The notes under the pieces are model-generated. The model ran no database searches and was not told the DNA's origin. It worked only from the letters and a program-made list of their open reading frames with translations. Both the position numbers and the translations under genes were made by a program. Source: Limnochordia bacterium (GTDB taxonomy: Bacteria; Bacillota; Limnochordia; DTU080; RSA5). Taken from it: a DNA stretch of 64,000 nucleotides. This document shows, in pieces, positions 1 through 64,000 of this stretch (position 1 is its first letter; each line of letters opens with the position of its first letter). The stretch is taken from contig JAWLDA010000007.1 in NCBI GenBank assembly GCA_041686855.1, forward strand, positions 144,977 through 208,976. The letters run 5' to 3'.

Positions 1-185
1 GACCAACGCGACACGCTCTCCCCGCGTAATCGCCAGGGAGAGCGGACCGAGCGCACGTACGCCCGGATAGGATTTGGAGACGTCAGAGAGCTCAAACATG
101 AGCTCCCCGACACTCTCCTCGGAATGGGAGCGAAGCGCCTGCGACTCAGGAGCGCGTCGCCGGGTGTCAGACGTCGTTACCGTGC

Positions 186-1115
186 TCACCGAATAATCCC
201 GACGGCCCGAGCCACCGCACGAATCGCGTCATAATTCTCGTTGCTGGTCGCAATGAATTTGTCCGTCTGGAAGAGATCGAGCAGCTCTTGTTGCTCGGGT
301 CCCATCGAGAGGAGCGCTTGGGTCACCTTCTCTTTGGTTCCCGCACCGAAGTCACGATCGATACCGCCTCGAATCATCCAGTGGTAGTCGTAGTAGGCAG
401 GTGTCGTGTAAAAGACCCGCACCTTGCCCAGGTCCACGGAGCCATCAGCCACGCGCGCCTCCCAGACCGCTTCGTTTAGAGCGCCCGACTGATACGCACC
501 CGACTCTACGAGCACGATCGTACGGTCGTGAGAGCCCGAGTAGTTGGCGAGCCCACGGAAGTCACGCTCAGGGTTGATCCCCGCCTCCATGAGGTAGTGA
601 CGCGGCATCAAGTGGCCCGAGGTGGAACTCTCGCTGCCGAAGGTGAAGGTAAGCCCTTTTAGATCTTGAAGTGAGTTGACGTCAAGCTCCTTGCGTACGA
701 TAAAGACGGAGTGGAACTCCTCGTCTCGCGGCCGTTGGGCAATCGCCTCGGCGCCGGGGTTGACTGCGAGGGCCTGCACGCCGGTGAGGCCACCAAACCA
801 GGCCAAGTGAATGTCGCCCCGGGCAAACGCCGTGACCAGCGCGGCGTAGTCGACCGACGGTACGTAGCGCACGTTTAATCCGGTCTGCTCTGCTATGTAC
901 TCGGCGACGCCCCCAAAGCGGCGATTTAGCACCGAAACATCCTGGTCTGGAATGGCTCCGATGTATAACGTCTTCTCAGTCGATTGGGCGGCAGCGACGC
1001 CCGTGACGCCAAACGATGCGCCTATGATGACGCCAACGGCTAGCAGCATGACGAGTAGGTTTGAAATCCCCCCGCGTCGTTGCCGTGCGATGGCACTCGA
1101 AACGATATCGATCAC
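186..1115 (-). CDS. Phosphonate/phosphite/sulfonate-type ABC transporter substrate-binding protein (PhnD/SsuA/TauA family), N-terminal signal/anchor
   Basis: Hydrophobic N-terminal segment followed by the family-typical YIGAIPDQD...GDIHLAWFGG..SG core. Divergently paired with a LysR regulator. Permease and ATPase genes would lie beyond the window edge. Confidence 0.6.
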   Translation of the reverse strand: MIDIVSSAIARQRRGGISNLLVMLLAVGVIIGASFGVTGVAAAQSTEKTLYIGAIPDQDVSVLNRRFGGVAEYIAEQTGLNVRYVPSVDYAALVTAFARGDIHLAWFGGLTGVQALAVNPGAEAIAQRPRDEEFHSVFIVRKELDVNSLQDLKGLTFTFGSESSTSGHLMPRHYLMEAGINPERDFRGLANYSGSHDRTIVLVESGAYQSGALNEAVWEARVADGSVDLGKVRVFYTTPAYYDYHWMIRGGIDRDFGAGTKEKVTQALLSMGPEQQELLDLFQTDKFIATSNENYDAIRAVARAVGIIR

Positions 1116-1216
1116 GGTTAATAGCCCCCTAAACTGTTAAACTACGGGATCAATTATACCGACAGCGCAAGGGCAGAACAATGTCGCATGCCGATCTCGC
1201 ATAGGGAGGGTTGCTG

Positions 1217-2128
1217 ATGGATATCGATCACCTGCGCACGTTCGTCGAGGCCATTCGCCACGGTAGCTTCTCGGCAGCGGCCGATTCGCTCAATATGAGC
1301 CAGCCCGGCATCAGTCGTCGAATCCATCGCCTTGAGAAAGAGATGGGGGTCGCCCTGCTCGACCGTACCGGCGGCCGTTTTACGCCCACTCGTGAAGGAC
1401 TGCGTTTCCTGCGCTTCGCCGAGCATGTCCTACGTGAGTACGACACGCTCGTAGCCTCGCTGCGCGACCCGACTCCCATCTCCGGAACGGTCCAGGTGGC
1501 GGCGAGCACCACGCCCGGCGAGTACCTTCTTCCCGACCTCCTCTCCCGCTTTGTGCGGAGGTATCCCGACGTGCGCACCTCCCTGGCGGTCATGGATTCC
1601 GAGACGGTCGAATCATGCGTCGGCGAGCGCCACTGCGACGTCGGATTCCTTGGCCGCCCTCCCCGCAGCCGCCTCCTTGCGGGCAGCGTATTCGCCCATG
1701 ACGAGATCTTATTGGCGGTTCCTCGCAGCCATCCCCTCGCCGACGCGAAGGAGATCGCTGTGGAACGGCTTGAAGGCGAGAGGTTCATTTCTCGCCAACC
1801 CGGCTCGGGAACGCAGGAGTCCGTCGAGAGCGCGCTGCAAGCCGCTGGACTACGCCTGCCCAAACATGCAGTGCTGATGGAGCTGAGCAGCGCCCGATCC
1901 CAGTTGAGCGCGATCTGTGCCGGTCACGGCATCGGTTTCGTCTCCCGATTGGCCATTGAGGCTTCGATGCGAACAAAGATCGCACTCTTGAGGATTCAGC
2001 GTGTTCGTTTAACCCGAACGCTTTACATGATCTATGAGCCGAATCGAAACGACCCCCACGTCGTGGAATTCATCCGTTACATGCAGGAAGTAGCGCACTC
2101 CTCCGCAGAAACGACGGACGCACATTGA
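1217..2128 (+). CDS. LysR family transcriptional regulator
   Basis: N-terminal HTH (MDIDHLRTFVEAIRHGSFSAAADSLNMSQPGISRRIHRLEKEMG) and a LysR substrate-binding domain. GGGAGGG Shine-Dalgarno 6 nt upstream of the ATG at 1217. The six-frame ORF starts at a TTG at 1211. Confidence 0.8.
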   Translation: MDIDHLRTFVEAIRHGSFSAAADSLNMSQPGISRRIHRLEKEMGVALLDRTGGRFTPTREGLRFLRFAEHVLREYDTLVASLRDPTPISGTVQVAASTTPGEYLLPDLLSRFVRRYPDVRTSLAVMDSETVESCVGERHCDVGFLGRPPRSRLLAGSVFAHDEILLAVPRSHPLADAKEIAVERLEGERFISRQPGSGTQESVESALQAAGLRLPKHAVLMELSSARSQLSAICAGHGIGFVSRLAIEASMRTKIALLRIQRVRLTRTLYMIYEPNRNDPHVVEFIRYMQEVAHSSAETTDAH

Positions 2129-2217
2129 TTCTCCGCACGCGCTCCAATAAAATAATGGTAGTAGCGCGCATTTTAAGTACGTTCTCGAATTTATCAAGGA
2201 AGCGAGGTGATCCAAGC

Positions 2218-2427
2218 GTGCCAACCTACGTGTTCTTATGTAAAGATTGCAATCGCGAGTTTTCAGTCGAGACCCCTTGGTCTAAGAAGGGTGACGTGCG
2301 CTGCCCCCAATGTTCCGGCGACGCCCTCAAGGAGATGTTTGGACGCTACACCCTTAACGTTGTAGGCCACGACGGCGCCGCAGCCGACGTCGATCCCTGT
2401 GCCTGTGGCAACCCTGGCGGTGGGTGA
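2218..2427 (+). CDS. FmdB-family zinc-ribbon protein (putative regulatory protein)
   Basis: PTYVFLCKDCNREF...RCPQCSG has the CxxC...CxxC pattern typical of FmdB family small proteins. GTG start with AAGGAAGCGAGG upstream. The six-frame ORF 2125-2427 is probably over-extended at its 5' end. Confidence 0.55.
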   Translation: MPTYVFLCKDCNREFSVETPWSKKGDVRCPQCSGDALKEMFGRYTLNVVGHDGAAADVDPCACGNPGGG

Positions 2428-2594
2428 GGAATCTAACCTATCGGAGACCGTGTGTCTCCTATGGACGATATCGCATAGGCGCGGCGAACCCCATTTTTAT
2501 GGCCTTGCACCGCGCTCGTGAATCTTGTAACATTGTATCCGATTGCCGATACCAACCACGAGCAGAGCCAACGCGGGAAAGGTGAGAGATTGGG

Positions 2595-3512
2595 ATGTCG
2601 CATCCCCTTGCGCAAGAGGCGGTTCAGGCTGCCAAGAGGGACGAGCCGCGCCGCGCCTGGGCGGTCGTCAAGGATTACATCGCCATCACAAAACCCAAAC
2701 ATCAGGTGGTCCTCCTCACCTGCTGGTCCACCATGATGCTGGCCGGCGGTGCGCCTTTTGCCGAGGGCCTGTTTATACTCTTTGCGACGGCGCTGGGTGT
2801 CGCGTCGTCCCACGTCTATAACCAGCTGTTTGATAGCGACATCGATGCCAAGATGCGCCGTACTCGTAATCGCCCCCTCGCCGCCGGTCGGATCAGTCGC
2901 AGGGGTGCGGGCGTCTTCGGCGCCCTCTTAGGGATCCTATCTGTCCTGCTCATGCTTTGGCAGGTAAACGTGCTATCGGCCCTTTTGGTGGTTGCCGGAT
3001 GGGTGATCTACGTCCCGATTTATACGTGGTGGCTCAAGCGCACCACTCCGTGGTGCACCTTTTTCGGGGGCGCTTCGGGCGCCGTGCCGACTCTTATCGG
3101 TTGGGCCTCCGTAACCGGACGGCTCGACATCGTGCCGGTTCTCCTCTTTATGTTTATGATGATTTGGCAGACGCCGCACTTTTTCGCGCTCTCGCTGTTT
3201 CGGGGCCGAGATTACCAGGCAGCAGGCGTGCCGATGCTCGTCGTCGTCTCCGGCGTCGCCGCCACCCTGCGGCACATGCTCGTTCACTCGCTCATCATGT
3301 TCGCATTCACGGTACTCGTATACACGGCCGGAGCCGCAGGCATCGGCTACTTGTTGACGGCGGTAGTGGGCGGCGGCCTCTACGTGGCCGGCGTAATCGC
3401 AGCCAACTTGCAAGGTGAGCCCCGCGCCGAGTGGTGGGGACGCCGGCTTTTCTTCTCGTCCTATCCGTACATGGCTGCCATCTTTGTGAGCGTAGCCCTC
3501 GCTCGCCTGTAG
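2595..3512 (+). CDS. ctaB: Protoheme IX farnesyltransferase (heme O synthase), UbiA prenyltransferase family
   Basis: Multi-TM protein with the CtaB/CyoE hallmarks (ITKPKHQVVLL..., NQLFDSDIDAKMRRTRNRPLAAG, WQTPHFFALS). Confidence 0.85.
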   Translation: MSHPLAQEAVQAAKRDEPRRAWAVVKDYIAITKPKHQVVLLTCWSTMMLAGGAPFAEGLFILFATALGVASSHVYNQLFDSDIDAKMRRTRNRPLAAGRISRRGAGVFGALLGILSVLLMLWQVNVLSALLVVAGWVIYVPIYTWWLKRTTPWCTFFGGASGAVPTLIGWASVTGRLDIVPVLLFMFMMIWQTPHFFALSLFRGRDYQAAGVPMLVVVSGVAATLRHMLVHSLIMFAFTVLVYTAGAAGIGYLLTAVVGGGLYVAGVIAANLQGEPRAEWWGRRLFFSSYPYMAAIFVSVALARL

Positions 3513-3524
3513 CATCCTAGACGT

Positions 3525-4820
3525 ATGCAGTCGACCCAGAGCAAGAGCACGTCGAATTCCATTCTCTCCATCCTTGTCATCGGTGGCGGCGCGGCCGGCC
3601 TAATGGCCGCAATCGCAGCAGGGCAAACGGGCGTCGCTTCCACTCTGATCGAGCGCAACGCCAAACTGGGCATTAAGATTCTCATGTCCGGCGGCGGCCG
3701 CTGCAACGTAACCAACACGGGTGACGTCCCCCACCTCGTCGAATCGTTCCCGGGAAACGGGCGCTTTCTCTACAGTGCGTTTCATCAGTTCTCCAACGAA
3801 GATATTGTTCGCCTGCTACACGAAGAAGGGGTTGAAACCAAAGTCGAGGATCGCGGGCGCGTCTTCGCCGTGCGGGACACGGCGCGTGAAGTAGTCGGAG
3901 CCTTGGCGAGAGCGGCTCGGCGAGTTGGAACCCACGTGTTACTTAACACAGCCGTCCAACGGGTGGATTGGAACGAAGCGTCACGCACCTTTGCGGTGCA
4001 TGGCGAATCCGGCCAGGAGTGGCAGGCACGCCGGCTGATCATCACGACGGGCGGGGTCTCCTACCCGACGAGCGGCACTCGGGGTGATGGCTACCGCTGG
4101 GCGGAAGGGCTCGGTCACACGATTGTCCGTCCTCGGCCCTCCATCGTCGCACTTGAGACGGTGGAGCGGTGGCCTGGGTTGGTCAAGGGGGTCGCACTCC
4201 GCGGCGTAACAGTGCATGTTTACACGGGGTCCAAACGTTGGGCGTCCTACAAAGAAGATGTCCTATTCACACACTTTGGGCTCTCCGGCCCTGCCGTCCT
4301 CAACGTGAGTCACCAAGCGGTGATGGCAGACGAAGCTGAACCGGGGCATGTCGTCATCGGCATTCGCATCGACCCCGAACGTTCACTCGACGCTTGGGAG
4401 CACCTGCTCGATGAGCACATAGCGGCCTCTGCGCGTAAGACGATCAAGAACCTACTGGACGAGTGGTGGCCGGCCTCACTCGCCCCCGTCCTTCTCGCCG
4501 ACTCTGGTATCGATCCGGAGACACGCAGTGCCCACATCAATCGGGAGCAACGGCGAGCCATCGCCAGCCTCCTCTTTGAGTTGCGCCTTTCACTCAAAAA
4601 AGCTCGCCCCATCGAACAAGCGATGGTGACAGCAGGCGGCGTCGATGTACGTGAAGTGAACCCCAAGAGTATGGAATCAAAGAAGCGCCCCGGATTGTAT
4701 TTTGCCGGCGAAGTCCTCGATGTGGACGGCGTCAGCGGTGGGTACAACCTCCAGGGCGCCTACAGTACTGGCTGGGTAGCCGGGCATTCTGCAGCGTTGT
4801 CGTTGTTGGCCGGCGAATAG
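3525..4820 (+). CDS. HI0933-family NAD(P)/FAD-dependent flavoprotein (BaiN-like)
   Basis: N-terminal GGGAAG dinucleotide fold followed by the family signature KILMSGGGRCNVTN. Length about 430 aa. Confidence 0.8.
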   Translation: MQSTQSKSTSNSILSILVIGGGAAGLMAAIAAGQTGVASTLIERNAKLGIKILMSGGGRCNVTNTGDVPHLVESFPGNGRFLYSAFHQFSNEDIVRLLHEEGVETKVEDRGRVFAVRDTAREVVGALARAARRVGTHVLLNTAVQRVDWNEASRTFAVHGESGQEWQARRLIITTGGVSYPTSGTRGDGYRWAEGLGHTIVRPRPSIVALETVERWPGLVKGVALRGVTVHVYTGSKRWASYKEDVLFTHFGLSGPAVLNVSHQAVMADEAEPGHVVIGIRIDPERSLDAWEHLLDEHIAASARKTIKNLLDEWWPASLAPVLLADSGIDPETRSAHINREQRRAIASLLFELRLSLKKARPIEQAMVTAGGVDVREVNPKSMESKKRPGLYFAGEVLDVDGVSGGYNLQGAYSTGWVAGHSAALSLLAGE

Positions 4821-4874
4821 CCGGGCGCCATCGAAAGACGCTCGCTGTGCGGCCGCTCGCTTTACGGATACTCT

Positions 4875-5285
4875 TTAAAACTGGATGGTCGCGCCCATTC
4901 CGATTCCGTAGTCGCCGTCCGTGTAGTTGATGTTGGTCAGCACCTGCAAGATGCCCATGGAGATGCTGTACCCGCCTGCTACTGCGTAGGTGAAACCACC
5001 GCCGTCATCGAGCAGGCCGGCACGGACCGCGGCATAGGGGCGGTTGGTGTGACGTGCAAAGTTCCCGAAGTACTTGGTGAGACTCGCAGCGGCACCAAGG
5101 TCGTCGTTCTTCTCCACGAGGCCCAGTCCATAAGCCAGATTGTATGGACCTTGCGGAGGCTCATACTCAACACCGAGGACCGTGCCGCTAGTCAGGCCGA
5201 TCCGAGTGGCCGCTCCGACGGGTGCGACGGCGGTCGTGAGGGTGAGGAGGAGTGCTGCAACGAGAAGTGCGATGCTCTTTTTCAT
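4875..5285 (-). CDS. Small secreted protein, possible 8-strand outer-membrane beta-barrel
   Basis: Start MKKSIALLVAALLLTLTTAVAPVGAA is a Sec signal peptide, with GGAGGG 7 nt upstream of the ATG at 5285. Alternating hydrophobic pattern and a C-terminal ...GATIQF ending in Phe, the usual beta-barrel OMP terminus. The six-frame ORF starts 5 codons further upstream. Confidence 0.4.
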   Translation of the reverse strand: MKKSIALLVAALLLTLTTAVAPVGAATRIGLTSGTVLGVEYEPPQGPYNLAYGLGLVEKNDDLGAAASLTKYFGNFARHTNRPYAAVRAGLLDDGGGFTYAVAGGYSISMGILQVLTNINYTDGDYGIGMGATIQF

Positions 5286-5465
5286 TGTGTAACCCTCCAC
5301 GTAAGAGAATGTGGTATAGCTGGACTTTAGTATACCTCGCGTGCAATCAGCGGTGCATTAGGAGACTTTTGGGGGTAGAATGCCCACGTCGCAAGGGCTG
5401 GTCTGTCGGCCGCCTCTTGCGGTATGCTAGGCGAAAGAGCCCTCAGCTGATTAGGAGATGGATGG

Positions 5466-6281
5466 ATGCCGCGTACGGTCGATATCGGACGGGAGAACAA
5501 CGAGTTTCAGCGTCTCGAGGTCCTGAAACGAAACCGAACCAAGCGCAAACAGTACGGTGAGATCTTTGTCGAAGGGGTCGCAGCGATCAACGCCATTGTT
5601 GAAGCCCAATGGGCAGTGCGCGCCGTGGTCTACAACCGGGAGTCCCCCCTATCGCTATGGGCCCAACAGATCATCGCTCGCGCCAACCCAGAGCGGGTGC
5701 TCCGTCTCACCTCCGACTTAATGGCGAAGCTGTCGGACCGCGAGGACGCCTCAGAACTCATCGTCATCGCCGAGAGGCACGAGCGCTCTTTGGCGTCGAT
5801 TCGTCTCGACACCAACCCACTCGTCCTCCTCTTTGACCGACCGTCCAACCACGGCAATCTAGGCTCGATCATCCGCAGCGCCGACGCATTGGGCGCTACC
5901 GCGCTCATTACGACAGGGCACTCCGTCGATCTCTTCGAACCGGCAGTCCTGCGAGCCTCTCTCGGCGCCTTCTTTGCCCTCCCCGTCATCCACTGCGATT
6001 CACCACAGCGTGTCGAATCGTGGTTGACCGCGGCCAGGCGCACGCTCCCCAACCTTAAAGTAGTTGGTGCAATCACGGACGCGACCATACCCCTTCACGC
6101 CTGCGACATGCGCGGCCCTGTCGTCCTCCTTTTGGGGAACGAAGCCCGCGGGATCAGCCGCGCTCTCACCGAGTTGGTCGACGAGCCCGTCGCGATCCCC
6201 ATGGGTGGCACAGTCGACAGCTTGAACGTCGCCTGCGCCGGTACGGTGATGCTCTACGAGGCCTCGCGCCAGCGGTCGTAG
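5466..6281 (+). CDS. TrmH/SpoU family RNA 2'-O-methyltransferase
   Basis: SPOUT motifs: NHGNLGSIIRSADALGA, LLLGNEARGIS, VDSLNVACAGTVMLYE. AGGAGA Shine-Dalgarno upstream. Confidence 0.8.
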   Translation: MPRTVDIGRENNEFQRLEVLKRNRTKRKQYGEIFVEGVAAINAIVEAQWAVRAVVYNRESPLSLWAQQIIARANPERVLRLTSDLMAKLSDREDASELIVIAERHERSLASIRLDTNPLVLLFDRPSNHGNLGSIIRSADALGATALITTGHSVDLFEPAVLRASLGAFFALPVIHCDSPQRVESWLTAARRTLPNLKVVGAITDATIPLHACDMRGPVVLLLGNEARGISRALTELVDEPVAIPMGGTVDSLNVACAGTVMLYEASRQRS

Positions 6282-6358
6282 CTCGTAACGCTTGCGACCA
6301 TACGACGAGTAAAGCGAATAACGTGCAGGGATGGACTCCCTGTAGAGTCCCGTGGGAC

Positions 6359-6910
6359 TTACTTGAGGGAGAGGGCCTCTTCGACACGCTCAAGACGGGC
6401 GTAAACATCGTCGAAGCGTGCCCGTTCCAACTTAGCCTCCGATTTGCTTTCGGCCGCCACGTTTTCTACTCGCCAACGAACCCGACTCACCTCATCGTTC
6501 GTATGAGAGGAAAAATGTCCGAAATTGGCCTCGACGCGAATGAAACCCTCGGAGATCTGGCGACGCATGTCACGGATTGACTTCGTGGCACGTGTTTCGG
6601 CCCCGTCCATGCGTTGGTCGAGCCCGTCCATGCGCTGGTCAAGCCCATCCATGCGCTTGTCGAGCCCGTCCATGCGCTGCTCGAGCCCGTCCATGCGCTT
6701 GTCGAGCCCGTCCATGCGCTGGTCAAGCCCGTCCATGCGCTGCTCGAGCCCGTCCATGCGCTGCTCGAGCCCGCCTATGCGCTGCTCGAGCCGGTCCATG
6801 CGCTGTTCGAGGCGCGAGTTGGAGCTTCGAACTTCGGCCACGTGTCGCAAGAGCTGCGCCAACTGTTCTCCCAACTTATCAATCTTGGTCTCGATGGTGG
6901 ACTCGTTCAT
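6359..6910 (-). CDS. Coiled-coil protein with about 12 tandem heptad repeats (RMDGLEQ/RMDGLDK), function unknown
   Basis: Strong GGAGG Shine-Dalgarno 9 nt upstream of the ATG at 6910. Heptads place M and L at the a/d positions. Flanking helical segments are rich in charged residues. The plus-strand ORFs over the same DNA (6525-7027) are mirror-image products of the repeat. Confidence 0.6.
   Translation of the reverse strand: MNESTIETKIDKLGEQLAQLLRHVAEVRSSNSRLEQRMDRLEQRIGGLEQRMDGLEQRMDGLDQRMDGLDKRMDGLEQRMDGLDKRMDGLDQRMDGLDQRMDGAETRATKSIRDMRRQISEGFIRVEANFGHFSSHTNDEVSRVRWRVENVAAESKSEAKLERARFDDVYARLERVEEALSLK
6601..6813. repeat. Tandem 21-bp repeat, about 10 copies (ccgtccatgcgctggtcgagc and variants), in frame inside the coiled-coil gene
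   Basis: Directly visible periodicity. Variation is confined to a few positions, giving E/D and Q/K changes. Confidence 0.85.
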
Positions 6911-7092
6911 AAACCATCGCCTCCATGGCGGTTTGGTGCCGGCACCTTCACTCTACCGGCACCCAGACCTTGGTGGCAACGTCCGTTTCGAGCGCTTAGA
7001 GGCGTTTTGTCCGTAACGCGCTCGTAAGAATTCTCCTCGAATCTCCCGGAATCGGCCATTTCCTTTAACCCAGCGACAGACTTCGTGACGCG

Positions 7093-8649
7093 CTACGCAA
7101 CCGGCTCGTCCAGACGATTCATCTCCGAAGTCATCTCCCAACGGTGCTGGTCGGGAGGCTGGACACGCTCGGCCCACGCCTGGATCACACTCAACTGTCG
7201 ACGTTTCTCGTCCATCCTACGGGCGATGGTCTCGGGATTCCAGTCACTCAGGACTTGGTCCGTCAACTCTCGGAGTATCTTCCGGCAGCTTGGATCGTCG
7301 GCACGGTTCATCATCTCGCACGGGTCATCGGCCAGATTAAAGAGTTGTGCCGGCTCCTCGTGGTAGTAACACAACTTCCACTCCCCACGCCGCACCATCC
7401 GGTGATACCACCCCTCATACGTGCAGTACTCGGAGTAAGCGATATCTTCCCACGCGCTCTCACTCTCTCCGTCAGGCGGGAAAAGCTGCCGCAGATCGCG
7501 CCCGTGGGCCCCCGGCAACGGATCGCCGCCGAGCGCCGCAATCATGGTCGCAGCGATATCCAGCGAGCTAATGACTCGCCGACAGCGGCCGCCGGCGGGA
7601 AGGACACCGGGCCAAACCACGATCGCCGGGACGCGCGCCGACTCTTCATAGAAGCTCTGCTTCCACCAGAGTCCATGCTCCCCGACGTGATCGCCGTGAT
7701 CGGAGAGGTAGACGATCACCGTGTTCTCGGCGAGGCCGTTGGCGCCGAGCGCTCCAAGAATCTCACCGATCATCGTATCAAGTCGCGTCACCATACCCCA
7801 GTAAGCCGCACGGGCACGCAGGCACTCCTCGTCGCTTACCGACTCGATTCCGTGCATCGCACGCCACCGTCTGTGGTGGGGATGCAACGCGTCGGAGAAC
7901 GGTTCGGGATGATCCGGGAGCGTCATGCTATCCTTGTATAACTCGTAGTCGCGCCGCTCGGCGACGTACGGCTGATGGGGAAGCATAAGGCCGACCGTAA
8001 GGCAAAAGGGATCCGCGTCGCCGCGCCGGCGCTTCTCGCCTTCATGGTTGAGGAAGCGCACCGCCGCATCCGTCACCTCTTGGTCGTGCACCTGGTACGC
8101 GTTGAGGCCCGCGCCGGACCGCCTAAGGCTGACGCGCCCCGGGTCCTGCGCCCCGTCGAGGAGACCGCGATCGACCCTGCGCCCGACGAGGTAGTTGGGG
8201 TAGTGATCGCCCACCTGACGCTCGGCGTAGCCACGCAACTGATCGCTACCGATCGAGTGCAGTCTGCCGATGAGCACCGGGCGGTACCCGGCCGCGCCCC
8301 AGGCGTGCGCGTAGGTCGGCATCGCCGCATCGAGGATCTGATCGTTCGTCCACACCCGATTCTCGTGCGGGTGCCGTCCCGTCAACAGGGACATGCGAGA
8401 AGGCCCGCACAACGGCGCCGGAGAGTACGCCTGTTCAAACACGACGCCTCGTGCTGCGAGTGCGTCCAGGTTGGGCGAATTCACCAGCGGATCCCCGTAA
8501 CACCCCAGCACGGACGCGTTGTGCTGATCCGAGTAGAGAAAGAGGAGGTTTGGCCGTTCAGTGTTTGACGCTGCGTTATGCCGTGCGTTCACCGGTCGCC
8601 GCCTCGCTCTCAATTCCCAGTCTCTGCTTCTGCTCCGGCGGCGCCCCAA
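7093..8649 (-). CDS. Sulfatase (formylglycine-dependent, Cys-type), cytoplasmic
   Basis: PNLLFLYSDQH...PLCGPSRMSLLTG (C-x-P-x-R signature) followed by HPHEN. No signal peptide. The start is uncertain: a GTG at 8592 with a GAGG upstream would give a 17-bp overlap with the upstream sulfatase stop. Paralogue of 35682-37157. Confidence 0.8.
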   Translation of the reverse strand: MGRRRSRSRDWELRARRRPVNARHNAASNTERPNLLFLYSDQHNASVLGCYGDPLVNSPNLDALAARGVVFEQAYSPAPLCGPSRMSLLTGRHPHENRVWTNDQILDAAMPTYAHAWGAAGYRPVLIGRLHSIGSDQLRGYAERQVGDHYPNYLVGRRVDRGLLDGAQDPGRVSLRRSGAGLNAYQVHDQEVTDAAVRFLNHEGEKRRRGDADPFCLTVGLMLPHQPYVAERRDYELYKDSMTLPDHPEPFSDALHPHHRRWRAMHGIESVSDEECLRARAAYWGMVTRLDTMIGEILGALGANGLAENTVIVYLSDHGDHVGEHGLWWKQSFYEESARVPAIVVWPGVLPAGGRCRRVISSLDIAATMIAALGGDPLPGAHGRDLRQLFPPDGESESAWEDIAYSEYCTYEGWYHRMVRRGEWKLCYYHEEPAQLFNLADDPCEMMNRADDPSCRKILRELTDQVLSDWNPETIARRMDEKRRQLSVIQAWAERVQPPDQHRWEMTSEMNRLDEPVA

Positions 8650-10114
8650 TCTCGTCCAGTCTCCGCGCTAAAGCGCTGCGCAGTCGTTTGGCCTGCTGCG
8701 GGTGCTCGTCGATGACATTCTGTAACTCATTCGGATCAACCGAGCGATTTGAGAGCCAACTCTCACCCGCGTACGGCGTGTGCTCGACCGGCCTGCATCC
8801 TTCCGGCGTGTACGGCCCCACGTTGAAGCGTTGAAAGAGCGGCAGCCGGTGGCTGTACCAATTGAGCGGGGCATTCCCCTCTACAGGTTGCTGGTGCAAC
8901 ACCCAGCGGCCGTCGGCGATCGACATCCCCTGGCCGAACATGCCGTAGATGGCGTACTCACGCGTCGGTATCGAGGCATTTTCAAGGAGAGGCAGCAGGT
9001 TAATGCCGTGGCGATCAGGGGGAATCTCCGCCCCCACCGCTGCAAGGGTCGTCGGGTACAGGTCGACCAATTGTACCAGTTGTTCACGCCGCTCCCCGTG
9101 CCCGAGGGTCGGATGGGCGACGATGAGCGGGATGTGGGCGATCGGGTCGTAAAGGTGGGTCTGCAGCTTGCCCGTACGCCCGCGAGCGCCATTGTACGTG
9201 CCGTGGTCCGATGTGAAGATCACCAAGGTGTCCTTCCAGAGGTCGTGCCGGTCGAGCGCGTCGAGGAGACGACCGAGGCACTTGTCTACATGGACGACAC
9301 TGGCGGCATAAAGCGCCTGCGTGTGCCGGAGTTGGTCCGATGTGAGCCCCGACTTCGCGATCTCCTGATACGGCGCGATCGGCAGGTACTCGTCAATGTC
9401 GTACCCGCGGGGATCAAACATCTTAACAAACCGCTCCGGCGGATCCCACGGCTCGTGCGGCGGAAAACAATCGACGTGAAGGAAGAAGTCCTCCCGCGTG
9501 TGGTTGCGATCCACCCAATCGGCCGCCGTCTGAAAGGTCTGGGCCGCAAACCACGTCTCCTCATCGAACGTGCCGTCACTCTTGCGACGAATCAGTTCCA
9601 CATTGCGAAAATGTCGCTCTGTGCCGTGCTTGCGGTATCGCTCCGAGGGAAGCGGCACGTCAATCGGATCCGTCCGGTACGCGTCACCCTCGATGCCTCG
9701 AATAAATTCAAAGCCGGAGAAGCCCATGTGGTAGTTGCCCGACCCCTTCTCCCAGAGGTGGAAGTGATCCGTCGACAGGAAACTGACACGCTGGCCGAGC
9801 GCCAAGGAGCGGTTGGGCAGTCCCGAGACCTCCCGAGGCAAATCCCGGTCGTCATCTTCGAGTGGGCCCCAGCCCCGGAACGGGAACTCATACCGTCCCG
9901 TGTAAATGTCACGCCGAGCCGGCATACAGGGATGAGAGCCGCACCAGCAGTTGTCAAAGACGGTGCCTCGAGCTGCCAACCGGTCAAGGTTTGGGGTCGG
10001 TACCACCCAGTCGGGTTGTCCATCCCCCGTCACTTCGGAGAGGGGACGACCCTGGTGGTACGGGCCACAGTGGTCGCGTCGCAACGTGTCGCAAAGGATC
10101 ATGATGACATTCAT
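8576..10114 (-). CDS. Sulfatase-like hydrolase (alkaline phosphatase superfamily), cytoplasmic
   Basis: MNVIMILCDTLRRDH...CMPARRDIYTG, a C-x-P-x-R-type site. No signal peptide. Confidence 0.75.
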   Translation of the reverse strand: MNVIMILCDTLRRDHCGPYHQGRPLSEVTGDGQPDWVVPTPNLDRLAARGTVFDNCWCGSHPCMPARRDIYTGRYEFPFRGWGPLEDDDRDLPREVSGLPNRSLALGQRVSFLSTDHFHLWEKGSGNYHMGFSGFEFIRGIEGDAYRTDPIDVPLPSERYRKHGTERHFRNVELIRRKSDGTFDEETWFAAQTFQTAADWVDRNHTREDFFLHVDCFPPHEPWDPPERFVKMFDPRGYDIDEYLPIAPYQEIAKSGLTSDQLRHTQALYAASVVHVDKCLGRLLDALDRHDLWKDTLVIFTSDHGTYNGARGRTGKLQTHLYDPIAHIPLIVAHPTLGHGERREQLVQLVDLYPTTLAAVGAEIPPDRHGINLLPLLENASIPTREYAIYGMFGQGMSIADGRWVLHQQPVEGNAPLNWYSHRLPLFQRFNVGPYTPEGCRPVEHTPYAGESWLSNRSVDPNELQNVIDEHPQQAKRLRSALARRLDEIGAPPEQKQRLGIESEAATGERTA

Positions 10115-10222
10115 GGCGGCTCCTCCTTGCGCGAGAAATCGGTCATAAAGGCTAGATTAAGTACTTATTAGTGCAGCGCAGACGCCTTCCTTTGATCTGT
10201 CAGTGAACTAACGCTCTTCTCT

Positions 10223-11374
10223 TTACTCTGGAAGTCCGACATGGTCCCAAAACTGGGTTGACGGCGAGGCCCCGCGATGCAGATTGGGAATAGGGACCGG
10301 CGCGCCTCCCAGCTCTGCAGAGCGTACGGCCATGATGCCAGGCACCGTGTAATCGGCCATGCGATACACGTCAATCGGCGAAGGCCTCCCCTTCAAAATT
10401 GCGTCGACCCAACTCTTGATCAGGCGAATGTCGGTTCCACCGTGGCTCCCCTTCCCTTCTGCCTGAGACGGAGCCGTGCCGATGTCGATCCGCTCCCACC
10501 CCTCACGGTGATCGCGCCCCTTGGCAAAGCGCCGACAGTACCCCTCATAGGCCGACCATTCAGCGCCGCCTTCGGTGCCGAACAGGCGATACCGATGCTC
10601 CTGGGGTCGAGGCGAATTGAGGGTGATGAGGATGCGAATGAGACTCCCATTTGCCGTCTCGAAAAGCGCGATTTGTCCGTCCGACCGAAGAGGAGCCTCC
10701 GGCGACCACCACGGCCCACTGCGACAACTTACCGAGACACACCGATCGTCGAGTACCTCAAGGAGCGGACCTAAGTCGTGCGTCAAATATTGAATCGGGG
10801 GTTGATCCGCCCGCCAGATGGGTTGCACCTCGCGTTGACCACGAGCCTCCGAGGGGCTCAGGCGGGTCCCGTCCCGCGCGAAAAGCGTCTGGGGAAGGTA
10901 ATGCAAGTACTCCGCCTCCGCCAACGAGATCGCGCCGAAAAGACCCTCGACGTACCACTTGCGCCAGTGACTGAGGAAGTAATTAAAGGAGCGATTCTCC
11001 CCCAGCATGTACAACCGACCGCTCCGCTCGACACAATCTCGCAACTGGATCACTTCTTCGAACGTGTACGCGCCGGGAATCTCTGAGAAGACGTGGCACC
11101 CTGCCTCCAGTGCCTGGCACGCGTGCTCCACTTGTCGCTTCGCATTGGTGGCGATCACCATCGCGTCGGGTCGGAGCGCAAGCACCTCTTCGTACTCATG
11201 GAGAACGGGTGTTTTTGCACGGGCCATCACCTTGTGCGCCTGCTCTCTATACTGATCGAGGCGGTCACACACCCCCACCACTTCGACCTCGTCGAGGCTC
11301 ATCAGACTCCTCAGGTGAGCCAGGCCACGTCTTAGTCCCACCACACCTACTCTTAATCGCTCGTTGCCGCCCAT
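10223..11374 (-). CDS. Gfo/Idh/MocA family oxidoreductase
   Basis: N-terminal Rossmann fold (RVGVVGLRRG) and the EKP-like core. C-terminal SHGGTD motif shared with two paralogues. Confidence 0.8.
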   Translation of the reverse strand: MGGNERLRVGVVGLRRGLAHLRSLMSLDEVEVVGVCDRLDQYREQAHKVMARAKTPVLHEYEEVLALRPDAMVIATNAKRQVEHACQALEAGCHVFSEIPGAYTFEEVIQLRDCVERSGRLYMLGENRSFNYFLSHWRKWYVEGLFGAISLAEAEYLHYLPQTLFARDGTRLSPSEARGQREVQPIWRADQPPIQYLTHDLGPLLEVLDDRCVSVSCRSGPWWSPEAPLRSDGQIALFETANGSLIRILITLNSPRPQEHRYRLFGTEGGAEWSAYEGYCRRFAKGRDHREGWERIDIGTAPSQAEGKGSHGGTDIRLIKSWVDAILKGRPSPIDVYRMADYTVPGIMAVRSAELGGAPVPIPNLHRGASPSTQFWDHVGLPE

Positions 11375-11472
11375 CTACTCGCCTCCCGTTAAAAGCCACA
11401 GCCGCCAGCAGAGTTCACGTCGGACGTTCGGAGCAGGACGTTTGACGCGCGACGCTCATACTCACCGCAAAC

Positions 11473-13041
11473 TTACCGCGAAACCCACACCGGGCTCGTC
11501 CAAGCCCACTGGCCGTTTCGCTGAGCGACTCGCATGCGGTATACGTCCGTCTCGCCTTCGGGGTCGTCGACCATGCGCTCTCTCACCGTATAATCGCTTT
11601 GCGGCACGGCTCGGTGAATCCGGACCGATTCCGACAGCCACCCGCGGAAGTTCTCACTGAGGGATCCCTGAATGAGGCGTGCCAAGGGCACCCGCACGCG
11701 CCACTCGTTCATGGTGATCACCAACTCCGCCGCGGGCTCCATGCGCACGGTGAGAATGAGCGCCTGTGTCTCGGGTTGGCGCGGCGAGGGGTTCGCCCAA
11801 CATTTCGACTGCCAGGCGCACGAACGGGCGTCACGGGCGATCAGCCTGTGTGGCACGTCTTCGGAACCGGGCGCGTCGTCGTCTGGCGAGAGAATCGTCT
11901 CGCCCCGAAAGCAGGGCGTCACGTCAACGAGTTCGCCACTTTGGAGCTGCACCGCACCTTCGATCTCAGCCCGCGTCGTCCGGGATCCCCAGCCCCATTC
12001 GATCCGTATCTTCCACTCCGATGACACATCTTGCTTTGATCCCGGCAACGGCGCTTTGTCACGGGCAGACGTGAGGGGCGCTGCTACTGTCGGCGCGGAC
12101 GTACCGATGCTCGGAGCCGTGATACGACGCACGACGCGCTCATTCTTGAGGATGTCGACGAACTCGATGGCGTCTTGACCCACGACGTGCACATCGAGTT
12201 CCCGTTCGCCTGCGGCTGCAATCTCCTCACCCGGCATGGCTCCGTTTACGGTGAAGAGCGCACTGATCTTATCGCCGCTGACCGCGCATGTACGCCGGGC
12301 AAGCAGCGCGTCCCACAGGGATTCGCGGGTGAGCTCCTTGGCCCAAATCCCCACCAGACCGTCTCCGTACGAGCCGGGGAAGCCACCGTGGTGGTCTGTC
12401 CCGCCGACCAGACCAAATCGGTGTCCCTGCTGCAGACCGAATGAAGCCGTCCCCTGCATGTCACGGGGGCCCATGGTGTGGTACAGCGGAAAGGGCGCGT
12501 CGTCGCTCTCTGAACACCCATGGAGGCTAAAGATCTCGACGAGCGGCGAGCGCTGTTCATTGAAATGGGCCCAATTAATCCCGCGACGGCCCGGTCCGTA
12601 GCCGATGTGGTGCGGCATGAGTAAAAACGTACGACCCTGTGCGTGTAGACGAGTCTCCAACTCGTCAAGGTGACGCCCGTCGATAAGCCCACCCGCGAGC
12701 TCTCGGTAGTAAACGTTGTGGTCTCCAGACTCGAGCGAGTGCCATTCATACGATAAAAACGGCACAAAGCGGCCGGGCCGGTCGTAACGTGCCGCCATCT
12801 TGCGCACGTTGGGCCAGTTGCGTGCACAGCGGGCGAAGCCTTCGGTGTGGTAATCGATGATCTGGGCGTAGCGCGAGCGATCCGTCGGCATGTCGGGCCA
12901 GAATGCGTGTCCGGTCACCGAGCAAAAGTCCAATTGTTCCATGGCGCACTCAAGGGCGCGTTCGTACGTCCCGTATCCATACGAGATAGAACAGTGACTG
13001 TGCAAATCTCCCCAGTACAGCGTGTAACCGTTCGTACCCAT
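11473..13041 (-). CDS. DUF3604-like metal-dependent hydrolase (PHP/CehA-like fold)
   Basis: YWGDLHSHCSISYGYG N-terminal metal-binding motif with later His/Asp clusters (GGTDHHGG). No signal peptide. Confidence 0.5.
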   Translation of the reverse strand: MGTNGYTLYWGDLHSHCSISYGYGTYERALECAMEQLDFCSVTGHAFWPDMPTDRSRYAQIIDYHTEGFARCARNWPNVRKMAARYDRPGRFVPFLSYEWHSLESGDHNVYYRELAGGLIDGRHLDELETRLHAQGRTFLLMPHHIGYGPGRRGINWAHFNEQRSPLVEIFSLHGCSESDDAPFPLYHTMGPRDMQGTASFGLQQGHRFGLVGGTDHHGGFPGSYGDGLVGIWAKELTRESLWDALLARRTCAVSGDKISALFTVNGAMPGEEIAAAGERELDVHVVGQDAIEFVDILKNERVVRRITAPSIGTSAPTVAAPLTSARDKAPLPGSKQDVSSEWKIRIEWGWGSRTTRAEIEGAVQLQSGELVDVTPCFRGETILSPDDDAPGSEDVPHRLIARDARSCAWQSKCWANPSPRQPETQALILTVRMEPAAELVITMNEWRVRVPLARLIQGSLSENFRGWLSESVRIHRAVPQSDYTVRERMVDDPEGETDVYRMRVAQRNGQWAWTSPVWVSR

Positions 13042-13189
13042 CTGCCTCGTCCTCTCATGCGGAACATAGCCGCCTTACCATCTTGGTTTTTTTGAAACTG
13101 GAATAACAGAGACAAGTTATCGGTTGGACTCATAAACAACCCGTCAGCGTTTGTCTACTATCAGGGACGGCCTCGTTACGGGCTCCCTA

Positions 13190-13894
13190 TCACCGCAGAG
13201 CCCACTGTACGCCGTTGACAGCCAACTGCCGAAACGCCGGCAGCTCGAAATCCTCGGGGTGCCCCATGGTCGTCGTAAAGACGCGCCCCCCGCCCCAGTG
13301 AACCCACGTCCACGCCACGGGATTCACCTGGCGCTCCGGACGCGAGCTCGGCCCCACCGAACTCCCATCGAGGAGAACCTCCGCCGACGCGGGCGGGTAA
13401 TCGGGCACGACGTGGTACAGCCAGGAGCGGACGTGAAACGACCGCGGAACGCCCTGGAGGATCGGATGCTCTTCCGCCCCGGCCCGGACCGCCACATCGG
13501 TGCTCGACTCATGCCCGTAATGGTAGATCCACGGCGCTCCCAACACCTTAGCTCCAAAGTGGTTCCAGGAGACGAGCGGGTGACCCTCCGGGTACCGAAA
13601 TGCGTGGGTCGAGGTGCGGAACCCGACCACGGGTTTCCCCGCTTTGAGGTACCGCTCGATGGCCGCCACCTGCTCCGGAGGAAGGGTGCGAAAGCGCATG
13701 TAAAAGACCGCGACATCTGCCTCGTCCAATGCGTCGAGGCCAGGAATGTTCGACGAGTTTTTAGGATCGGGCTGAGCAGTAAGCACCGAGGTTTGCACAC
13801 CAAGTGTAGCGCCAACCTCGGACGCCAGATCCGGAAGGGTGAGCTCCGATTTATATTCGTCCTCGCCAGCGACAAAGATTACGTGTTTACTCAT
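13190..13894 (-). CDS. ThuA-like (trehalose-utilisation protein A / class-I glutamine amidotransferase-like) protein
   Basis: MSKHVIFVAGEDEY ... GGRVFTTTMGHPEDF is typical of the ThuA family. GGAGG 9 nt upstream of the ATG at 13894. The six-frame ORF is extended by 20 codons. Confidence 0.7.
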   Translation of the reverse strand: MSKHVIFVAGEDEYKSELTLPDLASEVGATLGVQTSVLTAQPDPKNSSNIPGLDALDEADVAVFYMRFRTLPPEQVAAIERYLKAGKPVVGFRTSTHAFRYPEGHPLVSWNHFGAKVLGAPWIYHYGHESSTDVAVRAGAEEHPILQGVPRSFHVRSWLYHVVPDYPPASAEVLLDGSSVGPSSRPERQVNPVAWTWVHWGGGRVFTTTMGHPEDFELPAFRQLAVNGVQWALR

Positions 13895-13986
13895 GCCAAT
13901 CGCCTCCGCCAACGTGCACTGCAGTGTTAAGCCACGACTTCGGCACTGGGTCAAAAATCCCTGAAAAAAGCTTTAAACATGTTAAA

Positions 13987-15198
13987 ATGAGAGTTGGTGA
14001 TTGTGTAACGATGCGATCTACGCCCCCCCTCAACCTCAACAACTTTCGCTACCGGGACGTCAAAAAGAAGTGTCTCGTCGATCTCGTTGCACAGCGGCAA
14101 CAGTCGCGCTTTGATCTCGCGCAAGCGACCCGGATGAGTCCGTCGACCGTCTCCCAACTCGTCGACGAGTTGATTCGAGACGGCTTGTTGGTCGAGGCCG
14201 GCTACGGAGCCCCTGAAGGGGGCCGCCCTCCGATCCTGCTCGACGTAAATCCCGAGGGCGGGTACCTCGTTGGTTTGGAATTCGCCGCCCACTCTGCCTT
14301 TGGGATCGCTCAGAATCTGCGAGGCGACGTGCTCCTTGAAGAGGAGACCTCCTGGGGCGGCGCAGCAGACCAAGAGCACATTTGGGAACACTTGACCGAG
14401 CTGGTCCGTCACATCCTGGCCCAGCTGGCCGTGCCCGCGGAGCGACTGATCGGCATCGGCGTTGCTTCCCCGGGCCGGGTCGACTCGGTCAACGGCGTCG
14501 TCGAGTACTTCTCACACCTGCCCGACTGGCGGAATGTGCCGGTGCGCGCCCAGATGGAGGAGGCGTTCGGCGTGCCCGTGCATCTGGACCAAAACATGCG
14601 AGCAACCGCCCTCGCGGAGCACGTGTATGGTGCTGGGCGGGGGCATGAGACCATGGCGTACGTTGGCGGTCGGGACGGAATCGGCGCCGGGTTGATGCTA
14701 AATGGCGACCTCTTCCGCGGCAGTTCGTTCACCGCCGGTCAACTGGGTCACTCCGTCATCGCGTGGCCCGGCGGCCCCTTGTGTAAATGTGGGCGCCGAG
14801 GGTGTCTCGAGGCCATCGTGGGACCGGCAGCGCTTGACCAGGAGGTGCAGGAGCTGGGCCTTGGGAAGTCCATCGACGCATTGTGGGACGCGTGTCGCCG
14901 CGGCGAGCCCCGAGCGCTCGCCATCGCCGAGCGTGTTGCTCAGTACCTCGGCGTCGCCCTTTGGAACCTGGTCGCTTTCACGGATCCATCTCTGATCGTC
15001 CTTGGAGGCTACCTCCGCGGCGCCGATGACCGCTTCCTCCATCGAATCAAGGAGGCGATCAGCGAGCGCGCCCCGGTCGACTACGGAACCAAGGTGCGCC
15101 TCGCCTCCACGCAACTCCCCGCCAGCGGCGGCGCGTTAGGCGCTGCGGTCTTGGTCTGGCGCAATACCTTCCAAGCCTACCGATTCGCTAACGGCTAG
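13987..15198 (+). CDS. ROK family transcriptional regulator (NagC/XylR type)
   Basis: wHTH (FDLAQATRMSPSTVSQLVDELI) and a ROK sugar-kinase-like domain with the CKCGRRGCLE zinc motif. Start ambiguous: candidates at 13924, 13987 and 14014. Confidence 0.75.
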   Translation: MRVGDCVTMRSTPPLNLNNFRYRDVKKKCLVDLVAQRQQSRFDLAQATRMSPSTVSQLVDELIRDGLLVEAGYGAPEGGRPPILLDVNPEGGYLVGLEFAAHSAFGIAQNLRGDVLLEEETSWGGAADQEHIWEHLTELVRHILAQLAVPAERLIGIGVASPGRVDSVNGVVEYFSHLPDWRNVPVRAQMEEAFGVPVHLDQNMRATALAEHVYGAGRGHETMAYVGGRDGIGAGLMLNGDLFRGSSFTAGQLGHSVIAWPGGPLCKCGRRGCLEAIVGPAALDQEVQELGLGKSIDALWDACRRGEPRALAIAERVAQYLGVALWNLVAFTDPSLIVLGGYLRGADDRFLHRIKEAISERAPVDYGTKVRLASTQLPASGGALGAAVLVWRNTFQAYRFANG

Positions 15199-16431
15199 CC
15201 CGGAGCGGTCGAACTCGGGCAACGTGACCACGCGCCGCTCCTCGATTGAGCGAATGGCCGCCTCTACCACACTCGTCGCCACCCAACCGCCTCGGCACGA
15301 GACCGTACTCGCCGCACCCCTGCCAAACGCCGACAAGGTCTCGACAAGCCGACGGTCGGCGCCAAAATGGCCAAAGCCGGCATTCGCCGTATCCTTGGCG
15401 TCCTCCGTGAACCGGTGTTTACCATGGTCGGTGATCACGTGCAGAGTCCCTGTCTCACGGATAAGTTGAATTTTCCCTTTGGTGCCGACGATCTCGAAAC
15501 TCTCCTGGTCCGGGGCCTTGGGTCCGTAGACGGTCCAAAAGAGAGAGGCACGCACCTCGTTATTGAACTCGACCGAGACGATGGCGTGATCCAGGATATC
15601 CGCGCCCGGGTAGTAGACGCATACGTCGTGAGCATGTAGGACGTCGGTTGCCTGAGCGACGCTCGGTTGCGTCTTGGCGGCGAGCCGCGTCTCGTTCTGC
15701 GCCATACCCGTGACGCGGTACGGACAATCGCGCTCACACTCGGCGCAGCGAAAGGGCGCCCCCTCCTCTGGAAGGAAGACGTGCCGACCACCGAATGCAT
15801 GCACGTGCACGGGATCGGCCCCGGCAAACCACGAGAAGACGTCAAAGTGGTGTGACGACTTGTCGTTGAGGGCGCCACCACTATAGCGGCGCTCGCGATG
15901 CCAACGGTGAAAGTAGACGTCGTAAGGGATGACCGCACGCAGCAGCAACATGCGTACATCTCCGATGATGCCACTCGACACCAACTCGGCGGCGCGCATC
16001 CAGGGGCGTTCGTACCGCCTTGTGAAGCCGATCAGCACCGTGTTGCCGCTCTCGCGCTCGGCCTCGTAGATCGCTTGGGACTCCTCCGTCGTTCGACCCA
16101 ATGGCTTTTCGCAAAAGACCTTTTTGCCTGAACGGATCGCGGCAATCACCGGCTCGCGATGTTGGTATGTTTGTGTCGTCACCATGACGATGTCGACCGC
16201 CGGATCGTCGATGAGCTGCTGGTAATTCCGGTACCCGGTAGGAACCGGGGCGTTCGGGTACTCAGCTTTCACACACCCAATCGCTTCATCGAGACGTTCC
16301 GGGGTACGGTCGCAGAGTGCGACAAGCTTCAATCCCACCTCGCCGCTCAGTTTCAATATGTTCCGCCCTAAATTCCAAAACCCACGCGTTCCCAAACCAA
16401 TGATCCCGACGCCAAGGGGTCTTTCGCTCAT
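15136..16431 (-). CDS. Gfo/Idh/MocA family oxidoreductase
   Basis: LGVGIIGLGTRG Rossmann fold with conserved EKP and a C-terminal dimerisation domain. Its 3' end overlaps the ROK gene's 3' end by 63 bp in convergent orientation. Confidence 0.8.
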   Translation of the reverse strand: MSERPLGVGIIGLGTRGFWNLGRNILKLSGEVGLKLVALCDRTPERLDEAIGCVKAEYPNAPVPTGYRNYQQLIDDPAVDIVMVTTQTYQHREPVIAAIRSGKKVFCEKPLGRTTEESQAIYEAERESGNTVLIGFTRRYERPWMRAAELVSSGIIGDVRMLLLRAVIPYDVYFHRWHRERRYSGGALNDKSSHHFDVFSWFAGADPVHVHAFGGRHVFLPEEGAPFRCAECERDCPYRVTGMAQNETRLAAKTQPSVAQATDVLHAHDVCVYYPGADILDHAIVSVEFNNEVRASLFWTVYGPKAPDQESFEIVGTKGKIQLIRETGTLHVITDHGKHRFTEDAKDTANAGFGHFGADRRLVETLSAFGRGAASTVSCRGGWVATSVVEAAIRSIEERRVVTLPEFDRSGLAVSESVGLEGIAPDQDRSA

Positions 16432-16449
16432 ACGACCACTCCCTAACCT

Positions 16450-16560
16450 TTTTGTATTTATCTATGTGTTTGACAGTTATCTATCAAGCTGTTATTGTCT
16501 GATTATCTTATTGCTAACTTCTTTCAACTTCGGAATAACCCTTTCGCGTTTTCTCACGAT
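16450..16560 (+). promoter_or_regulatory. AT-rich divergent promoter island. It has a near-consensus sigma70-like -35/-10 (TTGACA, 17 nt, TATTGT) and a ttatctat direct repeat
   Basis: Local AT-rich stretch in otherwise GC-rich DNA, between a minus-strand Gfo/Idh/MocA gene and a plus-strand solute-binding protein gene. Confidence 0.35.
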
Positions 16561-16664
16561 CCCAGTTGCGAACATGTCTGGAAGGAGGATGTCATCTGGC
16601 CGAACCACCCGTGATGCATTCCTAGGAGATAGAGATCTTAGCACGCTACAGGGAGGTTATAGAC

Positions 16665-17954
16665 ATGCGCTTTTACAATGCGGTTGCTCGTCTTAGTGTA
16701 CGCCTTGTGCTACTGCTCACGCTGGTCTTTGCAGCTGTGGGTCCCGTTTGGTCGGCAGATTCAACGACCGTCACCGTGATGCTTCGGGGTCAACCAGACA
16801 TGAACCAAGCCATCGTCGAACTGATCGAAGAGTACTTGAATGACTATCCCACAGATGTAAAGCTCGAAGTGCTCCAAGTCCCAGGCAACGAAGTGTACGA
16901 GAAGCTGCAGGTCATGAGTGCAAGCGACCTCAATCTAGACTTGGTTCACTTTACGACACCGCACGTGTACCCCGCCGCTCACAACGGTTTGGTCGAGAAC
17001 TTGACCGGCTGGATCGAGCGCAGTCCCGACTTTGACCTCGACCAGTACTACCCCGGCGTCATCGAATCCATCGCGTACCAAGGAGACGTCTACGCCCTCC
17101 CCTTTGGACAATCAGGACCCAAAATGCTGTTTTATAACGCCGACCAACTCGACGCGGTCGGTGTACCGTACCCGGACCTCAGTTGGGACTGGGAATCCGA
17201 GGCGATCGATTACGGTCGCCGGTTGCTTCAAGACAAGAACGGCGACGGCAGCCCGGATCAATGGGCCTTTGACGGAAACTTAATCACCAACAATGGAGGC
17301 CTGGACGTTCCGATTATTCGTGCCTATGGCGGTCGCATGTGGACAGAGGACGGGGGCCTGCACCTCACCTCGTCCGAAGCGCAAGAGGCGTATCAGTTCC
17401 TCATCTCACTTTGGAATACGGGCATCTTTAGCCAGGGTGTCTCTCTTTTTGACGGTTGGTCCAATGGGACGCACGCGATGACGATCCTCGGCACAAGCGT
17501 CGTTCCCCGTTTTAGAGAGTCCTCCAACTTTGATTGGGACGCGGCGCAGCCGCCTGCGATGAACGGACATCGCTATACGACCACGTGGGCGGAGTCGCCT
17601 TTCGGGATTCCCGCCCATAGCGCCAACAAGCAAGTTGCTTGGGACATTCTCAAATACATCGTAAGCCCCAGAGGCCAAAGTAAGATCGTTGAGCTCGGAC
17701 TCGCCACGCCGATCCATCGAGATGTGGCCACCAGTCCCGTCTTTTTGGAGGACGCCCCGCCGAGTCGCATGGAGATGGTCGAGGCGTTGGCCTACACATT
17801 GCCCAGGGGCGGTGACGATAGCCTGGTGTGGGGCCGAATTCGCGGGCAGTATACGTCAATGCTGAGAAGGATCCTTGCCGGAGAGATATCACCGTTTGAG
17901 GGAATGACAATGATTCAGCAACAGTACGAGGCTGCGCTCGCGGAGAGCAGGTAG
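16665..17954 (+). CDS. ABC transporter extracellular solute-binding protein (family 1, sugar type), Sec signal peptide, no lipobox
   Basis: Signal peptide (LVLLLTLVFAAVGPVWSADS) and an SBP_bac_1-like core. No permease or ATPase gene adjacent. Confidence 0.8.
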   Translation: MRFYNAVARLSVRLVLLLTLVFAAVGPVWSADSTTVTVMLRGQPDMNQAIVELIEEYLNDYPTDVKLEVLQVPGNEVYEKLQVMSASDLNLDLVHFTTPHVYPAAHNGLVENLTGWIERSPDFDLDQYYPGVIESIAYQGDVYALPFGQSGPKMLFYNADQLDAVGVPYPDLSWDWESEAIDYGRRLLQDKNGDGSPDQWAFDGNLITNNGGLDVPIIRAYGGRMWTEDGGLHLTSSEAQEAYQFLISLWNTGIFSQGVSLFDGWSNGTHAMTILGTSVVPRFRESSNFDWDAAQPPAMNGHRYTTTWAESPFGIPAHSANKQVAWDILKYIVSPRGQSKIVELGLATPIHRDVATSPVFLEDAPPSRMEMVEALAYTLPRGGDDSLVWGRIRGQYTSMLRRILAGEISPFEGMTMIQQQYEAALAESR

Positions 17955-18213
17955 CACCACTGACGTCCGACACGGCACGAACGAGTTAGCATAGACTCCC
18001 GCCCGGCTCGCACGCGGCAGGCACACCGTCTTTGGTGACGCTCGCCTGCCGGTTCGAGCGGGCGCGCGGGCGCGTGTGAGCCGGCCCGTGTAAGCGGGCG
18101 CGTGTGAGCCGGCGCGTTTGCAGGTTAGCAGATGACCATCCGAAGAGCGCCCGCGTCACATTTGCTCAGGGTTGGTCGCCGAATGTGATTGCTATTGTAC
18201 CTCAGCGGGATTT

Positions 18214-19875
18214 TCAGGTGCCGCTCTCGGAAGGATTGGTGGGCGCATCCGTTCGATCGGGCAAGAACCAGACGACGAGTGAAACGATGGCGGCGATCAC
18301 GAGCAGAGCTGTAAAGACGGAGTGCGTCGCGACCGCTAGTCCTTCTTGTAGGATAGACACTTCTTCAGCGGACAAGAGGGCTCGTCGGGCGGGGTCCAAC
18401 AGCGCGTTGCCCGCATCGGCCCCAAGGCGTTGCAAGGTTGCGTCGCCATTCCGCTGCACGTACGCTCCTAGCCGGCCATTGAGAAGGCTGCCTAACACCG
18501 CCACTCCAATCGTGCTTCCCAGCATCCGGCCAAACATGTTGCTCCCCGTCGCTACTCCTCGCTCTTCCCAAGCCACGGAGTGTTGAATGGAGATTAAGTA
18601 TGTCGTCGTCGTTAGCCCCAGGCCGACACCCATCAAGAAGGTACCGGCGGCCACGTGCCATGGGCTACTCACAAGCGAAAGCATGAGAAGGACGAGGGCA
18701 CCGGCGACGTTAAAGAGTGAGCCGATGACCGCTGTCTTTCGAAACCCGATGCGAATCATAATGCGTCCCGAGAACGTGCTGGCTAGCGGCCACCCCACCG
18801 ACATGGCGCCCAGGCTTAACCCAGCGACGATCGCCGTCTGCCCCAACGATCCTTGTACAAATGTCGGAATGAACGAGGATGTGCCCAAGACGAGGGCGCC
18901 AGCTAAGAACGCCCCAGTGTTGCCCACAGCGATCACAGGACGTCGAAAGATCGAAAGGGGCAGAACGGGCGCAGCGGCCGTTCGTTCTTGACGGACAAAA
19001 GCAAGGGCACCGGCGAGAACGATACCCACCAATGCCAACGACGGCGGATCACTCCACTCCCACGCGACACCCCCTTGAACCAAGAACGTTATTAAGGCGC
19101 CTACCGTCGCGAAGATCAGTGCCGCTCCCAAATAGTCGATAGACCGCTCTTTGGGTCGCACACTCTCGTGGAAGTTGAGAACGATCAGGCCTACGGCCAT
19201 GAGCGCAATCGGCAAGTTGACAAAAAAGATCCACGGCCATCCCAAGTATGTGACGATCAGTCCGCCGGCGGTGGGACCCACGACTGAGGAGATTCCCCAC
19301 ACACTGGCGAGGTACCCTTGGATCCGGGCTCGTTCCTCCAGGTCGTAAAGGTCTCCGACGATTGTCGAAGCCATGGGCAGTACCGCGCCTGCGCCCAAAC
19401 CCTGAACAGCTCGAGCGAAGACAAGGAAGGCCATCGAACCGGCCAAACCGGAAAGGAGTGAGCCAAACGCGAAGATACTCGTCCCCACCAAGAAGATGGG
19501 CTTTCGCCCGTATAGGTCGGCTAACTTTCCGTAAATGGGAATGCTGGCCGCTTGCGTGAGCAGGTAGGCAGAGAAAACCCACGTCAGCAATGCAAATCCG
19601 CCAAGGTCTCCGACGATAGTCGGAATCGCAGTGGCAACGATCGTCGCTTCGATGGCCCCCATAAACATGGCCATCATGAGCGCCGCCAACGTCCAGGAAC
19701 GCCGAGTCTCTCTAGCTGGACTCCCCGCAGTTTGGTCAATCAGAGATCCGCTCAAATCCCCGCCCCTCCTTCCCTCGTCTTTGCCATCCTTTAAGGTTCC
19801 CCTTCTTGTTACAATGGTAGCTGCGATTAACGATGGGTTACAGAAGGTAAGCCCAGGCCAGAGGGAGACTCCCAT
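18214..19875 (-). CDS. MFS transporter, DHA2 (14-TMS drug:H+ antiporter) family
   Basis: Fourteen hydrophobic segments and the MFS motif GKLADLYGRKPIFL. The first 50 or so residues are non-hydrophobic, so the true start may be internal. Confidence 0.8.
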   Translation of the reverse strand: MGVSLWPGLTFCNPSLIAATIVTRRGTLKDGKDEGRRGGDLSGSLIDQTAGSPARETRRSWTLAALMMAMFMGAIEATIVATAIPTIVGDLGGFALLTWVFSAYLLTQAASIPIYGKLADLYGRKPIFLVGTSIFAFGSLLSGLAGSMAFLVFARAVQGLGAGAVLPMASTIVGDLYDLEERARIQGYLASVWGISSVVGPTAGGLIVTYLGWPWIFFVNLPIALMAVGLIVLNFHESVRPKERSIDYLGAALIFATVGALITFLVQGGVAWEWSDPPSLALVGIVLAGALAFVRQERTAAAPVLPLSIFRRPVIAVGNTGAFLAGALVLGTSSFIPTFVQGSLGQTAIVAGLSLGAMSVGWPLASTFSGRIMIRIGFRKTAVIGSLFNVAGALVLLMLSLVSSPWHVAAGTFLMGVGLGLTTTTYLISIQHSVAWEERGVATGSNMFGRMLGSTIGVAVLGSLLNGRLGAYVQRNGDATLQRLGADAGNALLDPARRALLSAEEVSILQEGLAVATHSVFTALLVIAAIVSLVVWFLPDRTDAPTNPSESGT

Positions 19876-19915
19876 TCAGGCACGAACCTCCATCTTCGGG
19901 TATAGCCAGCATTAT

Positions 19916-20020
19916 TGATGCAACTACTTTGGATGCAACGTCTTTGGACGCAACGTCTTTGGACGCAACTTCCTTGGATGCGACGTCTCGGGATGCTAAT
20001 CCCCTGGACGCAACCTCATT
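19916..20020. repeat. Seven tandem copies of a 15-bp unit (GGAYGCAACNTCTTT) in the divergent MFS/SDR promoter
   Basis: Directly visible. Because the period is a multiple of 3, the six-frame ORF 19929 reads it as DATSLDATSL. Confidence 0.85.
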
Positions 20021-20033
20021 TATTGGAGGACCG

Positions 20034-20813
20034 ATGCAAATGATCCAGCTTGACGGAGATGTCGCCGTTGTCACCGGCGGCGCTCAAGGGATCGGCAAGG
20101 CTATCTGCCACGCACTGGGATGCGCCGGCGCCCGAGTCGTGATTACAGACTGTGACGAAGAGGCTGGCCGTGAATGCCTAGCCGACCTAAAAGAGGACGA
20201 GATCGATGCGATATTCGTGCCGGCCGACGTTGCCAAGGCAGACGACGTGGCCCGACTCATGCATCGATCAGCGGAACACTTTGACGGCGTCCGCATCATC
20301 GTCAACAACGCAGGTATCGGCCACACTATCCCCATAGAAGACCTGGAGATCGAGGATTTCGACCGCGTGATCGACGTCAACCTACGCAGTGCTGTGCTCA
20401 CAGCGAAATACGCTCTCCCGTACATGAAGCAGACGGGTGGAACTATCGTAAACATCGCGTCGACACGCGCTTTTATGTCCGAACCCAACACTGAAAGTTA
20501 CGCGGCCTCCAAAGGCGGCCTCATTGCGTTAACCCACGCTATGGCAGTTAGCCTCGGCCAGTACAAGATTCGGGTTAATGCGCTAAGTCCGGGGTGGATT
20601 GAAACCTCCGAGTGGAAGAAGCGAGCCAACCGCAGACCCGCCCACCTTTCCGCAACGGACCATGAACAGCATCCGGCCGGACGGGTAGGTAAGCCCGAAG
20701 ATATCGCTCGAGCCGTCCTCTTTCTCGTCGACCCAACTGCGGATTTCATCACGGGGACTAACATGACAATAGACGGCGGCATGACCGTGAAAATGATCTA
20801 CGCAGATGAATGA
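20034..20813 (+). CDS. SDR family NAD(P)-dependent oxidoreductase
   Basis: VAVVTGGAQGIGKAI (TGxxxGxG), NNAG and YxxxK (YAASKGG) motifs. GGAGG 5 nt upstream of the ATG at 20034. Confidence 0.8.
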   Translation: MQMIQLDGDVAVVTGGAQGIGKAICHALGCAGARVVITDCDEEAGRECLADLKEDEIDAIFVPADVAKADDVARLMHRSAEHFDGVRIIVNNAGIGHTIPIEDLEIEDFDRVIDVNLRSAVLTAKYALPYMKQTGGTIVNIASTRAFMSEPNTESYAASKGGLIALTHAMAVSLGQYKIRVNALSPGWIETSEWKKRANRRPAHLSATDHEQHPAGRVGKPEDIARAVLFLVDPTADFITGTNMTIDGGMTVKMIYADE

Positions 20814-20892
20814 TCACACTGCACCCTAGATCGGTCTTTTCTTATATCAGTGGGCACTAGAAACTATTAGTGCCTTCACGTTAAGAGAGTGC

Positions 20893-20956
20893 CTTTGAGG
20901 AGAGCTCTCTTTGAGGAAAGCGCTCTTTGAGGAGAGTGCGCTTTGAGGAGAGTACG
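20893..20956. repeat. Four tandem 16-bp repeats (CTTTGAGGAGAGNNCN)
   Basis: Directly visible. Non-coding. Confidence 0.8.
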
Positions 20957-21030
20957 CTTGGATGGCAGTGAACGTTTACATCCACAAGAGTTGCGTGAAG
21001 TTCGCCTCGCCCGGACGAGCGGCGGCCCGC

Positions 21031-21590
21031 CGACACCCCGACGCGGCGGTTGTTGCCCTCCTGATGAGGACTCTTTCCTCACTGGCGTGCAATCATTCCA
21101 CGCCTGATAGGCAACAACCCCGTTTTGGGCACCGTTTTGGGGTCATCCGCACTGGTTTTCGCCGGTTTGCGTCTTGTCCGCACGCTCTCGAATCCGCGGA
21201 CACAACGACGCAAAACCTAACGCCCAGCTACACGAGCTGCCAGCGATCGGCGCCCCTGCGCCATCCTCTGCCGACGCCCCGACGCGGCGCTTGTTGCCAT
21301 CCTGGTGAGGACTCTTTCCTCACTGGCCTGCAATCATTCCACACCTGATAGGCAACAACCCCTTTTGGGGCACCGTTTTGGGGTCATCCGCACTGGTTTT
21401 CGCCAGTTTGCGTCTTGTCCGCACGCTCTCGAATCCGCGGACACAACGACGCAAAACCTAACGCCCAGCTACACGAGCTGCCAGTGATCGGCGCCCCTGC
21501 GCCAACCTCTGCCGACGCTCCGACGCGGTGGTTGTTGCCCTCCTGGTGAGGACTCTTTCCTCACTGGCGTGCAATCATTCCACACCGATG
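21031..21590. repeat. Tandem direct repeat of a 240-bp unit, about 2.3 copies, non-coding
   Basis: Copies at 21031-21270, 21271-21510 and 21511-21590, roughly 93-95% identical. In copy 1 each unit contains a 10-bp long-range inverted repeat (GGTTGTTGCC...GGCAACAACC) enclosing two hairpins. Confidence 0.85.
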
Positions 21591-21780
21591 GGGAATAGGC
21601 TGTCCTGCACCAGTGCATGACGCCTTAAGGGTGATAGGTTCGCCGCCTTGCCCTTGCCGCGAGATGAGAGATTACATCTCGATCTAAAGAATACGGGTCC
21701 CTCCAAATGTAGGAACCCAAGAAGCGATCTTATAGTCCGAGAACCACACTCCCGAAATATCCACTCGATGGGCGAAGATC

Positions 21781-21825
21781 GGCAGTATTAACAGTGTCTC
21801 GGCAGTATTAACAGTGTCTCGGCAG
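21781..21825. repeat. 20-bp unit (GGCAGTATTAACAGTGTCTC) in 2.25 tandem copies
   Basis: Directly visible. Confidence 0.8.
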
Positions 21826-22071
21826 CCCAGCAGTCTCAGCGTACCAAACAGCCTCAGAAACCTCCGGCGTCTAGACGGCTTCAGCAGCCCAGCAGTGCCT
21901 GCGGTGTCTGCGGTCTCTGCATTTCTTCGTTTCTGAATTTCTGCAGTCCTTGCAACCTTGGCAGTTTACAAGCGACCGCAGAATCGCACTCCCAAACTGC
22001 CCTGCAAAACTGCCCTACAGAACTTCCATCCCGAGTCGCTTACAGCCTGACTGGAACTGCACTCACCCGAC

Positions 22072-23088
22072 CTACGCCTCCAAGCGGATCGGCGTGGATC
22101 CATTGGCTGCGGATTCTTCAGCCGCGAAGCAGGCTTGGTGGGTGTTGACGGCGTTGGCGAGGTTATCGTGAGATTCAACGTCGTTTAGGATACAGTCGAC
22201 GAAGTGTGAGACCATCTCGGGGAACGGGTGATGGGAGACAGCGCCGCTGTCAGGCAAGATCGTCTCAAACTCTCCGAAGCCATTCTGCCCGGGTAGCACC
22301 TTTGAATAAAAGCGATTGTTGCGGATGGCGCCTTCGTCACCGAACACCTCGACGTTAAACACATAAGGCATATAAAACTCGGTCGAGCCCGATATTTTCC
22401 CGGCTGCACCGCCCGCATACTTCACCGTTGCAATCGTGGTCGCCCGGTAATCGTCGGCAGATGCATCGTACGTCGGCGAGACGCCGCTCACTTGCACCAC
22501 TTTGTCGTCGCCCAAGATGTAGCGGGCCGCATCCATCGCGTGGCATCCCCCGTGGACGATCGCTCCCACGTCGAGCTTCTTCCAGTTGGGCCGTTTGAAG
22601 CGTTTGGGCGAGGCGTTGGTCGGTCCGTGCCAATAGTCGGCATGAACCACCCGCGGACGACCCACCCATCCTTTCTCAACCGCTTCTTTAATTGATAGGA
22701 TCATCGGATTCCAGCGCAAGACAAAGCTGATCACGCTCTTGACGCCGGACTCTTTCACCGCGGCGTCCATCGCCCGCAACTCGTCGTTGTCGGTCGCCAC
22801 TGGCTTTTCGATCAGGACATGCTTACCCGCCTGAGCCGCCTTGATGGTCTCCTCCGCATGGCGGTCCGGCGGCGTACAGATGGCGACGATGTCGACATCC
22901 GGATGCTCGAGCATCTGATCGTAGTCGTCGTAGATATCACAGGCGACGCCGAGCTCGTCGGCTTTGCGCTGAGCCCCTTCTTTTGTGCGGCTGCCGATAG
23001 CCACCACCCTCGTCGCCGGGTGTCCGGCAAACGCTTTGATGTGCTCCGTCGCCACATTCCCTGCTCCTTGAATCGCTACTCCAAACAC
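22072..23088 (-). CDS. Gfo/Idh/MocA family oxidoreductase
   Basis: FGVAIQGAGNVATEH Rossmann fold and the HVLIEKP motif. Last gene of the long minus-strand run. Confidence 0.8.
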   Translation of the reverse strand: MFGVAIQGAGNVATEHIKAFAGHPATRVVAIGSRTKEGAQRKADELGVACDIYDDYDQMLEHPDVDIVAICTPPDRHAEETIKAAQAGKHVLIEKPVATDNDELRAMDAAVKESGVKSVISFVLRWNPMILSIKEAVEKGWVGRPRVVHADYWHGPTNASPKRFKRPNWKKLDVGAIVHGGCHAMDAARYILGDDKVVQVSGVSPTYDASADDYRATTIATVKYAGGAAGKISGSTEFYMPYVFNVEVFGDEGAIRNNRFYSKVLPGQNGFGEFETILPDSGAVSHHPFPEMVSHFVDCILNDVESHDNLANAVNTHQACFAAEESAANGSTPIRLEA

Positions 23089-23182
23089 TCAAAAGTCACT
23101 CCCGTCAAAATGTTGTGGCCCACACTCATCTCAGCACATGCTTTTGACGCAAAACCCACCCGTCCTCCGCACACCGCTCTCC

Positions 23183-23977
23183 TCAACCACTGATCTCCAC
23201 CATCCGATCGCGAGCCTCCCGAAGAAACGGAAGCGTCTGTCCACCATCGACCGTCATCTCGATGCCGGTAACGAACGCCGCATACTCAGAGACTAAGAAG
23301 CAGACCACATGCGCGACGTCATCCGGCCTACCGAGGCGTCGCAGCGGTGTCAGCTGAGACATATCGTGATCGACTGAACGCGTCTGCGTTGGCCGTTTAA
23401 ACGGTGTCTCTATCGATCCGGGCGCGACGCAGTTCACCCGGATTCCGTCAGGACCGTAATCGAGCGCAAGCTGGCGAGTAAGCTGGACGATTGCGGCTTT
23501 TGCAGTTGGGTACACAACGTAGTTGCGGACCGAGCGGCGACCGACGACTGATCCCATGTTGACGATGTTGCCGCCTCCAAGGTTGCGCATGTGCGGAACG
23601 GCGTACTTGGCGCCCAGGAACTGCGCCCGGAGCAAGACTGCGAGGCTCCGATCCCAATCCTCGACTGCCAACTCCGTCGCGGACCCGGCCACCTCGAAGT
23701 GCGCGTTGTTTACCAGGACGTCGAGACGACCGTAGCGCTCCGCCGCTCCGTCGATCATCGTCTTGATTGCGGACTCGTCGCTCACATCGGTCGCCACGAA
23801 CGTGGCCTCGCCCCCCGCAGTGACGATCTCTGCGGCCACCCGACGACCGGACTCCTCCTGGAGGTCGGCGATGATCACCCGTGCACCGAGGGCTGCGAGC
23901 CGCTTCGCTGTCGCCTCACCGATGCCTTGAGCTGCTCCTGTGACGATGGCCGTGCGCCCGCTCAGATCGATCTTCAC
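23183..23977 (-). CDS. SDR family oxidoreductase (3-oxoacyl-ACP reductase-like)
   Basis: AIVTGAAQGIGEA, NNAH, YPTAKAA. GTG start at 23977 makes a 4-nt GTGA overlap with the upstream stop, indicating translational coupling. GGGGAGG upstream. Confidence 0.75.
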   Translation of the reverse strand: MKIDLSGRTAIVTGAAQGIGEATAKRLAALGARVIIADLQEESGRRVAAEIVTAGGEATFVATDVSDESAIKTMIDGAAERYGRLDVLVNNAHFEVAGSATELAVEDWDRSLAVLLRAQFLGAKYAVPHMRNLGGGNIVNMGSVVGRRSVRNYVVYPTAKAAIVQLTRQLALDYGPDGIRVNCVAPGSIETPFKRPTQTRSVDHDMSQLTPLRRLGRPDDVAHVVCFLVSEYAAFVTGIEMTVDGGQTLPFLREARDRMVEISG

Positions 23978-25155
23978 GCCGGTCGGCCGCCTCCCCAAAC
24001 GGGCGTCGGTACCCAACGATCGTGACGCCAGCGGTCCCGCTCGTCAGGGTTGCGCAGATCAGGCACATCGATCGGTACATTACCGTCCACGATCGAACGG
24101 TTGGCCAGCAGTCCGGGCAGGCTCATGTCGAGCGATCGGTAAACGTCGAAGCGGTTCTCCCAACGGCCGGCTATCGCTTCCAAGAAGAGGTGAACCGTGT
24201 AGAAATCCGCCCCGCCATGTGAGCCGTGTTTCGCCGCAACGCGCGCGACCTCATCAGTGAGAGGGGCGCCGCCGTGTACCTCGACAGAGATGGGCTCCGT
24301 CATCTCCTTCTCAGTCCATCCCCCGTCGCCAAAGAGCATGATCCGCTCACGTTCGCGCCGGTCGTTTTCAAAGCTTCCCTGGGTCCCGTACATGCAGAGC
24401 CACAGACTCGCCGGCTCCCGTCTAATTCCACCGTGACTGATCAAAATCCGGGCATTCGCCCCGTTGGAGAGTTGGCATAAAAAGACACCGGCGTCTCCAC
24501 TCTGTCGACCAATGCGCCCCCCCTCGCGGTTGGGCGACTCCATTCCCACCACTCGTTCGACCCGGGTGTCCGTCGCATGCAGCAAGGGTCCGAGGGCGTG
24601 AGTGCAGTGATAGGTGCTGGGGCGCACGTTGCGCCAATGGTGGGCGTCGCCACGTGCGAGGCGCTCCCATCCCTTTTCGGTGTTGTGAATGTACTCCGCG
24701 TCGGCATGCTGCAACTCGCCCAGTTCACCATTTTGATAGGCGCGGCGAGCCTCCGTGCCGTATCGCATAAAGCAGCAGTTCTCGCCCATCATGTAAACAA
24801 GGCCGGTCTCTTCGACAGTCTCGACGAGTTCGACCGCGTCAGCCATCGATGGGGTCGCTGGAATCTCGCTGAGTACGTGCTTCCCCGCCCGCAGTGCCTC
24901 GATGGCGAAGCGGGCGTGCTCGTGCGCGTCGTTCGCCAATACGACGGCGTCGATCTCCGAATCCAACAGTGCCTGAAAGTCGTTGACGTGGAGAATCTCC
25001 GGATCCGGCATGCCGCCCGACTCTTTAAACGCAGCCAAGCGCTCAGGATCGCGACTGCACAAGACAGCCAACTCTGCGTTGGGGTGGTCTGCCAAGATTC
25101 TGATGAACGACGCACCACGACGGATGCCCACGACGCCTACTCGAAGTCTCCCCAT
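23974..25155 (-). CDS. Gfo/Idh/MocA family oxidoreductase, about 394 aa; C-terminal HGGADF motif
   Basis: MGRLRVGVVGIRRG start at 25155 with GAGGT upstream. The six-frame ORF is extended by 46 codons. Paralogue of 38247-39506. Confidence 0.8.
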   Translation of the reverse strand: MGRLRVGVVGIRRGASFIRILADHPNAELAVLCSRDPERLAAFKESGGMPDPEILHVNDFQALLDSEIDAVVLANDAHEHARFAIEALRAGKHVLSEIPATPSMADAVELVETVEETGLVYMMGENCCFMRYGTEARRAYQNGELGELQHADAEYIHNTEKGWERLARGDAHHWRNVRPSTYHCTHALGPLLHATDTRVERVVGMESPNREGGRIGRQSGDAGVFLCQLSNGANARILISHGGIRREPASLWLCMYGTQGSFENDRRERERIMLFGDGGWTEKEMTEPISVEVHGGAPLTDEVARVAAKHGSHGGADFYTVHLFLEAIAGRWENRFDVYRSLDMSLPGLLANRSIVDGNVPIDVPDLRNPDERDRWRHDRWVPTPVWGGGRPA

Positions 25156-25156
25156 G

Positions 25157-26161
25157 TTACCTCGCCACCTCGATACGGCGACCTGTCTTGTGAGATTCGT
25201 CCGCCGCCAGGGCCACAGCGATCGTATGCCGACCGGCGTACCCGTCAGGGCCCGGCTTGGTGTTGGTGCGAATGCATTCAAAGAAGTGTTCAAACTCTCC
25301 TAAGCGTGGATTCGCCGGGGGTACCTCGATCGCCTCAATCTTAGAGTCGCCCCATGATTTGAGGAGAACGGGCTCTTGTCCCGAGCCCTTCTCGATCTTG
25401 GCCGACCCGGTGGTGCCTGCGACGCTCACTTCGTAGCTGGTAACCGGTGAGATCCGAGTGCAGACGAGCGTACCGACGGCGCCGGACTCAAACTCAAAGT
25501 TGAGGTTGGCCGCCTCTTCGACGTCGTTATCTGGGTCGTTACCGAATCCAAGGGTCGCCTGCACGCACTTGATGGGCCCGGCGAACCAACAGAGTTGATC
25601 AAGCTCATGGCTGTAGAGCGAGTACAGGCCCCCATACTTGCTTCGCTGCCTCTGCCAACCACCTGCGCCTCCCGGCGGTCCCGTGGATAGACGCACCGCA
25701 TGGGCGAACCGCAAGCTCCCCAATCGACCCTCGTCGATCAGCCGTTTCATCGTCGCAAACGAAGATTGAAACCGGCGAATGTATCCGATCATCAGGACGA
25801 CACCAGCCTTCTCCGTCGCTTCGATCATCGCGTCGCAGTCAGCGAGGCTGAGCGCCATGGGCTTCTCGCAAAAGACGTGTAGCCCGGCATTTGCCGCATC
25901 GACCGTCAGCTCCCTGTGGGTGAAGTTAGGGGTCACGATGACGACGGCATCCAAGCCTTCCTTGGAGAACATCTCTTTGTGGTCGGAGTACGCCCGCGGC
26001 TTGGCGTCAAGCTCCGCTGCCAGTCGATCTGCCGACTCTCTAAAGAAATCACACACACCGACCAGCTCAATTCCGGGCATTTGAGCAATCTCTTGCGCGT
26101 GACGACGCCCAAGACCCCCGCACCCGATGAGCCCAACTCGAAGTGATCCACTCTCTACCAT
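25157..26161 (-). CDS. Gfo/Idh/MocA family oxidoreductase
   Basis: MVESGSLRVGLIGCGGLG start at 26161 with AAGGAGAG 8 nt upstream. Its stop lies 1 nt from the next gene's start. Confidence 0.8.
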   Translation of the reverse strand: MVESGSLRVGLIGCGGLGRRHAQEIAQMPGIELVGVCDFFRESADRLAAELDAKPRAYSDHKEMFSKEGLDAVVIVTPNFTHRELTVDAANAGLHVFCEKPMALSLADCDAMIEATEKAGVVLMIGYIRRFQSSFATMKRLIDEGRLGSLRFAHAVRLSTGPPGGAGGWQRQRSKYGGLYSLYSHELDQLCWFAGPIKCVQATLGFGNDPDNDVEEAANLNFEFESGAVGTLVCTRISPVTSYEVSVAGTTGSAKIEKGSGQEPVLLKSWGDSKIEAIEVPPANPRLGEFEHFFECIRTNTKPGPDGYAGRHTIAVALAADESHKTGRRIEVAR

Positions 26162-26393
26162 CCGACTTCTCTCCTTGTTCACCGCTCGATGACAACGTCC
26201 CTCAGTTGCCACTGCACTGTTTGCCACTGCACTGTTTGCTACTGCTCTGATCAGCCCAACTGTTCAGCCCAACCTGCTCGCGGGTAGGTCCTCGCGTCGG
26301 GCAGCAGTCCCTGGCGAGTGAGACACCTCGGCAGGATCGGCCCGAGAGGGACGCACCGCTGGGTGCGTCCCCGTTTGATTTACAACGTCCGTG

Positions 26394-27641
26394 CTACTCC
26401 TGCTGCAGAACCTGGTTGGCCTGCTCTTCCGCCTGGCGCAACGCCGCATTCGGCGCTGTGCTACCGTCCATGGCCGCCCTAAAGAACGGGTTGGTCGCTT
26501 GGACCACGTCGGGATTTCTGAGGAACGGATAGACGCCTCCGGACTGAGCAAAGGTTAGGACGTTTCTCAAGTACGGCGCTTCTGCCACTTGGTCACCCCA
26601 GTGTCCGCCCTGATAGTAGTCCAAGCGTGGGGGCATCCGCCCCAGGATCTCGACGAGTTTCTCATTCGCCTCGACACTGGTGACAAATTGAATGTAGCGC
26701 CAAGCCTCTTTGGACTGCTCGCTCCCTTTGATCATCACGAGCATGTTGGACCACGTCATCGTGGCCCGCTCATCCGCCGAGGGACCTGCCGGCAGGTTGG
26801 TCATATCCAAATTGATGCCGGGGTTGGCCTCTTTCACCTCGCGAGCATTCCAGTTGCCACCGAGCCACATGGACGCTGTCCCTTGCCGGAAGTTCCCGCC
26901 TGCGACACCCATGTGGGTGAAGAGGTCGACGTACTCAGTGAGCGCTTCAATTCCCTGATCGGACGCAAACGTGTACGCCGTCTCGTCGGCATTGTACATG
27001 TCGCCGTTGTTGGCATGAAGGAAGGGGGCCCAAGCGTTGATCGACGCCCCGGCCGCCTGAATGCCGCCGCGCTCAATCGTGCCGTCGCCGCTTACTTTCG
27101 CCAGTTTGCGGGCGGCCTCTTTGAGGTCGTTCCAGGAATCAAAGGCGTATGGATCAACGCTTAATCCCGCTTCGGCGAAATGATCCGTGTTGTACAGGAC
27201 GGCGTTGGACGCCATCACGACCGAGATGCCGTAAGCGACATCGCCCTTGTGGTTGTAGCGCTGGGTTGCTGGAATGAAGCTCTCGATCTTTGTTCCCTCG
27301 GTGCGATCAATATACGGATTGAGCTCCTCAAGGATCCCCAAATCGTACAACTCTCGCCCCGTTACGATCGACGCCTGCGCCACGTCAGGCAGAACGCCTC
27401 CAGCTGCTCCGAGGATGAGTTTCTCCCGCACTTGGTAAATTCCGGGGACGTGCTGAACATCCAACTCAAGGTCAGGATTTTGCTCTTCGAAGGTGGTGAT
27501 CACCCACTCCCACCAGGGATCGTAGATCGCCGAGCCACCCCAGAAATCCCACACCTCCACGGTGGTCTTGGCGCTCGCAATCCCGGAGAAACCCATGAGC
27601 GCCACGCACACAAGAGCCACCAAGCCGAACTGCTTTGTCAT
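26394..27641 (-). CDS. ABC transporter extracellular solute-binding protein (family 1), signal peptide, no lipobox
   Basis: MTKQFGLVALVCVALMGFSGIASA signal peptide. Paralogue of 39559-40833. Confidence 0.8.
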   Translation of the reverse strand: MTKQFGLVALVCVALMGFSGIASAKTTVEVWDFWGGSAIYDPWWEWVITTFEEQNPDLELDVQHVPGIYQVREKLILGAAGGVLPDVAQASIVTGRELYDLGILEELNPYIDRTEGTKIESFIPATQRYNHKGDVAYGISVVMASNAVLYNTDHFAEAGLSVDPYAFDSWNDLKEAARKLAKVSGDGTIERGGIQAAGASINAWAPFLHANNGDMYNADETAYTFASDQGIEALTEYVDLFTHMGVAGGNFRQGTASMWLGGNWNAREVKEANPGINLDMTNLPAGPSADERATMTWSNMLVMIKGSEQSKEAWRYIQFVTSVEANEKLVEILGRMPPRLDYYQGGHWGDQVAEAPYLRNVLTFAQSGGVYPFLRNPDVVQATNPFFRAAMDGSTAPNAALRQAEEQANQVLQQE

Positions 27642-27769
27642 TGCCCTCAAGTGCCGAATACCCAACTTTACCAAACCTCCGATCTTTTCCTTGAATCCAT
27701 AGGACTCTCTCAGATCTGAAATCTCGGGTCACACGTTCGCTCTTCCGACAAATGATATCGTGAAAGCAT

Positions 27770-29893
27770 CTACCCCCTCGGTGTGACCAATAGCCAAGGA
27801 TCGCTATGTATTCCACGCTCGAGGCGCGCTCGAGCCTCACGAGCGTTCGTATGAATGCTCGTGGCTTGGACCAAGTTGTAAAGAGTCACTTGAGCTTCGT
27901 CTGGGAGACCCGACATCGCTGCAGCAGCGGACCGATCGGAGCTGGCGGTTGTACCCATAGCCGTGCTTGGAATGAATACATACCGAGATTTTGTCGAGGT
28001 CACTGCACACAGCTCAGACGATGTACTGTCGGCGTCGTCGGTATTTGCACGAAGTGTCAGCGACGCGCGTGAGGCAAAGAGAAGCGAATTGAGGGTGCGC
28101 AAAACATTAAATGCCGGACGGGGGTTGCACACCGTGTCGAGCAGGCCGTGGGTGACGTCCATGGTGCGGTCCAAATCGACCAGAGGTTCGACGTACACCC
28201 GAGTCTGGGGCGCCATGCTCTCAACCTGCAACAGTGCTCGGGCCACGCGATGTGCGTTCTCCTCATCATCGTCGCCGCTCAACTGGACAAGCAGGTCGAG
28301 ACCGCCGATCCGTTGCAACGGCCCCACCTCGGCGTCAAGCTCTGGGGGCAGACAGACCACACGATCTACATGGACGTCGCACTCCCCGAACCAGGCGTCA
28401 AGCTGTGCGAGTTCCTCGGGCCGAAACGCCCGGCGCGTGCGGGCGTGTTGTTTCCCCTCGACCCGCTCCCCGGTGATGACGGGAGCCAAACCGATCGGAA
28501 TCCCATACGCTTCCCTGGCAGTCGCCAGCGCTTGCAGGCATTCCACGCTCGGCCGGCCGTCCGGAATCCACACCTCCCACGCGTCCACCGCCTGTCCATG
28601 GAGAGCGAGCAGACTCGTGAAATGCTCGGGGGATTCCCAAATCGACGTCGCGGTAATGTGAACCCCTTCTCCACGCAATACCTCTAAGCGAGCACGCTGA
28701 AACGAGTCGTCGAGGTCCTGCCACGTAGCCCGTGCGTAGCGGACTCCCGCCTCCAAGATGGCAAGCAAGGGATAATCGTTGCGCGCCGGTTGGCGCACTG
28801 CCGACGGCCAGACGAGTGGTACCTGGCCCGCAGCAGAGAGTGGGTGAATGAGCGAGATGCCGACCGGCGACTCAGGCAGGGATCGAGTGGTGCGGGTGAG
28901 CAAAAGACGGTCCGACTCCGTCCCTTGAGCACCGTGCATTCCCGGGGCTTGGACCACAGAGGTGGCGCCGCCGGTGCGAATCAAATGTAACTCGAGGCCG
29001 GCGGCGGTGGCTCGGGCAAGGTAAAAGCCCAACTTCCCGGTGTCGTCTCGTCCCCGCTCGGGAGGCGCCGCGGACGTGAAAATGTGGGGGAAACCCGGCC
29101 GGGTAAATGCCGGAGAGAGGACCGTGAGGTAACGCGTCGCCCCTCGTCGATCGTAAAAGCTAAAGTGAACGTGGCCTGAGAAGACCCATTCAACCCTATG
29201 GGACTCCAGTAACTCGACCAGGCGCCCACGAGCAGGCTCTGAGATGTTGTCGTAATGCCCAAGCCCCGGCTCGCCTACATCAAAGATGTACGGCGGCATG
29301 TGGACGAAGACCAGAGTCGGCCGACCGGCGTTAGATTGCAAGTCCGCCTCGAGCCACGTAAACTGCTCAGCTTCCTGAGGCAATTCGGCATTGAAGAGTT
29401 GCCCGTTCAAGATAACAAAGTGGTAGCCGCCGGCGTCGAAACTGTACCACGATGTACCAAACCATTCGTGATACTCGTCCAACCACTCTCGACGGATCGG
29501 CAGATCGACCAGAGTCGGATCGGGCTTGTCCCCCACATCATGGTTGCCGCTTACCCACTTCACGTCGGCATCGAGCGCAGTCCACAGCGCCCGCGCTCGC
29601 TCGCGGGACTCGTTGAAGTTGGGGCTACCGGGGAACTCTTGGACCAGATCGCCTAAATGAACGATAAGAGGTACGTCCAACGCGGCGATCAGCGCCCGGG
29701 CCACCTCTGAACGGGCGCTCTGAGTGAGTCGCGACGAAAACTCCACTCGCCCGCTCTTGGGCACCTGCATGTAGTGGGTGTCGGAGATAATCACAAACTC
29801 AAACGCTGCGTCGGGCAGGAGGGTGTGATCAAAGGTGATTCCCGAAGCGTCCGCCGTCCCTGGCCTAATATCTGCTACATCCTTGTCGCTCAC
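27770..29893 (-). CDS. Fusion protein: N-terminal calcineurin-like metallophosphoesterase, C-terminal domain of unknown function of about 400 aa
   Basis: N-terminal MPE motifs in order (ISDTHY, GDLV, GNHD, FVHMPP, GHVH). The C-terminal 400 aa has no motif I recognise. Confidence 0.6.
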   Translation of the reverse strand: MSDKDVADIRPGTADASGITFDHTLLPDAAFEFVIISDTHYMQVPKSGRVEFSSRLTQSARSEVARALIAALDVPLIVHLGDLVQEFPGSPNFNESRERARALWTALDADVKWVSGNHDVGDKPDPTLVDLPIRREWLDEYHEWFGTSWYSFDAGGYHFVILNGQLFNAELPQEAEQFTWLEADLQSNAGRPTLVFVHMPPYIFDVGEPGLGHYDNISEPARGRLVELLESHRVEWVFSGHVHFSFYDRRGATRYLTVLSPAFTRPGFPHIFTSAAPPERGRDDTGKLGFYLARATAAGLELHLIRTGGATSVVQAPGMHGAQGTESDRLLLTRTTRSLPESPVGISLIHPLSAAGQVPLVWPSAVRQPARNDYPLLAILEAGVRYARATWQDLDDSFQRARLEVLRGEGVHITATSIWESPEHFTSLLALHGQAVDAWEVWIPDGRPSVECLQALATAREAYGIPIGLAPVITGERVEGKQHARTRRAFRPEELAQLDAWFGECDVHVDRVVCLPPELDAEVGPLQRIGGLDLLVQLSGDDDEENAHRVARALLQVESMAPQTRVYVEPLVDLDRTMDVTHGLLDTVCNPRPAFNVLRTLNSLLFASRASLTLRANTDDADSTSSELCAVTSTKSRYVFIPSTAMGTTASSDRSAAAAMSGLPDEAQVTLYNLVQATSIHTNAREARARLERGIHSDPWLLVTPRG

Positions 29894-30160
29894 AACGAGT
29901 CAACCGCCCCTTGTTTCAGTCGGACTCACATATTTCGAGTCGATGAAAATCGATCATGCATTCTATAAAGCGTTTTTTGACGTCACCATGGCGCCCCCCT
30001 GCCGAGCACACGCAACTAACAGGGAAGTTTAGCGATATTCCCATCTTCTGATATGTGAGAGAACGATCACGTGTACAGGGCACGCGAGCGCCCAGCCGGC
30101 TTGGGCCGTGCGCTCGCGCAAGGATCCTGGTAATCGTGGAGGGTTGTCGCTTATGCCTTG

Positions 30161-31453
30161 CTAATCCACCACTCCGGCGTCCCGCAGGTACTGGGTCAAC
30201 TGCCTATCTGCTTCCGCCAGAGAGGCCTCAGGAGTTGACTCGTTTGAAGCGACTCGGGCCCAAGCGGCGTTCAGTTCTCTCAGCACAATTCCCCAAAACG
30301 GCGGCCGGAAGTGCTGCTGATCGGCAATTTGAATGAAACTTGCCAGTCCCGGATCGGCCCGTTGAATCGCACCGGCCACGGTGTCTTTACGCGTCGGCAT
30401 ACTCCCGGAGAGTTCAAAGAAGCGCAACTGAACCTCAGCGCTTGCCAGGTAATTGATCAGGCGCTTCAACGGCTCAGTCATCTCCACGCCCTTTGGCACG
30501 ACATGTGACCAGCCGCCCATCCAACCCCCGGGCGATCCATTTGCAGAGTGCGGGTGGTGACCCACCTTGAAATTGAGATTCGGATTCACCTGGCGGTAGG
30601 CGTTGAGCGACGCGCTCGCATCTGCGACCATACCGAGGCGATTCTGCGCAAAGGCGCCCTGATAGTTTCTCGACGCTGCGATAAAGTCGCGCACAACGTC
30701 GACCGGGTAACGCGTGCTATACTCTTCCAACCATGTATACGCCGCCACGTTATTCGGATGGTCAAGGGAGGGGCGCCCCTCGGCGTCGTAGATTTGCCCC
30801 CCGTGGTTCCAGATATCCCCGGCTCGACCGAAGTTTCCTGCCCACGGAACGTAGCCCAGTTGGGTGAATTGCCCGTCTCCATCCGTTCGAGTCATACGCG
30901 CTGCAAACGTATCGAGTTCATCGAGCGTCTGCGGGCCAGCCTCCGCGTCAAGTCCCGACGCCGCCAGAACATCGACGTTCCACACGAGCCCTCGGGTCCC
31001 TGTCCCCCATGGAACGGCCCAGGTTTTGCCCAGGTGTACCGCTTCCCCGGCGGTGCCGGGCAGAAACTGATCCATCTGATTCTCTGGCTCCAGCACGTCG
31101 TCTAGAGGCTGGAACGAGTCGGCGGTAAGCACCCAATCGCCTACAAACGAGCGCTCAAAATGTACGACGTCGGGGGCGATATCGGAGGCGATCGCGAGGA
31201 GCAACTTCTCCTCCATCCCTCCACGTCCTCCGGAAGCGCCTGTGCTGAAGTGCTCAATCTCCACCGTGACGCCGGGATTTTGCTCTTCAAAGGTCTTGAG
31301 AATTTCTCGGATTGCCGTCCCCTCGGCCCGTGACTCGCCCATCCACGTCCAGTAGTGCAGCGTTGTGGCCGCGCTCGTGGACCCTATCGCGAGGAGCAGA
31401 ATCAACCCGCTGATCAGCGTAACCCAGAGCGCTCTTTGAGATCTCGATTTCAA
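30161..31453 (-). CDS. ABC transporter extracellular solute-binding protein (family 1), signal peptide
   Basis: MKSRSQRALWVTLISGLILLLAIGSTSAA, then the HYWTWMG... core. Confidence 0.8.
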   Translation of the reverse strand: MKSRSQRALWVTLISGLILLLAIGSTSAATTLHYWTWMGESRAEGTAIREILKTFEEQNPGVTVEIEHFSTGASGGRGGMEEKLLLAIASDIAPDVVHFERSFVGDWVLTADSFQPLDDVLEPENQMDQFLPGTAGEAVHLGKTWAVPWGTGTRGLVWNVDVLAASGLDAEAGPQTLDELDTFAARMTRTDGDGQFTQLGYVPWAGNFGRAGDIWNHGGQIYDAEGRPSLDHPNNVAAYTWLEEYSTRYPVDVVRDFIAASRNYQGAFAQNRLGMVADASASLNAYRQVNPNLNFKVGHHPHSANGSPGGWMGGWSHVVPKGVEMTEPLKRLINYLASAEVQLRFFELSGSMPTRKDTVAGAIQRADPGLASFIQIADQQHFRPPFWGIVLRELNAAWARVASNESTPEASLAEADRQLTQYLRDAGVVD

Positions 31454-31503
31454 TTTCTATTCGCTCCTTTCAAAAACTTCTCTGCTTATTGTTAAATCAC
31501 ACG

Positions 31504-32922
31504 CTAGAAGCCCGCGAAGTGGGGCGTGTCGCCACGATCAGGACCGATAGCCCGCAACTGCCCTTTTCCGGTCACCGGCTGTCGCACACCATCGACGGCC
31601 GGATCCACATACTGCTGGAACCACGAATCCAAATCTGCCCGCATCGTAGCGAGGATCGACGCACATCGGCACTCATCGATCAGGTTGTGTCGTTCATCCG
31701 GATCATTCTTAAGGTCGTAGAGCTCGTGAGGGCCGTACGGATACCGGTGAACGTACTTCCACCCTTTCGTGCGCAGCATCCGCACCGGTCCGTACTCGTC
31801 GAACACGATCACTTTGCGCTCCTGATCATCGCCCAAGTTGTGACCGTTTAATAACGACGCAAAGCTGTGACCCGGCAGGTGCGACGCATCATATTGATCG
31901 CCGTACCCCAAGAAATCGAGAAGCGTAGGCATAACATCGTAACCACTCAGCAAGTCGTCATTCACACCCCCCTGTGGAACGCGGCCCGGCTGAGAGATGA
32001 TCGCCGGTACCTTCACAGACGTGTCGTACATGTTGAGAGGGAATGTCCCATTACCCTTGCCCCATATCCCGTGGTGGCCGCAGTTGAACCCGTTGTCGCT
32101 TGTGAAAAAGACGAGGGTGTTTTCGCGCAATCCTTGAGCTTCAAGGGTGTCCAAGAGTCGACCGATATTAAGATCCATCGCGGTGACCGCAGCGAAGTAC
32201 CCTTTGAGGCTCTCACGCCGGTTCTCTCGGGCCTGGGGAATACCGATTCCAGGACCAGTCCATGGGTGCGCCGGCTCCTCGGGGCACGACTCAAAAGGGC
32301 AATCATCGTAGGAGGCGACGATCTCAGGGGGATGATTGTCAATCCAAGGGCTGTGTGGCGCGGTGTAATGAACGCTGAGGTAAAAGGGCTCAGCCGCCCC
32401 CGCCTGATTCATTATGAATTGGCAGGCATCGTCGGTGATCACGTCGGTGACGTACCCCGGTTCGTTCACGAGTTCCCCATTGCGAATCATTGGCGCGTTG
32501 TAGTAAGGGCCGCCGCCCTTCTCGTGTACGAACCAGTGAGTGAATGGCTTCTGCGGTCGGGCGCTATCGCCCAAATGCCACTTCCCGCTGAACCCGCAGA
32601 CATACCCTTGTGCAGCGAGCACATCGGTGTAAGCACGTTGGCCTTTGAGGTACTCTACCGTGTGCTCGCCATAATTGCCCTCTCTTATCCAGTCGTGCAC
32701 ACCGTGTTGTGACGGAATTTTGCCGGTCATGAGCGAGGCGCGCGCTGGAGAGCAAACAGGCGAAACGCAGAAAAAGTTCTCGAAGCGCATGCCTGTGGCT
32801 GCGAGACGATCGAGGTTAGGAGTGCGAATCTCGGGATTTCCAGCGCACCCCATCGCCCATGGCCCTTGATCATCGGACAGGATAAACAAAACATTCGGTC
32901 GGAGAGAGTCTCGACTGGCCAT
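31504..32922 (-). CDS. Sulfatase (Cys-type), cytoplasmic
   Basis: MASRDSLRPNVLFILSDDQG...PVCSPARASLMTG. GGAGG 11 nt upstream of the ATG at 32922. The six-frame ORF is extended by 24 codons. No signal peptide. Confidence 0.8.
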   Translation of the reverse strand: MASRDSLRPNVLFILSDDQGPWAMGCAGNPEIRTPNLDRLAATGMRFENFFCVSPVCSPARASLMTGKIPSQHGVHDWIREGNYGEHTVEYLKGQRAYTDVLAAQGYVCGFSGKWHLGDSARPQKPFTHWFVHEKGGGPYYNAPMIRNGELVNEPGYVTDVITDDACQFIMNQAGAAEPFYLSVHYTAPHSPWIDNHPPEIVASYDDCPFESCPEEPAHPWTGPGIGIPQARENRRESLKGYFAAVTAMDLNIGRLLDTLEAQGLRENTLVFFTSDNGFNCGHHGIWGKGNGTFPLNMYDTSVKVPAIISQPGRVPQGGVNDDLLSGYDVMPTLLDFLGYGDQYDASHLPGHSFASLLNGHNLGDDQERKVIVFDEYGPVRMLRTKGWKYVHRYPYGPHELYDLKNDPDERHNLIDECRCASILATMRADLDSWFQQYVDPAVDGVRQPVTGKGQLRAIGPDRGDTPHFAGF

Positions 32923-32938
32923 ACTCAATCCACCTCCA

Positions 32939-34348
32939 CTAAAACCCCGACATCCGCTCTGGCATCGGATCCATGGTAAAGACTCGCGCATCAAAGCAGC
33001 GTTTCATCATCTCAAAGCATAGTTCGGAGTAGCGCGGGTCGTCCCAAAGGTTCTCAAACTCTTGCGGGTCGTTCTCCAAATCGTACAACTCACCCAAGCG
33101 CTCGTTGTGATAGACGACGATCTTGTATCGCCGATCACGCCACATGGTCTGGTACGCCTGGTAGCGATCGGGCGCGTTGGCCGGTGGAGTAGAATTGTAG
33201 TACTCCGAGTAGACACCCTCCCGATGCTCGTGGAGCGGGCTCTCCCCCATCAATAGCGACTGCAGCGACCGCCCCTGCATGCGCCGAGGCACGGGGTCTC
33301 CCAACAACTCGTGAATCGTGGGCGCAATGTCGACGAGCTCCACCAACGCGTTGGAGATGCAACCCTGGGGAATGGTGCCAGGCCACGAGAAGATGAGGGG
33401 TACCCTTACGCATCCCTCATAAAAGTAACTCCCTTTGATCATGACGCCGTGATCTCCCAGAGGTTCGCCGTGATCACTTGTGAAGATGATCAGGGTATTC
33501 TCTCGCTCTCCCGTCTCGTACAGCCAGTCAAGGAGCCGACCGATCTCGGCGTCAAGGTGTTCAATCGTAGCGTAGTACGCAGCTACCATTTGGCGCAGCC
33601 TCTGGGCGCCAATCTCATCGTAGCGACGAACGCGATGCGTCAAAGTGATACTGGAGGGCTTCGTCCCCAACTCGCCCTCTCGGTACGCCGGCAAGGGGAG
33701 CGCGTCGATGTCGTAACGTTCAAAGTACTCGTCGAGGTAATCGAAGGGATCGTGTACCGCAAAGGGATTGAGGCTCACCAACCAGGGGCCGTCCCGCTCC
33801 TCTTTCATAAAGTCGAGGGCGCGGTCGACACACCATGTGGTCTGGTGGTAGCGCCGATCGCTCACCCTGCGGCTCTTGGGCACTCCCGAACGCTGATAGA
33901 CGTCTTGGAACGTCTTCCCCTGCTCAGCCAACCAGTTGACCCATTCGCCTCCGTGCTTTGCGGTGGTCCCGTGGCTCCAGTGGAACTTGCGGTATCCATC
34001 ATCAACGCGACTCTCCCAGCCGGAGTCCGCCGAGCGGACGTGCAACTTACCGGCGAGCGCACAGTCGTACCCTTGGTCTCTCAGCGTCCGAGTGATCAGC
34101 ACCTCATCCTCGGAGATGTTTTGCCCGTTTTGACGGATCCGGTTGGCCGCCGGGTAACGTCCCGTGAGGAAGCTCGTCCGACTCGGTACACAGACGGGGT
34201 TTTGACAGTAGGCATGCGTAAACGCCACTCCCTCTTCCACCAATCGGTCGAGGTTGGGGGTGCGAATGTGAGGATTCCCCAGGGCACGAATAGTATCGAA
34301 ACGCTGGTGCTCTGTGCAAATCCATAGGATGTTGGGCTTCCCTGACAT
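32939..34348 (-). CDS. Sulfatase (Cys-type), cytoplasmic
   Basis: MSGKPNILWICTEHQ...PVCVPSRTSFLTG. AAGGAGAGG Shine-Dalgarno. No signal peptide. Confidence 0.8.
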   Translation of the reverse strand: MSGKPNILWICTEHQRFDTIRALGNPHIRTPNLDRLVEEGVAFTHAYCQNPVCVPSRTSFLTGRYPAANRIRQNGQNISEDEVLITRTLRDQGYDCALAGKLHVRSADSGWESRVDDGYRKFHWSHGTTAKHGGEWVNWLAEQGKTFQDVYQRSGVPKSRRVSDRRYHQTTWCVDRALDFMKEERDGPWLVSLNPFAVHDPFDYLDEYFERYDIDALPLPAYREGELGTKPSSITLTHRVRRYDEIGAQRLRQMVAAYYATIEHLDAEIGRLLDWLYETGERENTLIIFTSDHGEPLGDHGVMIKGSYFYEGCVRVPLIFSWPGTIPQGCISNALVELVDIAPTIHELLGDPVPRRMQGRSLQSLLMGESPLHEHREGVYSEYYNSTPPANAPDRYQAYQTMWRDRRYKIVVYHNERLGELYDLENDPQEFENLWDDPRYSELCFEMMKRCFDARVFTMDPMPERMSGF

Positions 34349-34398
34349 GCGAACTCGCCTCTCCTTATTCCCTCAAAAATCTCGGATAGCGCAGGTGT

Positions 34399-35673
34399 TT
34401 ACGACTCCGGAAAGAGCTCCTCAAAACGAGCCAGCATGTGCTGCTGCACGTCATCCAGCGCTTGACTCGGCGTCTTGGCGCCTGTCACAACGGCGTTGGT
34501 GGCCGGGATCAGCTGTTGTACCAAGTACGCAACCCACAACGGTGTGCGCGCATTGATCTCGCCGAGCTGCTCTAGGAGCGGGTGATACTCTACAGGTAGG
34601 CGCTCTGCTAATCCTCCCCACGCCGCGGTGTTCGCCGGGAGTTGGGCCTGAAGCGCCGAGTTTGAAGCTACCGTAGCATCAAACCAAGCCTCCTGCGTCT
34701 CAGCGCTGCCGAGGTGTCTGAGGAAGCGAAGGGCCGCATCCTTGTTGGGCGCGTTGTGAGGAACGACAAAGCCACCGCCGCCTCCCCATGTCCCGTTACG
34801 CCCGCCGGAAGCGTGCGGCACACGACCTGTGGTAAAGGCGACACCTTGGTCAAGAAAGCGTGGAATCGTCACGTTCGCATGGGCAACCATGCCGAGTGAG
34901 CCATTCGCGAAGCTCTCCTGCCAGCGGGCGACAGGCCAAAGCGTGCCGTCGAAGCGCTTGCCCCATTCCGCCATCCATTCAAACGCGGCGAGGTTCTTTG
35001 GATCGTTGGCCGTCGGCCGTGTGCCGCTTTCGTCGACCAACTCCCCTCCAAACGCCCACATCCAACCGGCTGCGTACCAGTTTCCTTCCCAGGGAACAAA
35101 GCCGACTCGCGCGTAACTCCCGTCGTTGTTGGTGCGTGTCATCCGCATCGACCACTCTTCGAGCTCTTCGAGCGTCGCCGGGTCTTCGCTGGGATCGAGT
35201 CCGCTTTGACCAAACGCGTCGACGTTCTTAAACAATCCCCGGACCACCGTGCGGTACGGCGACGCCCACAACTTGCCGTCGTACGTCGCCTCCCCTGTAT
35301 CGCCCGGATTAAATGTGTATCCCTCGAGTGTGCGCGTGACGTCCGTCAAGAGCCCTCGGGCTGCGAACTCTTTCACCTCACCACCCGAGATCCACGCCAC
35401 CGATGGCGCTACATCGGTGGCAATGGCGATCTGCAACTTCTCCATATACTCCGTCGTGCTTCCGGAGATGACGTTGATCTCTACGTCCGTACCCGGATTC
35501 GCCTGACGAAATGTATCGAGGCCCGCGTTGATCCCGATCTCATCCGTGTGCTGAAATACCCAGACGCTCAACGGCTCGGCCAACGCCGAAAGCGAGAGCA
35601 AAGTGAGCAACACGAGCGTGACAAAGCCGGCACAAATCCATCGAGCACTGCGGTTTTGATTCACTTGGGTCAC
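34399..35673 (-). CDS. ABC transporter extracellular solute-binding protein (family 1), signal peptide
   Basis: Signal peptide ...LLTLLSLSALAEP, then an SBP core. 8-bp gap to the upstream sulfatase. Confidence 0.8.
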   Translation of the reverse strand: MTQVNQNRSARWICAGFVTLVLLTLLSLSALAEPLSVWVFQHTDEIGINAGLDTFRQANPGTDVEINVISGSTTEYMEKLQIAIATDVAPSVAWISGGEVKEFAARGLLTDVTRTLEGYTFNPGDTGEATYDGKLWASPYRTVVRGLFKNVDAFGQSGLDPSEDPATLEELEEWSMRMTRTNNDGSYARVGFVPWEGNWYAAGWMWAFGGELVDESGTRPTANDPKNLAAFEWMAEWGKRFDGTLWPVARWQESFANGSLGMVAHANVTIPRFLDQGVAFTTGRVPHASGGRNGTWGGGGGFVVPHNAPNKDAALRFLRHLGSAETQEAWFDATVASNSALQAQLPANTAAWGGLAERLPVEYHPLLEQLGEINARTPLWVAYLVQQLIPATNAVVTGAKTPSQALDDVQQHMLARFEELFPES

Positions 35674-35681
35674 CCTTTCTA

Positions 35682-37157
35682 CTAAGAAACACCTTGGAAC
35701 TCGTTGACACCGGCAGGGAATTGCCAGCGGTCAGACTCTTTGGGACGAACCGTGCGTCGCCACTCAAGCGTAAACTCCCGCTCGAATCTGCGGCGCTCGA
35801 CGACGCGGGCGATCCGCTCCGGATCCCAGCCTTCATTCACCTGCGCGAGGAGCTCAGCTCGAATAGCCGCCGCGGACTCTGACTCACCGAGGTCAGTCAT
35901 CTCTTGGGGGTCGTCCTCCAGATTAAAGAGTTGGGGGTGTTCGTAGCCGTGGTACGCGTTTAGCTTCCAGGGTCCGCTCCGAATCATCCGGCTCACAGGC
36001 ATCCCCGCCTCCGGAGGATACATCTCCGCAAACGCCGGCCGCGGCTCCAATGCGCTCTCATGGCTTCCTAACGCTAACGCCGGCGCCAGGCTCCGACCCC
36101 GCGCGAACGGCAGTGTGCGAGCGCCGGCTAGGTCGATACACGTGGGTCCAACATCAAGGAGGCTCGAGACTCCTTGGCGGACGACGCCCGCCTCAAACCG
36201 CCCCGGCCATGACCAGATCATAGGCACACCTACCGAAGCCTCATAGAGGCTCTCCTTCCACCAGATGCCGTGTTCGCCAGCCATCTCCCCATGATCAGAG
36301 ATGTAGGCGATCGCGGTGTTGTCTTTCTGCCCTATCTGCTGGAGAGCGCCCACCACCTCGCCGATGCGCTCATCAAGGTAGGTGACCATCCCGTAGTAAG
36401 CGGCCAGCGCGGCCCGTGCCTGATCGGAGGTGATTTTGTCGACCCCACGAGCCTTACGCCAGTGGCGCATCGCCGGGTGGAGGCGATCGGAGTACCCATC
36501 AGGGATCGACGGCAGCGACACCTTATCCATGTACTCGTCAAAGAGCGGCTTGGGGCAAACGTACGGACAGTGTGGCAACAGGTAGCCGACCACGAGGCAG
36601 AACGGTCGCTCCTCACCGCTTTGAGCCCGTTCGTGCAGAAATTGAACAGCCCGCTGTGTCACGGCGTCATCGTACGCGGTGTAGGTGCAGTATCCTGCTC
36701 CCACAGCCTCCATCGTCAGGTAGTTCTGGCCCACGGTCGTTTTGGGAATGACGCCCTCAAACATCCCCTCAGCCGGCATACCGGTCATCGCCCCGCTCAC
36801 GTCGCCGACGAGTCGACGTTCGAATCCGTGGTGCTGATCGTCACCGATAAAGTGCATGCGCCCGCAGAGCACCGTCTCGTAGCCGGCGAGCGAAAGGGCA
36901 TGGGCGAACGTTGGGACGTTGGAAGAGAGTGGGCACGGATTGGTCCAAACCTCGATGTCGGACGGGTATTGCCCCGTAAGGAAGCTCATGCGCGAGGGAG
37001 CACAGAGCGGCGACCCGCAGTAGGTGTTGGCAAATCGCACCCCATCGTGTGCGAGCGCGTCAATGTTTGGCGTACGCACAGTCGGATCGCCGGCGCACCC
37101 CATGATGTGCGGGCTGTGCTGATCGGAGAGGATGATGAGCAGGTTCGGTCTAGTCAT
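35682..37157 (-). CDS. Sulfatase (Cys-type), cytoplasmic
   Basis: MTRPNLLIILSDQHS...PLCAPSRMSFLTG. GGAGGG 10 nt upstream. Paralogue of 7093-8649. Confidence 0.8.
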   Translation of the reverse strand: MTRPNLLIILSDQHSPHIMGCAGDPTVRTPNIDALAHDGVRFANTYCGSPLCAPSRMSFLTGQYPSDIEVWTNPCPLSSNVPTFAHALSLAGYETVLCGRMHFIGDDQHHGFERRLVGDVSGAMTGMPAEGMFEGVIPKTTVGQNYLTMEAVGAGYCTYTAYDDAVTQRAVQFLHERAQSGEERPFCLVVGYLLPHCPYVCPKPLFDEYMDKVSLPSIPDGYSDRLHPAMRHWRKARGVDKITSDQARAALAAYYGMVTYLDERIGEVVGALQQIGQKDNTAIAYISDHGEMAGEHGIWWKESLYEASVGVPMIWSWPGRFEAGVVRQGVSSLLDVGPTCIDLAGARTLPFARGRSLAPALALGSHESALEPRPAFAEMYPPEAGMPVSRMIRSGPWKLNAYHGYEHPQLFNLEDDPQEMTDLGESESAAAIRAELLAQVNEGWDPERIARVVERRRFEREFTLEWRRTVRPKESDRWQFPAGVNEFQGVS

Positions 37158-37266
37158 AGTGAATCTCCCTCCAAGTACCTTTCACACCCACTGCGGCGTG
37201 CACGGTCTCTCGCACCGTCTCCATGCGCGCGCCGACCGAATGTGTAGACTAAACTCGAGATGGACG

Positions 37267-38214
37267 TCAGAGCCGCAGTCGATCGATCCCCTGATCCCAG
37301 TACCGCTCGAGGAGTCCGCCGAGGTACTCACGTGCTTCAGCATCCCAAGCAGAGCCGGCCGGCGAACGTACCGTTGCGTGGTCAATCCATCCCCGGCGGT
37401 GCAACACCTCTTTGATCACCATGCGGCCACCCGAGTGGAGCTCGAAGTCGAGGAGCTCAAGGAAGCGGGCGTGTACCTCCGCGGCTCTCTGGAGATCGCC
37501 GGCCTGGTGTCTGCGCCAGACTTCTGCGAAGAGCTCCGGATAACACGACGACGGCATGGTCCCGATGGCGCCTGAGGTGAGCTCCCACGGAAAGAGGATA
37601 CCGCCCAACCCACCAAAGACGCCGACTCGTTCAAACCCGATCCGTTCACCGATGACACGAATCTTGCGCGATGCGTTGGGAATCTCCACCTTAAGGTAGC
37701 GCACACCAGGGGCCGCCTCCAGGAGCTCTGCCAATTGATCCACCCTCAACTCGATCCCGGCCAGAGGATGGTCCTGTAGAATGATCGGCAGGCGTGTCGC
37801 CTCGCTTAGACGGCCAAAGTACTCGGTGATGGCAGCAGGATCGGCCCGCCACTGGCCAAAGAACGGAGGCATGCACATCACCGCTGCCGCCCCCGCCGCT
37901 TCGGCTGCCCGGGCGTGACCTTCCGCCTGTTTGACGCTATAAGCGTGAAAGGTGACAACAATGGGCACCTGAGCGCCCACTTCGTCGAGCACCGTACCTA
38001 CAATCGCCTTGCGCTCGTCATCGTCGAGGGTGTACCCTTCGCTCGCATTGGCGAGGAGGACCAATCCGTTCGACCCATACTCGACAAGGCGGCGGACCAA
38101 CCGCATGAGACTGGGCACATCGACGTTCTCGTCGGTGTCGAACGGGGTTGCAACAATCGGGAAAAGTCCGGCCAACCTGGTCACGTACACTTCACCATCC
38201 AGTCTGGGATCCAA
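37267..38214 (-). CDS. Dihydrodipicolinate synthase/N-acetylneuraminate lyase family aldolase (likely a 2-keto-3-deoxy-sugar acid aldolase)
   Basis: DHDPS-family fold motifs (FPIVATPF, active-site region ...LKVEIPN...). The annotated start codon is a TTG, so the true start is uncertain. Confidence 0.7.
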   Translation of the reverse strand: MDPRLDGEVYVTRLAGLFPIVATPFDTDENVDVPSLMRLVRRLVEYGSNGLVLLANASEGYTLDDDERKAIVGTVLDEVGAQVPIVVTFHAYSVKQAEGHARAAEAAGAAAVMCMPPFFGQWRADPAAITEYFGRLSEATRLPIILQDHPLAGIELRVDQLAELLEAAPGVRYLKVEIPNASRKIRVIGERIGFERVGVFGGLGGILFPWELTSGAIGTMPSSCYPELFAEVWRRHQAGDLQRAAEVHARFLELLDFELHSGGRMVIKEVLHRRGWIDHATVRSPAGSAWDAEAREYLGGLLERYWDQGIDRLRL

Positions 38215-38246
38215 GAGATCATCGAACCTGCATCGTTCTTCTAGGG

Positions 38247-39506
38247 TTAGGAATGTCCCCGGTGTTGCCCGTACACGTCGTCAGACACCTCTGGCACCGG
38301 GAACGAACTAGGATGCGTAGGGTAACCGGGCGCCCGGTACTTTGGATCTAGCGACCAGTGATCACGTCGCCATGCCTCACGAGCCGCGACGTCTCTGAGG
38401 TCAGGCACGTCGAAGGGCATATTCCGCTCCATAATGGAACGGAAGCCGAGCAGGCCCGGCAGGGACATGTCGAGAGCGCGGTATACGTCGATTCTGTTTT
38501 CGAGTCGACCGAGGACAGTCTGCAAGAACGCGTGGGAGACGTAAAAGTCCGCTCCACCATGTCCCGTCGCTCGCTTCGCCACGTCGAGATACGAGTCATC
38601 CACCCAGTCGCCATGCACGACGGATAGATCAGGGGCGTACTCGCGTCGCCCTTCTTCAGCGCCGTCGATGTAGAGGCTTACGAGATTCCGGTCCCACCGA
38701 CTGGACTCTATGCACCCTTTGGTACCGTACAAGGCCAGCCAGTGACTGGAAGGCTCTCGCTTTAGACCGCCGTGACTGATCAAGATCTTGACGGTCGCGC
38801 CGTTGGACATTTGGCACATCAAGAGTCCCGAGTCGCCGTGGAGCCGTCCGTAACGATGGCCCACACGATTGGGCGTCTCCATTCCGACCACCCGGACCAC
38901 CCGCGTGTCGGTGACATCAATCAGGGGCCCTAGAGGGTGAGTGCAGTAGAAGGTGCTCCCCCGCCAGTTTCGCCAATGGCTCCGGTCCCCGCGAGTGAGA
39001 CGGGCCCAGATCTTCTCCGTATCGTGAACGTACTCGCCTTCGCCGTGCTGGAACTCGCCCAGGTCCCCGGCGCGATACCGCCGGCGCATCTCGCCGGCAT
39101 GCGGAAAGAAGCATAAGTTCTCCCCCATCATGTAAACGAGGCCTGTACGCTCCACTGTCTCCACGAGGTCGACCGCCTCGCCCAACGTTTGGCACGCCGG
39201 CACCTCACTGAGGACGTGCCGACCCGCATCGAGAGCCCGGACGGCGAGCAGGGAGTGCTCGTGGGCGGCGTTCGCCAGGACGACTGCGTCGAGGTCGTGC
39301 TCAAGCAACTTCCCAAACTCTTGGTAGTAGGCGATGCGATCGCCGTACTCCGCCTTGATGGGCCGCAAAGCCTCTTCACTAAGGTCACATACAGCCACCA
39401 ACTCGGCGTCGGGGTGTTGGTCCATAGTCGATATAAAGACTCGACCACGGCGTACACCCACGACACCAACGCGCACCTTGTGGCGCACTTGTCCCAAACT
39501 CATCAC
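38247..39506 (-). CDS. Gfo/Idh/MocA family oxidoreductase; C-terminal HGGADF motif
   Basis: VRVGVVGVRRG Rossmann fold. Close paralogue of 23974-25155. Confidence 0.8.
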   Translation of the reverse strand: MMSLGQVRHKVRVGVVGVRRGRVFISTMDQHPDAELVAVCDLSEEALRPIKAEYGDRIAYYQEFGKLLEHDLDAVVLANAAHEHSLLAVRALDAGRHVLSEVPACQTLGEAVDLVETVERTGLVYMMGENLCFFPHAGEMRRRYRAGDLGEFQHGEGEYVHDTEKIWARLTRGDRSHWRNWRGSTFYCTHPLGPLIDVTDTRVVRVVGMETPNRVGHRYGRLHGDSGLLMCQMSNGATVKILISHGGLKREPSSHWLALYGTKGCIESSRWDRNLVSLYIDGAEEGRREYAPDLSVVHGDWVDDSYLDVAKRATGHGGADFYVSHAFLQTVLGRLENRIDVYRALDMSLPGLLGFRSIMERNMPFDVPDLRDVAAREAWRRDHWSLDPKYRAPGYPTHPSSFPVPEVSDDVYGQHRGHS

Positions 39507-39558
39507 CTCATGCCTCTCTTCACGTCGCGTTTGACTCTCCGCCGCGATTGGCGCTCTG

Positions 39559-40833
39559 CTATTGACCAGCTAGAATTTGGTTCGCCTCAAAGGCCGCGCG
39601 TTCGATCGCTTCCTGGGCCGGGATCTCATTGTTACCGGCCGCCCCAAAGAGCGGATTGATCACCCGGTTCAACTCGTTGAGCTCGACAAAGGGATAGGCC
39701 CCACCGGAGTTGACGAGCGAGGGCGAGTTGCGCAGGTAAGGACGCTCCTCGACTGTGCGAGCCCAGTGTCCGGTCGCAAAGTAGTCCAACCGCGAAGGCA
39801 GCCGATCCAGGAGTTCGACCATCTTCTCGCTCGAACCGAGTCCGGTCATCACCCGGATCATCTCCCAAGCAGCCTCTTGCTCCTCCACACCCCGAGGAAT
39901 CGCCATCATGTTGGCCCAGGTCATCGTAGCCCTTCCCGCCCCGGACGGGCCGGGTGGGAGCGTAGTCATGTCGAGCTCGAGGCCGGGCGAGGCGTCGAGG
40001 ACCAGTTTCGCGTTCCAATCGCCAGCCAACCACATCGCTGCACTGCCTTGCGTGAAGTTGCCGCCAGCCACGTCTAAATTGACAAAGATGTCGATCCCCG
40101 CCTGCATTGCCTCGACTCCCTGGGGTGTGCCAAAGGCGGCGCCCCGCAAATCGTCGTTGTAGATCGCCGAATCATTGGCGTACAGGAACGGCCCGAGATT
40201 GGCAATGGCGTTGATGCCCCCCGGCTGGATTCCACCGCGCGTCACTTGGCCGTCGGCATTCTGTCGCACGAGCTTGCGGAGGGCATCCATCCACATTTGC
40301 CAGTCCTCGAGGGCATAGGGATCCGTACTCAAACCGCTCTCCTCAAAGTGCTGGGTGTTGTAAAGGAGCGCGTTTGAGGCTGTGAATATGGGGACGCCAA
40401 AGATGGCGCCCATTTTTTGCGAGTACTTATGCGTCACCGGGATAAAGTTGGCGGGATCGGCATCGGGAGCGAATCGAACATAAGGGTGCAAATCCTCCAA
40501 GACACCTCGTTCGTAAAGCTCCAGTGCCCAGGCAACGGAGGTTTGAGTGACGTGTGGTAGGACGCCGCCGACCGCGCCGACAATCAGCCGCTCGCGCAAT
40601 GCGCCAATACCGGGAAGCCGGGTGTACTCAACCGTCACGTCCGGGTTGTCCCGCTCGTACGTCTCCTTCATCCAATCAAGCCACGCATCGTACGCATCGC
40701 CTTCGGGCCAAGCGTGCCACACTTCCAGCGTCGTCTGTGCCGCGGCCCCACCCGAGACGAGTAGGAGTGCCATTAACAATGCAACGAGAGTCAAACCACC
40801 GTTCACTTTTGACCTGGACAGCATGCGAGCCAT
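39559..40833 (-). CDS. ABC transporter extracellular solute-binding protein (family 1), signal peptide
   Basis: Signal peptide LTLVALLMALLLVSGGAAAQ. Paralogue of 26394-27641. Confidence 0.8.
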   Translation of the reverse strand: MARMLSRSKVNGGLTLVALLMALLLVSGGAAAQTTLEVWHAWPEGDAYDAWLDWMKETYERDNPDVTVEYTRLPGIGALRERLIVGAVGGVLPHVTQTSVAWALELYERGVLEDLHPYVRFAPDADPANFIPVTHKYSQKMGAIFGVPIFTASNALLYNTQHFEESGLSTDPYALEDWQMWMDALRKLVRQNADGQVTRGGIQPGGINAIANLGPFLYANDSAIYNDDLRGAAFGTPQGVEAMQAGIDIFVNLDVAGGNFTQGSAAMWLAGDWNAKLVLDASPGLELDMTTLPPGPSGAGRATMTWANMMAIPRGVEEQEAAWEMIRVMTGLGSSEKMVELLDRLPSRLDYFATGHWARTVEERPYLRNSPSLVNSGGAYPFVELNELNRVINPLFGAAGNNEIPAQEAIERAAFEANQILAGQ

Positions 40834-40869
40834 TCCGTGTCAACCCCCAGTCTTTAGCGAATCACACCT

Positions 40870-40904
40870 ACACGGCAATCGGATATCGGATCCGATTGCC
40901 GTGT
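40870..40904. promoter_or_regulatory. Perfect 15-bp inverted repeat with a 5-nt spacer (ACACGGCAATCGGAT-atcgg-ATCCGATTGCCGTGT). Candidate operator.
   Basis: Directly visible. It lies 37-71 bp upstream of the solute-binding protein gene start and downstream of the GntR gene. No U-tract follows, so it is not an intrinsic terminator. Confidence 0.5.
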
Positions 40905-40949
40905 GCAACATTCGATTCGTCAGAGCGGCTCCACATCCTGCGCATTTTT

Positions 40950-41612
40950 CTAAAACATTGAGTAAATTCTGCGACGGCCGTTCTCTATATGCCGATTCAC
41001 CGCATCAAGCGCCGCCGACACTTTTCCTGTACGGAGCGCCGCTACGTACGCTTGATGGCTCTGGAGATCGGAACCAGGCGGTGGATGGGGACTGCGCATG
41101 CGTCCGTAACTTTGGATGAGTTGAATCCTCGGTTCCAAGTAGCTCCAAAACTCCATGAGGAGCCGGTGCTCACCCACCTCGATCAAGCGGCGATGAAACC
41201 GAGCATCATACTCAACGACACGATGAAACTCGCGGGCTTGAGCCGCCTCCTCGATGCGGTGGGCCAGCGCGTCCAACTGATCCAGATCCTCTTGAGCGAG
41301 CCGGCTCAACGCCCTCTCTACCGCGTCTCGCTCAAGCATCGCCCGCATCTCGAGCACCTCGTCGACAAGCCTCGGCGTGATCTCGACTACCTGGCTGCCG
41401 CGAAATGGTTGGGCCTCGACGAGCCCTGTCTTTGCTAATGAAGTCAATGCATCGCGGACAGGCGTCTTACTCACACCCAGGAGATCTCCGATCTTAGTCT
41501 CGACGAGCCGCGCCCCAGGAGCGAGATCGCCTTGAATGATCATCTGGCGCAGGCGCCGTTCCACCCAGCGGCTCACCCCCATTGGGCTTTGGCTCTTAGG
41601 CGTGTTGGGCAT
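40950..41612 (-). CDS. GntR family transcriptional regulator (FadR/FCD subfamily)
   Basis: wHTH (DLLGVSKTPVRDALTSLAKTGLV) and an all-helical FCD-like C-terminal domain. Confidence 0.8.
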   Translation of the reverse strand: MPNTPKSQSPMGVSRWVERRLRQMIIQGDLAPGARLVETKIGDLLGVSKTPVRDALTSLAKTGLVEAQPFRGSQVVEITPRLVDEVLEMRAMLERDAVERALSRLAQEDLDQLDALAHRIEEAAQAREFHRVVEYDARFHRRLIEVGEHRLLMEFWSYLEPRIQLIQSYGRMRSPHPPPGSDLQSHQAYVAALRTGKVSAALDAVNRHIENGRRRIYSMF

Positions 41613-43245
41613 GGTCCACTTCGTTCATCACCATGGCGCCCGCGTGCCGAGCCGTCTTGGGATCGCCGGCAGCGTGCTGCACACCTGTCTCGGGGTCGAT
41701 GTAGATCGCCACCGGGTGAGCGATTGGGCCCTTGGCGACCTTGACGCGATGCCCCCGGCGTGCCAGCTCCGCCCGCGCGTCTTCGTCAATCCCCTCATTC
41801 ACATTGAGGGAGCCCACTTCTTTAAATGCTTTGGTACGGTCAGGTTGCGGATCAAAGGATCCCTGATGGTGCAGAGTCGCGAAGCGAGCCGATGTGACGG
41901 AGTCGTCAGGCAGGATACCAAACTCCACGAAGTTGAGGATGAGCTGCAAGGTGACTTGATCCTGCAAGTCTTGCCCTGCGACGCTGATCGCCAGAATCGG
42001 GCGCCCCTCTTTGAGCACCAACGTTGGCGTGAGAGTAATGCGGGGACGCTTCCCGGGTTGGATCCGGTTGGGGTGGCCCGGAGTCGTGTTGAGACTGAGC
42101 AGACGATTGCTGTACGTGACGCCGGTCTCGCCTGCATCCAGCTCCTTTAGATAAACGTTGGCGCTGGGCGTCGCCGAGACGACATTCCCCCACCGGTCGG
42201 CGACGACGCATGTCGTCGTGCCGCCGACACCGGGGCGAAAGACACCTCCCTCCTTGAGGGGCCGCATGCGGAATGGATCGCCTGGGCGGGCCTCCAGCGA
42301 CGCCCTATCCATATCAATCAGCTTGCGCCGCATCTCGGTGTACGGATCCGAAAGGAGGCGCCCCAGGGGGACACCGACGAACTCGGGGTCCCCGTAATAC
42401 TCATCGCGATCCGCCATGGCCAGCTTGATCGCCTCTGTCACCACGTGGACGTAATCGGGTGAGAGCCGGCCCATCGACTTGAGGTCGAAACTCTCGAGGA
42501 GCCGCAGCGCCTGCAATAGGTAGGGACCTTGCGTCCACGGCCCGCACTTGCAGACGGTGTAACCCTTGTAGTTGACGCTGACGGCATCTTCCACCGTCGT
42601 CACGTGAGCGGCGAGGTCTTCCCGACGCAAAAACCCACCTTTGCGAATATAAAACGCTTCGAGCTCCTCAGCGATGTCGTTGCGCTCGGGATGCCGACCG
42701 TAAAAGCGGTCGCTAACGGCCTGAAGCCGCTCCTCCCGACTCCCGGTCGCCAGTTCCTCTTCCTCGACCAACTTCCGCAAGGTGATCGCCAGTTTAACCT
42801 GCCACTCCTCCTTGCCTGCATCCAGGAGAGCCAGCGACGGGGCGATCACCTCCCGAAACGTCATGGTTCCGTATCGCCGCAAGGTTGTAAGGCACAGGTC
42901 GACCACGGACGGGACCGGCGCCATCTTCATATCCCCGTCGCCGGGAATGCCGTTTTGCATGTACCATTCGATCGCGTCCGGCGAGAGTGGCGCGCCCCCC
43001 TGTCCGCTCAGCGCCTTCACTTCTCGTGTCTTTGCGTCAAAGATCAGCAGCGGCACCTCCCCGCCAATGGAGCACTGGCCGTGGTCGGTGATGTTGAGTG
43101 CGAAGATCGTCGCCACTGCGGCATCAGCCGCGTTACCGCCCTGCTCGAGGATGTGCACGCCTGCCTCGACCGATTTGGGGGGGCCGGCCGCTACCACACC
43201 GAAGCTTCCGGATGCCTTCCAACTTAGCTGCTCTGCCTGATCCAT
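41596..43245 (-). CDS. Gamma-glutamyltransferase family protein (Ntn-hydrolase), no signal peptide
   Basis: Autoprocessing and nucleophile region GVGGTTTCVVADRWGNVVSATPS plus the conserved GGT small-subunit region. Confidence 0.8.
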   Translation of the reverse strand: MDQAEQLSWKASGSFGVVAAGPPKSVEAGVHILEQGGNAADAAVATIFALNITDHGQCSIGGEVPLLIFDAKTREVKALSGQGGAPLSPDAIEWYMQNGIPGDGDMKMAPVPSVVDLCLTTLRRYGTMTFREVIAPSLALLDAGKEEWQVKLAITLRKLVEEEELATGSREERLQAVSDRFYGRHPERNDIAEELEAFYIRKGGFLRREDLAAHVTTVEDAVSVNYKGYTVCKCGPWTQGPYLLQALRLLESFDLKSMGRLSPDYVHVVTEAIKLAMADRDEYYGDPEFVGVPLGRLLSDPYTEMRRKLIDMDRASLEARPGDPFRMRPLKEGGVFRPGVGGTTTCVVADRWGNVVSATPSANVYLKELDAGETGVTYSNRLLSLNTTPGHPNRIQPGKRPRITLTPTLVLKEGRPILAISVAGQDLQDQVTLQLILNFVEFGILPDDSVTSARFATLHHQGSFDPQPDRTKAFKEVGSLNVNEGIDEDARAELARRGHRVKVAKGPIAHPVAIYIDPETGVQHAAGDPKTARHAGAMVMNEVDHAQHA

Positions 43246-43812
43246 GAGGTCACGTCCTTGGACTGATTTAGGGAACCGATAACACTACTCACCTAACACT
43301 GCGCCAAAATCGAATTCCAACATGCGGTGCGTGGATCACGTAGACGGCGCCCTTGTACGCCGGAAAACCCGGGGCCACCGCCACCAATTCGCATAATTCA
43401 CATGTTTAGCCAACTGACGAGTAACACCTTCGTCGTCCATGTTTGTCATCCCGTGTGGGCATCGGATGATGGGCCCACCGAGACAAGCACCTACTTCTTC
43501 ATCTCGACTCATCTCACCAGCACGACCCCCATGGACGAAGTCCCAATACGTGGCAAATTTACCTATTTGGGATGTCTACGCTTCCGTAGCCGCGGAAGGC
43601 TCACACCGTCAAAGAGAATCGTGCCGAAAAGCGATGCAAGAATCCCTAAACGCAGACTTTCGTAGAGGTGGTGCCTAAACTGGCCTACCTCCGTGAGGCT
43701 CGCATCGAGTCAAACCTCCGCCCACCCGGAACAAGGAAGATTTGGGAAGTCGTTGTAATGTTGTAATTAGGACCATCAATACGTGTTTTGAAGGAAATTT
43801 GGAGGTCTTACC

Positions 43813-44550
43813 GTGCAGCTTTGGCCTGGCGTAAGCATCGTGGGCAGTGGGCGGAACGGCTTTGATCTGACGAATCCGTTTGACTGCCACGTCTACCTCA
43901 TCGAGTCTGAGGGTGAAGCGGCCCTCATCGACGCGGGCGCGGGCATCGATATGCAGCCGCTCGTCCGCGCGATTGAGACGGCGATCGATACGTCCAAGTT
44001 GAAATGGCTCATTCTCTCCCACAAGCATGCCGACCACGCGGGAGGCGCAGCGTACCTCAAGGAGCGGTACAACCTCGAAGTGATCGGCTCCGAGCACACC
44101 GCTCAAGTCGTCGGGACGGCCAATGAGGAGCTCCTCAGCCTCATCGACGCCAAGCAGGCGGGCGGGTATCCCAAGGATTACACCTTCCCAGCCTGCCCCG
44201 TCGATCGCGTCGTTAAAGAGGGCGACACTATCTCCGTAGGAGCGATCCAACTTGAAGTGATCGAAACGCCCGGACACTGTGAGGGCCACCTCGGCTTCCT
44301 CGGAGAGCTCGGAGGCCGCACAGGCTTCTTCTCCTCCGACAGTCTCTTCCACGGCGGACGCGTGGTGTGGCAGACGACGTACGATTGCTCCGTCCAGGAG
44401 CATGTCAAGAGCATTCGTAAGATGAGCATGCTCGAGTTTGATGCGCTCTTGCCTGGGCACATGCTCTTTAGCCTGTGGAACGGGGGACAACACGTCGACG
44501 CGGCGATGGCTCGGATCGCCACGATGAATGTGCCCGCCCACCTCGTGTAG
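43813..44550 (+). CDS. MBL-fold metallo-hydrolase (glyoxalase-II-like)
   Basis: HKHADHAGG (HxHxDH) and later His/Asp ligands. GTG start with GGAGG 7 nt upstream. Confidence 0.8.
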   Translation: MQLWPGVSIVGSGRNGFDLTNPFDCHVYLIESEGEAALIDAGAGIDMQPLVRAIETAIDTSKLKWLILSHKHADHAGGAAYLKERYNLEVIGSEHTAQVVGTANEELLSLIDAKQAGGYPKDYTFPACPVDRVVKEGDTISVGAIQLEVIETPGHCEGHLGFLGELGGRTGFFSSDSLFHGGRVVWQTTYDCSVQEHVKSIRKMSMLEFDALLPGHMLFSLWNGGQHVDAAMARIATMNVPAHLV

Positions 44551-44587
44551 CTTCGTGTAGCTCCGTTCGTCCGAGCCGGCCGGGCCG

Positions 44588-45841
44588 GTGGGTCCCCTAA
44601 GGAGACCCTTCTCGCGCGGGTTGGCTCTTTTGAAGACCTCGCTCGTAAAGACTCATGAAATTCAGGATGAATTAAGGAGGCGCCTAAAAACGAGCCCTCA
44701 ATCCGAAGTGAATTACAAAGACGACCTCTTAGTAGCGATGGACGGGGTATACGTCAACACGGCCGCCGAATCCCCACTCCTACGGTGTGTCGCCGAGAGT
44801 TTGCAAAGCTACGCCTTGGAGAAAGGTCGTGGCGAGCCGGGACGTACGGCCTTTGAGGCCGCAGTGGACGCGGCCCGCCGGCGCGTCGCAAATCTGCTGC
44901 AATGCTCCTCCAGGGATGTCGGCTTCGCGTACTCCGCTTCTGACGCCCTCGGCCTCCTCACGCAAAGCATTCCTTTCAAAGACGGCGACCGGGTCGTCGT
45001 CAGCGAGATCGAGTATCCATCCGACCTTCTCGTTTGGCACGGCCCTACCGGCGCGCAGGTAGAGCTCGACCTCGTCTCCGAAGGAAAGCTCGACTGGGAT
45101 ACTGAGGCCATTCTCAGGACGATCGGCCCCAAGACCCGACTCGTCGTCGTGAGCGCCGTCAGCTACTCGACTGGACATCGCGTCGATCTCAAACGCATTA
45201 AAGCCGCCGTCAACGCGCAGGGCGGTTGGCTCTTGGCCGATGCGACCCAGGCGCTGGGCGCCGTTCGGGTCAATGCCGACGAAGCCGACATGATCGTCGC
45301 CTCCGGCTTTAAGTGGATGATGGGGGTGCACGGCGTTGCGGTCCTCTACTGCAGCCCCGAGATCTCGGCGCAGCTCACGCCACCCTTTGCCGGTTGGCGC
45401 TCGGTACAGCCCCAGGAGCAAACGGAGCTGCAAAGCGTCCGACTCAAAGAGGGCGCCGAGCGCTTTGAGACGGGGATGCCTGGCTTCCCGGCCATCTTTG
45501 GTCTCGAAGCCGGCCTGGGCTACCTTCAGGATCAAGTGGGTATCGACGAGGTGTGGAGTCGCGTCGCCCACCTCTCCAGCGCTCTTTACGAGGGGTTCCG
45601 CTCCCTCAAGCTACCACTCATCACCCGGGACGATCCCGATCAGCGGGCCGGAATTGTGTGTGTGCACGAGCCCGACGCCGCCCAAGTCGCCGAAGCGCTC
45701 AAAGCAGAGGGGGTGTACGCCTACGCCCCGGTGAGAGACGTCCTTCGTTTCTCTCCCCACTTCTTCAACACGGCGGCGGATATCGACCGGTGTATTGACG
45801 TGATGCGACGGATTTGCGCCCGGCGGAGGGGAGCCTCATGA
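44588..45841 (+). CDS. Class V aminotransferase-fold PLP enzyme (cysteine desulfurase / C-S lyase-like)
   Basis: Fold-type I class V features (DGVYVNTAAESPL..., SGFKWMMGVHGVAVLY likely lysine region). An internal ATG at 44738 (MDGVYVNTAAE) may be the true start. Confidence 0.65.
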   Translation: MGPLRRPFSRGLALLKTSLVKTHEIQDELRRRLKTSPQSEVNYKDDLLVAMDGVYVNTAAESPLLRCVAESLQSYALEKGRGEPGRTAFEAAVDAARRRVANLLQCSSRDVGFAYSASDALGLLTQSIPFKDGDRVVVSEIEYPSDLLVWHGPTGAQVELDLVSEGKLDWDTEAILRTIGPKTRLVVVSAVSYSTGHRVDLKRIKAAVNAQGGWLLADATQALGAVRVNADEADMIVASGFKWMMGVHGVAVLYCSPEISAQLTPPFAGWRSVQPQEQTELQSVRLKEGAERFETGMPGFPAIFGLEAGLGYLQDQVGIDEVWSRVAHLSSALYEGFRSLKLPLITRDDPDQRAGIVCVHEPDAAQVAEALKAEGVYAYAPVRDVLRFSPHFFNTAADIDRCIDVMRRICARRRGAS

Positions 45842-46827
45842 TACGAGTCGGCGTTGTCGGCTTGGGCAGTTTTGGCGAGGCGCACATTCAAGCGTACCAA
45901 TCGCTCCCCGGCGTCGAGGTCGCTGCCGTCTGCTCACGCAGTCCTGAGCGGGTGCGCGCCGTGTGTGCACAATACGGGATTCCCCGTGGTAGTACGTCAT
46001 GGGACGAGATCGCGGCGTGGGACGGTGTCGACGCGGTGAGTATCACCACCGCCGACCACGAACACCTGGGCCCGGTCCTGATCGCGGCAAACGCCGGCAA
46101 GCACCTCTTTGTCGAGAAGCCCATGGCCAGCACCAGCGCCGAAGCGGCGGAGATCGTACACGCCGCGGCCGCTGCCCGCGTGATCCTGATGCCTGGACAC
46201 ATCCTGCGTTACGCGGCGCCCTACGCGGCCCTTAAGGAGCGCATTGAGCAAGGCGCGTTGGGCGAGGTCGTCAGCCTCTACGCCCGGCGTAACCGTTTAC
46301 AGCGGTTTTTTGAAAATTACGCCCGAGTGCACGCTCCTGCGTTCGTCTCGTTGATTCACGATATCGACATCGTCTCGTGGTTGGGCGGCTCCCGCGTACG
46401 GAGCGTTCGCGCTCGTCAGCGCGCCGTCCTCTCCGATCAGCCGGACGCCCTGTGGAGCACGATCGAGCTAGAGAACGGCGTCTTGGCCCACATCGAGTCT
46501 ACGTGGCTCCTCCCCGAGCAAGGCGGCGTCGGCACGGATGACGCGCTCGAGGCGCTCGGGACTAAAGGGAAAGCCTCACTCAACCTAGCTGAGGGGCCGC
46601 TCGTCGTCCGTACGACGGCGGGCGTCGAGTATCCCGACCTCCTCTACGAAGCGCCGGCGTTTGGCGAGAGAGGCGGAGCGTTGGTCGCTGAATTAAGCGA
46701 TTTCGTTCGTTGTGTGGCGGAAGGGCGCGCCCCGACACGCATCCAACCGGACGACGGCGTCTGGGCCGTGCGGGCCGTCGAGGCCGCGGTGCGTTCCGCT
46801 GAGTGCGGTGAGGAAGTAACCTTGTAA
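45838..46827 (+). CDS. Gfo/Idh/MocA family oxidoreductase
   Basis: MIRVGVVGLGSFGEAH. The ATG at 45838 overlaps the upstream stop by 4 nt (ATGA), indicating translational coupling. Confidence 0.8.
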   Translation: MIRVGVVGLGSFGEAHIQAYQSLPGVEVAAVCSRSPERVRAVCAQYGIPRGSTSWDEIAAWDGVDAVSITTADHEHLGPVLIAANAGKHLFVEKPMASTSAEAAEIVHAAAAARVILMPGHILRYAAPYAALKERIEQGALGEVVSLYARRNRLQRFFENYARVHAPAFVSLIHDIDIVSWLGGSRVRSVRARQRAVLSDQPDALWSTIELENGVLAHIESTWLLPEQGGVGTDDALEALGTKGKASLNLAEGPLVVRTTAGVEYPDLLYEAPAFGERGGALVAELSDFVRCVAEGRAPTRIQPDDGVWAVRAVEAAVRSAECGEEVTL

Positions 46828-46888
46828 TTTACGAGTCAATTTTACGCGTATGAACTTACGTATGAACCTACGTGGAGGGCGACATCCC

Positions 46889-64000: not shown

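Follow-up and report, generated by a model that had tools for sequence, protein, structure and literature searches.

A modular gene island in a Limnochordia bacterium with a possible role in the catabolism of sulfated glycosides

We rate as somewhat better than even (roughly 55%) the chance that the window analysed here, a 64-kb stretch of contig JAWLDA010000007.1 of an uncultured Limnochordia bacterium, carries a modular island (at about 7.1-17.9 and 22.1-43.2 kb) whose products break down sulfated glycosides or short sulfated oligosaccharides by the route proposed below. Our results suggest an import of sulfated sugars followed by desulfation and redox cleavage inside the cell. The catabolism of sulfated substrates with cytoplasmic desulfation put forward in the original prediction is plausible from the gene content and from the separation of the products between compartments. 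We regard it as an interesting variation on glycan-utilisation loci already known, and not as a new kind of system.

Organization of the island

As predicted, 22072-43245 is a run of minus-strand genes, filled by 16 consecutive ORFs (Table 1). In order of transcription, Pfam assigns them to a gamma-glutamyltranspeptidase (GGT) homologue, GntR/FCD, a solute-binding protein (SBP), Gfo/Idh/MocA, DHDPS-family, sulfatase, SBP, sulfatase, sulfatase, SBP, a metallophosphoesterase fusion, SBP, two Gfo/Idh/MocA, SDR and Gfo/Idh/MocA. A second, related operon (7093-13894) begins with a ThuA-like gene and also holds a GH109-like gene. The enzymes that Pfam recognizes at 7.1-17.9 kb are two sulfatases, a Gfo/Idh/MocA protein with a GH109_C match, a DUF3604-like and a ThuA-like protein and another Gfo/Idh/MocA protein, accompanied by a ROK regulator and the fifth SBP.

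Tight spacing and 4-nt overlaps had been read as translational coupling, which is overstated. With plausible start codons, the sole 4-nt overlap in the run is the GTGA at the SDR start (23977), ATG 25155 of the GH109-like gene 23974 stands 1 nt after the upstream stop, the GGT and GntR genes may overlap, and the remaining gaps are 8-267 nt, those between units being 95-267 nt. Because of these inter-unit gaps and the single 4-nt overlap, transcription is considered modular: we take the island to consist of several small units, every one with a binding-protein gene of its own at its head or after it, rather than of a single long operon coupled in translation.

Table 1. Features of the island, in descending order of position
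Feature	Positions	Strand	Basis
GGT homologue, 549 aa, no signal peptide	41596..43245	-	Pfam G_glu_transpept E 3.8e-84
GntR/FCD transcription regulator	40950..41612	-	Pfam GntR + FCD
Family-1 SBP, signal peptide, orphan (no nearby permease)	39559..40833	-	Pfam SBP_bac_1 + SBP_bac_8
GH109-like NAD-dependent glycosidase homologue, 418/419 aa, no signal peptide	38247..39506	-	GHGGAD loop 38547-38564
DHDPS/NAL-family, L-2-keto-3-deoxyarabonate dehydratase type	37267..38214	-	Pfam DHDPS
Cys-type S1 sulfatase, choline-sulfatase-like, cytoplasmic	35682..37157	-	Pfam Sulfatase; CAPSR at residue 52
Family-1 SBP, signal peptide, orphan	34399..35673	-	Pfam; start 8 nt past preceding sulfatase stop
Cys-type S1 sulfatase, cytoplasmic, not assignable to subfamily	32939..34348	-	Pfam Sulfatase + SGSH_C; CVPSR
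Cys-type S1 sulfatase, cytoplasmic	31504..32922	-	Pfam, CxPxR
Family-1 SBP, signal peptide, orphan	30161..31453	-	Pfam, signal-peptide features
Two-domain protein, 707 aa	27770..29893	-	GpdQ/Rv0805-like metallophosphoesterase + C-terminal TIM barrel/beta-sandwich
Family-1 SBP, signal peptide, orphan	26394..27674	-	Pfam, signal-peptide features
Ordinary Gfo/Idh/MocA dehydrogenase	25157..26227	-	Pfam N- and C-terminal domains; likely start ATG 26161
GH109-like NAD-dependent glycosidase homologue, 393 aa from ATG 25155	23974..25155	-	SHGGAD loop 24205-24222
SDR, glucose-1-dehydrogenase-like subfamily	23183..23977	-	Pfam adh_short; GTG start overlaps upstream stop, 4 nt
Ordinary Gfo/Idh/MocA dehydrogenase, last gene of run	22072..23088	-	Pfam, NCBIfam, NJ tree
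Fifth family-1 SBP, signal peptide, orphan	16665..17954	+	Pfam, signal-peptide features
Ordinary Gfo/Idh/MocA dehydrogenase, 431 aa	15136..16431	-	Pfam, NCBIfam, NJ tree
ROK-family regulator, N-terminal HTH, divergent from ThuA operon	13924..15198	+	Pfam
ThuA-like, first gene of second operon	13190..13894	-	Pfam ThuA E 1.1e-22
PHP-type metal hydrolase (DUF3604-like, CehA/McbA-like), cytoplasmic	11473..13041	-	Pfam DUF3604, 35 bits over 34 residues
GH109-like NAD-dependent glycosidase homologue, 383 aa	10223..11374	-	SHGGTD loop 10430-10447
Cys-type S1 sulfatase, divergent, cytoplasmic	8576..10114	-	Pfam, CxPxR, N-terminus hydropathy
Cys-type S1 sulfatase, choline-sulfatase-like, cytoplasmic	7093..8649	-	Pfam, CxPxR

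Binding proteins and sulfatases

All five family-1 SBPs carry the signal peptide expected of them, with an h-region (at least 2.65, Kyte-Doolittle) followed by an AxA-type cleavage site. The SBP of 39559..40833 is 46% identical to that of 26394-27674 and has a syntenic copy in two other loci (L003 and L088); a 10-bp GC hairpin (26348-26371) lies after the 26394..27674 gene. In three further loci (L089, L091 and L092), a distant SBP relative precedes two ORFs of ~300 aa, of which the second is truncated in L092 where the contig ends; by analogy, these would be the usual permease pair, which would speak for a function of the SBPs in ABC transport. The 64 kb contain no gene for an ABC permease or ATPase, a point absent from the original prediction.

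The five sulfatases had been described as Cys-type and devoid of signal peptides, and indeed each has the C-x-P-x-R motif and an N-terminus without hydrophobic segment (Kyte-Doolittle maximum over 12 residues at most 1.24), the Sulfatase domain beginning at residues 2-33 when counted on the longest possible ORF. Signal peptides are likewise absent from the GH109-like proteins, from the metallophosphoesterase fusion and from the PHP hydrolase. For the 31504..32922 sulfatase, the likely start is ATG 32922, preceded by a GGAGGTGGA ribosome-binding site. The top PDB matches of the 32939 sulfatase are the uncharacterised or promiscuous sulfatases 4upi/4upl, then the GlcNAc-6-sulfatase 5g2v. The 35682 sulfatase matches choline sulfatase 6fny (E 3.8e-71) and scores 358.5 with TIGR03417, below the cut-off of 433; the 7093 protein is 43% identical to it and scores 315 against the same cut-off. 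The substrate of choline sulfatase is not a glycan, and the likeness of these two sulfatases to it counts against the sulfated-glycan reading. The expected absence of an FGE from the window was borne out by the Pfam scan of all major ORFs, which found no FGE, anSME, GH or PL domain.

GH109-type paralogues

The window holds seven Gfo/Idh/MocA genes (three GH109-like and four ordinary) and not nine as first counted, according to an HMM built from the seven and run on every ORF of 60 aa or longer. Exactly the three paralogues in which it had been noticed (10223, 23974 and 38247) contain the HGG[AT]D motif. It lies ~100 residues before the C-terminus instead of at it, and aligns with the GGHGG catalytic loop of GH109.

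The view that these three are GH109-type proteins is supported, at the sequence level, by full-length PDB matches, a neighbour-joining tree, a conserved Tyr/His/His set and GH109_C matches. All three give full-length alignments with solved GH109 structures (E 5e-16 to 2e-24), at an identity to characterised GH109 enzymes of 23-26% over ~400 columns: the 38247 protein with 2ixa (NagA, E 4.7e-16) and 6t2b (E 1.5e-14), the 23974 protein, 53% identical to it, with 6t2b (E 2.2e-18), and the 10223 protein, the most GH109-like, with 6t2b (E 2.3e-24). The neighbour-joining tree joins the three to NagA and AmGH109A and sets apart the four ordinary paralogues, whose matches cover the N-terminal part only. 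The AmGH109A catalytic residues Tyr226, His259 and His404 (PMC10755693) align with Y159, H190 and H316 of the 38247 protein; these three positions and the equivalents of NagA E149 and R213 do not vary among 29 clade members. Pfam GH109_C matches are confined to the three paralogues, two of which do not reach the gathering score set in the local model; the 10223 protein scores 30.2 with Glyco_hydro_109_C (cut-off 27), and a precomputed PF21252 match exists for the exact 38247 protein.

CAZy counts GH109 among its GH families, and the three paralogues would probably receive that label in a dbCAN/CAZy scan. Given these three ORFs and a GH30-like fold in the metallophosphoesterase, the claim that no conventional GH is present stands in terms of Pfam domains and is limited to classical, non-redox hydrolases. 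In Fervidibacter sacchari, none of 31 GH109/177/179 proteins was active after expression in E. coli (PMC11535203), and the glycosidase role of our three paralogues is therefore one that we infer.

Oxidation-assisted glycoside cleavage, as predicted, holds up in a GH109-type form, on homology and catalytic residues, but not in its ThuAB and 3-keto-lyase forms. The 3-keto-glycoside-lyase route has no backing, the window being without a sugar-phosphate-isomerase-like lyase; the same applies to a ThuA/ThuB route, the operon partner of the ThuA-like gene being GH109-like and not ThuB-like. ThuB or 3-keto roles have no backing in the four ordinary paralogues either, whose scores are far under every NCBIfam equivalog cut-off, including those for glycoside 3-dehydrogenase, disaccharide 3-dehydrogenase and levoglucosan dehydrogenase. 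These four are without the GH109 loop and catalytic features of the other three; the 25157..26227 protein, for instance, has no HGG loop.

Proposed pathway and related loci

Extracytoplasmic or periplasmic SBPs would capture the substrates and hand them over to an ABC translocator presumably encoded elsewhere. In the cytoplasm, the S1 sulfatases, recognizable by fold and motif, would strip sulfate esters once activated by a presumed maturation enzyme, and the three GH109-type enzymes would cleave glycosidic bonds of the putative substrate in an NAD+-dependent manner, through C3 oxidation, E1cB elimination, hydration and reduction. The ordinary Gfo/Idh/MocA dehydrogenases and the SDR of 23183..23977 (NF005559 score 253.5, above the cut-off of 215) may then oxidise the freed sugars, and a 2-keto-3-deoxy sugar acid would proceed towards 2-oxoglutarate semialdehyde via the 37267 protein. 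The latter had been taken for a DHDPS-family aldolase; it is closest to L-2-keto-3-deoxyarabonate (L-KDA) dehydratase (3fkk and 7c0c, E 5e-40, the next matches being 14 orders of magnitude weaker), with which the Lys of its 'yfKiE / ylKvE' stretch is aligned. The GntR/FCD and ROK regulators would control the modules. Since the window has no permease, ATPase, FGE/anSME, lactonase or sugar-acid dehydratase, the pathway as drawn is incomplete within it.

Neighbourhoods of the GH109-like clade (~415 aa) are heterogeneous across 80 genomes, and sulfatases lie near only 6 of 83 loci; the tie to sulfated substrates is therefore lineage-specific. In the L003 locus, identities of 77-87% are seen for SBP, GH109-like, DHDPS-type and sulfatase genes, the DHDPS-type gene following the GH109-like one. 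In L086, a PHP hydrolase (40% identical to 11473) is encoded directly upstream of the GH109-like gene, together with an SBP and two sulfatases. L084 carries DHDPS-type, TauE, GH109-like and GntR genes, after which come those for an ABC transporter and GH88; its GntR gene adjoins the GH109-like gene and its product is 37% identical to the 40950 regulator. The 11473 hydrolase itself scores 65 with NF038032 (cut-off 80) and has no PDB sequence match.

Metallophosphoesterase fusion and GGT homologue

In the 707-aa protein, Pfam Metallophos spans residues 33-257 only, leaving a C-terminal part (residues ~326-707, nt 27770-28918) unannotated, with no Pfam match and no PDB sequence match. In the AlphaFold2 model (pLDDT 84.8, pTM 0.90), the N-terminal fold matches 3ib7 and 3d03; the C-terminal half, modelled alone (pLDDT 81.4), is predicted to have a GH30-like fold, its best match being GH30 XynC 3gtn (E 2.5e-7, TM 0.52). 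The protein has at least 580 homologues of 650-730 aa.

The GGT homologue, first gene of the run and absent from the original prediction, has a non-hydrophobic N-terminus and an NCBIfam score of 234.6, below the cut-off of 357.85; it may be functionally outside the island.

Gene content and organization of the island

The run, an unbroken series of 16 minus-strand ORFs, and a second, shorter minus-strand operon form together what we call the island (see the table), in a window with a G+C content of about 60%. An HMM built from the window's own proteins and run against all ORFs of at least 60 aa returned seven Gfo/Idh/MocA genes and not the nine of the original prediction. Three of them encode GH109-like paralogues, named here 38247, 23974 and 10223 after their lower coordinates, and the four others are referred to as ordinary Gfo/Idh/MocA dehydrogenases. 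According to Pfam, no major ORF of the window carries a BPD_transp_1 permease, ABC ATPase, FGE, anSME, GH or PL domain.

Features of the island and its surroundings, with positions in the window (genes of each operon in transcription order, assigned by Pfam; a single number is the coordinate by which a gene is named)
Feature	Position	Strand	Remarks
Run	22072-43245	-	16 ORFs, read from 43245 down
GGT homologue	41596-43245	-	Run
GntR/FCD		-	Run
SBP_bac_1	39559	-	Run
Gfo/Idh/MocA	38247	-	Run; GH109-like
DHDPS-family	37267-38214	-	Run
Sulfatase	35682	-	Run
SBP_bac_1	34399	-	Run
Sulfatase	32939	-	Run
Sulfatase		-	Run
SBP_bac_1	30161	-	Run
Metallophosphoesterase fusion	27770-29893	-	Run; 707 aa; barrel domain 27770-28918
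SBP_bac_1	26394	-	Run
Gfo/Idh/MocA	25157-26227	-	Run; ordinary; GFO_25157
Gfo/Idh/MocA	23974	-	Run; GH109-like
SDR		-	Run
Gfo/Idh/MocA		-	Run; ordinary
Second operon	7093-13894	-	Five genes, read from 13894 down
ThuA-like		-	Second operon
DUF3604-like/PHP-type hydrolase		-	Second operon
Gfo/Idh/MocA	10223	-	Second operon; GH109-like
Sulfatase		-	Second operon
Sulfatase	7093	-	Second operon
ROK regulator			Flank of second operon; divergent
Gfo/Idh/MocA	15136-16431		Flank of second operon; ordinary
Fifth SBP	16665		Flank of second operon
GC hairpin	26348-26371		Perfect, 10 bp; 20 nt past stop of SBP gene 26394
Direct repeats	26206-26273		15 nt x2.9 and 13 nt x2.1; just upstream of GFO_25157 start
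Plus-strand unit	43813-48085	+	Divergent from run
Giant ORF	48106-62958	-	4,950 aa
Repeat region	20813-22072		1.26 kb, directly downstream of run's last gene
Tandem repeat	20885-20959		16 nt x4.8
Tandem repeat	21029-21586		241 nt x2.3, 94% identity
Tandem repeat	21779-21825		20 nt x2.3
Tandem repeat	21994-22024		13 nt x2.4
ORF of 128 aa	20962-21348		Within repeat region
Tandem repeat	19917-20014		15 nt x5.3, between divergent MFS and SDR genes
Coiled-coil protein	6359-6910	-	183 aa, on 21-nt x10 tandem repeat

With plausible starts, the genes of the run show one 4-nt GTGA overlap (SDR, 23977) and one 1-nt gap (GH109-like gene, 25155), and the gene of the gamma-glutamyltranspeptidase (GGT) homologue possibly overlaps the GntR gene by 17 nt. 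The remaining intergenic gaps measure 8-267 nt; the fusion gene is preceded by 267 nt and GFO_25157 by 232 nt, with 109-116 nt elsewhere. Translational coupling along the operon through 4-nt overlaps had been proposed; with a single such overlap and most gaps larger, we view the run as a series of small units rather than a single translationally coupled operon.

The hairpin that follows the SBP gene at 26394 has no T-tract on the coding strand, and the direct repeats ahead of GFO_25157 may be an operator. A promoter and terminator scan returned fewer sites than shuffled sequence and was uninformative, and Rfam gave no match in the window. The GGT homologue scored below its equivalog cut-off. 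The plus-strand unit is possibly one more module of the island; it encodes a metallo-beta-lactamase-fold protein, a class-V aminotransferase, an M20 peptidase and the last of the seven Gfo/Idh/MocA dehydrogenases.

Predicted compartments, import and sulfatases

Signal-peptide analysis bore out the idea that the binding proteins lie outside and the sulfatases inside the cell. In all five solute-binding proteins (SBP_bac_1/SBP_bac_8) the signal peptide is of the classical kind, with an AxA-type site and without a lipobox Cys. The five sulfatases (PF00884, E 1e-34 to 2e-50) all carry CxPxR, at residues 52-81; their Sulfatase domain begins at residues 2-33, and no hydrophobic N-terminal segment was found even in the longest ORFs. 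Two of them have apparent N-terminal extensions that overlap the upstream gene, and their true starts most likely lie further downstream. Signal peptides are also absent from the three GH109-like proteins, the metallophosphoesterase fusion, the PHP hydrolase and the GGT homologue.

The binding proteins are orphans, as no ABC permease or ATPase gene was detected by Pfam in the 64 kb; a carbohydrate ABC importer of the CUT1 type has two BPD_transp_1 permease genes and an ATPase gene next to that of the SBP. An orphan SBP likewise stands beside a GH109-like gene in two related loci of other genomes or metagenome contigs (L001 and L086). Distant relatives of the SBPs in three further loci (L089, L091 and L092) are followed by two downstream ORFs of about 300 aa, the second being interrupted by the contig end in L092. 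A metagenome scan with the SBP pair returned only four loci, all distant. Taken together, the orphan SBPs here, in L001 and in L086, and the two ORFs usual in distant relatives, suggest that one remote translocator serves several binding proteins.

The sulfatases 35682 and 7093, which are 43% identical to each other, are choline-sulfatase-like. The choline sulfatase 6fny is the best PDB match of 35682, and against TIGR03417 (BetC; cut-off 433.45 bits) the two proteins scored 358.5 and 315.5 bits respectively, both below the cut-off. As regards substrate or subfamily, PDB neighbours gave a choline-sulfatase-like affinity for only these two of the five, 32939 being ambiguous. No FGE or anSME is encoded within the 64-kb window according to Pfam. 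If the organism is an anaerobe of the diderm Bacillota kind, a cytoplasmic anSME would be a likelier maturase of its Cys-type sulfatases than an O2-dependent FGE (compare PMC8966484).

Three paralogues of the GH109 type

The HGG[AT]D motif occurs only in the proteins ending at 10223, 23974 and 38247. Each has a PF01408 Rossmann domain (E 6e-16 to 2e-19), and a solved GH109 enzyme is the top PDB match of all three, namely 6t2b for 10223 and 23974, and 2ixa, with 6t2b as the second best match, for 38247. These alignments span about 360-400 residues, thus nearly the whole protein (E 4.7e-16 to 2.3e-24), and place the HGG[AT]D motif on the GGHGGMD loop of 6t2b and 2ixa. 6T2B is AmGH109A of Akkermansia, whose catalytic residues are His404, Tyr226 and His259 (PMC10755693, summarising Teze et al. 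2020). Counted along the alignments with a chain offset of 25, they correspond to H316, Y159 and H190 of 38247; the equivalents are present in 10223 and 23974 as well and absent from the four ordinary paralogues. The equivalents of E149, R213 and Y225 of the GH109 enzyme NagA are also aligned in the window proteins. Across 29 aligned sequences (the three paralogues and 26 database homologues), E129, Y159, R179, H190, H316, G317 and D320 are invariant, and Y187 is kept in at least 90%. In a neighbour-joining tree the three paralogues cluster with GH109 and the four ordinary Gfo/Idh/MocA proteins fall outside. Against PF21252.2 (Glyco_hydro_109_C; cut-off 27 bits), 10223 scored 30.2 bits, 38247 16.2 and 23974 13.6. 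With the newer PF21252.4, a precomputed match (E <=1e-5) is on record for the exact 38247 protein, as for all listed homologues. We class the three HGG[AT]D paralogues as GH109-type proteins with putative glycosidase activity.

With NagA of Elizabethkingia meningoseptica (2ixa) and AmGH109A of Akkermansia muciniphila (6t2b), the window proteins have in common the Rossmann and GH109-type C-terminal domains over a full-length alignment, and the conserved catalytic Tyr, His and (G)GHGG-loop His. In contrast to these enzymes, they are only 23-26% identical to them, shorter (383-419 vs 444-456 aa), devoid of a secretion signal and one residue shorter in the nucleotide-binding loop (GV-RRG), and they are linked to sulfatases and not to mucin or blood-group loci. 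They may belong to GH177 or GH179, sister NAD+-dependent CAZy families that were founded on Tannerella SiaHI and the archaeal QFQ13829.1.

A second relevant comparison is with the GH188 SqgA sulfoquinovosidases, which are also cytoplasmic, of the Gfo/Idh/MocA fold, and use NAD+-dependent oxidation-elimination-hydration-reduction chemistry (PMC10755693). Two of their catalytic His superpose on His259 and His404 of AmGH109A, and they employ this chemistry at the entry to the catabolism of an anionic sulfur-containing sugar (PMC10755693). However, the substrate of SqgA is a sulfonate (C-S bond), for which no sulfatase is required, and the window has no sulfoglycolysis genes. The structures 8tdf and 8tdh, which we take to be SqgA, matched a window protein weakly and over its N-terminal part only (E about 3e-5).

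Distribution of the clade and proposed route

Proteins of this GH109-like clade are about 410-430 aa long (typically about 415), and the signal-peptide check within the clade covers the three window members. A word-indexed search returned 1,276 proteins at E <=1e-10, and an exhaustive one 670 clusters (50% identity) at E <=1e-30. We confirmed 589 stretches in species-representative genomes, mostly Clostridia MAGs from gut or rumen; the clade is also found in Chloroflexota, Armatimonadota, Verrucomicrobiota, Kiritimatiellia and Fibrobacterota. A scan of genome contigs with the GH109-like alignment gave no close relative (best match 57% identity, in a Bacillota MAG), and was therefore used for neighbourhoods only.

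No conserved partner gene emerged from BLAST of 83 related loci against the window proteins or from a Pfam census of 123 immediate neighbours, in which the commonest families (ABC permease, FGGY kinase, creatininase, URO-D and PHP) each made up 4-5 of the 123. Sulfatases lie near the GH109-like gene in only 6 of the 83 loci, and the arrangement recurs in part. In L003, the SBP, GH109-like, DHDPS-type and sulfatase genes all have counterparts, which are 77-87% identical; L086 combines two sulfatases and an orphan SBP with a GH109-like gene, a PHP hydrolase (40% identical) and a protein of unknown function; in L084, DHDPS-type, TauE, GH109-like and GntR/FCD genes are followed by an ABC transporter and a GH88; and in L001 the neighbours of the GH109-like gene are a BNR protein, a SASA esterase and an orphan SBP. 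The link with sulfatases is therefore real but lineage-specific.

In the related metagenome contig L084 (features at 3550-4317 and 14874-15662) the GH109-like gene sits between TauE/SafE sulfite-exporter-family and GntR genes, with a DHDPS-type gene upstream and a GH88 unsaturated glucuronyl hydrolase nearby, a context that hints at a link of the clade with anionic or sulfated sugars. Unannotated proteins of about 700 aa beside GH109-like genes in L001, L084 and L086 were considered as homologues of the metallophosphoesterase fusion and proved not to be homologous.

On homology, gene content, predicted compartments and active-site conservation, we propose, with a probability of roughly 0.55, that the genes make up a modular island that handles sulfated glycosides or short oligosaccharides, its activities, substrate, transporter and maturase being putative. 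The SBPs would capture sulfated substrates, which a translocator encoded elsewhere would import; after desulfation in the cytoplasm, GH109-type enzymes would cleave them in an NAD+-dependent manner and the released sugar would be catabolised oxidatively.

The same genes might form a mosaic of scavenging modules for small sulfated compounds (choline-O-sulfate, sulfated monosaccharides, aryl or alkyl sulfates), serving mainly sulfur or osmolyte supply. The GH109-like proteins would then work on free monomers as ordinary dehydrogenases of sugars or polyols, with no glycosidic cleavage. We regard this main rival explanation as rather unlikely. It would account for units that each have their own SBP and are spaced 95-267 nt apart, for the closeness of two sulfatases to choline sulfatase, for the recurrence elsewhere of sub-modules and not of the whole island, and for the heterogeneous neighbours of the clade. 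Moreover, 31 GH109/177/179 proteins of F. sacchari were expressed in E. coli and none was active (PMC11535203), which keeps the mosaic explanation alive. Nevertheless, no role is known in simple Gfo/Idh/MocA dehydrogenases for either the Tyr/His pair or the acid/base His of the GGHGG loop, all of which are invariant here and lacking in the four ordinary paralogues; both choline-sulfatase-like proteins stay under the equivalog cut-off; and the SBPs are of family 1 (carbohydrate type) and not of the ChoX/ProX type.

A GH30-like barrel in the metallophosphoesterase fusion

The fusion protein was modelled by AlphaFold2 with a 37-sequence alignment (full length: pLDDT 84.8, pTM 0.90). Its N-terminal half matches in structure the phosphodiesterases Rv0805 and GpdQ and purple acid phosphatases. 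Modelled alone (pLDDT 81.4), the C-terminal 382 residues fold into a (beta/alpha)8 barrel and a beta-sandwich, for which the best Foldseek matches are the GH30 xylanases 3gtn, 1nof and 4qaw (E 2.5e-7 to 7e-7; TM 0.49-0.55), followed by GH13, GH51 and GH79 and also by DHDPS/NAL-type proteins and aldo-keto reductases. The domain gave no Pfam match at E <=1 and no significant PDB profile match. At least 580 proteins, from Planctomycetota, Chloroflexota (Litorilinea) and other groups, share the domain in conserved form. The residues N47, D48, E115, K156, R160, R162, D208, D248, D250 and R251 (C-terminal-domain numbering) are invariant and lie on the C-terminal face of the barrel. With strands assigned by eye from the secondary-structure string, strand 4 has a single invariant Glu and strand 7 an Asp, and the Glu/Glu pair of clan GH-A on these strands was not found.

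A classical type of glycosidase could be hidden here, the barrel being the true depolymerase (of phosphodiester-linked or sulfated glycans, for example) and the GH109-like proteins accessory. This is in line with the confident model (pLDDT 81-85), the ranking of GH30 xylanases and then GH13, GH51 and GH79 as best structural matches, a sandwich made of N- and C-terminal strands flanking the barrel as in GH30 enzymes, the invariant residues on the C-terminal face and the retention of the domain in at least 580 homologues. We consider it improbable, given a TM of only about 0.5 at 9-10% identity, neither a Pfam nor a PDB sequence match, no evident clan GH-A signature (an Asn-Glu closing strand 4 and a Glu closing strand 7), and non-GH TIM barrels (DHDPS/NAL, aldo-keto reductases) among the structural matches. 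In the model, invariants rich in Asp, Arg and Lys suggest an anionic ligand, with many Arg/Lys that speak against a neutral glycan, and fit it better than a clan GH-A active site. With such anionic-type invariants and no Pfam or PDB match, the domain is therefore recorded as a GH30-like fold only, to which no function is assigned.

The earlier statement that the locus encodes no conventional glycoside hydrolase holds at the Pfam level in the major ORFs, although the three GH109-like proteins resemble a CAZy GH family; the GH30-like barrel stands as a caveat to it, not as a refutation. The PHP hydrolase and the metallophosphoesterase-barrel fusion are further candidate enzymes without an assigned function. 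For the PHP/DUF3604-like protein there was no PDB sequence match, and a literature search on DUF3604 yielded nothing relevant.

Possible routes of oxidative sugar catabolism

In a two-enzyme 3-keto-glycoside route, a ThuB-like enzyme or glycoside 3-dehydrogenase would work with a separate lyase or hydratase, as in the ThuAB, levoglucosan, C-glycoside and Bacteroides systems. The ThuA-like gene (Pfam E 1e-22) and the four ordinary Gfo/Idh/MocA dehydrogenases of the window speak for such a route, and the window resembles the rhizobial ThuAB loci for trehalose/3-ketodisaccharides in having a ThuA-family protein, Gfo/Idh/MocA proteins and family-1 SBPs. In contrast to those loci, it has neither an adjacent ThuB-like gene nor a ThuEFGK transporter. 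The ThuA-like gene shares its operon with the PHP hydrolase, a GH109-like gene and two sulfatases, and is thus co-oriented with a GH109-like and not a ThuB-like gene; the opposite-strand ROK gene separates it from the nearest ordinary Gfo/Idh/MocA gene. The window also contains no xylose-isomerase-like or sugar-phosphate-isomerase TIM-barrel lyase. The four ordinary dehydrogenases scored 30-94 bits against the models for glycoside 3-dehydrogenase, disaccharide 3-dehydrogenase and levoglucosan dehydrogenase (cut-offs 650-750), and all NCBIfam equivalog cut-offs lie far above their scores. Their GH109 matches cover the Rossmann domain only (90-179 columns), without the loop. With no lyase in the window and no adjacent ThuB, the ThuAB or 3-keto-lyase route envisaged at the outset finds little support, and we consider it very improbable.

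Regarding the fate of the sugar released by GH109-type cleavage, the DHDPS-family protein had been taken for an aldolase. A PDB search placed it far closer to L-2-keto-3-deoxyarabonate (L-KDA) dehydratase (3fkk and 7c0c, E 5e-40) than to any aldolase or DapA, the next match being at 4.5e-26 and NanA at about 1e-16, with the Schiff-base Lys aligned. It scored below the cut-offs of the NCBIfam DapA, NanA and KdgD models, and there is no equivalog HMM for L-KDA dehydratase. It is most similar to 3fkk, from the non-phosphorylative L-arabinose pathway of Azospirillum brasilense, with which it shares the 'LAN-SE' motif and the Schiff-base Lys. This pathway, reportedly described by Watanabe and colleagues in 2006, is said to include the L-KDA dehydratase and to open with a Gfo/Idh/MocA sugar 1-dehydrogenase. 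In an Azospirillum-type route, Gfo/Idh/MocA and SDR enzymes are sugar dehydrogenases. The assignment by similarity points to a Weimberg-type oxidative sugar-acid route; no lactonase, sugar-acid dehydratase or 2-oxoglutarate-semialdehyde dehydrogenase was found in the window.

Sialic-acid-type catabolism was also considered, as hinted by the GntR/FCD, DHDPS-family and SBP genes and by the BNR and SASA proteins of L001, and was set aside, the similarity of the DHDPS-family protein to L-KDA dehydratase being much greater than that to NanA.

Comparison with known sulfated-glycan loci

Sulfatase-rich glycan loci, cytoplasmic desulfation after import and NAD+-dependent glycosidases (GH4, GH109, GH188) are already known. 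In the ats2 cluster of Bifidobacterium breve, which Egan and colleagues are said to have described in 2016 (Appl Environ Microbiol 82:6611, listed in PMC8966484), a transporter reportedly imports GlcNAc-6-sulfate for an intracellular sulfatase. The island follows the same Gram-positive-type logic of import and then intracellular desulfation; however, ats2 encodes its own anSME and transporter and no GH109-like protein, whereas the window has five sulfatases and five SBPs and no maturase or membrane components. The polysaccharide utilization loci of Bacteroidota for sulfated glycans (mucin, GAG, carrageenan, fucoidan) likewise cluster S1 sulfatases with glycan-cleaving enzymes, binding proteins and a local regulator, but their SusC/D transport, secreted or periplasmic sulfatases and many classical GHs and PLs have no counterpart in the window. 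Our literature search returned no described locus in which cytoplasmic GH109-type enzymes are the sole recognisable glycosidases, together with several signal-less S1 sulfatases and orphan SBPs.

In a bolder form, which we think doubtful, depolymerisation of sulfated oligosaccharides would be fully cytoplasmic and without any classical GH. All cleavages would be made by the uncharacterised, signal-less GH109-type clade of about 415 aa, alongside S1 sulfatases, the PHP hydrolase, and the metallophosphoesterase with its new GH30-like barrel (for phospho- or sulfo-ester-linked glycans), with orphan SBPs feeding one shared translocator.

Among CAZyme calls in gut, soil and marine metagenomes, GH109-annotated genes rank with the most abundant and the least understood. 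Characterisation has been limited to a few secreted N-acetylgalactosaminidases, and recent work on other members detected no activity (PMC11535203). The main value of the island lies in the testable setting that it gives to a GH109-like clade that is very abundant and uncharacterised and has intact catalytic residues. If the clade cleaves sulfated or desulfated glycosides, there would be a Bacillota- or Chloroflexota-type turnover of sulfated glycans without the secreted GH and sulfatase sets of Bacteroidota, and CAZyme surveys that count classical GHs alone would underestimate this capacity.

Other features of the window

The giant ORF is a single reading frame with a signal peptide, no Pfam match, almost no internal repeats and a composition rich in Ala, Gly, Val, Ser and Thr. 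Its N-terminus resembles the TPS domain of filamentous-haemagglutinin-type exoproteins (NSFERFDV ... LNPHGVIVG), which suggests two-partner secretion and therefore an outer membrane. A deep diderm lineage of Bacillota, Limnochordia for example, would be consistent with this. The labelled relatives of a housekeeping-type flavoprotein (55-59% identity) come from Bacillota, Firmicutes or Symbiobacteriia MAGs. The region past the run's last gene is dense in tandem repeats, with no convincing gene and no Rfam match; its 128-aa ORF has no Pfam match. The coiled-coil protein is built of MDGLEQR heptads and gave generic coiled-coil matches only in Pfam. Finally, the 15-nt repeat between the MFS and SDR genes is read as 'LDATS' x5 in the longest SDR ORF, so that the true SDR start is probably a downstream Met.
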